From NCBI GenBank assembly GCA_045837725.1, contig JBEWZL010000109.1:310001-374000 (forward strand): 64,000 nucleotides of DNA, read 5' to 3'. Below are positions 1 to 64,000 of this stretch, in pieces. Every line of letters starts with the position of its first letter. The first letter of the stretch is position 1. The position numbers and the translations under genes were made by a program. The DNA comes from Vermamoeba vermiformis (lineage: Eukaryota). Below the pieces are notes generated by a model. That model saw only the letters and a list, made by a program, of their open reading frames with translations, did not search any database and was not told the origin of the DNA.

Positions 1-3000
1 GGTGTTCACGCCTGAGAAGCACAAAACGTACTTCATGCACGTATCGACTCCCGGAGGTATTCGTGACTTGATCAAGTTACCTCGTGAGACTTGCAAAGTA
101 CACAAGCGTGGTGCGATCATTCTCTCAAAGAAAGACACCTACCAAAAGGATGAGCCAGTTGATCTGCTGGTCGTTTCTAATGAGTCAGCTGATTACCATC
201 TCAAGCTCTACAAACGTGATCTGGAAATCGCGTCAGCACCATTGAAGTTAAAGGGCGCCAAGTCGGTTACGTTCTACCCTCCTGCTGCTATTGGTGAAGG
301 TAAGTGATTGTAAACTTACTCGAATGTTGATTAATAACCTTCATTAAAGGTGTACTAAGAGCCACCCTGTTCAAGAAGGGCACGCCTATTGCCGAAAGAT
401 TGATCTTCCGCCACATGTCTCGTCAGATCAAGGTCAAAGTGACGCCAAATAAGGAGTCTTTCAAGCCCAACCAAAAGATTCAAGTCAACATCAAGACAAC
501 TGATGAAAATAATGAACCCGTCAGAGCCATCCTTGGTGTTACTGTCACTGATGATGCAATTCTCGAGATGGTCGAGGTAAGTCATCATCTATTCCACGAT
601 GTCGAGCAGTGTAATAACATCGCAAATAGAAACGCAAACAAGCTCCTCGTTTGCCGGAAATGGCATTGCTCGAGTCCGAAGTGAACGAGTTCTGGGACAG
701 TCAAATCTACTTCAAAGAAGCGCCAAAGTCACGACAAGCTATCGACCTCTTGCTCGGTACCCAAGTACGTTCCAGCGTGAATTGATTACGAACAATATTT
801 TTAAATGTTCTGATAGGGCTGGCGTCGTTTCGTGTTCTTCAAAGCCAAGATCGATTTAATTGACTTTTTGGCCGAGAACAAGTCTGCTGAACGAGTGTTA
901 GTTGCCACGACCAAATCTGTATGTGACATTCTTACTAAGCGTGCAATCTAATACGATTCTCGTAGATTAACCAAGAGGCGTACGTGCCCCCAGTAGTGAT
1001 TCCTACCATCTCAAGAAGACGATCATCTATCGACTACGAGGAGTGCGAAAACGAAGTTTACGAGAGTCTTCCTACCACTACTGCCATCTCCTCAGTTGTG
1101 TTTAGTGCTCCACCTCTGTCACCAATATCGAGTCGTCCAACAAGTGTGAAATCGAGTATCCGACCATCGATAGCCCAGAGAGATGTGCCCATGCGATCTC
1201 AAGCTGCTAAGGCTGCAATGCCTTCGCGATCAGTTCTGAGTCCTCCTCCTCCTGCAGCACAGTTGGCTATGAAAGAAGAAGCACCGCAACTTTCTTTAAA
1301 AGCCCGCTCAGTGTCTTACAGCGAACGATGTATTGAAGAAGATTTATTAATATCATATGGAGATGTTTCAGCAGACTATATTGAATCGCCACGAGAAATA
1401 GCTCCTTCCGTTGCTGACAATGAAGGTACACATTTCGACCTTTAAATAGCGACTAGCTCAAACGAACTTTTAACGCAGAGATCGAATGGTTGCCCGGCAA
1501 ATACATTGCACGCTTGTACAGACACAAAAAGTCTGAACACCGTGACAAGTCTGTTCGCACTGATTTCTCCAAGACCTTGTTTTGGGCTGGTCAAATCGAA
1601 ACAGACTCTGACGGCGAGGCAACCGTTAACTTCACATTGAGCGAGAGCATCACTTCGTTCAGATTCATGGTCGATGCGTTCAATCGCAACAACGGCTTTG
1701 GTGTCAGTGACTTTTTGATCGAGTCAAAGGAACCTTTCAGCTCCGATGCTCGTGTGCCTATTGAAGTCACCGAGACTGACGAGATGTTGCTGCCCATCTT
1801 GCTCGTCAACAACACCAAGAAGAAGTTTAGCGACGCCAAGGTGTCCATTGACGTTGGCTCGCAGCTGAAAGTTGACTCGAAGAAGGCTTCAGAGTTCAAG
1901 GCAATTAAGATTCAGGGCAATGAGAGGGGTAAGATTGAACCGTTAGTAATTCTCGTAGAATTCAGGCTAATGTATTGTTGTAGTCCGAAAGTTGCTGAAG
2001 ATGACGGCTAGTGAGCCAGGCAACACTTTTGTGAAGTTAGAAGCCAAGTCTGGAGGCGGTCATTTGGACAAGATTGAGCGTCAATTGCGCGTCATGCCGT
2101 TAGGTTTCCCTCAACAAGTGAACTCCTCTGGCACCGTCAAGGCTGGCGAGGCAATTAAATTCGATTTTGAGATCGAGTTTGAGATCCCCAGCAAGATCTC
2201 CAAGAACTCTATCAGCGCTGCCCTGGCATTCTTCCCGTCGCCAGCTGGCAATTATGAAGCGTTGTGCGACCGATTGTGCCAGACTCCTGGCGGTTGCTTC
2301 GAGCAAGTTGGTTCGACCATGTTCCCGCTCATTCTCGCTGCCCAATGGTTCGCGAACAAGGGTGACTTGACGAAGTTGAACAACTTCACCCCGAAGATCA
2401 AGGTCGGATATGACAAGATCAAGGGCTACGAGTGCCGTGGAGGAGGTTTTGAGTGGTACGGCGGTACTCCTGCCCACACTGCCCTCACCGCCTTTGGTGT
2501 GGTCATGTTGTTGGAGACAATGCCCGTGTACGATGGTAAGTTGTGGAACCAGCATTTATCGCGACAGTGACTCATATTTTGTTCAGTCGACAAGGGCCTT
2601 CTTGACCGCAGCGTGCAATGGCTGTTGGATCAACGTGATGGCAAAGGCGAGTTCAAACAAGCGTACGGCAAATACGCTTGGGCTTCACCTCCCAAGAACG
2701 CCGCACACGGTAAGTTTTGAGCGTTACACTACGAAATGACGGAGGGTCTAACACTATTGCAAAGGATACATCATGTGGGCTATCACTGAGGCTGGCATTG
2801 GCGCGAACCAGCTCGAGAAGGAGTTGGCACGCTTGAATGAAATGACTCAAGAGAGTGGCATGGGCACCTACGTGATGGCACTCGCAGCAAACGTGAACAA
2901 TCGATTGAAGCAAAACGAACAAGCCAAGAAGTTGTGCGACAAGCTCGCTTCACTGCAAGAAAAGGGTGGTCGTGTGCCGAATGCAGGTTCGACTATTGTG

Positions 3001-3924
3001 TACTCTGGCAGCCCTGAAGTTGAGTCCACTGCCCTGTCATTGTTGGCTTGGATGAAGGTCGATCCTAAGGCCTACGCGAGCAACATTGAGACAGCAAAGA
3101 AGTACTTGGACAGCACTTTGTCGCCTTACGGCTACGGCAACACTCAAGCTACTTCATTGACCTTGAAGGCCATGAATGTGTATAACACCATGCTCGGCGA
3201 TACTTCATCTCCTGACACACTCTCTGTGGTAAGTTCAAGCCGATTGTCGACACCAAACAGTTGAAATTAACATCGCTTTATTTGTAGCACTTTGACGACA
3301 AACTCATTCACGAGACAACGGTCAAAGAGAACTCCTCCGAGCCAATTGTCGTACCTTTTACTGACGTGAAGCTCGGCTCCGGCAAGCACACATTGCAAAT
3401 TAAGCTCGGCAAGGGCTCGTTGCCGTACCAGTTCACAGTCAGCTACAACGCTCTCACGCCCAACTCCGCGGCTGATTGCAAGGTCAAGCTCGAGGCCAAG
3501 CTGAGCAAGAAGACTGTGAATGAAGGTGAAGGCTGTGAAGTGATGGTGAAAGTGACCAATGTGACCAAAGAAGATCTGCCGATGGTGCTCGCGATCATTG
3601 GCTTGCCCGGTGGTTTTGAACCGCGTCACGAACAGCTGAAAGATCTCGTGAAGAAAGAGAAAATTGATTTCTACGAGGTCATTGGCCGCAACATTGCACT
3701 CTACTGGCGTGGCTTTGACAAAGCGTAAGTAGCCTATTCGTGCACTCCACACACGCGTACTGATCGTTCTTTCACGTTGCAGTGGTGTGGCAGAGTTCCC
3801 AGTCGATGTTGTCGCCACGGTGCCTGGCTCGTACACTGGTCCTGCATCGCGCGTCTTCTTGTACTACACGCCTGAAAAGCAGCACTGGATCGATGGTTTG
3901 ACCGGTGAAATTGTGCCCAAATAA
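1..3924 (+). CDS. Thioester-containing alpha-2-macroglobulin family protein (5'-truncated, multi-exon)
   Basis: Spliced protein has DLLLGTQGWRRF, a Pro/Ser-rich bait-like exon (967-1426), RTDFSKTLFW, thioester motif GCFEQ (2292-2306), GGFEWYG, ESTALSLLAW and a C-terminal receptor-binding-type domain (IGLPGGFEP...PGSYTGPASRVFLYY). Stop TAA 3922-3924. Confidence 0.9.
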
Positions 3925-4261
3925 GCCTAGCGAACCAAACCAACTTACCTTATTACCTTGTAACCTTATAGAATTAAATACGATATAATACGATATCCAT
4001 GAGCAAGAAAAGATCCGATCTCGCGCACCTAATTAGTTTTCAACTCAAAGTCATCTAAACGGATCAATAACGCCCTTATTGAGTATTTTTAAGCAAGGAT
4101 ATGCGATTGTTACATAGATCCAACGAATTTTAAAACAGCTTAAGTGCACCCGTATTTACGGATCGAGCTTTTCCAGGATCTTAAAAAGAATTAACGTGAC
4201 GAGGATGAAGGTAATGTTTAACACTATACAAAATATGCTCTTGATCTTAAACTTGATATTT

Positions 4262-5226
4262 TTAGCTAATCAAGCCCAAATAATCTTCTTTAATTGTACC
4301 GACGCCGAACTAACGAGAAAAAATATTATTAGCGCTTAGAACTAGTCATAGTATATAATATTTATATGGTATACTTACGATTTCAGTAGCTTCGAATCGC
4401 AGACCAATCAATTTCAAGCGCACTTCTTCGCCCTTTTGGATCTTTGTTGTCTCATCTGCCATCATGTACGCAGGACCGTTCGGATCGTAACCCATATCGG
4501 ATGGAATTTGCTATAATAATGTATTTAAGTACTATATACCATTTAGAATCATAAATATAATTGTTTTGGAGGAATTTTGGTGGATCGGTTTAAAGGTGTT
4601 TTGAAGCGGATGTGGATCCGAACTAAGGCTTACTTGACAGTGCACGAATATATCAAGAGGACCAGCCTTGCATCTGAAGCCTAATTGATCAACAGAATAG
4701 ACTACAGCGTCCATCACTTCATTTCTGAATGGTCGGAACACGATCGCTTGATATGACACGACAAACTTGACAAAACCTCCTAGAATAATAAAATAATGGA
4801 ATTAAATATTTGCGATATATTGTTATATAAATATACAAGCATTAATAACCACAAAATCGATGGTAAAGCAGATCTGACACGAAGAAAAATTCGAAATTTT
4901 TCAGGTCGATTGTAAATTAATAATATGCTGCAAATAAATATTTAAAAAATACTATTTCGATATTGGTACACGTTGGATATTAAAATACGCCTTAATTAAA
5001 CTTTTGACCGATATTTATTTTTTATTCAGATTCGCAACTTACCTTCTTGAATTTGTCCCAATGGAAGAGGATCAGTAGATACTATAGTAATAATAAATCC
5101 ATATCGACCATCAACTGAGCCTTCTACTTCCTTTCTAAGTCGTCGCTGGATCTCCTCGTGGAGTTTTGGCCCGAATGTGGTCGGGTGCATCAACAGCTCT
5201 CGCTTCAATTTGATCAAAAAGAACAT
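4262..5226 (-). CDS. RPB7: RNA polymerase II subunit RPB7 (4 exons)
   Basis: MFFLIKLKRELLMHPTTFGPKL...EVEGSVDGRYGFII, AIVFRPFRNEV, GPLDIFV, C-terminus GTIKEDYLGLIS*. Confidence 0.95.
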
Positions 5227-5400
5227 ATTGGCCTTTTATATTATAGTGCTATGTGTTGACTAAGCGAGGCAATAAAAAGAACAATTAACAAGCCCACAGT
5301 TGAATTTTTATTTTGTTAATTGCAGCACACAATTGCCGAAATGGACTTATAACAATTAATATATTGATACTATATTATAATTATTAATAAGCAACTTGAT

Positions 5401-7114
5401 ATGGACAATAATAACAAAGTACAACTGAAAGCGTTCGGATTGGGTCAACTGATCTCGGTTGTAATTACTGGCACAGGCGTTTGCAGTGAATTATTGGCAT
5501 TTAAATATTCAGGTAATAATAGTGTAGTAATTATTTTTATTATACCTATCATTAATTAATAAAATTGCAATGTTGGTTCGATCAGATCCCGGACCGAAAT
5601 GACATTTTGAGAAATTTACAAGATACCATTACAATTAAATCCTATTAATTAATAATATTGCGCCTATATATTCAAATTTAAGTCAAACTATAAATCGATC
5701 GTGTCGATCTAACTTTGAATTTTCAGTCAATATTCCAACAGCCCAGTCGCTCTTCGTTTATGTACTACTAGGCATTGTATATTCACTAGTACTAGTAAGA
5801 AAAGGCACGTGGCTTGAAACAGTCAAGAGTAAATGGAAGTTTTATTTGCCGCTAGCATTGGTGGATGTAGAAGGCAATTATTTCGGTATGAAAAGGCTAA
5901 GAATACTAGTATAAGACCATACTAACACTATTATAATATAGTCGTCAAAGCATATCAATATACAACGATTACGAGGTAATTTTATTTTCGGATCTGTTCC
6001 GGATCTACTTTGTACTCTTTACTAATCTTCCATTCAATAGTATTATGCTATTAGATTGCTTCACCATACCTTGCGTAATGGTTTTAACGTATATATTCTT
6101 AAAAACACGATACAATTGGCGACATTACGTCGGAGTAGCTTTGTGCCTGGTTGGATTAGGCATATTAATTTATTCAGATACGGTATTTAACAACGCTAAT
6201 GAAGGTACGTCATATTAAATACCAAATACTAATATTATCGGCTTTGGGTGAGATCCAGTACGCAATTGATTAATTTTATTTTTTAGGCGGATCCAACAAG
6301 ATCTTAGGCGACATTTTATGCTTAGTCGGTGCAGTATTATATGCTATATCAAATGTAGGACAAGAAGCAATGGTGACTAAGTTCGACAAATACGAGTATT
6401 TAGCGATGATTGGATTGTATGGCGCACCGATCAGCTTAGTTCAATTGTAAGTCATATTTAATATTATATATGATACTAATGTATATTAATATGATACTAG
6501 GATGATATTAGAGCGAGATCAATTGAATACTTTATCCTGGAATTGGCCGATAGGTAAGATCCGAGCCGTTACACGCGACTAGACAAGCATTAATATTCAT
6601 AATTATTAGTGGGTTTGCTTTTTGGATTTGTAGCATTCTTATTTACTATGTATTCACTGGTGCCACTCTTGCTGACTCTGAGCGGATCTGCCTTCTTCAA
6701 CTTGTCGTTGCTGACTTCAGACGTCTACGCAATTCTCTTCGGAGTTTTCTTGTTTGGAAAGATAGTAAGTTCATATTAATAGACGAATACTAGATGACCG
6801 CAATAGTTTACTGAGACAATACTGAGATCTCATCAATGGGATCCGGATGAGGAGTATTTTGCTAACGTATTGTTCTATTTAGCCGTCAGTATTATATTTC
6901 ATCGCTTTCGTTATTATCATTGTGGGCCTATGCTTCTACAATATTAAGAACAACCCTGTAATGTACAGCAAGCTCGAACAAACCGAATCCACTTCGATAA
7001 GTATGATCAATGACTTTATGGATTGTAATAATGATAATATTAATGGTTTAATGTTAAGTAGAAAATTCAGCGAGCAATGAAAGCAGTGCTAATTCGTTAG
7101 ACAGTCCAATATAA
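5401..7114 (+). CDS. SLC35F1/F2-family (DUF914) solute carrier, multi-exon
   Basis: Short exons join to [84 protein letters not shown] and FFNLSLLTSDVYA. Largely missed by the ORF track. Confidence 0.9.
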
Positions 7115-7217
7115 CACCGAAAGTAAATCCGTTTGTAAATAGTAAAAACTTGGTTAGGTAATGTAGCTCAGAATGGTAATTATTTACTGCCTACAAGCAA
7201 TACAAAACCAGCGCTTA

Positions 7218-8004
7218 TTAACAGCCGCAATTTATGTACAATTGCTGGGACGAGTATCTGGTGTAGACGGCGTTAGGTTGTCCCTGTGGTATGATGAATT
7301 CCAAATGCAATCCGTCATTGAAGTCGAAGTTAATCGGGAAACTCTTGGAAATCAGATGATTTGTTCCGCTAGAATCGAGACTTTCATTCACACATTCACT
7401 ATCCGGATCTTCGTAGATCGATTTGGACGTGTAAATGTCGTCTGCCGGCTCGTCACTCCAGAAGTCCGCGTAAGGAATGGTGACAGTGAATTCTAATGGT
7501 GGCAAGTACGTGTTGCTAGTGCCTGTTCATGAAGGCATTAAGTTAACTTCGGATCTCTGCACAATTTCGTCGTACCGTTCATTTGAATGTTTTTGAGCGT
7601 AACCCACTTCACGTCTGGACTGCTTCGTATATTCAGGTCCGAGATAAGTCCTTCAGCGTAAAAGTAATAGATCAAGCGGTTTGGTCCCGGTGTGTAAAGG
7701 TATCCGCGCAAGGAGGCAAAAGAACGACCAGGATCTGCGATTAATAGTCAGTATAGTTGGTCAACAAGCTCCCTACTTGCCGCTGGGGTTAACGAGCAGG
7801 CTCCGTTCTATCATGAGTAAAAGCCAGTCTTGCTGTCGGTTTTCAACAAAAAAATACCCTGTTGTTGGAAAGACCAGTAACTGAGAGTTAGAAATGGTGG
7901 TCAGCGTGTCGGTCGAGAGTTGATCCGGAGGACACAGCTGCGATCCAGCGCTCAGAACAAATAATAATCGCGAGCGTTGCGAGGTGAACAATACTGCGCT
8001 TCAT
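7218..8004 (-). CDS. Secreted protein of unknown function, paralog A (GC-AG intron; +1 break near 7970)
   Basis: Exons join through introns 7735-7780 and about 7523-7575. C-terminal EFTVTIPYADFWSD...LEFIIP...CGC matches the neighbouring gene. The start is uncertain: ATG 8004 needs a +1 fix, and a spliced alternative start is at 8122. Confidence 0.6.
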
Positions 8005-8384
8005 AATGACGCAAAACAATTGTTATGCACAACAGCTTACTATTAAAATGAACAAAAAATGAGCAGCATTTATGTAGTCCCCAGAGTTTTAATAAGCGAG
8101 GTAGATCGAGTTGGAAATTCATTCTAGTGATGCTAATATTTCCCAAGGTAATTTTATTATTCTAAATGGGTACGATAAACAAATAATTTTGATATTTATT
8201 GCTATATTACGCAAGTGGTAGTAATAACAATTTTACTTACCCGAGAAATCTGCCCCTAACCCTTACTTTCACCATCTTTTTATTAAACAAATAGTACAAT
8301 GATATTTAGCGAATTTTTAGCATCCTTTAAAAGATACTGCTCGAGCAAATTCTCCAATAATAATTGCAGGACTAATCCGAAACC

Positions 8385-9289
8385 ATGACTTCCTTTCGAA
8401 CATTAGTGTCTTTGTTCCTCATTATTGTTGTGTGTCAACAGTGCTTTGCGAATCAAGAGGTTAATAACGAGCAGTGCACAAGCACGTCGAATCCGCTATT
8501 CAATCAAACGATCCCTTGGCGAATAGCCCTCGAGAGCGTGGCCAATCTGTACATACCCTCCAACCAATCGTTAGTTATTTCTGACACTACTGGATGCTTC
8601 ACTTTTCAGTTGTACTTAGCTTCGTACCAAGGGATTCGAGGTTAGCCGGATGGCAGGCTTATATTCTTTCATTATTAATTGTCAAACGCAGCTATTGCGA
8701 CTTTCAATGACGCATGGGCAATTCTTTCTGGCAATTTGACCGATCACTGCAATGGAGGAGCGTCGTACAGTGTTTATGGTCGACAACACACGGATTATCC
8801 GTTGATCTTCGTTGACTCGGCAGCCGTGCAACACGCTACTTTAGTACCACTCTTTATTCTAGGTAATATAAGGATATATGTTGCTCAATCTTACGCAATA
8901 TTTCAGGTACCTACACTAACGGCTCGTACGAGAGCGAGTTCACTTTTACGACGGAAAGAGCCGACTTTTATTCGAATAGAAAGCCTTTCTATAAAGGGCA
9001 ACGCGATGAATTCCGCACGTTCAAGAACTCCAGTTGCACGGTGCGGAGTCGGGCGGACAGTGGGGGCAATTTTGTGTATTCTCAACCATTCCGCAGTGTA
9101 CTGGCATGGAACTCAGGTCCGCAATTAGAATTCATTTTCCCTGCCAACATTCAAGTCACCGCTTACTACTACCCTACTACGAATTATTACTCGCAGTGCC
9201 CTTGCGATGAGTATTCACTAGTTGCTACCAGCACCGCGAGTGAGGGCGTTACTTCTCTGCCCAATGTACCGGTACCACCGCCACTATAA
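8385..9289 (+). CDS. Secreted protein of unknown function, paralog B (3 exons)
   Basis: Signal peptide MTSFRTLVSLFLIIVVCQQCFA. Introns at about 8641-8690 and 8863-8906 give one continuous frame ending EFTFTTERADFYSN...LEFIFP...CPC...PVPPPL*. Confidence 0.75.
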
Positions 9290-9619
9290 TTACGTTAGTT
9301 TTCTTCTTTATAATAAATAGCAATTCTATGTGAAATGTTCAGCAGTTACAGGCTCATTTGTATTATTCTAAGGTGGTATGATATCCACAGGCGTTGTTGA
9401 TAGTAGTCGATCCCAGGAGTTTCTTTCTGATAAAGCAATTGCTCACCAAACGAAAATAAAATATTACCAAAGGTACACAAGAATCTGTATTAAGTTGTTA
9501 TGGTCTCGTTGTGTCGTTCAGTTCCAAAATTGCCGCCGAAAGTTTTTGAATTCACCAGTGCGGTTTTATTCATTATTTTGTTAAATGTATCATACAACAA
9601 TATTAATCTGTATATAACA

Positions 9620-10635
9620 ATGAACACAGCGAACAAATTACTGAAATTAACGAGGGTTATGAAGGATGGCGTGCGGTACTATCAACCTGAAGGCACGCAG
9701 ACCTTATGGCCATCAGTTACTACCGTTATTCATGGCGTATTAAGTAAGCCTCAATTACAAGCATGGGAACGAAAGAATTCATTGGATACGTTCAAAAAGA
9801 AGATTATGAATCTACAGAATCTGCAGGGAGACGATTTAAAAGTATTTGCCGAGAAGGAATTAGATAAGGTAATATTTTATACGAATTTTAAAATTAAAAT
9901 TAATGCTAAACGCCATTTTTCTTGATTTTTGCACAATTGTTTTTCGAATCGATCTAGGTCTGACCGTTGACACGTCTCTTAATCACGATCGATTATCATT
10001 CCCGTATTTATATGCTTAGAAATATTATTATAGATGATTCGGGAGGCTACACAAGCGCCAGAAAATGATAGGCTGCGTGCAGCAGATTTCGGAACGCAAT
10101 CGCACGACATTATCGAACAATTAATCAAATCGGACAATCCTGAAGCAGTGGAAGTGCCGAGCAAATACGAGAAGATTAAAACTGGATTTCTTCGGTGGCA
10201 TAAACAAGCTGTTGCAGCAAAGTTGGAAATTCTACAAACAGAAGTTGAAGTCTATTCAACTGCCCATGGCTACGCAGGTACTCTTATGATGCATATAAAT
10301 CTTATTAGGATATTTGTGATTGATTTAATGTGGTAGGAACATTGGATGCGATCGGAAAAATGAAGATCGACGGAAAAGACACATTAGTTGTCATGGATTG
10401 GAAAACCTCGAATAAATTATATCCAGAATACGCGCTACAAATAGCTGCATATGCTAGAGCATACGAAGAATTGTTTGGACAGAAGATCGACGAAGGATTA
10501 ATCGTAAAGTTCCCTAAAGACAGTACGCGATTTGAAGCGAGGCGAGTGAAGGATTTAAACCTCGCCTTTGATGCATTTAAATCGACATTGTTATTATGGA
10601 ACGTGCTCCATGGCGAAGAAAACCTACTTTTGTAA
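9620..10635 (+). CDS. PD-(D/E)XK exonuclease, MGME1/phage RecB-Cas4-like (3 exons)
   Basis: WPSVTTVI, GTQSHDIIE, EVEVYS...YAGTLDA, VMDWKTS, LQIAAYARAY. An in-frame upstream ATG at 9500 is possible. Confidence 0.85.
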
Positions 10636-10844
10636 ATAAACCACAAAAAAAAGCGAAGTTTCCTAAAATTTCAATATATCAGATACGCCTTATCGTATTA
10701 ATATGACATTAGTGGAGTTGCGCAAGGAGAGGGTGTTTCCATTCAGTTAAGGAAAATTCATTTTTTGTTATTTTGCACGCGTAATTTGGGACCATTTTTT
10801 TTTTATCGAGCCCGAATGAAACAACAACAATTGCATAATATAAC

Positions 10845-13418
10845 ATGAGTAGCCTTCATAAAGTCAAAGATTCGTTATTATCAAAGCTAAAGATTAAAAA
10901 GAAAGATAAAAAGGATAAATCACCAATATCAGCACGAGATGCGGTCAAAAGAGAAGAAGGCTCAAAATTAAAGCGAGTAATTTCCCAAGAGTCCCCAGAG
11001 CTCAAGAGGTCAATAAAAGCATATAACGAACACAATGAGCAACGAGACGGCAAAGTTTCACCACGAGTTGAAACGCGGCCCCGTAGCAGGAGTGATACAT
11101 CCGCAATGCTTTCTGTAGTTAAAAAAGAACAGAAAAATCCGAGTGTAGGCGAGATAATTGAAGAAGAGGAGGACGAAAATGAAGACGCAATTCTCGAAGA
11201 AGAATCTACAACTACAGAGGATAATTATAGCGGCGAGTTCAGTTCTTCATCGGAGGATCCTTTTAGAAAAACACACTTAGATAGGCTGTTTGAGGCCGGA
11301 CAGCCTATAATTAAAGCAGGCACTATCACCGCAATTGTTGATTGGCTGTGGGGCTGTTCAGGTAATTATAGCGCTTTTAATTGGCTAAATTTAGATCTAA
11401 CTTACACTAATGTATTTAATGGTATTGATAGTCAAAATATTAATTATGACGTTCAAATATAGATAAAATATTGATACAATCGTTTTTGGTCGGATACACT
11501 TCCTATTGGACCTCACGGCAACTATTCGAATTTCTACAGAACAAGTAAGCCTATTAAACAATAATATAGATTATAGTTAATATATACCAACGAGGTTAAA
11601 AAGATTTTTAATTTGGAACGTAATTATATTAATTTTGTGAGACGTTTGAAAATTCGATCAGGTTTAATCCGTTGCAAGTCCCAAGCGACTTTGCAGCCTT
11701 ATTATTATAATAGCATTATATTCATCGCGTATACTACTAGGTTTTCAGAAAGCAGGACGAATTGTTCGCCTGAAGGCAGCCGAGATCTTTTTAAGTAAGT
11801 CTGAACTTCCCAATTCAATCTCCAATCAGGTCTAATTATATATATCGAATAGAACATTAGACTTTTTAGCGACATGGGTCGATACATATTATAAGAGAGA
11901 TTTTGAAGCACAAAACATGTTAGCCGATCTACGCAAATTTTTAAACGAAGCTACAGAGGCAGGATTATCGCGAGATGTAAATCAAATTAAGTTATTGGTT
12001 CTCAAGGTAAGCTATATTAATATTTTAGCGCGTTTAATTTTCTAATTTAATTTTAAAGCGATCTTGCCGAGGCTTATCAACCAGAGCCTTCCAAGAATGC
12101 GATGCTTACTTGCCTAGACAGATCCAAGCAGCTAACAAGAAAATACAGAAACGATTATCCCGAGAAAAGACAGTTATTCCGACTACACGTACGAATTTTT
12201 TTTCGTTTGGAGCGAATCCATAATTAATTTTGTGAATTTGCTTTAAATATAGGAAATTTAGCCTTTTGGGACATCTCGTCGATAGACCTCGCAGAACAAC
12301 TAACGCTTCAAGAGCATGAAATCTTCCGAGACATCAAAGACGGAGAATTACTCGGCTTAACGTGGATGCGCGACAAAATTTCAGCGCAGAACGTTTGTCG
12401 TATGGTAGATAACTTCAATAAGGTACGTATCATCATTTGTATACGATCTTTGGCCATTTGTTAACTTTTTGTTAGATCACGTACTGGGTTGCAGAGACAA
12501 TTTTATCAGAGCCTGAAATGAAGGACAGAGTTAATGCTATTAAGAAATTTGTTACTATAGCCGAGGTAACTAAGCGAATATACTCATATTTACTATTGTT
12601 ATCGGATTGCTAAGCGGATTTGCTTTAGCGGTGTTTCGATCTGAACAATTTCCATGCATTAATGGAAATAGTAGCTGGTCTGAGTATGACCGCTATAGAA
12701 CGACTAAAGAAGACGTGGACGGTACGTTATAATACTATATTCCTGATTCTAAGCTTACTTTATTAATCGAAATTGACCGTAGCTGGTTCCCTCGCAAACA
12801 CGAGCGACTTTAGAGAAGTTTAATCGCTTCATGAACACCAAGAACAATTTTCAGAACTACAGGCATACACTATATCGCGTCAAGGGCCCTTGTGTACCAT
12901 ATATAGGTACGGATTCAAAAACTAAAAATTCTTAATTTTCGTAACGGGATCTGGATCCCGCGCGTTTGCTTAACCGTGGTATTAATCGTATTATATAGGT
13001 GTTTATCTGCGGGATTTGACGTTTATAGAAGAAGGCAATCCAAATGTATATGAAAACGGGCTAGTGAATTTCGATAAACTACACTTGAACGGCTTGCAAA
13101 TAATAGACGTGCACAAACATCAAGAGGTACGTAATACGAACTTATGAATATACTGCTATATACTATATACGATATACTTGACTAAAGAAGAAAATTTATA
13201 TGAATTTATAGACGTGATAATCGAATTGCAAAAATAGGATCTGGATCTTTTTTGTGACACATTTAATTAATTCATTTATTTGTTGATTATAGGCGCCTTA
13301 TGATATTAAGCCTCATCCAGCTATTCAACAGTATTTTTCGAATATTAAGACCAAAACTGAAGACGAGATCTTTGCGTTGTTGGAGGCACTAGAACCGTCC
13401 GAACAACTCGATGTATAG
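10845..13418 (+). CDS. RasGEF (REM + CDC25 domains), multi-exon
   Basis: [86 protein letters not shown]. Confidence 0.92.
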
Positions 13419-13937
13419 ATTTGTAACCCCTCATATACGACTATTTAAGCCTATGTGAACGGTTATATATGCTTCTAATGTATATTTGAGGCGTGTAACT
13501 GGATCGCGAAAGAAAATTTGAACGAACATTGTAATTTTAATTGTAGAATTTGTAAAATGAGAACAAATGCAAATAAAGCGTTGTGAATATACGATAATGG
13601 CGTCTAAGTACCAGAGTGACGATAAAGCAAAGTATTAAAATGTAAATTCAATGACAAAAGCGAATCCTTTTCAGTAACGAAAATTTTTGCAAGATTAAGC
13701 GATATAAATCGTTTGACAGTATTAAGTACATTCCCTTAGTATTACTAAGCTCTCTTTTGGTCAATTCTCATTGGAGACCTATTTTAAGTGGCAAAAATAT
13801 CTTCGGGCGTATTTCCAGCGCAGAAAAAATAATTCAATTCAGTTCTGTTGTAAAGTTGTATGTGAATATACATACCTTAATATTTATTATTGTATTTTAT
13901 AATCGATGCAGAGCAGTAGTAGACGATAGATTTATTT

Positions 13938-14633
13938 ATGGACAAAGAAGTGATAGATTTGATCAATCTGGGAGAGTTTGCTAATAACTTCCTTAATGAT
14001 AATGGAAAAGTCACCTTCAATTCATACTTGGCATTTTGGGAGAGCATCCCCGAAAAATCAACGCTCTATCTAGCAGTTCTATTAACCAAAATACTCTCGA
14101 TTCAAAACGGCGAGGACAAGCTTATACCTTTACCCGAATATGTACGAAGATTAGCCGAGAATACATTACCAAAAGAGTTGGATGGCATTGGAGCAGCTCG
14201 GGCCATTGAAATAGACGAAAAAGATATCCTTTTAATATTTAATTCAAAATATTTAAAAATTAGCTCTTTTTGCTTGTAATTTAATTCCACACTGCTTTAT
14301 AGTATTATCGGACGTGGTATTATATTATTCTTATTGTTTCTTGGTCCAAATTGAAATTGAAAACTAGACTTTGGATGACAGCCTATTTGCGATTATTTCC
14401 GCTTTTTTCGCTGTAATTCCCTTAAATTAATTTTAAAATAATACAATTGTTCAGTTACATCAGTTTCGTTTCTTTAATTTTTGCGCTTATGGCAAAGTAA
14501 AGCTGATGCGCTCTTTGTATCACATCCAGCGTTAAACTTTATGAACTTTTTGCTATTAAAATAAGCAAATATAAACAGCACTATTGATATACTATGGCAT
14601 CAAATTTATTGGCATTATTTCCACCTCGGATGA
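13938..14633 (+). CDS. Hypothetical protein; exon structure unresolved
   Basis: A 113-aa coding-like ORF followed by several short GT/AG-bounded segments. No family recognised and both boundaries are uncertain. Confidence 0.35.
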
Positions 14634-14757
14634 AATCTCAACTCAGATTACTTTCGCGCCATTAGCCGACTTCAATGATCTTAATTATACTCGCTTGCTA
14701 TACTCCTTATATATTATTTTTACCATTATCTTCCTTAACTAACGCTCACCTGTCGAG

Positions 14758-17700
14758 ATGCACAGTCGGTTGTTAACCACAGCTTACTTCATATCGCTGT
14801 TCTATTCAAACTCCGCAGAGTTCCAGCCATTCTTTACTGCACTAGCGCGATTCAACATATTTAGAGAGGCGCAGAAGGTCCGCCCAGTCTCCACTCAATT
14901 GAGAACCAATGAATTTTTATTCTCGGACGAGGTAAGTTCGATTGAAATATAGGACGACCTTAAATATGCTCAATATAGCTTATCTAAGGTTTTACCATAA
15001 TATTTTAACGCGTTATACGAATATTAAAGAAATTGAACGCAGATCTGCCAAAAAAATCCGAACAAATCTTTCTTTAATACTAATAATTTGCTTAATGATA
15101 GATTACGCGATTACACTCGACACCGAACTATTTGCTCTCATTTGATGGTCTCAAATTCCTCATTCAACAATTAACTATTATTGATTTTCCTGCCGATTAT
15201 AATTTCAAGTCTATCAGCAGTAACTATGGTAAGAAATACGATATAATATTGTATATGATCGTGTATATATTCATACCGTATTTTATAGTGGCTCCTAGCT
15301 TAGTTAATCCATTTTTGCGACGAGCGTTGCTGCGGATGGACCGTCAATTTACCAATATGTTGTTCGATGTGACTATAGATTACTTTAGACACCCTAGTCT
15401 ATCAGAAGAGATGGTCCTTGCTCTCATGCACACATTTAAGAGCTATTTGACGGCGGTACGCGAATTTTCCTAATTTGGAAATGGCTCTTTGAACTTCTAT
15501 TCTTACAATAACATATATACAGGTGCCTAATCCTCCTACTTCATTGATGAAAAAGGCAGTTGAACGACTGAAGCAATATTATTTATGGCCGAAGCCCTAT
15601 TCAGACTACGCGAAGGATGTTTTGGATCTCATTACCCTTGAAATTCGAGCACCTGGTGCTGGTTATCGAAGCAGATATGTCGAAGAGTTCCCTCATCTCG
15701 TACCTCATCCTAGTGGCAACGAATATCCCATCACTGGAAAGTAAGTCTCTTTTTTATTGAGATCCGCATCCGTTACAAAAACTTTTTGAATGAATTCTAA
15801 CGGCTTGATTTACAGGGAAAGAACAGCTTATTTGATCATAGATAAGGATTGCGGCAATGCATACGCGTTCAGCGAGATTTTAAACACTTACAAGCCACGA
15901 GTACCTACCGATCTAGAAATTCATCTTGGCATTCTAAGCAGTATCCTTAAAATGCATATAATACCATTAATATACTTATGTATTCTATATTTACCTTAAC
16001 CAATGCTCTCAGACATATTTATTGGCTGTTTGAATATAGATCCTGCAACGTTGAACCTCGGTTACTGCAACCAAGACGATATTGCATCTCTTTGTACAGA
16101 AGCTGTTAATATTATGAACAGAACATTATTGATGTAAGTCCTATATTTAATAAGCCTCTATTTGAAGTTACGAAACTAATCGCATCTGATCAGCCGCGAT
16201 GAAAAAGAAGCAGAAGCGTTTAGAACTAAAGAATTGCTGCGATTGAAAGAAATGATTATGAGGGCACCTAAAAACGCTCAATTAACTAGCGAGATAGTTG
16301 CTCCAAGGTAATTTCAAATTTTTATAATTCCGATCCCGCTACAAAAATTCTTAGAACAAAGTCTAAAATTCTATAAATATGGTTATAATATGTACTAATG
16401 AAGCGTATATAGAGTACCACTGGATTTTGTGACCAAAGTCATCGATTGCAGCAATGAATCGCTCAAGACCCAATCTTACTCGTCCAACAATATTCGACAG
16501 TATCATTTGCAACGGCCAAGCTTCCAACTATTAGACGAGATCCTAGGCCAAGCATACAATTCTCTTAAAGACTTCAATTTTATTCCTCCCGCTAGGTACG
16601 TACCTCGATCGGATCCGATTTTTTCGAAATTTCATTTACTTATGCTTATTTAATATAGGCGGCCGTTCGTACGCATCGGTATCGTAGGAAATGATTCAAC
16701 AGTCCATAATATTATTTCTGCCTACCTTGGCATGCGAATTACTCGTCCGGACTACTTCCACAAGCTGGACGTGCGATTCTTCTTGATTCCTATTGACGAT
16801 TGTCATCTTGCTGGCTTTATGGGTCGACAAGACAAGTGGTACGGCCGTCAAGTCGCTTGCATGACTAAATGCGTCTTTGGATTGTACCCTTCACCTCAAG
16901 GCACCGGATTCATCAACCTCGACGAGGTAACAGTCTAACCACATATTCACTAATACTATATAATGCCTATATTTACTACAAACATGATAATTATGATAAT
17001 TGTAGTCCGAGTCATTTGAAGTAATTTCCAGTACGCGTAAGATCTAATTGCTTGTTTTAAATTCCAGGAAGTTGCTAAAGTAAAGACAGCTGCGTATCCT
17101 CATCCTACACCATCACCTGCTTACGTCCTAAGAACCGAAATTGAAAATTACTTCCGCGAAGCTCGGTGGCCTTTAAATGTAAGATCCACTTCATTATTAT
17201 ACGTCATAATAATATTAACCAATGAATATAGATGACTATCTTCCAATGCGAGTGCTTTAAGACAGTTTTTGAGACCACATCCGTCGTCATTCCATTCGCA
17301 CAACGCGCTGAAGTTGGAATGAACGTGGCAAATATAAGCAAGGTACGTCAAAACGGGTTAATAGGCACTAATAGGATGATACTGATACGACTCATTAGGA
17401 TGCCAATGCTACCCGCTTGCCGCCTGCTTTGCTATGTCTTAAATTCTTGCATGTAAGTATTCACATAATTGTAGTACAGTCGTTACTTTCCGTGACTCTG
17501 CACCGGATCGATCCGATCTGGAACTTGCTTACACATAACTCTTTGATCTTGTACCAATGTATCGTATAGGTCAATCCAGTAGGAGTGCCGCGCATGAGTC
17601 GTCCAACAGAGCCCCGTTTGTATGAGACCATTTCAATGAGCGCTGTCTCGTGGTCACCTGAAGAGGGCACTGACGCTCACCCATCACGCAGTTGGCTCGA

Positions 17701-18268
17701 AATGTACATTCGCGAATCTGACGCGGTACGTACTATACTATAGTATAATACTATACCTCGATATTTGATAGTAACAATAACACCTACCTCTAAACCGAGC
17801 GGGATCTAACTTTCATTTTTTGCGATAACAGAAAGAAAAGAAAAAGAAAGACCGAAGCACCAAAGAAAAGAGTTCTTCGTCAAAGAGCAAGCCAGAAGAT
17901 TCCAAAAAAGGAAAGTCTGGTCGAAATTATCACGTGGCCAATGTTGAGATCGAGCCACAAGATAAGACACGAACATTTGAAGTCATGTTAGATGGCATTG
18001 TCTACGGTCCCTTCGCTAAGATTAAGTAAGTACTAGTTTCGCATTATTATTTGTCCTTTTTGAGTTAATTCAACTCGCGGATGCGCATCCAACACTTTTT
18101 CGCATCCGTTGCAAATTACATTGATTATTTATCACGATCTCTATATTATATGATACTAACGGTGCCTAACATAGGATTGTGGCGGCGGCGGACATTGCAA
18201 CAGATATGATCTATTCGTTCCCCATGATGAGTTACTTGCCTTCAGAAGTGGAAGAAATTCAACCGTAA
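14758..18268 (+). CDS. PI3K class IB regulatory subunit (p101/p87, PIK3R5/6)-like protein, multi-exon
   Basis: YLWPKPYSDYAKDVLDLITLEIRAPGAGYR, RIGIVGNDS...AYLGMR...LDVRFFLIP, LAGFMGRQDKWYGRQV, FEVMLDG and terminal FPMMSY match p101-family motifs as recalled, in the same order. Confidence 0.75.
15941..16012 (+). other. U12-type (minor) GT-AG intron
   Basis: 5' site GTATCCTT; branch ACCTTAAC ends at 16000, just before the AG at 16011-16012. Removal restores the frame. Confidence 0.85.
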
Positions 18269-18469
18269 GAAGGAAAGTTTCAAAGTTTTAATTATTTAAG
18301 ACACGCGTCGAATCAATTAATCAAAAATAAACCCATTGTATTATTTAATTTATTTCAAAAGGTCAGTAACAATTAAAATCACAAAAACGACCAGAGCCAC
18401 TTAGAGCCTCCACGACTGAAAAAGAGAAAAATGAAAAAAAAAGGAACCACAAGGTGGGACAGAGGCCAG

Positions 18470-18630
18470 TAGAGTAAAAGGGAAGAAAGGGCGGAAAAGG
18501 GGGGGAGGGCCCGGGAGAAGGATCAGGAATAGGAAGTGGGGGGGGGAAGGGAGGGGTAGTGGGCGGCCGAGGGAGAGAGGGGGGAGGGTAGAAGGGGGGC
18601 CACGTGGCGGGGGGGGGGTGAGGAGTGAGT
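18470..18630 (+). repeat. G-rich purine low-complexity tract
   Basis: Many G3-G10 runs separated mostly by A, abrupt against the AT-rich background. Confidence 0.8.
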
Positions 18631-18741
18631 CCAAGGCATCCGATAAGTGAATAGCGAGAATTCTCCTGGCAAACTCAAATGAGTCGGCAATTAGTTTATT
18701 CGAACAAAAAAGATTGCAATGCCAATTCTACATGAGGTCCA

Positions 18742-20940
18742 TCAGAAGGCTACTAATAAGGACAAGGCATTAATAGCTAAAACTACTGCACTAACTTGAG
18801 CGGTGGTTGACAACGCGGAACGAGGTGCAACACTACCAGGAGGAATGTAACTAGGACCAATAGTGGTGTCAGGTACGTTTTGGTTGGAATTGGGTGTAAT
18901 AATAGGCACGGGTGCAACATACCCAGGGGGTTTGACCGGATCTGCTTCAATGGCCATCGTGTCCAGTGCGCCAGGAGTGCTGAACATGAGTGCGGAGGGG
19001 TGCATGGGATCAGGATCAAGTACTCTCATTGACACCTGTCCGTTGTTCTTTGACACGAGGTACACGGTGCCTGCCACGCGTGCATTGACAGTGATGTTGC
19101 CGCAGCCAGGCAACACAGCCACCACTTCGCGGTCGTTGCCTTGCTGAGCCCACGCGGTCAAGAGCCACTTGTTAGCATTAGGCATCTTGCGCGCGAGGAC
19201 GTAGACACCAGGGGAGATGTTAGGACCCTGTGGCTCGCCGACAATGTCGAGACAGTAGAGCGGAATAGGCTCGGTCAGCACGTTGAAGGGGTGAATGTAA
19301 CTGCCAGCCACGAGATCTCCTTCACGCAAATAATCTTCCAAGTGCGAGAAGAGCGCTTGAGCACGTGATATGTCCATGTACTGACGCAGCCACGGGTGCA
19401 GCGCTGTGCCCATTGGCTGATTACGGACTGCTTGGCCCTCGTACGTGCCGTTGTACACAAAGTAGCCGGATGCACCACCAAGACCACCTGAAGTAAACAT
19501 TATTTTAAGGAAGCCAGTCCATCGATCTTGTTCGGCAATAAGGTAGCTTGCAAGTGAATGACCGCCAACGCAAATCCACGCGTAAAAATTTTTTTGTCCA
19601 AATCGGATCTGGCCTCCGACTTCATTAAGCATCTTCCAGGTCATATCAGCAGGGTTGTATAGTTGATCTAAACCGGCCCATCCGCCATTACCATCATGGA
19701 AATAGATTTGTGGCTGCGGGATCGTCGAAACACCGATCTTGATAAAGTCTTCGTAATCTCGCTGCCATGCCGCCCAACCATTCCATCGTCCTCTATCAGA
19801 GCCATATGAATTAGTATAGAGGCCATAAAACACTTCGTCGTTGCGCCACGTAACGTTCTTTGTGGCTTCCTCGAAAATAATTCGTTCATGCATTGCCGCT
19901 GTTTGTGAGACCTTGCGCGTCAACGCCTCGTTCCTAGTCTCGTTAACATAAGAAGAATTTTTCCAACAATAAGGATCTAATTGGCCTGGGAACCCGATCG
20001 CTGAGATCAATTCCGGATCTTTCAAGTACGAACAGCCGAGCCAGCCGACCACACCAAGACCATATTCGCCATTGCTAGTTATAAATGATAGTGGGTATGT
20101 CTTCGACAGAGTAGCGGCGCATTCACCAATAGGTCTGGCAACGGATCTGACCCAATCTAACGGCGCCAAAGGACTCATATCCGGATTGTCGTTTGAGCCC
20201 AGTCTATTGCCATCCGAATCATGCAACCATACTGACTCTGGTATAGTCTGACCACTAGCTGCTGCGTCTTCAAGCCATTTGCCACCGGATCGAGCGTATC
20301 CAGGTAACGCTGCAGCGAATTGTGCGACAGTCTTATAACGACCGTTGCCAGCAACAGCAATAGCAAGAGCTTCAGTATTGTGACCTGCACTGTAGTCGGG
20401 AGGGCCACTAGCACCAGAGATGTCGCCTGTACAGTACGCCGGATAAATCGCCAGATCGAGTCCAAAGCCCCAGCGGTCAGCGAGTTCCAGTAGCAGCGGT
20501 ATACCATGTGATATCATACCGGTCAATGGGGGCATAGTATGACCGTCTCGGTACACTCCTGCGAGTGAATTCTTGAGATAATCCAAACCGGTGGATGCAT
20601 CTGTGGGAGTCCACGGATTAGCGAGCAAATTAACCACAGTTGATAGCTCAACGTTGTCCTTGGATGCAATGGTAAGAGTAAGAGTGAATGTATACTCTCC
20701 TGGCTCTATCATCGCCACCATAGTTTCGTTCGCGGTCGGATTAGCAATTGAAACGGGTCCCACGCCGCTCTCGACGCTCCATTTATATGACGTAGGAGCA
20801 TCTGATCCGCCATAATACAGCTTCACTTGGTTGATCGGGAGTTGGATTGAGCCAGTTGAGCCAGCAGAAATGTTGTCTGCATCCGTCGTTACAGAGCACA
20901 GAACTAACGCCCAGAATAGTACCAGATGTATCCGATGCAT
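18742..20940 (-). CDS. Intronless 732-aa secreted/surface protein with a PKD/Ig-like domain and a hydrophobic (GPI-like) C-terminus
   Basis: Signal peptide; SYKWSVESG...IANPTA...PGEYTFTLT PKD pattern; large Trp/Gly/Tyr-rich central domain; Pro/Ser/Thr linker followed by VSAVVLAINALSLLVAF*. Confidence 0.85.
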   Translation of the reverse strand: MHRIHLVLFWALVLCSVTTDADNISAGSTGSIQLPINQVKLYYGGSDAPTSYKWSVESGVGPVSIANPTANETMVAMIEPGEYTFTLTLTIASKDNVELSTVVNLLANPWTPTDASTGLDYLKNSLAGVYRDGHTMPPLTGMISHGIPLLLELADRWGFGLDLAIYPAYCTGDISGASGPPDYSAGHNTEALAIAVAGNGRYKTVAQFAAALPGYARSGGKWLEDAAASGQTIPESVWLHDSDGNRLGSNDNPDMSPLAPLDWVRSVARPIGECAATLSKTYPLSFITSNGEYGLGVVGWLGCSYLKDPELISAIGFPGQLDPYCWKNSSYVNETRNEALTRKVSQTAAMHERIIFEEATKNVTWRNDEVFYGLYTNSYGSDRGRWNGWAAWQRDYEDFIKIGVSTIPQPQIYFHDGNGGWAGLDQLYNPADMTWKMLNEVGGQIRFGQKNFYAWICVGGHSLASYLIAEQDRWTGFLKIMFTSGGLGGASGYFVYNGTYEGQAVRNQPMGTALHPWLRQYMDISRAQALFSHLEDYLREGDLVAGSYIHPFNVLTEPIPLYCLDIVGEPQGPNISPGVYVLARKMPNANKWLLTAWAQQGNDREVVAVLPGCGNITVNARVAGTVYLVSKNNGQVSMRVLDPDPMHPSALMFSTPGALDTMAIEADPVKPPGYVAPVPIITPNSNQNVPDTTIGPSYIPPGSVAPRSALSTTAQVSAVVLAINALSLLVAF

Positions 20941-21978
20941 TTAACAACGCAAGTATGCAAGTTTTAACCTGAATAGTTTGGATTAGGACAAATATAACGG
21001 ATTTTTGAAGTAAATAAGTAAGGTAGATCTTACTCTGTTGTTGCTTTCTTATCAATGCGTTAAAAATTGATATAAATTATGCGAATCTTTTCGAATCTTT
21101 AGCAGAACAACATAATTTGACGGAGACCGGTCTAATTACTTTTTTTGGTAATTAATTTAAATAATTAGCGCGTGTAAAGAAGTTAAATCACCTTGTAATA
21201 ACCATCCTTAACTGTAAATTACACTAATAACTTCTTTAAAGTTATTATACGGACTTAGGCTAATTACATGACCAGTAGCAGGATCTCGTTAGCTTAGTTG
21301 CAGCACTCTTTCAGCTCGATTTGAATTAATCCTTGTCAACTCATTGCTCTATTTTTTTAATGGTCTAGATTATTCTACGTTGTTGCACTTGTTTGCCAGG
21401 TGAAAACTGGAGCGTCTTTAATTTATTTAGATATCTTATTGTTTTTATATAAAATAACCTGGACAGGAGTTAAACCAGCTTAGAGACTATGCCCACGACA
21501 ATGCAAAGAGATTAATTTAGCTCTTAATAATGGTTCTTTTTCTTCAATTTACGATTGCAACAAGATTCCACTTACAAGCAGACCTAGTAGCCCCACGCAG
21601 CCAACACCGACTTGCCTAATAATAGTCCACATGCCGTCGCTGGAAGATTGGAATGGTTGATCGGTGTAACCGCCAAAACTTTATGACCCCCTTGGAACGA
21701 ACTCACCAACACCTACCTACCCCCAAAACCACCCTAACCCTTTCACCGGGTGACCCTAACCCATCAGTTGACCGAAGTAAAGTCACAATTAGGGACCACT
21801 GGCAAACAAATACAACAACGTACAGGACCGCAGGAACATTGGGGACTATTTCATGTTTTGTCCCATGGCACAACGGTACTTATTTGCAAAGCTTCGTAAA
21901 GAAAGTAAACAATTATTAGCGGCTAGATTGATTACACTGAAGCCCAGAACGATGCAACAAGACAGATCTACTTTTTCT

Positions 21979-23423
21979 ATGGCCGGAAACAATCAAGCCA
22001 AAAAAGATTGGAACCCGAATTTATATGGAAAATTTAGCGGAGTAAGTAGTTAACGTGGAGTATTAATATAATCAATATTAATATGATCCGAGACCAAAAA
22101 AAAATGAAATTAATTTGACACTTAAATATTTATGCTTCACTCTCGCGCTTACGGATTTAAATTTACGAATAAATATAAATATACATATATATTTTTTGCT
22201 TTCTAATCAAAATCATCCCAATAGGAAAGAGCGAAACCGTTCTTAGATCTGATATCTCATATTGATTTCAAGCCAGGCATGAAAATACTCGATCTTGGTA
22301 CTCGCATTACAACTATAATATACTTTGTCGTATAAAATTTACTGAACTCACCGCGGACAGGTTGTGGATCAGGCAACTTAACAAAAATTCTTACGGAAGT
22401 GCCGGATAGGTACATACATAACATAATCATATACTTCTTGTATTAACAATGTATATGATCTCATTAGCACTGTACTTGGCGTTGATAATTCAGCTTCAAT
22501 GCTCGAAGCAGCCGAAAAAGAGATCGATGATACAAACAGAGGGCGTTTGAGCTTTCAATTAGGAACCATTGAAGAGGTCGACAAGATTGAAGGTAAGATA
22601 TATATACAATTATGTTTCGCTCCTTGCGATTGTAAAGTATTCATTTCAAGATCCGGATCTTCAAAAACAAACTCCGTTACATGGACGACAATAGATTTTA
22701 ATATCATATGAATAGGTCAATTCGACGTCGTAGTATCCAATGCAGCTATTCACTGGGTCGCTGGACACGAGACAATCGTACCGAAAATGCTCTCGAAGGT
22801 CACTCCTGGTACGCACTAATTCACGCTTAGAAACAGTAATCTAAACTATATATACTTATACATATTGCGTGGCTTAGAGACAGGATATATTGCCGTACAA
22901 GTGCCGACCAATCACAATCAAGAGTTCTACGTAATGATGCGCGAAATAGCCGCTGAGCCTCAGTACGTTTTTGAACTTCAATTACTTTTAAATAGTTTCT
23001 AAATATTAGGATAATATATATTGATAATATATTGGGTAGATTTGATGAGCACTTAAAAGGATTTCGATTGAGATGGCCCGTACTGGAGATCGACGAGTAC
23101 GCGAAATTGCTCTACGCGAACAAATGCCACAATATTAATTGCTATGAGCGAGTGTATCCTCATATATTAGAAAACGGAAAGGCAATTGTTGATTGGGTCT
23201 CTGCGACTGGTACGGATTTGTGATCACAAAAAAATTCGTTCAAAATTAGATCTGGCTTACCGTTTGTTTAGGAATGAGGACTTATACGACTAGATTGCCC
23301 GCCGAATTGCAAGAAAAGTTTGGCCAGCGCCTGTTGGAGAAGATTAATGCAAAATATCCTGAAGGACCAATCTTCTATCCTTTCCGTCGATTATTTTTTA
23401 TCGCGCAACGCGGCAAGCAGTAA
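21979..23423 (+). CDS. tam: Trans-aconitate 2-methyltransferase (Tam)-like SAM methyltransferase, multi-exon
   Basis: WNPNLYGKFSGERAKPFLDLI, ILDLGCGSGNLT, GVDNSASML, FDVVVSNAAIHWV, AVQVPTNH, YPFRRLFFIA. Confidence 0.85.
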
Positions 23424-23863
23424 TTTTTAATGTAATTAAATCGGTATTTATAAATAATAATTCGTTTTATAGAATTCTAATTTATTAATTTGCTCCATCT
23501 ACCTTACGCCAATCTTATTTTGCGTTCTTCCCACAGTTCATGCATATTCCAGGTTTGCATATATTACAGTGACTCCATTCTCCCAAGTCTCGATTACACG
23601 TCTTGCAGATGGACGGAAAAGATCTCGGACGTCTTTCCTCGTAAATCAAGAACGAAAGACATGCAGCACAAAATCGATCGTCCTTAGACTCAGTATTATT
23701 ATCAGCCATGCTTGTTCTCAAATAACAAAAGTGATGTTTAGAATTGAGCGCCAAAAAAATTTTCTACAACGGTCTCGCGATCCAAAGTGAAGTTCAGAAA
23801 ATACAAAAGCAAGAAACAGCACAACAAACCAGTATGATATTATTTTGACACGGATAGCCACAA

Positions 23864-25565
23864 ATGAGCAGTCGAAGAAGTGCACGAAACAAGACTGTCT
23901 CCTCGGTGAATGTGACAAGTGCCGGTGTTGATGCGCCTGCCACGACGACAGAACAAGAAAATAAGAGCCCTGCAAATGTAAATAATAGTGATAATGGTGT
24001 GGAGGCCGTTGCGGATAGCAATCAAGGGTCAGAAAGCGAGATTCAATGTGGCATCTGTTTTGACGATATTACTTTGCGTGGAGTGATCGATAGTTGTGAG
24101 CACACATGTACGTATTTTTATTTTGTATTATTAGAATAATTATTGCGTTATTATTTAATTCTGCGAATCTGCAGTTCAAAATTATTAATTATTCGTAAAC
24201 TAGATTGTTTCACGTGTATTCACAACTGGAGTAAGGTAAATATATTCTACCGTCCAAATATAGTGAATAATTATTAATCCACGATCTAGGTGACGAATCT
24301 GTGTCCGTTCTGTAAACAACGGTTCACGTCGATCCAGAAAAAAACAGTAAGTGAACTTCACTTCTTTCGCGCCATTGCTTAACCTATATGACGTTCACAT
24401 TTCCTAACACGCAATTATTAGTTGAAAGGTCCTCCACCGAAGGATGAGAACAAGAAACTTAAGATCAAGAACAAAACGCAACAACAACCAGACAATTTTG
24501 ATATTCGTGACTTCATTAGCTCTGAAGAAGAGTATGACTACTCGTTCGAAGAAGATGACGATCCAGAGGATGGCGAGTACCGTGGCAGAAATGGTTTGAC
24601 CGCCGACATCCGCTCTCAAATCCACCTCCTCGGTACGATTCTTTTGTTGTTGCAATATAACTGCAATTTGTGATTAATATCGTAACACCGTAAATCGACT
24701 ATCCAGTACAATCTTCTAGAAGCTAATTTATCGTTTTCCTATTTTTGGCCTTTTTAGTACTAAAGTTTACGTTGTTAATTAATTTCATTTCTATAATTAG
24801 CCCGTAACTACCAACGTCGTGGCTTCAATGTGAATATCGAGCTGTTCCAGAGAGACTCACCACATATTATTATCGACGACGAAGTAGCTTTAGATGAGGA
24901 AGGGGAAGTTGTAACGCTCGGGCAAGGATCCAGAAGACATCCACCACGTGCTGGTGCTGGTCCAAACAGAGCCCGAAGCAACAATAACAGACGACGAAGA
25001 GCACTGGAAGAAGCTGAGGCTGAAATGGCTGACTTTATCGTGCCCGACGATGACTGGGAGATGCAGTCAGCGGAACCATCCTATGGCTCGGAAGAACTAT
25101 CAGATGATGAGATCATGGCTGACGAGCCACGAAGACCTGCTCAGAAACGACGACGACCCGCTGCTAATAATAGCCGGGCTGGACGTAATAATAATTCCCG
25201 CAATAGAAACGTTGGTGCAAGGAACAACAACGGCAATGTCAATCGTGCACCACGAAGAACAGTTAGCCGAGCCAACAGTAACACTAGCACTGCTCCCATC
25301 GCAATCGACGATGACATCCCGTTCATCGATGCTACAGGTGACATTCAACTTTCCCACGGCACGATGAGTCAAGAAGACGCAGAGGCTATTGCCCGAGCTT
25401 TGCAAGAAAACGAGGAGGAACAAAGGCGTATCTCCTATGACAGCGAAGATGACGAGATTACTTTGAGATCACGACGAAAGGTGCGAAGAACAAACTAAGC
25501 ACCTTGGTCATGTTTGGCTCATTGTACAGTGTAAAGTATATATATAAACTGTATTTTAGCGGTAG
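23864..25565 (+). CDS. RING finger (C3HC4, PHRF1/SCAF11-like) protein with acidic/Asn-Arg disordered tail
   Basis: CGICFDD...DSCEH..CFTCIHNWSKVTNLCPFCKQRF across small exons. The stop is at 25498 if unspliced, or 25565 after a last intron. Confidence 0.8.
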
Positions 25566-26593
25566 TCGCGCGAGCCAAGGCCACAGGGTAAACTCGGAGT
25601 GCGTTGAAGGAGATCTCACGATATTTTTGTGACACGTAAAAGATTCGACAGTGTGCCTAGGCTCACGATCGACCCCAAACAAAACGGTAGCAACCTTACA
25701 TATATGCCATTTAGCATCAGATGCCACCAGATAAATTCATAAGCTGTTATGATTCATTTTGCACGCGTTTACAATTTCGGATCACAACAATTAACAGAAA
25801 TATTCCGTCGCAAAGTGCAATCTTCGATTTAACTTTTCATCTTGCAACCAAATGACCGATACAGGGAGAAAATGAGATAATTTAGGGCCTTCTCAATAAC
25901 TCAAGAGGTTGTAGTCGGTTGGGCAGATCGTTGAACAGGCTTTAATATACGACAAGTATGTGCGAATGGGGCGAATGCATCGTAGAATCGAACTGCCACC
26001 TATTTAATAAATGTAATTTATATTATGCGCCATTTTTAGCAACTTTTAATATAGGCAGGGAAATTTCTTGATTTTTAATTAATTGTCTGCGGCAGCCGCA
26101 ATCAGTTGTATGACGTCGTATTTGCACCGGAACGAAGGAGGATGTTTGACGCGATATGTAAGTAGCTTTCCGCCCCTGAGATCGTTATTCATAAATTGAC
26201 CAGTACCTGGCGGTAAACTCGCCGCAATAATGACTATTTATGGCAAGGTATAACAAAAACAAAAGCAAAGAGGCGCGAACGCACTGGATTATCGTCACAT
26301 TATTAATACCTGGTTTATCACTCCTTGCAACGATAAGAAAAATGAAATCGTTGATTGCCAGGTTGCCGTACTGAAAAAAATAGTTACGAGATATAGGGGG
26401 TGATTTAGCGACAAATGCTATTTCTGGAAATGGTTCAGTGAAGCAATTAGTAATGAACGCCAAATGGTTGAAATCCCGCAAGCAATAATAAAGTTTTTTC
26501 TCCTTTCGGCTTTTGTTTATTGTCAGCAGATCTTGGTCACGGAACACCACACGCCTCAACTTTATAGTATTTAATTACTGGCATCCTATTATA

Positions 26594-27999
26594 ATGAGTG
26601 TCTACGTTACCGGAATGCCTGTGGGGTTCGCATCCTCTGCCCCGCATCTGTTTCAAGAGCGATCTCATGTCTACACGACTCCACAAGAGGTACGAAAGCG
26701 AAGTCTAGTGCGCGATTTCACATTACTAATCTAATTTTTGTGTTTTAGATTAGAACCAACGATTCTTTTAGCATGACTTCACCAAAAAAGCGGAAAGTAT
26801 CAGATTTATCAGACGTAGATGGTAATGAAGGTGATAGTCAACACAAAAAGCGTGCTATTGCACGTCCAGATGGATCAATTGATAAGCAAGCAACTCCTTC
26901 GAGCCCTGCAGTTAAAGATGAAAAGTAAGTATCCATTCCAAAGGAGGTTTAAAGGCTGACCAGGCAGTAAAGCGTGCCCATTCAACACTTAATCCGGTGC
27001 ACGGTCTTATTAGTTTTTATCGTTTGCTTTAAATTTTATTGTTATTTAAATTGCCAGTTTATAACCGGATGTCATTTTTAATTTGTTTACTAAATTTGGT
27101 CTTATTTTTAGGGATCCTGGTGACTCTGTAGCCATGATTCTTTGCTCTTTAGCCCCTACTCCTTCGCCATCATCCGAGACTAAAAGTCCATCCAAGTCTT
27201 TTAGTGTTTTGTCGATGCTAAATGACGCTCCGTCACTCGAACAACGCACCGTCCCCGTTCAATCGCCTCCCGTCGAGCAAAAACAACAGTTTTCACCTCG
27301 ATCTGATCACGGCAAGTCCTTGTCTCCTGTGTCGAGCATGATGGAGGATGACTCGGATGAAGATGATTCTTCGGACAGTGGCACCAAGGACAGCCAAGCG
27401 AGTGGCCGTAAGAAGAAGAGACACAGAACTACTCCCGAGCAACTCCGCACGTTGGAAGAAACTTACGAACGAGAGAAAATGCCCAATCAAGAGCTTCGTG
27501 AACGGTTGGCGAAGAAGTTGGGCATGACCCCGCGAAGAGTGCAGATCTGGTTCCAAAACAAGCGCGCCAAGGAAAAGAGAAGCAAGCCAAGCCCACGATC
27601 AAGCCTTCAGTTGCACCACCATCAACCTCCTTCAGCAAAACCGGTTCACGTTAATTCGTCTGAATTCACCCAACAACCCAATGCTCCGCTCGTGAATGCG
27701 TATTTCTCACCAGACATGACCGGTCGATACCTTCCGACGCCCAGCCCTTTCACACAAGGCCCAATCAATCCGCCACTAATCCCGTCGTTGTTCTCGGCAC
27801 CAAGACCGATCCAAAACACAAATAACCAAACACAATTGCCCGCTCTTAGTCATGACTTTATGGTAAGTTCGATAACACTAGATATTTGAAGTATTTTCAC
27901 CTTTTGCTAATTATGGCTTTAATTTAGTTTGGATCCGGAAATTCTGCCGCCGACTTTCCAATTCGTCTGCCGCCTATTTTACGTGCTTCAAACGAGTAA
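26594..27999 (+). CDS. Homeobox transcription factor (Q50, non-TALE), 4 exons
   Basis: KKKRHRTTPEQLRTLEETYE...RERLAKKLGMTPRRVQIWFQNKRAKEKR; upstream exons join in frame. Confidence 0.92.
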
Positions 28000-28588
28000 A
28001 TCCAACGTAAACCCTTTAATTTAAATCCGAGGCGATGACTAATATAGTGTATATTGTCGCGCTTTCGGGCCTCTGTATCTATTGTATTATTTATGTACAT
28101 AAACCCAAAATCAAAGCGATTTAGCTAATTTTCGATTGCAATCGGATTTTTCTGCCGCCGCTCACACTTTATATAAATTTTAATATTGTAATTCTTTAAT
28201 TGCTGGTTTATATATATTGCGCAAGCACACAAACGTAATCTCGTTATTACGAGGTTCGAATTATGATCCTTTAAGATCTTATTTGGATAGAATAACAGTT
28301 TTGTAGCGGCTGCATCCCCGACAAATCCTCCTGGATTGATCGAATTACCAAAATTGCGAATTGGGGTCGTGGGGTTGGGACGCAATCCGCCTCCGAAAGC
28401 CCAACGTGCAAGATTAGAGCTCCGATCAAGATTGCGATAATCGACGTGTTAAGTTCTCATCGTGAGCCGCATCTGATGTTTATAGTTTTTATCTCGCATG
28501 ACGATTTGACATGATTGCGCGAGATTTTTTGTTTATTGATCGTGAACAAGTGACGTCAAAAGCTGAAAGTATACACTAAATTTTATTC

Positions 28589-29994
28589 ATGAAGAGGAGA
28601 TCTGGCTCGGTGTTGGTCTCGCAAGTCGAGAACATCCGCCCGATCTTGATGCGGGCTATCGAAGATATAATTATGGCAGTAGGCCTTTGGAAGTCAGAAA
28701 TGGAAGTGAGAGGAAGGCTAGTAGATGAAAAAACTGACTTTTTAGTGGAAACAATACGAGGGATGTGCGAGGTAATAATTATAGAATTTAATTCTCGCTA
28801 AATTTTCGTTTAGTACAATTAAATTACGATCATTTTTGCGCGTATAGTAAGATAATAACATTGTATTAATTTATCGTAAGGCTGCATAATTGTTCCGTAA
28901 TTTAATCGTCGATTCAATTTAATAATTCCATTTAATTTACGCTGTAATTAGATTCTCGAGCCTTACCCACTTCCGCCTGTAGAATTCAAATCTACAGTGC
29001 CTCAGAGTGGTACTATGCTTTGCAAGTTCTTGGGCATTGTCGAGAAGCGGATTTGGGAGATTAGATCTAAAATGACGCTAATCAAAAACTTTGTCGAGTA
29101 AGTCGCATATTTGATTAATATCCTTATCTAATTGCACGACTAGAATGAGTCAATCTTTTAAACGTCTGTTAACCATCGCGAGTATCATTCGCAGCGTCAA
29201 ATTTGTAAGTTGACCCTTAAAAGTACTAATAACGAAAAGCATGATTTTAATACTGGTAAATATAGTACTTAGAGTCATATTACGATGCAAGCAATGAGGT
29301 TAAAATCCAAAAGAACACAGCCAAACCGATCAGTAAGTAAATTAAATTTTATTTGAATTCTGTGGGACAAATCCTCACTTGAATTTGCAGTGATGTCCGC
29401 GAAAGAACTGGAGGAGGAATTAAATAAAGCGCTACAAACGCGTGCTTTGAAATCAAACAAGAAACGGTCGTCCTCGCGCCGAGAAATGATCCCTTTATTG
29501 AATACAAAAGAGAAAGATAAGGACAAGGAGAAAGAGAAGGAGAAAGACAAAGAACGCGAAAAAGAAGGCAGTTTGACTAGTCGTCGCGGATCTAAGGTCA
29601 TAATTAGCGACCAAAAGAAAGATAAAACAGATCGATTGGACGACAGTAAAGAAGAGCTGAGGAAGTCTGGCTCGAGCAAGTACGTAGTCTAAAGATTATA
29701 TATACCCCCATATCTATGTATGTATTAACTATGTATGTATTTTCTATCTCTGTATCTAGACTTTTTCGTACAAAGTCATCGGGATCCGGTTTATTATACA
29801 AACAACCCTCATTTGCTGATTCTCCAAGGCTTAGCATGCGCGAAGAAGACGTCAAGAAGGAGCGAAGAAAGTCACAAGGAAGAAAAAAGGAAGGCACGGT
29901 CAGCTCGCCCTCGTCAGTTAAATTCGATTCGGCGTTGGATTCACCTGAAGGACCGTCATCTCTTAAAAGCAGTTCTGGCGATCTAAAAGATTAG
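28589..29994 (+). CDS. Hypothetical protein with Lys/Glu/Ser-rich C-terminus, multi-exon
   Basis: Consistent GT-AG exon chain and KEKEKD repeats. No family recognised. Confidence 0.65.
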
Positions 29995-30226
29995 AATATG
30001 GCAAAAGATGTACCGTTGGTGTATATATAATGATGTATCTATAGTTTGTACCATACCACAACCATGTAGTATAAAAGTTACTGAAATTTACGTAATTAAT
30101 GCCTCGCGACTTTTAGGGCATTTTCTGTTATGTAACTAGGCAGTCGATCACGAACCATGAATGGTAGCAACATAAAAGCCCATTAGACAGAGAAAAGTTT
30201 GATAGGCACAGAAAGATCGAGATCAG

Positions 30227-33200
30227 ATGGGTGTTTACAAGTTGTGGAATATTTTGAGCTCAGCAGGGCGTCAAACAAATTTAGATCAATTAGGAAAAAA
30301 GAGATTGGCTATTGGTATGTTTTCCTTAGCTGATTAGCAAAGTCCCAAACTTTTCTGTCCAGATCCCTCGCAAAATAATTTTAAAATATTATTCAAAATT
30401 AAGCGCGTAGCAATATCATACAAAATAAATATTAACGCTAAAAACCCTTCATGCAATTTTTTTTAAAATTTTTTCTGACGTTCATTTAGACACGAGCATT
30501 TGGTTGAATAAATTCGTCAAAGCGATGCGTGATCAACAAGGAAATTTAGTACCCAATGCACATATCAGAGGTATGGTGTCGAGAATTCTGAAGCTGTTAC
30601 AGTATGGCATCCGCCCCGTGTTTATCTTTGATGGTGCCACTCCAGCTATTAAAAAGAAGACGACCGTAAGTACATGACTACAACTGCTATTATAACATAG
30701 TATACTAATGGATTGATATTAGATGAGCCGTAGGAAGATAAGAGAAGAGTCCGAGACGAAGCTACGTAAAGTGGCTCAACAGCTACTGCTCAATAGAATC
30801 AAACAACAAGCAATTCAAGCTAAATCAGCAATAGGTGTCGAGTAAGTAATAGTTTGTAACAATAAAGGCTTGGATCTAACAATACTAGAGCGGCACGAGA
30901 GCTAGAAAAGCAGATTGAAGAACTAGCTGCGTCTAGTGAACTAGTGCCAGCGAAACCTAAACCAAGCGCTTCGACGAAAGAAGGAGCAATTGATGTTGAA
31001 GTAGAAGGCTCAGATGATTTCAGTCAGTTTTTGGACGAGGGCGAGTTCGACGAGTCATTTAACGCTACCAATGCATCATTTGTCGATGAATTTGAGGCCA
31101 TTCGCAATGATATTACAAGCAAAGTAGGTACCTATATTATACAGAGTATAATCATTAAGATTTTAACGATGTGCGTTAGGCTCTTGAGTATGCAGAAGAT
31201 CTGAACAAAATGAACATCGATCAAGAAGTCTTTGCATCTCTTCCACCGCGAGTACAAATGGAGATTATTGCGGATATTAGGAGATTCAAACAAGCTAAGA
31301 CAAAGGCACTTGTGCGAGACGGATCTTTCAAAACACCGGTACGTCCGAGAATACGGCAATTAATTAATTGATGTGTCAACATTAATATAAACACTAACAT
31401 ACTTTATAGAGTCCCTCGCACTTCTCAGAGATACAGGTTCAGAATCTGATTAGTAGTGGGGATCTCACGCGGAAGCTGATTAAAGCACGTGAAGCCATGG
31501 CAAACGAAGCGCAACCTATTGCCTCAGATCCGAACGCAAAATATATCTTGATTAGGACTAAAGATACAAGCTCGTAAGTCGTATTAGCAGAATATTTCCG
31601 ATTCATTACTTGATTAAATCGATTTATCGACATTTCCAAAATTTGCCAAATAAGGTTACGGGCAAACAATTAACACAAGTTTCGTAATTGTAGCAACCCT
31701 TCACCAAGCACTGCCGTACAGCTTACTACTACGCCAATCAGCGACAAAAGCAAAGACTCTTTGACTACACCGAGCAACACCTCAGTCAAGAGCAGCGATT
31801 CTGATAAAAAACGTAAAACGATGAGCGAGCCTATCGTGTTGGACGAAGAAGAGATCCTGCTTGAAGATAGGCGGAAGAAGCGAAGGAAGTCAGAGCCGCA
31901 AATGGACGAAGTAAAGGCAAGTCTAAAATTTACTTTTAAAGCAAAACGGGCGAGTCCTTATTCCAAAATCGAGCTTCCCAAATTTTTAATGTGTTCGGTG
32001 GAGATAAAAATTGAAAATTATCGGCATCCCTCCGATGAGCACGTGTTATTTGTGCAATTCATCTGTATTGCTCGTGACAATTTATTAATCATGTAAATAC
32101 AGAAAAAGCTTGATTTTGCAGCCGATGCCCCGCTTGACCTTGATCCGGATGTGATTCTGCCGCAAGTTGCGGAAGACCAAGAGCTTAATATAACATTTGA
32201 TGTTCCCATAGTGACTTTAAATGATCGCACCGTTTCGTTGACCAATCGTGTTGGTGCTAAGAATCAGTCAGATGAAGTTGTGGATGTAGATAACGAGGGA
32301 GGCTTTTTTATCCCAGACGGAGAAAACGATCAAGATCGATCGGCAGTGGTTGATCTTACTGCGAGTCCTGTTAAAGAGAGCAGGTCACCTATTGCAAAGA
32401 ATATAGATGATGACGAATCAAGCGCAATCAATTCAACCGAAGTTTCAGAACACCACAATACTGCAACTGCAATTGTCAGTGACACAGTCAACAATACAAA
32501 CGTCAGACCCGCACCGATTGATATCGAAGAGGTGTTTGGCGATGACGACAGCACGGATTTTGCGAATTTCCAATCTAATCCAAATCAACCCGTTCACTCA
32601 ACACCAGCACGAGTACCTTCGTCTCTAACACAAGAACGCAATCATGGCAAATCTATTGACGTATCTTTATTTGGTAAAACACAAATCACAGTAGATCTGC
32701 CAGATGATGCCGAAGAAGAAGCCACAAAAAGTATTTTGAACGATATCAAGAATTACGAAGAATTTCTCGACGAAGAAGAGCGAAATGCGCTTGTTATAAG
32801 CTCAGGGGAAGAGGACGACAGGAGTATATATTCCGTTGAAGATAACGATGTAGAAGATATTAATCTCCAAGATGACGAGATTATAGAAGATAGCGAACAA
32901 GCGAACAACAATTCAGATCTGGATCAAGAAGCGGAGCCTAAAGATAGCACAGATAAAAATAATACCGAGACAACAACACGGAAATCTAGCGCACAAGCTG
33001 AAAATAGCAATGTAAATACATTGTCAGCAATTCCGTCGAAACGCAATATCAACGAGGTTTTAATGGCGAATGCGGGCAATCAAAGCACTATTAATAGACC
33101 CAATCCTGCAAGGCGCGATACGAGGAAGGCAGGTCAGAGCAATCAAGGCAACAATGGCTTTATGTTTAGCGACAGTGGCTCGCTATCAGATGCACAAGTG

Positions 33201-34403
33201 GCCTCTTTGCAACGCGAGATCGAGTCCGAGTCAACGATGCTACAGAATCAGCGACAACAACTCGCGAGTGCGGCACAAGGAGTGACCGATGAGATGGTCA
33301 GCGATTGCATGGAGATCTTAGAAATGTTCGGCATTCCTTATTTGGTCAGTGCTACTGAATCTGACTCGCAGTGCGCGATCTTGGAAGAGTTTGGCTTGGT
33401 GGACGGAATAATCACTGACGATTCCGACGTGTTTTTGTTTGGTGCTAAGAACGTATACCGACATGCCTTTGAGTACGAGAAGCCTGCTGAAGCTTATAGT
33501 GCGCAGCAAGTTGAAAACGAGCTCGGTAAGCAACGTTTCATTAGATCTAGTGACTGCGCTGATCCTGGATCTTGACGAGGTTTACTTACTGTTAGCTTGC
33601 AGGTCTCACGCGCAAAGAGCTTATATGTTTAGCCTACCTGCTGGGTAGTGACTACACATCTGGCGTGAAGGGCATTGGAGTCATATCAGCCGCTGAAATA
33701 ATCGAAGAATTCTGTATCGTGCGCGACAGCAAGACAGTCACTGCCGAGGAAGTTGTTGAAGACCTGAACCGATTCAAAGCTTGGTTGCAGTCTCCGAACG
33801 ATGCGGAACATAATAATTCAGACTTTAAGAAGCGACACGTAAGTACTTCAAGCTCGCGTACTGGATCGAATCTAACTATGTCTTTAGAAAAATCTTAAGA
33901 GCAAGCTCAAATTGCCTGAAGACTTCCCTAACATCGATGTTGCCGAGGCGTACATTAATCCACAAGTGGATGATAGCAAAGAACCGTTCGAGTGGTCTGT
34001 TCCTAACTTGGATGCGCTGCGGCACTACGTGGTGAAGAAGCTTGATTGGCCGATTGACAAGGCTAATGAAAAGCTTATGACCGTTATTCAAAAGTACAAT
34101 AGCATCGTTATGAACCAAGCTACGCTCACAAGCTACTTCAAACCAAATCTGCGCATCGAAAGCAAGATTAAGTCAGAGCGTCTTAGTGCAGCGTTGTCTG
34201 ATTTGGCCACTAAGCGTCAAGAGATGAAAGAGAGTAAGAAGAATAACAATAATAACGCATCTGAAAAGAAGAAAGAAGACAAATCTGAAAAAACCCCTGA
34301 AAAAGCTTCCAAAGTAACGACGCCGCCTAAATCAACGAAGAAAAAATCACCCGCAAGCGGTAAAGCAACTAAGAAAAGTCCACGAGCGAAGGCCAAGAAG
34401 TAA
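30227..34403 (+). CDS. ERCC5: XPG/RAD2 nucleotide excision repair endonuclease
   Basis: MGVYKLW...LAIDTSIW...IRPVFIFDG N-domain; UBM-like FASLPPRVQMEI; long acidic spacer; FGIPYL..TESDSQCA..DGIITDDSDVFLFG; LLGSDYT.GVKGIG; basic tail. Confidence 0.93.
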
Positions 34404-34546
34404 GAGTAAGATCTTGCAACTTGATCTGACTGTAAATACTAAAGATGTAAAATAAAAGATGAAGTACTACAATATTATGTGCATGATAATTATCTTGGAT
34501 ACGTGGTGTTTCGTTGCTTGGATTGTTCAAATAACGCGTTTTTGGC

Positions 34547-34599
34547 TTTGGCGCCAAAAAGGTCGTTATTAAATTTTTAAATTACTTATCGTTTCGCGC
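34547..34599 (+). promoter_or_regulatory. E2F-like sites upstream of HAUS6
   Basis: TTTGGCGCCAAA (34547-34558) and TTTCGCGC (34592-34599) fit TTTSSCGC and lie within 100 nt of the ATG. Confidence 0.5.
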
Positions 34600-34642
34600 C
34601 ACAACAGCAGCACCACAGATCTCACATTTCAATTCCCGAGTA

Positions 34643-37600
34643 ATGGCGACGGGTAATTTAACAGTCGAGGATGCATTTTTCACCAATATGATGCTGCTGG
34701 GGTTCGATCCGGTAGCCAACGAACAAAAACACAACATCTCGTTCAATGGCGAAATGTTTCAAATGCCGAACGTGAAAGGAATGGAAGTAGTATTTCATTT
34801 TCTATTTTTGAAGATATTTCCTGACAAGGCTAAAGAGGTAATAAAAATATAAGATCAAAAAATCAAAAAAATTGTGTAATTAATTTATTTCTTATGCTAG
34901 GCACTTAAAACTATTTGGCCCATCACTGATAAAAAACAAGCGCGTGAATTTAAAGCATTAGCGCACGGATTTTTGGTGCAATTAGAAAAGGAAGGCAAAC
35001 TCCCACCAAACACCGTTCGTCTTTCTCATTTACATACTTGCAGCGGTGATCGGTACGATATTAATATGAACATACTTATATTTACGTTGTTAAATCATTT
35101 TTGGCTCAATTTTCGCTAATTTTATTGCAGTTTTTGTCACATGGTCTGGCATTTATCAAATCACGCCTTGCGATGTGTATTGGAGCGAGAATATCCTGAA
35201 TATGTCGAACAATTGCCTGCAGTATTAGTTTGCAATGAAAACCTTTCAGCACAACAGCTGCCTAATCGGATCAAGGCATTGAAGGTAAACATTTTTCGGA
35301 ACTAGAGTGCATGAAACATGTTCTAATAGCATATTTACAGTTACATATCGCTAGACAAGCGAAATTATTCCTCGAAAAAGCACAACAATCACTTCGAGCG
35401 CAAAACCAATGGCAGTACGCGATCAAGGATCTTGAAAATGAATATTGCGAGGTCAAAGAGAAATCAGTACGTCATAATGTTAAATAACACGTTAAGGACT
35501 ATATTTTAATTAATATTTTTAGTCCCAACTCGAGCAACAACGAAAGGAATTTAATTCGACGGTGGATCAACAAATTTTTTCAGAAGAGGCTTTTGCAGAA
35601 CGTGAAAAGAAAGTCCAACAAATTCGCAGTGCATGGAAGTATATTCAAGATCATTATGAAGCGAATGGCAAGAACAGAGGTAAGAAGTTTTTTCGATCCC
35701 ATCCAAATCCGGATAAAATATCTCGTTCAATTTCGCATATAAGCACCCTATTCGACGTGCATTGCCATCCCACATTTTTTTACAATCAGTTTTGACACGC
35801 TGGTTAAAACCTGCGAAATATGTCAGAATGGATTTGAGGATGCACCGGATTTGAGATACATCGCTATTTGTCCGAGAGGTTAAGGAGATAATCTTAAGCA
35901 TTATTGTGTTTTACACGCATGGGTTCAATTCCCATAATAGCTAACAACTATTATATTCTCAAGTCTGCTATCATCCTATTTTTTTTTTTGCTCGTGCCAC
36001 ATCCACCTTACTAAAGATTATTTTTTGTTCAGATATGGTTGAAAATATTATGAACAATAAGGCCAATGCCTATAGACTCGACGCTAAGGAGCTTCAAGTT
36101 GATTTGTCGGAGCTGATCGTCAACAAAACGCTCGCAGATAACCAGCCGATTAAAGATCCGATTGTGGATGGTAATTTGGATGCTACTAATTTCTGCGAAT
36201 TATGGAACAGAACGAATAAGAAACTGCAACAAAAGCTTCAAGTTTTGAACGCATCCCGTAAAGAAGACAAAGAGAATTACAATCCTCAACGTACTTCCTT
36301 TGGTTCTCGCGAGATTATGTTCGCTACAGTCAAGAACTTGTCTACTCAACACGCTAGTCACGCTGCGAATATCAACGCGTTGAATTCTCGACTCAGATCC
36401 GTTCTGCTCGAAGCTCAAGCCAACATTCGCGAGCTTAGATCGCAGATTGAAGCTGATACAAACCCCTCTGATGAATCTGCTATGCAAGTGGCACATCAGG
36501 ACCTCACTGTAATGACTCCCAGAAAAAGGTACAATTTCGCGTACTGGATTCAGATCCGGTTTGAGTTTGACCCAAAACAAATACTAACAATTGTTTATTA
36601 TAGCCATAAATCGCGCTTAGATTTGGTGCCTCCCACGCCTCGTCCTAAGCTTTCTGGTGTTGCTTCTCCTTTGACTTTGTCTCCGAACCCAGATGCGAAC
36701 TTGTATTTGGTATGTACTTAATATTCTATTCATGTCCTTTCAGTGTGATTAACAATACGTCGTATTGCAGTTCAGAGAGATGTCCAGAATACAATTCACA
36801 TCAGGTAAGAACTACATCCGTTCATCGCTAACTTTTCGGCTCTAATCATTCTATTTATTTAACAGATTTCGATGAAGAAGCTATTACTCGCGAAATTTCA
36901 GAGTCAGTAATTAATACTGTCAAGAATAGCTTGCGACCTGCCCAGATCAAGCCAGTACAAAACTGTAAGTTCAAGATCTGACCGTAGAAATACATCTCAA
37001 CAAGCGTTAATAACATTATATTATAGCTACACCAGTTGCTAATAAACCTGCCACCCCTACGGCTGAAGCTCCTTCAGTAGATCCACCAGCCAAAAAAGCT
37101 GCCGTTAAAGCGAGCACGAAGAAAGCAGCGGCAAAATCGAACAGATCTGACGTTGTTAAGGTACGTCATAGTACTCTATCGTACATAGGTGCCAGCTATA
37201 TTAATAATTGAATATATCTAGCCTTGGCAAAAGAAATCTAAGGAGTTTGGATTAAGTCCAATAGCGGTCAAAGCAGTCAAAATTGAAAGTGTCAATGACG
37301 CGACTAAAATTAGCACTCCTGAGCCCAAGACTATCAACAACACTATTAAGATCAACTTGAATAAGAACTCAAGCAAGAAGACCATTAATAACGTACAACA
37401 TACTCCGAGCCCGATGCGATCTATTGCGGATCAAGTACGAAAATTTTTCAATTACCAAATATGGAAACTAACACTTGATATCTTTAGATCGCGCAACAGA
37501 TGATCTCAGGCCAGATGTCGCCTATTAATAGCAGCTCGTCAGTCCTTGATTCAGTCATCAAAGTGCCGTCACTGAACAACAGCTCAATGGGCCACTATGA

Positions 37601-38391
37601 CGACATTAGTGACGATACTAATAAGGCAATGAACATCAATCTCGACGACGACTCAGATCTGAATGATTTGATGAGCCGTGTTGAACGCGTTGGACGTGAG
37701 GACGATGAGCCGAGTGACGATGTTGAGCACCATGAGGCTGAGCTTGTAGACAATGAAGAGCAGTTCGAGCACGAGGCAGAAGATGTAGACAGCAATCACG
37801 ACGACAAGTCACATGTCGTGAGTGATGAGAACAATGACACGACTGACACGAGTGCGAGTGACATGACTGGTGTCTCGGCTCACACATTCGATTCAGCGGC
37901 CACAATCAAACTTGATAGTGATGCAGAGCTGCCTGTCATTCGTCCTGAAGATGTCACGGCGTTGGCTGAGGGCGAGCAGTTCACTGAACAGAGCGGCAAT
38001 TTCACTGAAGAACCAAGTTCCGTTCATGAACCAGCGAAAGGCGAGGAGTTCGCATGGAATTTGGACGCTTCCTCTGACAACCTGTTAGGTAAGAATTTGT
38101 ACAAAAAATATGGGCATCGGTCTCATACTAATGACTAACATAATAGATTTATCAACTTCATCCTTATTGAAGCAAGTCAAGTCCAACTCAGTGGATCTAG
38201 ATCTGTCACAAATCGACAACAGTGAAGTGTTGAATTTGAGTCAGTTCAACATCCAAGCTGAGTTCCTTGGTGGCGATGATGAAGTGGATGCTCGAGGAGG
38301 CTTCGATCACTTGGAGCTACTCAACACTTCGCTGCCTTCAGATCCCGCTAGTCCACCAATGAAATCGATCGTTAAGAAACTCGAATTTTAA
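34643..38391 (+). CDS. HAUS6: Augmin subunit HAUS6, multi-exon
   Basis: FFTNMMLLGFDP...MFQMPNVKGMEVVFHFLF...WPITDKKQAREFK...GDRFCHMVWHLSNHAL, then coiled coil and a disordered tail. Confidence 0.88.
35862..35943 (+). tRNA. tRNA-Leu(UAA) inside a HAUS6 intron
   Basis: Cloverleaf: acceptor (C)GCTATT/AATAGC(T); D-arm TCC-GAGAGGTTAA-GGA; anticodon stem ATAAT/ATTAT with loop CT-TAA-GC (35895-35897); variable arm GTGT/ACAC; T-arm ATGGG-TTCAATT-CCCAT; discriminator A; T-run at about 35978-35989. Confidence 0.88.
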
Positions 38392-38630
38392 ATTTTTAAC
38401 CACCACGGCAGTATACTTTTTGTACAGTAATATACTTGTTCCTTAATTGGCAACAACGTGTAAAATAAACCTTCAAAAACAACTATGGAATTAATTAATT
38501 AATTTTTACTTTTTAAAATGAAATTCAAATTATTGTAGCTCGCTATGTACATAATAAACTACAATAACTCGTTAAATAATAAAATGAAATTGGTTTTCGC
38601 CAAGCCTATTCTCTAACGAACATAAGCAGC

Positions 38631-39856
38631 TTATTCGCGCTTGAACTTGTTGAGGGGCAACTTGGCCAAGATAGGACCAGCCTTCTCCTTGACAGCGCCC
38701 ACAACCTTGCCGACAAAGGCGTCAATCGTGTCTTTCTTCTCGCTGTACAAACGGGGCCACACGAACAAGACCAAGAAGCCGAGGAACAACAACGACGCGG
38801 GTTGGAACCACTTGCCCAACAACGAAGTCACGAACAAGACGGTGGTGGCCTAGCATAACTATTGTTAATAGAGCTCGGGCTAGTGTAGATTTCATCTCAG
38901 TGACGTGGCTTGGCACGTGCTGGACGTGTCAAAAGTGCATCAAAGAGGTCACTTTGACACGACGACTTACAATCACGGTGAGAACAATGTCAGCGGAGAA
39001 GAACACGGTGATCAAGAGCTCCTTGACGGCCTCCCAGATCTCAACAATAGCGCGCACGTGGGCCTCAACCAGGGCTTGAGTGGCTGCGGGATCGGGCTTT
39101 TGCAAACGGTCCCTAAAATAATTCAAGAATGAGAGTTAGATCGATAATATGAATATAAACAATAATATTAGTAATAACAAGGCGTATTTATAATATTATT
39201 GGCGCTTAAAGACTAAAATGGAAGAATTGTCTACGTCACATCCGCATTAATTAAAAAACATCGCTAAAAAAATTGCAAAAATTCGTAAACAATAAGGAAT
39301 GCGATAATAATACTCTATAATCATTATAAACATCGTTTAGCACGTACTTGAACGGATTTTCGTTGCCGCGCATAGTTTGCATTTTGAGGTAAACAAAGCT
39401 GACAGTCAATACGGTCAGAGCCATGTAAGAGGTCAAAGTGAGCACGCTGTAGTCTCCAACGATGACCAAGAAGAAGAAGAAGCAGCCAATGGCGAAGATA
39501 AGGCCGCTCTTGACGAGATCCTGCCACATGAAGACGGATGCAACTTTGAAGAGAAAAATGTTAGAAAATTAAGAATGGCATTGGGGAGGTTGGTGATAAT
39601 AGAAGGTATATATAGAATATTTTAGGATAATTTTTGAGGATAATTCACAGTTTTTTTGTCAAATTTCTGGGTCATTTAAATTTACCTGGCTCATAAAGCG
39701 GATGTGCTTTAACTGCAGCGATAATACGGTGCAAAACACCTTGGGCTTGTTGTTCGGTTTGTTGTGCTATATTTAATGAGATTAGTAATCAACTTTGAAT
39801 TAGCGCAGATGGAAATCCAACGCGAGTCTTTGCAAGATCTTACCTTGATCGCTCAT
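38631..39856 (-). CDS. Reticulon-domain protein, 5 exons
   Basis: VFMWQDLVKSGLIF..., two long hydrophobic segments, LFVWPRLYSEKKDTID. Confidence 0.9.
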
Positions 39857-40260
39857 TTTCGAGTTCAAATAGCTGCCTAACAATACAATACGAGTGTTTG
39901 TTACGAATAGTGACGTGTGAAGAATAGTTCAAATAAAGAAACAGAAAAAAAATGATGAATAAATGTTATAAATTGGAATTTCAGTTAAATCAATGCGAAA
40001 CGAGATTAAATACGTGGCAATCTTATAACGTCCCTTAATATAATCCACTGTATATTCTATTGCCCTGGCTCGCCATTTTTAGTCTTATTTTACGCTTCCG
40101 CAGATCTTGATCTTCCTTGTTCGCTTTTTATTGAGCTTAAAAAGAGAAAAGATGGGATCCCTTGCCTTGATAGGGCTACTTTTTATTATATTACCTTGTC
40201 GATTCGAAAAAATATTGAGTTTGCGGAGCAGTCCGAATCATTTTTTGTAACACAGTTGAA

Positions 40261-42166
40261 ATGGACGACCTCAAATGCAGTAACTGGCGCATCGAACATT
40301 ACAAATCAGTGCCTTATGAACAACCATTTGCAGCACCAGTAACGACATTTGTCTATAAGCCAGGAAAAGAATCAAATCTAATTGTCGGATTGGAAAATGG
40401 TTCTTTATTGCTCTTCGATTTATCGCGAGAGAAACCTGGTAAATATTGTATTCATAGAGTATAGTCTATATTATAATCAACGTGAATACGCAAATAACTC
40501 GTGCGATCCTTGAAAATCATTTTGGACAAGTTCGTTAATCCGTTTTTAATTTTCCAATAGGGTTTAATTTGAAACAAACGATATCTGATCATAAGGTAAG
40601 TCATATTTATCATACTTCTAATTAGTAAAAATTAATTTGAAAATTTTGAAGGCCGCTGTAACCGCGATCCAGTTCACCGAAAAATATCTCATTACAGGCG
40701 ATGAAAAAGCAAACATTAGGTGCGTGATTATATGGGCATAGTATTAATCTATCATATCAATATTAACTTATTTTAATTAGGATATATGATTTGGAAAACA
40801 AGAAATTAGCGTACAGTTTTCAAGAAGAACATTCAATCGAAAGTTTAGAAACAGATGGCAAAATATTAATTAGTGGTACGTATATATGATAATATTATAG
40901 TAATTTTGGTATTCAAGATCATTGATTTAATTAATTTTTGTTCGAGATCCGGATCTGATCTAAAAAAATTTTTTAATAGGCGATTCAAACAATGGAAAAA
41001 TTAAATTATGGAATATGGACGGATATAGTAGCTTAAATACTATTAATATTCCGTCATGCAAGCGGATCTTGACAAAAATGAACAAAGAAGCCACGGTGCT
41101 TTTAGTAGCCTATCCAAATGGCTTAATAGAAGTCTGGGACCTTAAAAATAGTTGCAAAATTACATCTGCAAATATTACAAATGATAACAACACGTTAGAT
41201 ATTAACAAATTGACTATTATTGTAAGTACTATCGAAAATCAATTAGCTTTTTCAGTGAAACTAATTTTAGGTTACTTTCATTGCCACCATTACTATATAT
41301 GGAAATATATTAGTATAGTGTCATATAGAGCCCTAATTATTGTTTTTTAGGACGATGCAAATGACCGGATCCAATTTAACGTTTTAAGTTTTGATGGCTT
41401 AATTACTGAATGGCGATTCGAAAACAACGAATTAAAGCTGCAAAAATCACATAATAATCTACCAGCATCACAGTATATATGGGTCCATAATAAGCAACGA
41501 ATAGCCTATTGTAGCGATAATTTTGGCAATATTTCAGCGTACGATCTAGAAAGTTACGAGAAGTTATATGATTTGAAGCCCAAATTGAACGAACCAATCG
41601 TGCATATGGAAGGCGATGATAATTATATAATTAGCATTAGTAGCAGCAATCAGTTGATGATTTTTGATTTTTTAAATGTTGAAATGTTGTTCCCGTTAGA
41701 ACGACAATTACTTGTAGAATTACGAGAAAGAGAGCTGAATGAAAGAATAAGAGCGAGGAAAAATAAGGAAGATATTAATATGAATGAAAGAACAATACAA
41801 CGAGTTGAAACGGATCAGATTCGGCGGCAAGATCTGATCAACCGAAAGACAAGAACAAATGCAGAACAAAATAACAATACTAATAGAAGCGAGGTTATTA
41901 TACATAATAATACGCGACAAGATGAACCAACAGATAAACGGCCAAAATCACGGCTAAAACCAGAAGAAAACGGATCCACCGAAAACTCAACACAAAAAGT
42001 AAGTTGTAAATAACCTAATTATAGTACTATATTAATTACTATGTTATAGGACCCGAGTACAGACGATGACACGACAGGCCTAATTCCTACGATATTATCT
42101 ATTGGATTTTTAGTCCTCGGATTTGCCTCGTTTGTAGCGCTCAAATTTGTAATAAAAGAGCAATGA
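40261..42166 (+). CDS. WD40-repeat protein with a C-terminal transmembrane anchor
   Basis: LIVGLENGSLLLFD, HKAAVTAIQF..LITGD...IRIYD, GKIKLWN, GLIEVWDL; terminal LIPTIFSIGFLVLGFASFVALKFVI. Confidence 0.75.
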
Positions 42167-42367
42167 GAACGCACAATTAAGACTAGGCGCGTGTTGTATA
42201 TGATATATAGTGACCTTTTTACATTCTACAGATACAGTTACAATGGTGGTAGTTAAATCTAACCTTTTTCTATTAACAAAATAAATTTTTTTCTTTTTCG
42301 ACTGGATCTCGATCCAATAATTTTTTTTCTTCGAATAAATAATTGCTTGGGTTCGTATTATTTCCGA

Positions 42368-44360
42368 TTAATGCTTGTGTTGGCTACGTTTCGTATTGAC
42401 GTAATCGGAAATGTGCGTGCCGTACTGTTCGCCCACCCACGGCGCCAAATAGTCCGTGCCCGTGATTGTTCCGCGACATTTGCTGCTGCCGCACGAACAA
42501 TTGAACGCGCTCATGTTGTCCACGCAAAACGTCGCGTACTCCATCGTGATCTGTTCGTCTTTTTTGATATCCCGCTTCGCGACCACATCCAGGCCGACGA
42601 GCCACGCGTTCGGGTCGCAGCTGTGATTGATCGGACGCCATTCAAGGGGATTGTTGCTCCATATGCCCCACACCTCGTCTGTGTAGGGATAGGCGTACGA
42701 GCCAAACCACGACTTCTTTTGCGCGTCCCACTGCTTGTCACTAAATAAGGCCAAATTAGTGTTAATAATAGCGCTAGTGGTATATTTAAATGGTGCTATA
42801 ATAGAATTATAATAACGATAGTTAAGGATATTAGGGATCTTGATTTGAAAAAATTTTCGGGGTCAGATCCAAAACATTTTCTCCAATAATTGAATCGTTA
42901 CATAGTAATGTTAATAGTGATTATTACTAATATAGTGAATATACATTAATTCCCTAATTATTGGAGGTATTGAGCGGATCCGAATTTCAAAAATGAATTT
43001 TTTGCCACATTAGTATAAATACCGATAAATATCCATATTAACGCATTGCAATACTTACACATAGCTCTTGGTGACTATATAAGCACCGCGCTCTTCGTGT
43101 TTTTCAACGACTTCGCCTTCTTTAATGTCTCGTGCAGCGTACAAGCCATATCCGCTGGCTGGACTGTAATGAACTTTGGCCGTGGGCTGTCTCTTGCGGT
43201 GACGCGCAAAAGCACTATAAATATGATAATATATGAATATATGGGGTTAAAATATTAATTTAATTTCGAGTTTTCTTGATAAATAGACGTTATTCGGTTA
43301 ATAAAAAAAAATTGGATCGAGTTCTTAGGTTGTACAGCTCCAATAATTTTTATAATATTATTTAAATATACTATATCACTTACCAATTGAATATTTGCTC
43401 CATAAATCCGCGGTGGCCTTTCGGATCATTAATTAAAATGAAATCTGCTGAGCCCATCGTCTCTGGTGATTCCGTTGGATAGAATATGCCGCAATTAGGA
43501 TTAATTTCCAAGAAAAATACTTCGCCTTTCGTATTAACGCGCAAATCGCAACGGCCATAGCTGACACCATCCAGCGCCACAAAAATTTTCTTGCAGAGGT
43601 CCTTGATGCGGTTAGCTAGGTCTTCTTCGTCGCAAGGGACCCATCCAATCTTGCCGCAGTCCGCCCACTTCAAATCGAAGTGCTTGAAACCCGCATCTCC
43701 TTCCGAAAATACGCATTGAACTGGATTGTAAGCAATAGGATTGTTTGGATCCGCTGCATTCTCTGCGACCAAGCAAGTGTACTCTCGGCCGTCGATAAAC
43801 TCTTCGATAAGAGCACCGCCAAACTCGTCAATGAAGCGCCAAGCTTGAGTTTTGAGTTGCTCGGGATTTGTTACGCGCGAATCTTTTGTCATGCCAACTG
43901 AACTGTAGCCGTTGTAATGCTTCACTATCATAGGGAACTTCATAAATTTAACTGCGTCGTCGATATCTGCTTGGTTGTAAGCAAATTTGAAAGCAGGCGT
44001 ATTGACTCCATAATACAACGCCACCATCTTCATTGTTTCTTTGCTGGGCTCGTAAAAATTCAAATCCGCACCAGTATATGCACAATTAAATCGTTCTAAT
44101 GCTTCTAACACTTCTTTGCCGGCTCTGTCCTCGTCGAAAGCGCCATCGCACAGATTCACGTAAAGATCATAACCTTCTTTTGCCAAGTCGCGAATTTGCT
44201 GCACGGCCGTTGCTTTCTTTACGAACACTTTGGACCATGAATGCTCGGGCATATGAATTGAAGGGTCGCAATACAAATCGAAATCCTTGAACGGCGCGTT
44301 CGATCCTTCATAAGAACTTTGTAATGTGCAAATCTTCAATTTCTTGAAACTCGACGACAT
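42368..44360 (-). CDS. ATP-grasp (D-Ala-D-Ala ligase-like) domain fused to a SET/post-SET domain, 3 exons
   Basis: FPMIVKH..YSSVGM, LIEEFIDGREYT, YGRCDLR...FFLEINPNCG. Middle exon (about 43059-43214) GYGLYAARDIKEGEV; then INHSCDPN, ITMEY and CSCGSSKCRG. Splice phases are consistent. Confidence 0.9.
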
Positions 44361-44750
44361 TTTAGTGAGTATATATTATAACCACGCTACAGTTGTGGTG
44401 CGTCGTTGAGTTTTGCAATAAAAACTAACGCATAAAAAAATCACCTAAAATTTTCCGTTCATGAATTTTTTTGAATTTTTTATTGTGCTCAACGCGAGCT
44501 TCTAACCAAAATTTTCATTGAATTCCGTAGTATCAGGATATACAAATACAATTGCATATTAATGGGCTAAAAAAGTTTGAAGATACTATTGCAGGTTATT
44601 TTTAGCGCCTTATTGCCGTTTGACGGTAAAAAAGGTACAAATTTGATTTGATTAAGCTGCATTCAATTTATATATTATATTCATATCCTTTACAAGCAGA
44701 TCAAACTAATTTTTTGCTCGATCGAGAAAATCAAAACACAAATTTTCATT

Positions 44751-46803
44751 TTACTGTTTTTTCTTCGACATCTTCTTGAATGCCGTATTGAAGCATGAAT
44801 AAATTAAGCCCATTACGACCCAAACACCGCCGACCAAGGCAAAAGAACGAGTAACAAAGTGGCTGAAGTATCGTTGTTGTCGCGTCACTTTTGCCATAAT
44901 AGGCGAAAAGTCATAACGGAAATAAACACCTATAATATTATCATATTATTAATATTTCATAAAATAAATACTTTAAGTGAGTTTAAGCGAGATCTGGCCT
45001 CGCAGATTGAATTTTGTTTGACACGTGTCACTTGGATGTGACGTGGCTCGTGCAGTAAATGAACGAAATCTATCGTAGTAAATCAAAGTACGTACCAGGT
45101 AAGTGCCAGTGCTTGCCACCAGGTACAACGACGTCAGTGTGCGAAGTGACCGAGTACTGATTGGTGTCCACCACGAGACTGCCACTCTCGTACTCCGTGG
45201 GCACTACTGTCACGAAATGAGTCGTGCGGAGCAATCCTAACAGCGGAATATTAGCACTAGTATAGCTTAAAACTATGAAACCACGATCAATTTGACTAAG
45301 GCTCGACCCGGGTTCGCGTGATAAAATTTTTGCAAAGATTAAGAGTGATTGCGGACTTACCAGTCTTGTTCGACTTCCAGTTGTCGAGAGGATTTTCCAT
45401 GCCAGGATAGCTGTCACCAAATCGGAAGTAAATGATGGTGTGTTGCAGGTCAAACTGCATCAACTCTTCGGTAGTGAACGGCATGTGGTGCACGTGATGA
45501 CCGTGACCACCGTGACCCTTGTTCGGAGCTGCGTCCGAGAGCAATGTGCATGTTGCCTTTGACTTTTCGCACGTGCACTGTGCCCGTAATTTGACAGCCG
45601 ACATTGTTCGGATCTTTCTCACGTTGACACTACGAATGACACGTGTCAACAGCTGCTCATTATAGAAAGAGGACAGCAATGCAATGTACGTACCAAGTAG
45701 TGACCGCTAGCTTTGTTACGCGCATCATGTTCAGGGATATTTTTGTTGCGCCAGTACGTGACGACTTGTTCGCAGTTACAACACTCATCGCCCGTGTTGG
45801 TTTTGATGCTAAATATAGAACATTAGTAATTGAGTTGTTCCTCAATACTAAGAAATACTATTGACGTCTTGGGGCATATTGGGATGTCTAATACTAAGCC
45901 CGATGTGTCCATAAGAAGGTGTGTAAAGTACTTACTGAAGGATGCTCTTGACAGTGGCCCACACGCTCGACACGCACAACATGCAGTACTTCTCGCCGAG
46001 GATGTAGCCGCGCGAACTCAAGTCGTACTTTGTGATGTCTTTCGTGACCGCTAGTTGCGAGTCTGATGTCTCGTCTACAACGTCCACGTTCACGTCTAAA
46101 TAGAGATATTAATGTTAAGGCCTCCGATCACAACGATTATAAAGAATATTTAGCGTTAACGCTAAGCACGCATAATGTGCTTTTGATGCAACAGATCGTG
46201 TGCCGGATCTTTTATTAAATTTCAAAAATTATGAGATATGAACGCTAAGTCTAATGACTATAATAAAGGATATATGCATGACTTACCAGGGCATTTAACT
46301 TTAGGAAAAGAGATTGAGAATGCGATCGGCACCGTTGGTTTGCGAGATGTATCGACGTACAACGAGCCAGTTGTCTCCATTGTCGTATAATCAAAATATT
46401 CGCTCAACAAGAGGAATGTGATGAGAAAAGTAGCGAGGAATGTCACTGAAGAATTGAAGAGCTGTTAGTAAAATAGATCACGCTGAAAAGGTCCATTAAT
46501 TTATGATATTGATCTCCATAATATTTTTTTAGGCAATATTATACTTGATGAATAATTTTTTGAATGGTTTTTTGGCGTAATATGCGGCGTTAGATATTTA
46601 TAAATTTTGAATAATTAAAACTGCCATCTGTCTCAAAAATGAATTCTAAACTAATTAATTATAGAAAATAGCATTTATATTATTTACATACCAATGCCTC
46701 CATATGAAGAACGAACTTGAATTTCAGATTCGGTTTTGGGATAAAAATCGAACCTTCGCGCAGCAGCCAAGTATGGCCTAATCTTCTCTAATGCATTATT
46801 CAT
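44751..46803 (-). CDS. ERGIC/Erv41-Erv46 family protein (+1 break near 45533)
   Basis: RRFDFYPKT...RSSYGG, LYVDTSR, ISFPKVKC, GCQITGTVHVRKVKGNMHIALG, FGDSYPGMENPLD, TNQYSVT, RYDFSPI-like, ALVGGVW, KKQ* tail. Confidence 0.88.
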
Positions 46804-47114
46804 AGTGATATATCGTCTCTATTATCAGTACTATCAATTGAGCATTTGTGGCGCTGATCTAGAGCGAGCAGAACAAAATAACGAAATTGCTGACGTCACG
46901 ATAAAGTTCTCCCAATATGACAACTCTTTTCATATAGAACTAGTACTAGTATGGTGTGTTGATTTAATAAGGCTATATTCAGCTTTTTGGGGCTGCGTTC
47001 GAGATTTCTAGAAGGATCGAGGCCAGTTTAAGTTTTACCGGGGCAACATTTTAAACTGTTTCCCGATCGAAGCACCTCAATCGCACATTATACAAGCATA
47101 TTTAACCAGCAAAT

Positions 47115-48109
47115 ATGGCAGGTAAAGATTGCAGCTCCGAGAATGAAAATCAAAGACTGATCCGTTGTTTAATAGATGCTAAAGAATGCAAGATCGTTTC
47201 TAAGACTGAAGCGTACTCGCTAAAGTGGCTTAAATTATATAAGATATCGTGGAGTGATCCTGAAGGCAAAGAGAGGGTAAATCCAGAATAAAATTAGAAA
47301 TTCTTCGATTTTTTTCGTTAACGTAAACAATTATGTAGATTTGGGAAAGCGTCGAACGTACCACTAGAAAGGGCGAAATTGATGGTAATTTAATTATTCG
47401 AATTTATCATTACCATAAATATTTAAATTTCTTCGGCCAGCCGTTTCGATCTTGGCTATCATCAAAAAGAAAGGAGAAGGCGATCGAGTATGTATTAGCC
47501 TTATGTAGTGCTAGTAGTATATGTTAATAACACTAGTTGCTAGATCATTCTCGTGAAGCAATTCAGACCTCCTCTCGGCAAATACACGATCGAACAGCCT
47601 GCTGGTACGTTTTGAACTTAAAAGCGATCTAATAGTATCATATTAATATATATAAGGTCTTGTTGATGGAAATGAGTCCCCTGAAACTGCTGCTTTGCGC
47701 GAATTGCATGAAGAGACCGGATACAGAGTTGCAAAGGCTAAATCCGTTTCAGCAGTGTGTTATAATGATGTAGGCATTACTAATACTTGCTCACAAATGG
47801 TTCATGTCGAGGTAGGTATTTAAAATAATTTAGAAAAATTGTCTAAGCAAAAAACTTTCAGATTGACGGTGATCTGCCTGAAAACCAAAACCCGCAGCCA
47901 CAAGTCGATGACGGCGAGTTTATTGAAGTACTTACTGCTCCATTAGATACATTATACGAGACATTAGTCGGTAAGTTGCTTTAGTGCTGCCCATCTGACG
48001 TCGATCGCTGACTTTGCTTTCGTCAGATTACACCAACAAAGGCTTTGGAGTCGCAGCTAAGCTCATGACTTACGCTTATGGTCTCTATTTTGCTCGCACA
48101 TACAAATAA
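47115..48109 (+). CDS. NUDT5: NUDIX ADP-ribose pyrophosphatase (NUDT5/Ysa1-like)
   Basis: WESVERTTRKG, LVKQFRPPLG, Nudix box [33 protein letters not shown]. Confidence 0.9.
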
Positions 48110-48203
48110 AACCGGCACAAAAGCACTACCTCTTCTCCCACAACAAAATTTAGCCACATCCAACGCTACGAACAAATGAGTCAGATATGCTCCTCTATCT
48201 ATT

Positions 48204-48361
48204 GACATTTGTCTGCCCGCATCGCGTTTATGGTGCACCATTGGCCTTCGGGAGGAGTCCTGGAGGTCGAGGGTGATAATGCAAGATGAACCGCCCGAGG
48301 CTGGTGACAGAGCAGGGAAAAGTCTTCGCCGAGATGAGCGATGGGATAACAGACGGGTGTC
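48204..48361 (+). ncRNA. SRP RNA (7SL) S-domain
   Basis: Helix 6 GGCCTTCGGGA-GGAG-TCCTGGAGGTC (48243-48268); helix 8 GAGG-CTG-GTGA-CAG-AGCAG (48297-48315); closing stem GACATTTGTCTG/CAGACGGGTGTC; T4-C-T9 terminator follows. Confidence 0.85.
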
Positions 48362-48617
48362 TTTTCTTTTTTTTTGTTTATTAATGGCATATACGTCGTC
48401 TAGGTGAGATGCATATTTCGTTTTATGTACATTTTTGGGATCACTAGCGATTTTGCTGGGTCAGATCAGCCGCACATTTAAACAAATATTACAAGTTATT
48501 CTTCGTTTCAGGTTTATTATTTACAAGTGCGTTGGTCGGGAATATATACATAGGATTATCGTTGAGGTTCGCTGATAGAACAGAAATGGATCTGCTTCGC
48601 TTGGCACTGCCTTTGAA

Positions 48618-51600
48618 TTACTCAAACTTCTTTAGCATTTCCATAATTTCATCAAAACTTGGTCTATCGTTTGGTACTTCAGACCAGCAACGCTCAATCA
48701 AGTTGAGCCAGTTCTATAAATCACATCATATTAGTCACCTAGTCATCAAAACATCATGTCTCGCACGTACCTTGTCCGAGATGTTCGAATGCAGTGGCGG
48801 TCTCAATCGACCAGTTGCAACAGCAATGCCTGCTTCCATCGGATCCCACTCGTCAAATGGAATTTCACCCCTATTGAACGTTAATACAGCACTACTAACT
48901 GAGTACCAATCAACGTACTCGCTCATCATTTCCCACACGACAATTGCAAAGCTGTACACGTCAGACTTTTCGTTGTATGTCTCGTGGCGTAAGATCTCAG
49001 GTGCTGTCCAAGCAATGGTGCCCGCACTGTACTCGTCATTAGCAATCAGTCTATTATGACTGGGGCAATGAATAAGACGTACCTGGTCATCGTTGACGCA
49101 TGTGACTTGACACGAGCGATGCCGAAATCAGCGACTTTGACGTTCAAGTTCTCGTCGAGCTGAGTTAAGACAGTATAATTAGTTCAAGAATATGACAGTA
49201 GATGACGGCTAATATTGACGTACCAAAATATTAAATGATTTAAGGTCTCTGTGAATGATATTGTTCTGGTGCAAGTACGACATGCCCTTGGCAATGTCAT
49301 ACGCGAATTCAACGAGCTGTTGTTTGTCCAAGTTGCCTCTGTTCTCAATAAGGTAATCGTGGAGATTTTGCGGGAGATATTCCATCACAATTGCATTGGG
49401 TTCGGTGCAGTAGCCGTAAAAACTGACCAAATTAGGATGCTTCAATTGACTAAAAATAAAACGTTAAGTATTGATTTTATAACAATTAATATATGAACAA
49501 TGTTACCTTAATAATTCAACTTCTGTCTTAAAGTCCTGAATGGATTTAGTTTTGGATTTTTCTTTTGAGACAGTGCGGATCTGTTTGACAGCGACAATCG
49601 TGTTCTTATAAATACCACGCCGTACTTGTGAGAAAAATCCTTTGCCGACAATAGTTTGCAGTTCAATCTCGGAGTAATCGATCAATCGAACTTTTTCTAG
49701 CGGCAATTTCACCGTGTTTGCTGTCCACACGTCGTTCAGGAAATTTCCCGCTTCATTTCTACCGCCAAGTACGAACAACTTGGAGCCCAATTTGCTCAAT
49801 GTATGACCGTATCTAATACAGACATTAATAATAGGACCCTATATCTATTTACATATGACGTACCGTTCAGAAGGTGCTTCGTTACAACGGATCTTCATCC
49901 ATTCAATTTCCTCGTCATCGCTCAACGCACTAGCAGTCCTCTCGCTCATTTTGTTTGGTTTCACTGAACCAATCACTGGCGAGTTGACACCGCTCGCGCT
50001 GGTGTTATTGTTATTATTTACATTTTGTGCCAGTGTTGAGGCGACAGTAGGACTCGTGCCCAAACTGCCCGTGGAACTCGGACCTGAAGAAGAATTCAAC
50101 TGATCACGTGGCACGAGCGGGTAATTGTGATTAACAAAATTGATCTCGCTGTTGATCTCGTCCTTATTGAAGCCTTCATTGTGCCGCTTGCCAATGACAA
50201 TCTTCCACACGTCCTGAATACACCCATTAATAAGCTAATCATAACTAATACTATTGTAGGTATCTCTAGTGTTACCTTGGTGGTACTGCCGTTCTTCCTT
50301 TTGCCACCATAAATCAGCACTGACGTGCCCAATGTGACGACTTGATGGTAGGCCATGCGCGGGACAGTAGCTTTCAACGAGACTTGTTTCCACTCGGCGT
50401 TTTCAAAATTGAGACAATACAAGTCGTTGAAATAGTTGTCTTCGTCGTGACCTCCAAGGACCAACATTCGATTGCCGACCACTGCTGCTGAATGGCCTCT
50501 GCGACCTTTAGGAATATCACCTGTGGTCTTCATCACCGTGCACTTGTTATTATCGGCTATTATGGCGCATTAGTACTGGATTCATATTCAATATGAGTCT
50601 AGTGTTACTTACAGACGTCAATCAGGTACACGGTGTTGTCGTACTTTTTGCCATCGAATCCACCGAACAGCACGAGATTATTCTCATATCGTACTAGTGA
50701 ATGACCACACAGTGCCGGCAGTGCCACACCAGTAACACGTGGATTGGACCAGTGCGTTGTTTCTGTGCGATAGAGGTCAGCCAAGTGAACCACTAACACG
50801 CACTAAAAATTCGCGGAAAATTAACTAAAAAATAAACGTACCATCACGAATAATAGCTAATACAAACATCTTGGAAGACATTTGATTATTGACCATGCCT
50901 CCATAAATATAAATCTTCTCGCCTATTCTACAAGCGGCGTGTTGCGAGATCAGCTTTGGTGCAACACCGGTTTCATTGGCAGGTGTTAGCTTTTGAGTCT
51001 CTAATCATCCAACATCATTAATATGATCCTTATATAGTAAATTTATCCTAGTATTAAACTTTAAAATCAAAAGCAAACGTTATGTAACGGCATTAAACTT
51101 GAACCGTCAAACGTTAATTAATTTAAGTATTTAACGGCAATATCAATTATAATAGCAACAATTTGCGTATTAATGATATAAATTCCGTATTGGTGAACGA
51201 GTGTGATTCGTGTGGATCTGGAATATAATTCGAGATTACATACCAGGATTAAAAAACTCAATACCAGCAGGAGTTCCATCTTGCGTATCACCACCTATTA
51301 AAATCAACACGTTGCCATATGAAATTGTTGTGTGCATGGCGCGCGGCTTCAAAATATTGATTTTTTGGCTGTACCAATCGAGCTCATCTGAATAAGAATG
51401 AATTTAATCGCAAAGATTTTTAATAAATAGTACGATATATGGTTAATTATATTTTTGTTAATAAATTTAGTCAGATCCCGTTGCAATTTAATAGTAAATA
51501 TTCAATGAACTGGTGAACAAGAAAAAACACGGGACATATAATTAAATATTTTTAAGTATGTACCTGAGGCATAAGCTTTTCTTGCGCGTTCTTCTATTCG

Positions 51601-52317
51601 CTGTTTTGCGACCTTGATCCGCCTTTTAATGGTGTCGCTAAATTCCACCTGTCGTTTGTCCGTATTGTATTGAATATTAAACTCCTCGCCACTCGTGTCG
51701 TAATCTTCTGCATCTTCATTTCGTGCTTTTTGAGGTTTAATAGGATCGTCAGCTGTATTCGTAGGATTTTGAGTAACTTTTTTCGCAGTGGTTTGGATGC
51801 GGCTTGAATTATCCACGTATTGCGGCAATTTAACCTTGTCCTTGATAGAAATATCGTTCTCGATGTATTTTAGCAATATCTTCGCCAAACTATCAATACA
51901 GAAGCGATCTGCCAGCGTCAACAAGTCGATCATCTGCGTGTAGTCTTTAATTAAAATGCGGCCAGTGTAAATAAAATTCATCAATTGTAAGAAGTTCTCC
52001 GGGTCCACGTCGCTAATCTCCAGCATAACTGGCAGTTCTTCGTGCGATACATTAATTAATTCTTTAAATACTGAGCTGTGGACGGCGAGGAACGCTCGAT
52101 GCGCAAAAATTTGTCTGTTGCGCGGACCCACAATAAATATTACATCGCTGAGATATTTGTTGTTGACGAGTGCTATGAATTTTTCTGCTAATTTATCTCC
52201 ACTCTCTTGAAAGCTTAATTTTCGTTTCAATACGGCAAATCCACCTCCATTCGATTGTCCTGACGTTGGTTTATTGTCCGAGACAGTTTGTCTTCGCTGC
52301 TGAGGCTTGTTAGACAT
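48618..52317 (-). CDS. BTB + Kelch repeats + TKL protein kinase
   Basis: SDVIFIVG..IFAHRAFLAVHSSVFK (BTB); several H-x-x...GG Kelch repeats; VGKGFFSQV, VAVK, HPNLVSFYG, HRDLKSFNIL, DFG, GTIAWTAPE, SDVYSFAIV, RPSF. The exon 1/2 junction is in frame. Confidence 0.88.
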
Positions 52318-52671
52318 CCGTTATTTAATAGCATTCATATTGTTGTTGTATCTCGCTTCGGGGTGAAAAGACAAATAAAAATAGAGCGAAATCACACCTC
52401 GTCAATCACCTGTCAAGTCGCTCCACGAATTCTATCGTCTCTTCGAAGCCGTTAAACGTATGATTATTTCGGGCGTGTTGATAAGCGAACAGAATCTTTT
52501 GATTTAAAAAGAATATCTTTGTTAAATCCACAAAAATTTCTACCTACCTGTAATACGATCCGTTGTCGCCTTGCGTTTGCTAGCAACACTTTGATATTCA
52601 TTAATCAGTACCATTTTTTGCAATACAGAGGTGCATTTTAAATTAGAGCAAGATCCAGGCAAGAGAATTTT

Positions 52672-53777
52672 TTATTCATCGCCCTTTCGCTTGAACAGCT
52701 TCAAGTAATTCAATCCCAAGTTAAAATTTTCTGGAATTCCGACTTCGCCAGGCTGCACAAAGCTGTTTAACGGCACATCTTCAATTACGAAGCCTAACTC
52801 TTCCGCTCTTTTGAATAAAAATGCTTCAGTGTTCTTAGCACGCGTTTGGAACGACAAAATAAACATTGAATTTTTGTCTTTTTTAAGCAGCCTATCGATA
52901 GTAATCAATAGTGGCTCAATGCTGTCACTCCAAAACCTATTCAAAAACGGATCGTCAAAGAAAACACTTGCACTGCTTAAAGTAGCAGCTTCTAATGACA
53001 ATAGAGTGCCATAATATAGTTGATATATATTGAATAAAGGATACACTATGTCAGCTCCAATAATGTAGTCAAATGAATGATCTTTAAATTGCGACATTTG
53101 TTCTTCGTTACCCCACGCTAGCTGCTTGCACAAACATTCATTGCCTATCATTATAATAGTAACGTTATTAAATAATGTGCTATAGTGACTTCATGCAAAT
53201 AGTGCGTGCCTGTTTGATTTTGTTCGACGTTTTTTTCGAGCAGTTCGAGCACGATTTTGTTGAAGTCAGTCAACGTTGTGCTCTTAGCATAATGGCTCAT
53301 TAATAGACCAGGCAGACCAGTCCCCGAGCCCAACTAGAATATGTTATTAGAAATAGTGTTTGGTTAGCTAGATAACGAGCTTATGTACCTCTAACAGGAC
53401 CTTGTCCTTGAATAGCCGTGCATTTTTTTGAATGTATTGACACAAGACTTTAGCGGCGATCCAAACAACCTATAGATTTATATTAATACAGTACGTTAAT
53501 ATAACGCGATCGTGCTTACTTGGCCTGTCAAGTCAAAATCGGCTGCGATGATAAAAATTAATTTAAAATTGAATGAGATGATTATTTGGAGATCTACTTA
53601 CTGGTCGCTGAGTCCAATATATCTAGGTTAATTTTAATATTATTGTCGAAATTAAATTCTTTCGTGACATAACTAAACAGATCGCGATCAAAACTTGTTC
53701 GACCAATACAAACGTATATTAATCTCGTCTTACTTTGTATTTAAGAAAAATGCCTCGAGTGTATTATCGTCATCCAT
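52672..53777 (-). CDS. METTL21/family-16 protein lysine methyltransferase
   Basis: TDFDLTGQVVWIAA, VLLELGSGTGLPG, TLTDFN, LAWG, FDYIIGADIVF. Confidence 0.9.
52937..53044 (-). other. U12-type (minor) GT-AG intron
   Basis: 5' site GTATCCTTT; TTCTTTGAC branch-like element near the AG. Removal restores GADIVFWSD. Confidence 0.75.
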
Positions 53778-53924
53778 CTTTTATATGAGTTGTGTGATCC
53801 TGATCGGCCGCGCATAAAATTAATAAAATTTTCGCGCCTTTTTGATTTGATTGATCTTTTTGTCCTCCGCACAGTTTTTAACTCAATTTTGACTGTACAG
53901 CACCTGTTTATATTGTAAATAACT

Positions 53925-55211
53925 ATGGCCCAAGTTAGCGCACGCGTACCATTAGGCAACAAAACAAATCAGCTGAAAGGCCAAGTGCTGGCTTCGAAGC
54001 AAGAAGTTACAGAAAGCTCCTGTTAAGGTACGCGGTCTAATAATTATTTCGTTTATAATTTTTTTATTAAACGAGTGTGCTTTGATTGCTAAGCTCTCAA
54101 CAAGATCGCGGTTTAATTTTTTTTCATTCTTGCCACTAATAATCTGGGCAAGTTTGCTCTTATAACTGACTGGCCGTAACATAAACTTATATAATATTAA
54201 ATTATTTGTATCAGGATTTGCAAACTACAACTAAAAAACGACCGCTCGAATCTGACAAAGAAAACGAGAACGTTCAACCTGTGACTAAGAAGCAAAAGGT
54301 TATTGGCGAAACAGTAGCTGCTATTCTTAAAGCTCCTCCTACTAAGAAGAAGCCAACTATCGCAGATCGTAAGTCTCAAAACCTGGCCAGATGTTTTCAA
54401 ATTCATTTAAACTGCGCCTTATCGACTCTATTTGGTTCTAAATATATTATTATAGCCGAGGGCCTTATTAAACACTTGCAAGAAGTTGCTACTAAGAGCC
54501 AAGAAGAGATCTCGAACATTAAACAAAAGAGCAACAAAGATTCAGAGCTTTCAGAACTGCATGCTCAGCTCGCTTCTCTTCGAAATCAACTTACTATTGC
54601 CCGACGAAACAATCAAGTACGTCAATAAGCATATATAACTCATATAACCCGAGATCTTTTGCCTTCAATAATAATAGTACTAATTTTCTGGATTGGTCGC
54701 GACGCCTCGTGTATTAAATATACGTATATATTAAATAGCACCTTAACACCACTTTTGTCGCACCGTTAAGCGTCTTTTTGATGTTTACAATTCACACGTA
54801 CTGGCGAAGTACATCCGTTGAAATTACATGCGCAATTAAGTTCTTAAATATACATTTAATGCGAACTAATGTAATACTTGTAGGAGGGCATCGACTATAA
54901 GGCTAAGTACGAAGCTAAGAAAGCTCAGTGCAGACAATTGAAGAATAACTTGGAAGAACTGAGCATACTTTACGACGTAAGTGTGCCATTCAATCGTCTA
55001 ATACGTGTACTTATATCGGGATTATATATAGACTGCTATGTCGGACTTGAACGCACTTCAAAAGCAAGATCAGAAAGAGATCCAAAAGGATCAGATCAAG
55101 AAGAGCATTCTGGCGCAACTTAAACTCGACAAACTCCGCGACGAGGGCTCTATTGTTGACGAAGAAGATGAGTATGACTCGCAAGATGATGAACTAGTTT
55201 TTCAGAATTAG
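53925..55211 (+). CDS. Coiled-coil protein with D-box and KEN box (+1 break near 54000 or alternative donor)
   Basis: RVPLGNKTN, DKENEN, basic clusters, coiled-coil exons and an acidic C-terminus. Confidence 0.65.
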
Positions 55212-55510
55212 TTGCGGATCGCCATTTGTTCGCGATTCTATTTTTGTTCAGAAATTGCGTAGCAGTAATATGTGTACGTAAGTTCGTTGTAATATATTAA
55301 ATCAAGAAATATTTTAGATTTCAAAACTTTGTGTAGTAGTGTACTGTGTATTGTGGGAATTGTTTTTTGTTCCCAAGCGGGTTAATTCGGGTGTCCCCCG
55401 TGTAACCATTTAAAAATTCACTGACGATTCGTCAATATCTTGGTGACACAAAACGAAAGCAAAAGGATTGACAGCACTTTCGTTGATTACATTGTATTTG
55501 GATCGCTACA

Positions 55511-56627
55511 ATGCCCTCAACACCAATTAATGGCATCAGCAAAAAGTATCGCCTAGTATTTGTGTTAATTCTACTCTTCGTAGTAATTGGTAAGTGAATT
55601 AGAATTGCACGGTAAATGTATGAATACAAGTTTCAGTTTCTTGTTTAAAAAAGAACACAAAATATTGGATCTCTTGTCGATGGTATGAAATTATTTATTG
55701 AATGATTTGAAGATTTAATTCATTAAATGATGTTAGAATAATCTCAGATCTTCAAATCTGAAAACTAACGCAAGATGCCACCGATCGCATTTTCTAACAT
55801 ATACTAACTGTTATTCCTCACAGCGGGCTATCAACTTCTTAAGAATAGTGATTTTTCTAGTGAGGTCTCCACTAGAAATGTTCAAAGAAATTGCGTGGTG
55901 TCACTGATGACGGATCCAGCGTTCACTCGCTACGCTGAAGTCCTGGGCTATTCAATGATGAAACAAAATACCGCAGCGAAGAAAATTATGATGGTATTAA
56001 GAGATAAACACACCGAGACGCTTCAGGACTACTCTTGAAAAAGTGGGATGGACGACGATCCCTGTAGATCCGATCAAGCAGCCAGGCGAACAGGCCAAGA
56101 CAGAGAGATATCGACTTCTCTATACAAAGTTGCGAATATGGACGCTGACGAATGAATGTGACAGAGCAGTGTATTTGGATCTGGATACGTTAGTTCTCAA
56201 AAACTTCGAGGAATTATTTGAAATCCTGCCAGACACCGTAAAATATGCAGCGACACCCGATAATTGGTTTGGCACGTACACCTTTGGAATTAATGCCGGA
56301 GTTTTCGTTTGTAAGCCGGATCAAGCAGAATTTGACCGCCTGATGACTGCTACGCAAAACACGAGTCATTTAGACAAAGACTCCGTTGAACAAAGCTTTC
56401 TCAGCTGGTACTACGGTTTAACAATGATTAGACTGCCATTCATATACAACGCCAACGTTGCTATTGAAATTTACAACAAAGACGACTGGATCAGCTTAAA
56501 AGACGACATCAAGATAATTCATTTCACTATATACAAGCCCATTGGCAAGGGAAGAACCGAATCCGAGCCTAATTTGATGTGGGACAAAGCCGAAAAAGAA
56601 TTCCTAGAATGGAGCAAGAACAATTAA
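55511..56627 (+). CDS. Glycosyltransferase family 8 (glycogenin-like), type II membrane protein (+1 break near 56024)
   Basis: N-terminal TM; YTKLRIW, AVYLDLDTLV, INAGVFVCKP, EQSFLS, LPFIYN, IIHF..KP. Confidence 0.88.
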
Positions 56628-56883
56628 GTCCTAAAAAATACAAAACAATGAGCGTTAAGTCTGTTCAATGTATAATAAAATGAAGCAAGACATGCACACT
56701 ATATTACTTCATCGAAGCTTTCGCGAAGTTGGTTCGCACTTATGCAACGAAGGTTAGTTTCTTGCTTTCATTTAGGAAACAAGAAGCTCGGTACCAGCTT
56801 TGTCGGCGAATTCTTGCACGCTTAGAAATTTCACTCTCGTAACTTGCACAACAAGTATTTATTAATACTTACACGTTTACGTT

Positions 56884-58921
56884 CTAACTGATTGCACAAC
56901 CTTCTTTTTGATTCGTACAAGTAGCTGCATGAAATTCGTATCGTGAACTGAGAACGTTTTTTTGACACGAGACACACTGGCGATACAATTGCGAAGAGCG
57001 ACGCTGTCGAATTTCAAGACGATGATGTAATCGGCTAATGAGGTAATAATAACGATTGATCTTCATGTAACATGTCGTCTCTGTTCTCCCCAGCACGTCG
57101 CTCAGGACAATCGTTTGCTTGGTGATCTGCCAAGTAAAACGCTGCAATGTACGTACGACAAAATTGACATTCTAACTTTCGCATTGGGCACAAATCTAAT
57201 CTGTGACTGACGTAGCTCCTTTCGGTGATCAGAACTTGACAGTCTGGGCACTCAAACGGTACTTCAGGAACACAATTTTTCTCGTGCTCTGTCAGCACAC
57301 TCGCCATGAATGACTTTTGACAAATATTGCAAGGTACTTTTCGTTGCAGGCATTGAGTTGACATATGCTGATTGTGCATGTCCGCAGTGACGAGATTTTT
57401 GCAATAAGGGCACGGCATTAGTCTCTTTGGGCACTGACCTAACGCGTGATTGACGGATACAAGTGCTTTGCATATTTTGCACACACTTCTCTTGGGACAC
57501 CATGAAGACTTGTGAACGTCGAGAGCGCTGAACGAGATTAATGCCGCGCACCACTCACATTGGATTGTTCGCTTGGGACATGACTGCAAGTGTTGCGGCA
57601 CATCTTTGCTCAACACTTCTTCCTTGCAACCATATTTGCATAGCGTTAGTTTGAACGGACATTCCGTTTCGTGAGTTTTGTCGTCCGGTTTAATTTTCTC
57701 GTTGCAGCCTAGGTTTGGACAAGACTTTGTTCTGAACTGGCATGACTTCGTATGCTCTGTCAATAGTCTTCTTTGTACTTGGACTGAACAGTGTTCATAC
57801 GTGCAACTGAGCGGTTCAAACGGACAACTATTGACATGACTTGTATGATACTCTTTGAATGTCATATCGGGTGCATTGCATCCACGAGCACATGGGACTA
57901 GTCTGTGAATGAAATATTAAGCTTTCGTGTTTAGTCATTGAAATTTAACGTACCTTAAATCACATTGCTGTGCCTCGTGGTAGTCGAGGTCTTTCCGAGC
58001 GAATTTAGTTCCACAATAGCGACAAGGTGACGTATTCATGGTACAAAAGTGGGCTAGATGGTTTTCTAGAGATTTTCGCGGTATTCGTTGTTGACACTTT
58101 TGACACCCGACCAGAGAACCATTCCGTCGGAATTCACATTTGATTTTGTGTTGTTCGATCTCACTGACTGTCGACCAAGCACCGCAGCCATCATAATCGC
58201 ACTGAATAGGCTTCTTAGCTATCAATCTTCTGATTGGCTCGTTGGCTGTCCACCTGACGATCTTTCTGCAGTTCGGACATTTACGGCCATTGTGTTCAAT
58301 GCACTGTTGACAAAAGATATTCTTACAGCAATCGCCTTCTACTGCTTCTTTAATTATCTCAAAGCAGATTGCGCAATTAAGTTCTTCTAATGTCAGTCGT
58401 CCAAATCTGGATTCGTCGTTTTGATCTACTCGTTGCACTTCCTTTGGTGCTGGGTTAACAAGATTCTGATTCGAAGAGTTGTGATCTATCACATAGTCAT
58501 TATTATTCAGGGTATTAACGTTGTTGAGCGAATTTGTTTTCAATTCTTTGAGATCGGCACTATTTAATTGCGCACAAAGGACTCTCAGTAGAAATTCTGA
58601 TGGCCTAACCCAATCGCCAGATTGTTTTGTTAAGATAATGCATATTGGTTTGAATTCAGGCTCTTGTACAAGAGCAGGAAGTTTACCTGTTAAAAAAACA
58701 AAAGAATTAAATTCAATTATTTAATTATTTTGTTGGTTGTAATTACCATTAAATGTAGATTGTACGCCATAAAATTGTTTATAGTAGTACGGAAGACTTT
58801 CCAGTCGTACTTCCTCTAATCCGTCAACTAGAAAACACTTCACTATCACCCGCCAATATCTGTCAGTTTCGGCGGTAGTGTTCGAGCGTACTAGCTTAGC
58901 AATGAACTCTAAATATTCCAT
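56884..58921 (-). CDS. LOTUS-like + RING + TRAF-type zinc fingers + CaaX protein, copy 1
   Basis: N-terminal winged-helix-like exon, LNCAICFEII..CCKNIFCQQC..CPNCR, repeated CxxC..H...CP units, ends CAIS*. Needs one +1 shift near 57040. Confidence 0.8.
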
Positions 58922-58999
58922 TTCCTTTGTTATGTTAACACAGACTCTTTCGTATAAAAGAATCAAACGGTGGAACAAAAATGACTTTTTGCTTTTAAG

Positions 59000-61598
59000 T
59001 TAACTTATAATACAGCCACTATTACATTGGTGCGATTCTAACGCCTTTAAAGTCATGACGTTCGAGCACTTTTCACACGTCACTAGTCGTTTCGGACATT
59101 GTTCCTCGTGTGCATCTAAATCACGAGCGTAAACTGACTTGGGGCAATGAGAGCACGTGACTATTCGAAAGCCACAATCATAGAGCTGATGTACTCCAAG
59201 AACTCGTGCAGAATATCGTTGTCCGCATTTACACGCTACGCGACGTTCCGTACATTTGTGCGATTTGTGGTGCGGCAGCTCACTAGCCGTTAGAACATCG
59301 TCGCAATCGCCACATCGCACGTATCTATATGCACAAGCGTGCGAGAGATGTGCCGACAATGTGCGTGCATAGAGGTACCCATCACACTTGGGACACTTTA
59401 CGATGCGTTCGGAACATTGGCGTGACTGGTGGTCTGATAGGGAGCAATGAGCCACTGTTTCCTTGCATTTGCTGCACTTGATTGGTCGGTGGCTGCAAGT
59501 CTCGGATTGATGTGCTGGCAACAGACGAGCCAGGACTTGCACATGGCACTTGGAACACTTCACGATTCGTTCGGGGCATTTGTTTGAGTGGGAGGCTAAT
59601 AGATATTGGGCCAGGACTTCGTTGCATCGGTTACACTGCACTGGGCGGTACTTGCATCTTTCTTCCAGATGAGATTCTAATGAACTGACCGAGCACTGAA
59701 CGTTGCACTTGGGACACCGTACATTTCGTTCCGGACAGTCTTCTTCGTCGTGTTCGTCCATGTCCTCTGCAAAGATATCTTGGTGACACATCTCGCACTC
59801 GATTACCCGCCTGGGACATCGACTAGACATGTGGCGATACAAATTGCAAGCGTCGACTTTGATTCCACACTTTGAACATTTGACTCTTCGCTTAGGACAG
59901 CGGGAGGATAGATGCTGTTCGATCAGCGCATAAGCCATCGTTTGGTCACAAAGATCACATTCAACCGTTCGTGACGGACACTCTTCCATGTGATCCTCCA
60001 GATCTATCTTTTTGAACTCGTTGTCGCAGTAAGGGCAGTCCTCGGGCATATGGCCGGCAATGATGACTTTTAATCTTGTATTTGAGAAGTTCTGTGCCAC
60101 AGCCATAGGAGCATTCGACGAGCATGTAACGACAGACTGCGACGTGTTTGTGCCACGCAGATTTCTGTGTCAGTTTGTACTCGACTTCGCAGCCTCGTGC
60201 TCTGTGCTGACACTGTAATGCTGAGTGCTGGCACTCTTGAAGATGATCGGCCATTCGTCTCCGTTGTACGCGTACTGAACATTTTTGATTCGTACATTTG
60301 ATGGGCTGATGTGAGCACCTATTGAAGTGGCTGTCAATGTACTCCTTGTAAGTCATATGTTCGCCGCATCCATGCACACAAGCAACACGTCTGAGTAGAG
60401 TAGCTGTTAGCACCGCTGAGTTTTAGGTCCTTCAACTTACCTGAATTCACAGTCCTGTTCCTCGTGTTTGGCAAGGTCTTTTCTCATAATCCTGCAGTTG
60501 CAGCTTGAACACGGTACGAGGACCATTTCACATATGTCTGATAGGTGCTCATCGACATCTCGTCGCACAATCATCGAGCCGACAAGCACGGCATGGTACC
60601 TCGTTCATTTCACAGGTGTTGGATAAGTGCTCGTCCATCAATCTGTGCATGATTCGTTGTTGACACTTTTGACAGCTGACGAGCAAGTTCTCGGGATTGA
60701 ATTCGCAATTGACTTTGTGCTGTTCAATCTCACTGACTGTTGACCATACTATGCACTCTTCGTATTCACATTGAACGGGTATTTTGCCAACTAAACGTCT
60801 GATTGGCTCGTTGGCAGTCCATTCAACGATCTTTCGGCAGTTCGGACATTTTCGGCCATTTTGTTCGATGCATGGCAAACAAAAGATGTTCTTGCAGCAA
60901 TTGCCTTCTACCGCTTCTTTCAGTAAGTCGAAACAGATGCCGCAATTGAGTTCTTCCAAAGTCAGTCGTCCTATCCTGGCTTCATAATTTTGATCAGAGT
61001 TCTCTGGGTTCTCTTTGTCTTTTTGTCCAATTTCCTCGAGAGCATCTCTTGCAAAGGGATTCGCTGAATTTATTATAGTCGAGGCATTATTGTTATTGAG
61101 AACATTTGAAAGAATTATTTCTTCCGAATCCGATGCTTTTTCTTTTTGTGCGAGTACTGCAAAAGGATTACTCAAATTGCTTTCAATATTGTTATTAAAG
61201 CTGTTGCTTGTAATGTTCTGATGAAGACTTGCCAGCGGCGCTCTTAAAACTTGCTTCAAAAATTCTGTGGGGTAAACCCAGATCACTGTATATACTTTTT
61301 TCGTGCGGCATATTGCTTTAAATTCGGGTTCTTGGAGAAGAGCGGAAAGTTTGCCTGGATTCGATTGAAAGCAATCATGAGTTATTTAATTTTTAATATT
61401 AGTTTATAATATCGGAATATTACCGTCATAGTTTGGAGGCATTCCATAACATTGCGTGAAATAGTTGGGCAAAGTTCCAAGCTGGATTTGTTCCGATCTG
61501 TCAACAAGAAAACAATTGACGATTGTCCGCCAATATCTCTCTTTATCGGTTTTAACATGAGGGTTGACTATCCTTGTAATAAATTCTAAAAGCTCCAT
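59000..61598 (-). CDS. LOTUS-like + RING + TRAF-type zinc fingers + CaaX protein, copy 2
   Basis: Same exon layout as copy 1; ends CIIS*. +1 breaks at about 60581 and 60056. Confidence 0.8.
60588..60891. repeat. Near-identical direct duplicate of about 63690-64000
   Basis: Long exact shared runs such as GATTCGTTGTTGACACTTTTGACAGCTGACGAGCAAGTTCTCGGGATTGAA and ATCTTTCGGCAGTTCGGACATTTTCGGCCATTTTGTTCGATGCATGGCAAACAAAAGATGTTCTT. Confidence 0.9.
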
Positions 61599-61705
61599 CA
61601 CCTCCAACTGATGAACAGATCTGCGTTGTTACATGTCGAAAAAGATTAAAATAAAAGAAATAGGAGAATTCAGGCAACATTTACTTTTAGTGAAAACAGC
61701 GACAT

Positions 61706-64000
61706 TTACTGCACTGCACAGTTAGTATTATTGTTTTTCGAACACTCCACTACGTGTGCGTCGTATTCCGAGTAACTGTTATAAGCCTCGTTACAATACG
61801 GACACAAACGGATGCAGTGATGTGAAGCCATCTTTTTGTACGACATTTGCTCCCCGCACTCCTTGCATTCAATGGTACGTTCGGGACAAGTATCCAAGTC
61901 GTGCCATGATTTAAAACTCGCCAAGACCAACTCGTGACACTTGTAACACGTCACACGCCGCTGAATGCAAGCGCTGCTCTTATGACTAGCCATCATCGAG
62001 GCAAACATCTTCTCATTGCAATCGTTGCATTCGATGAGCAGTCTCGGACACTGATTTCTGTGGCCGTTGTAATTGCGAGCAGTGAATGAGCCGTTGCAGT
62101 CAGGGCACGTCAAGAGCTGTTCGGGGCAGTTGCTCTCGTGCACCGCCAGAGAGGCTAGCTCCACATATCCGCGACACCATTTGCACGGCCACTTCCCGCA
62201 CTGAGTCAAATGTTTGTCCAAGTCACCGGCGACGAAGGAGTTTCTTACATTTCTTGCACGCCAACTGACGCTTCGGGCACAAACCTGACACGTGCCAGTA
62301 GTAATCACTGACAGAGACTTGCTGTTGGCACATCGAGCATGTCTTTCGTTGTTTCGGGCATTGAAACGTAACATGATGATTGTACAGGTAGGCACTGATT
62401 TGTACTTGACACTTCTCGCACGTAACTATTCTAGCCGTGCAGTGGTTTGCCAAGTGATCCTCGCACTCACTTGGTGTGATCAACTTGCGACACTTTTGAC
62501 ACGGAGTCTTGCGTCGAGGACAGTCTTGATTAGTGTGCTGCGAGAGCTCAGTGGTGACCAGTTGCTGACCGCACTGTTGACACGCGACCATTCTTCTGCG
62601 GCATTGGCTTGACACGTGTTGGTCGTAATTGCGGGCCGTAACATTTTCTTTGCATTGTGAGCACTCTAACATCCGTTTAGGACAGCGCTTCACGTGCTCT
62701 TGATAATCACTCGCGGCGTAGGATATTTTGCACGTGGCACATGGCAGTACACGTCTTGGACACTGAGTTGACAAGTGCTTGTTGTAGTCGTCGACAGGTA
62801 CTTGCTCTTTGCACTTCGGACACGGCACTTGGCGCTTTGAACAGTCTTTTGATCGGTGCTGATCACGATAGCTCGCAGTGAATCGTTCTTTGCAAAGGTC
62901 ACATGTCACGACTCGTCCTGGGCATTGAGTAGACATGTGTAGCTCGATGAAGTTGGCAGCGTACTGTCCCTGACACCCGTTACATGTTACTTGTCGTCTC
63001 GGGCATTGGCTTGACATGTGTTCGTCGAGCACATTGAATGCAACAGACCTGTGACATTGTTGACATGATACTCGTCGCATAGGACACTGTTGAAGGTGAA
63101 TTTTTTCCGTGTTTGGTTTAAATATCGTCCCACATTGATTGGGACAACTAATGCGTCTTTCTGGGCACTTCTCCAAGTGAACGTTTGCGTACATTTTCTT
63201 GAAAGCTCCGTGGCACTCGGGACATGTGAGTGGCATGTGATCGCATTGGTGCTCTTTGAGATCACGTCTGAGCATTCCTTGCTTACAACCGTAGTTGCAC
63301 GACACCAGCTTAAAGTCGCACTTGTCGAGGTGCTTTCTCAATGCATTCTTGTTTCCCTTCAAAATCATCACCGGACATCCTCGTGTGCTGTTGGGGCAAG
63401 GCACTTCGGAGTATGCGCAAGCTTGAACATGTTTTTGCAAGAACTGCCTTTGAACTTCAACAGTGCACTTGTCATTCGTGCATTTGGTTAACTGATACGG
63501 ACAGGTGCTTAAATGACGACTAATATACTCCTTGTAGGTCATTTGTCCCACGCATCCATTGTCGCATATTACACGTCTATTAAACCACCAAATTAGTAAA
63601 AAACCGGTCGGAGATTTCCGTTGGAATACCTCAATTCACACTGCTGGGTCTCGTGATTGGCGATGTCTTTTCTGACGAGCATGTAGCCACAAGCACGGCA
63701 TGGTACCTTGACCATTTCACAGATGTTGGACAGATGTTCTTCGATCAATCTGCGCATGATTCGTTGTTGACACTTTTGACAGCTGACGAGCAAGTTCTCG
63801 GGATTGAACTCGCACTTGACACGATGTTGTTCGATCTCACTGACCGTTGACCAAGCATTGCAATCTTTGAACTCGCATTGAACGGGCTTTTTTCTGATCA
63901 ATCGTCTGATTGGCTCGTTGGCAGTCCATTCAACAATCTTTCGGCAGTTCGGACATTTTCGGCCATTTTGTTCGATGCATGGCAAACAAAAGATGTTCTT
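61706..64000 (-). CDS. RING + TRAF-type zinc fingers + CaaX protein, copy 3 (5' part outside window)
   Basis: CIEQNGRKCPNCRKIVEWTANEPIRRL as in copy 2; longest zinc-finger run; ends CAVQ*. +1 break at about 62240. Confidence 0.8.

What the first reader, a model, noticed from the sequence alone, without database searches (positions are those of the whole stretch)
7970..62243. Eight +1 frame breaks in otherwise intact genes, each repairable by deleting one coding-strand C
Seen: breaks at about 7970 (CTC G[C]GA TTA; removal gives signal peptide MKRSIVHLATLGLLFVLSAG), 45533 (ERGIC, GGA [C] GCA), 54000 (AAG [C] AAG), 56024 (GT8, CTT [C] AGG), 57040, 60056 (TGC [C] GGC), 60581 (TGT [C] GGC; the paralog has CRACG) and 62240. 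All are +1 and I found no -1 breaks. They occur on both strands, mostly outside long homopolymers, and conserved motifs are intact on both sides. Inference: most likely insertion-biased assembly error, but C-deletion RNA editing or widespread +1 ribosomal frameshifting (as in Euplotes) is possible. The GT8 and 54000 sites end in TCT-TGA and TGT-TAA, resembling stop-dependent shift sites, whereas 60056 and 60581 cannot be stop-coupled. Caveats: the extra base is not uniquely identified at most sites, and 7970 and 54000 have splice-based alternatives.
Basis: partly seen in the sequence, partly recalled or inferred. Interest (0 to 1): 0.75.

Follow-up and report, generated by a model that had tools for sequence, protein, structure and literature searches.

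The report
Extra-base frame breaks, probably assembly errors
Several genes in this stretch of a microbial eukaryote's genome are each broken by one surplus base, but related DNA and RNA lack that base wherever it could be checked, so the breaks are most likely assembly errors and not unusual biology.

Summary
All eight frame changes are in the sequence, and each needs one base skipped (+1). Six are solid: 45533, 54010, about 56027-56030, 60053-60056, 60581-60584 and 62237-62240. Those at 7970 and about 57035-57105 are weaker. A coding-potential screen that allows for canonical introns found no missing-base (-1) break. Every other frame change in the window has an intron candidate starting GTA.

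External evidence was available for four sites and agrees at all four. At 54010, DNA contigs of two runs of the same species label and a spliced RNA contig of a close relative all lack the C. RNA contigs spanning 60056 and 62240 are each exactly one letter shorter than the window. A 96 %-identical protein from another assembly reads straight through the GT8 break.

There is no shared motif, no stop codon at the shift point and no homopolymer. The claim "always a coding-strand C" is not established.

Best reading is insertion-type consensus errors clustered at 45-62 kb (confidence about 0.8). Real private mutations remain possible. Frameshifting or RNA editing is very unlikely.

The parts
7952..8004 (-). 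s1: putative first exon of an orphan secreted-protein gene. The frame changes 0 to +1 somewhere after the ATG at 8004.
   Evidence: Searches show that the ATG frame stops after 39 codons, and that the +1 frame is open but has no ATG. Coding score is weak in both frames. No homologue or read evidence is available. This is the weakest of the eight.
45533..45536 (-). s2: four letters (GGAC on the coding strand) stand where one codon is expected, inside exon 45360-45629 of a COPIIcoated_ERV (ERGIC/Erv41-46 type) gene.
   Evidence: The exon borders come from spliced X4 contig joints. The spliced reading changes frame inside the exon. Pfam PF07970 matches downstream at E 7e-7. The coding score switches 0 to +1. 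Whether the reads carry the base was not visible (hidden rows).
54010..54010 (+). s3: a surplus C in exon 1 of a small gene (start about 53983; intron about 54028-54214).
   Evidence: table 4 reports 'left out 1' at 54010 in X1 (102.1 of 102.1) and X2 (454.2 of 454.2). The X4 RNA joint 54009>54213 carries 15 letters equal to window 54011-54025. By my reading of the frames, exon 1 without the C joins exon 2 in frame.
56027..56030 (+). s4: four letters (GACT) stand where one codon is expected in a family-8 glycosyltransferase gene (55808-56627).
   Evidence: P0001 (96 % identity, 239 aa) is continuous. tblastn places its residues up to Gln-40 in frame +2 ending at 56026, and the rest in frame +3. 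Pfam PF01501 and glycogenin structures match the downstream part.
57035..57105 (-). s5: 0 to +1 change near the 3' end of RING/zf-TRAF gene C (58957-56884). The position is not resolved.
   Evidence: The frame-0 stop is at 57035. The +1 ORF ends in a Cys-x-x-x terminus like those of paralogues A and B. There is no GTA donor in the interval, so no canonical intron. The coding-score switch is weak.
60053..60056 (-). s6: four letters (CGGC) stand where one codon is expected in RING/zf-TRAF gene B (about 61600-59000).
   Evidence: Searches show the break, and 0 intron candidates were found. X4 contig record 21 covers 59352-60336 (985 positions) with 984 letters and 1 gap.
60581..60584 (-). s7: four letters (TGTC) stand where a Cys codon is expected in gene B, directly before a conserved Gly.
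   Evidence: The paralogues and P0009 (70 % identity) read Cys-Gly straight through. tblastn changes frame between 60582 and 60571. The only intron candidate would remove the conserved Cys pair. No close-relative or read evidence is available.
62237..62240 (-). s8: four letters (CTCC) stand where one codon is expected in RING/zf-TRAF gene A (64000-61706).
   Evidence: Searches show the break, and 0 intron candidates were found. X4 contig record 22 covers 61784-63576 (1793 positions) with 1792 letters and 1 gap. zf-TRAF matches on both sides.
46492..46492 (.). A further single surplus base (T) relative to the reads. Its coding status is not established.
   Evidence: table 4 shows it left out in X1 (107.8 of 107.8) and X2 (520.1 of 520.1). 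It lies upstream of the visible ERV exons, and that gene's N-terminal exons were not mapped.
48737..48737 (.). A further single surplus base (A) relative to the reads, inside an intron of a protein-kinase gene.
   Evidence: table 4 shows it left out in X1 (93.9 of 93.9) and X2 (476.2 of 476.2). I read the intron by eye.

Best explanation
The breaks are single-base insertion errors in the consensus of this assembly, concentrated in its 45-62 kb part. The organism's genes are intact, and nothing special happens at the RNA or ribosome level.

Shown: the surplus base is absent from independent DNA and RNA at 54010. One base is absent from a relative's transcripts across 60056 and across 62240. A close relative's GT8 gene is uninterrupted.

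Inferred: the same explanation holds for 45533, 60581, about 57060 and 7970, and the base is also absent from the DNA of the strain that was assembled.

How the errors arose is not known. Candidates are an unpolished long-read consensus or gap fill, or misalignment at allelic variants in a collapsed assembly. The latter is described for another eukaryote in PMC8445201 (passages read).
For: (1): 'left out 1' at 54010 in X1 (102.1 of 102.1) and X2 (454.2 of 454.2). The X4 spliced contig also lacks it.
(2), table 8: X4 records 21 and 22 are each exactly one letter shorter than the window over 985 and 1793 positions spanning s6 and s8, with a single gap each.
(3): P0001, 96 % identical and from another assembly, reads through s4.
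(4) 8 of 8 breaks are +1, and no -1 break was detected. Among the 12 shown rows table 4, 1-base differences are 6 'left out' against 2 'put in'. The 3 seen in both X1 and X2 are all 'left out'.
(5) The same kind of surplus base occurs outside the mapped exons and is not C: T at 46492 and A at 48737.
(6) There is no shared motif, no known +1 shift motif and no homopolymer.
(7) The broken genes show no other decay. With canonical introns removed they read through, and a 2.4-kb A2M-like gene at 1479-3924 has no break at all.
(8) All breaks are exactly one inserted base. In my judgement that is unlike a natural indel spectrum. Differences of 2, 12 and 20 bases were listed only at places I did not identify as coding.
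Against: No reads of the assembled strain itself were identified. X1 and X2 differ from the window at about 1 % of positions, mostly transitions, so they are another strain or haplotype. A real private insertion would look the same.

For s1, s2, s5 and s7 no close-relative or read evidence was visible: 56 indel rows were hidden. For s6 and s8 the position of the single gap in the X4 contigs was not shown. X4 bears another organism label and is about 2 % divergent. RNA raw reads of the same species label (X17) had essentially no depth at any site.

Substitution differences between window and reads look like natural polymorphism, so the assembly is not generally poor. Clustering of 7 of 8 breaks in 17 kb is unexplained. 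It would also fit a locally degenerate haplotype.
Confidence: 0.8

Rival explanations
1. These are real private, or haplotype-specific, one-base insertions in the sequenced strain. The genes would be young pseudogenes or null alleles, perhaps on a decaying haplotype of a polyploid or asexual protist whose other copy is intact.
For: X1 and X2 are not the assembled strain, with about 1 % mostly transition differences, so absence of the base there does not prove an error. Four of the eight breaks lie in three tandem paralogues, a gene class that often decays. The breaks are clustered at 45-62 kb. Real allele-specific 1-bp insertions are documented in another protist (PMC8445201, passages).
Against: All 8 are single-base insertions, with no deletion, no longer indel and no in-frame stop in the same genes. 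A conserved ER-Golgi transport gene and a GT8 gene are hit as well as the paralogues. Breaks in coding sequence are not depleted relative to comparable surplus bases outside exons, by a rough count.
Confidence: 0.13
2. This is programmed +1 ribosomal frameshifting, or quadruplet decoding. The base would be present in DNA and mRNA, and the ribosome would skip it.
For: All breaks are +1, and the conserved sequence resumes at once in the +1 frame. At s4 a shift at the TCT-TGA three codons further on would give a product of the same length.
Against: The defining stop codon at the shift point is absent. Frame-0 stops lie about 2-27 codons downstream at the constrained sites, by my reading. Euplotes sites use internal stop codons (abstracts of PMC10235951 and 10.1101/2022.10.12.511967, seen in the listing). 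None of the 4 known motifs I tested occurs, and no word is shared beyond random expectation. The sites are not conserved: relatives lack the base at s3 and s4, and very probably at s6 and s8. At s4 the +1 frame encodes exactly the relative's Thr-Leu, so the insertion lies upstream of the stop.
Confidence: 0.03
3. This is RNA editing that deletes one nucleotide (a C) from nuclear transcripts.
For: The X4 transcripts lack the base at s3, and lack one base across each of s6 and s8.
Against: At s3 the DNA contigs of two runs also lack it, so no editing is needed there. X4 is a different organism label with no matched DNA. The C identity is established at only 1 of 8 sites, and other surplus bases are T and A. 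From recall, not from any call, no nuclear nucleotide-deletion editing system is known to me.
Confidence: 0.01
4. Some sites are unrecognised splicing events and not frame breaks. This applies to s1 and s5 only.
For: s1 and s5 have weak coding-score switches, no homologue fixes the junction, and introns are frequent and short here.
Against: All 13 of 13 X4-supported introns start with GTA and are 50-191 nt long. The s5 interval has no GTA donor. The one donor-like site I saw by eye at s1 (sequence) gives an early stop. For s2, s6 and s8, RNA contigs run through without a joint.
Confidence: 0.03

Closest known systems
Consensus indel errors in long-read or collapsed-haplotype genome assemblies that split genes artificially (for example Trypanosoma brucei Lister 427, PMC8445201; passages read)
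   Same: Single-base indels inside otherwise intact ORFs, absent from independent reads and relatives, unrelated to any motif, also present outside exons, and locally clustered.
   Different: Here only insertions are seen and none is at a homopolymer. The sequencing technology and the reads behind this assembly are unknown to me, so the error mechanism is inferred.
Euplotes stop-codon-dependent +1 (and +2) ribosomal frameshifting (PMC4759687, PMC10235951, PMC12275403; titles and starts of abstracts seen)
   Same: Many genes need a +1 shift for a full-length product.
   Different: Euplotes shifts at internal stop codons. Here no stop sits at the shift point, no motif is shared, and relatives lack the surplus base.
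Slippery-site +1 frameshifting of the yeast Ty1 and antizyme type
   Same: The direction of the shift.
   Different: The heptamers CTTAGGC and TCCTGA are absent at 8 of 8 sites. Such sites are conserved among relatives, and these are not.
Insertion/deletion RNA editing of Physarum and kinetoplastid mitochondria
   Same: A transcript that differs from the genome record by single nucleotides.
   Different: Those systems are mitochondrial. These are spliced nuclear genes, and at the one site with DNA evidence the DNA itself lacks the base.

Membership tests
Assembly consensus insertion error | The surplus base is absent from independent sequencing reads of the same species | tested here: met
   Met at 1 of 8 sites directly: 54010, in X1 and X2 DNA contigs and an X4 RNA contig. 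It is indirect at 2 more: X4 contigs are one letter short across s6 and s8. It was not visible at the other 5.
Assembly consensus insertion error | The surplus base is absent from the reads of the very sample that was assembled | not testable with these tools
   No run could be identified as the assembly's source. X1 and X2 differ at about 1 % of positions, and no genome is held.
Assembly consensus insertion error | Close relatives have the uninterrupted frame | tested here: met
   s4: P0001 at 96 % identity is continuous. s7 has only a 70 % homologue, P0009. No close orthologue was found for genes A and B.
Assembly consensus insertion error | It is independent of coding context, with the same lesion outside exons and no motif | tested here: met
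   Surplus T at 46492 and surplus A at 48737. No shared word beyond random expectation.
Euplotes-type +1 programmed frameshifting | A stop codon of the old frame sits at the shift site (AAA-TAA or AAA-TAG type) | tested here: not met
   AAATAA and AAATAG are absent at 8 of 8 sites. Frame-0 stops lie about 2-27 codons after the constrained break points, by my reading.
Euplotes-type +1 programmed frameshifting | The surplus base is present in both DNA and mRNA, and conserved in close relatives | tested here: not met
   It is absent from DNA and RNA contigs at 54010 and absent in the relative at s4.
Nucleotide-deletion RNA editing | The base is present in DNA but absent from RNA of the same individual | tested here: inconclusive
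   No matched DNA and RNA pair exists. At 54010 the DNA of another sample already lacks the base. X17 RNA reads had no depth at the sites.
Pseudogene or null allele | Further signs of decay, such as in-frame stops, deletions and larger indels | tested here: not met
   None was seen in the six affected genes beyond the +1 breaks.

The most novel reading that the evidence does not exclude
In the sequenced strain the surplus bases are really in the DNA of five or six expressed genes, and full-length proteins are still made. That would happen by motif-independent +1 decoding or by removal of the base from the transcript, as a strain-specific tolerance of insertion frameshifts in a free-living protist.
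Probability: 0.03. Interest if true: 0.85.

Novelty: not a real feature. Interest (0 to 1): 0.07.

Why it matters
If the breaks were real and decoded, this would be a second lineage after Euplotes with widespread non-triplet decoding, or the first nuclear nucleotide-deletion editing. The evidence points the other way. The practical consequence is that gene models in this part of the assembly (ERV/ERGIC-type transporter, GT8 glycosyltransferase, three RING/zf-TRAF paralogues and a small gene at 53983-55208) will be truncated or split unless the assembly is polished. Frame breaks elsewhere in this genome should not be read as biology without read support.

Tried and rejected
(1) Whole genome: none is held, so no genome-wide tally of indels was possible.

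(2) RNA evidence from the same species label: no listed holder is on record as RNA. The raw-read RNA run X17 laid only 91 reads, with practically no depth at any site. This says nothing on expression.

(3) Read-laying output: 56 indel rows and 650 contig pieces were not shown, and the cap is 1 call. The state of X1, X2 and X4 at s2, s4, s5 and s7 therefore stayed invisible, as did the exact gap positions at s6 and s8.

(4) Protein word search with gene A (450 aa): no hit at E <= 1e-20 in the 247-788 aa range. The length window was probably too narrow for a full-length orthologue, so this search was poorly used.

(5) The metagenome-contig scan with gene B exon 2 gave 12 loci, all distant RING matches at 28-53 % identity. 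The genome-contig scan with P0001 gave no relative. The representative search with the gene B C-terminus gave a best identity of 37 % among the 150 listed. The cluster look-up of P0001 gave no accession or name.

(6) The upstream 76 aa of the GT8 gene gave no Pfam hit and no significant PDB hit. Continuity was shown with P0001-P0004 by tblastn instead.

(7) Other apparent frame changes were rejected as breaks because GTA...AG introns of about 50-77 nt join the frames. These are at about 600, 1445, 1990, 2570, 2730, 35280, 37470, 38100 and about 55000 (read by eye).

(8) In one search the codon anchors for s1 and s3 were off by one or more bases. Those two rows are not used.

(9) An idea I could not test: several sites look as if both alleles of a synonymous third-position variant were kept in tandem (TGT/TGC at s7, GGA/GGC at s2).

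(10) Earlier notes of this scan hold nothing for this genome or for this sequence.
Full report
WHAT THE WINDOW IS. The window is nuclear DNA of a microbial eukaryote. It has about 40 % G+C and many short introns. Spliced contigs of run X4 define 13 introns of 50-191 nt, and all 13 begin with GTA and end in AG. No whole genome is held, and earlier notes of this scan hold nothing on this genome. I did not identify the organism. Parts of the stretch are also held by water, aquifer and soil metagenome runs that I did not lay.

THE OBSERVATION. Three-frame translation around the eight coordinates shows, at 8 of 8, that the reading with conserved sequence continues in the frame reached by skipping one base.

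The affected genes are:
- An ER-to-Golgi vesicle transporter of the COPIIcoated_ERV family (s2). Pfam PF07970 matches just downstream of the break.
- A small gene at 53983-55208 (s3).
- A family-8 glycosyltransferase (s4). PF01501 and glycogenin structures match downstream.
- Three tandem paralogues on the minus strand, each with an N-terminal region, a RING finger, a long array of TRAF-type zinc fingers and a Cys-x-x-x end (s5 in gene C, s6 and s7 in gene B, s8 in gene A).
- An orphan gene with an N-terminal hydrophobic stretch (s1).

The codon-usage score switches cleanly from frame 0 to +1 at s2, s4, s6, s7 and s8. It is uninformative at s1, s3 and s5.

INTRONS AS AN ALTERNATIVE. I trained a codon log-odds score on 21 long ORFs. 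I then listed all neighbouring coding segments on one strand that differ in frame, and asked for a GTA...AG intron of 45-400 nt that joins them.
- s6 and s8 have 0 candidates.
- s7 has one candidate, which would delete the conserved Cys pair.
- s4 has five candidates of 85-112 nt, which I rejected because P0001 aligns without a gap across that stretch.
- The s5 interval holds no GTA donor.
- For s2, s6 and s8, the X4 RNA contigs run through the site without a joint.

Every other frame change in the window has a canonical short intron candidate. These include several that at first looked like extra +1 or -1 breaks, at about 600, 1445, 1990, 2570, 2730, 35280, 37470, 38100 and 55000. Removing five such introns from the A2M-like gene gives one open frame from 1479 to the stop at 3924.

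So the sign bias is real: 8 breaks are +1 (6 secure) and none is -1. This screen can miss breaks in short or weakly coding exons.

WHERE EXACTLY, AND WHICH BASE.
By my reading of the frames, exon 1 without it ends in a full codon at the GTACG donor and joins exon 2 in frame.
- s4: the 96 %-identical P0001 aligns in frame +2 up to the Gln codon ending at 56026, and in frame +3 from the Thr-Leu codons. Four letters (56027-56030) therefore stand for one residue.
- s6, s7, s8 and s2: the module spacing of the zinc fingers, the paralogues, P0009 and the ERV profile each confine the surplus base to a four-letter word. Two to four different deletions give an acceptable residue at each.

A C is among the options at all six constrained sites. 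With four letters per site, that is not beyond chance by my rough estimate of about 0.1. Two other surplus bases relative to both DNA runs are T (46492) and A (48737, in a kinase-gene intron).

INDEPENDENT SEQUENCE. One search for runs and one lay were allowed. I laid 44500-64000 (7 of the 8 sites) on X1 and X2 (DNA contigs, one sample, same species label as the best holder), X4 (contigs, another organism label) and X17 (RNA raw reads). X1 and X2 differ from the window at 179 and 206 places, mostly transitions, so they are a different strain or haplotype and not the assembly's source. X4 is spliced, hence RNA, and is about 2 % divergent.

Results:
- At 54010 one base is left out in X1 (102.1 of 102.1) and X2 (454.2 of 454.2). 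The X4 contig joins 54009 to 54213 through 15 letters that equal window 54011-54025, so it lacks the C too.
- X4 record 21 covers 59352-60336 (985 positions) with 984 letters and one gap.
- X4 record 22 covers 61784-63576 (1793 positions) with 1792 letters and one gap.

These two pieces span s6 and s8. A single missing base anywhere else in those exons would leave the transcript doubly out of frame, so I infer that the gaps are at the breaks. Their positions were not printed.

Fifty-six indel rows were hidden. The shown rows all have summed depth of at least about 465, so rows at s2, s4, s5 and s7 could exist unseen. X17 had no useful depth at the sites.

HOMOLOGUES.
- The GT8 query found P0001 (NCBI-derived, 2662-nt contig, 96 % identity, 239 aa), which is uninterrupted across s4. 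Its cluster carries no accession or name.
- Gene B exon 2 found only P0009 (70 %), which is also uninterrupted across the s7 position.
- Gene A gave nothing in the length range searched.
- The gene B C-terminus had no representative above 37 % identity among the 150 listed.
- Scans of metagenome contigs and of prokaryote genome contigs gave no close DNA.

TESTS OF THE EXOTIC READINGS. There is no word shared by the eight contexts beyond what random positions of the same region give, in 500 draws. None of the four known +1 motifs I tested is present. There is no homopolymer at the candidate bases. Frame-0 stops lie about 2-27 codons after the constrained break points. In Euplotes, by contrast, internal stop codons specify the shift (abstracts seen). 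At s4 the codons just before the TGA read Thr-Leu in the +1 frame, exactly as in P0001, so the insertion is upstream of the stop. Programmed sites would be conserved in relatives 1-4 % away, and these are not. Editing is not needed at 54010, because DNA already lacks the base there.

MOST LIKELY EXPLANATION. These are insertion-type consensus errors (confidence about 0.8). Long-read assemblies are known to carry indels that truncate ORFs, and collapsed assemblies gain indels near allelic variants (PMC8445201, passages read). The other points in favour are:
- All lesions are exactly one inserted base.
- The genes show no other decay.
- By my rough estimate about 64 % of 44.5-64 kb is coding. 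It carries 6-7 breaks, against at least 2-5 visible surplus bases outside exons, so coding sequence is not spared.

UNEXPLAINED. Seven of eight breaks lie in 45.5-62.3 kb and none or one in the first 45 kb. This points to a local difference in how the assembly was built, or, less likely, to a locally degenerate haplotype.

MAIN RESIDUAL DOUBT. No reads of the assembled strain were available, so real private insertions cannot be excluded (about 0.13).

EARLIER NOTES. Earlier notes of this scan from other genomes describe similar one-base insertions judged to be assembly errors. I did not test them, and they did not change my reading.

VERDICT. The 'always C' and 'stop-coupled' details are not.

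Noticed in passing
window 45500-62300 versus 1-45000: Seven of the eight frame breaks lie in a 17-kb stretch. The first 45 kb holds many genes, including a 2.4-kb A2M-like ORF that reads through after intron removal, yet it has none or one break. This suggests a local difference in assembly quality or origin.
   Followed up: partly
window 56884-64000, minus strand: Three tandem paralogous genes sit here. Each has a conserved N-terminal exon, a RING finger, 10 or more TRAF-type zinc-finger modules and a C-terminal Cys-x-x-x (CAVQ, CIIS, CAIS) that looks like a prenylation box; that label is recalled, not tested. No homologue above 37 % identity appeared among the 150 best of 1.84 billion representatives for the gene B C-terminus.
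   Followed up: partly
window 1-3924, plus strand: An alpha-2-macroglobulin/thioester-protein-like gene with several short introns. The thioester-site region reads GCFEQ, where I recall GCGEQ as the usual motif. The family was judged by eye; no Pfam search was run on it.
   Followed up: no
window 53983-55208, plus strand: The small three-exon gene hit by s3 has an R-x-x-L-x-x-x-x-N stretch and a KEN triplet near its N-terminus, followed by a coiled-coil-like part. From recall this resembles substrates of the anaphase-promoting complex. It was not tested.
   Followed up: no
window 47787 and 49287-49317: Strain relations are mosaic. At 47787 all three runs of the species label (X1, X2, X17) differ from the window while X4 agrees with it. 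At 49287-49317 X1 and X2 differ while X4 and X17 agree. This fits a recombining population or mixed haplotypes.
   Followed up: no
window 56487-57010: The X2 contig differs here by a 20-base deletion plus three one-base indels within about 250 nt of intergenic DNA between the GT8 gene and gene C. This looks like a divergent haplotype.
   Followed up: no
window 18745-20940 (minus) and 32097-33575 (plus): Two large intact ORFs: a 732-aa protein with a K319L-like PKD domain, and a 492-aa piece with an XPG_I nuclease domain.
   Followed up: no
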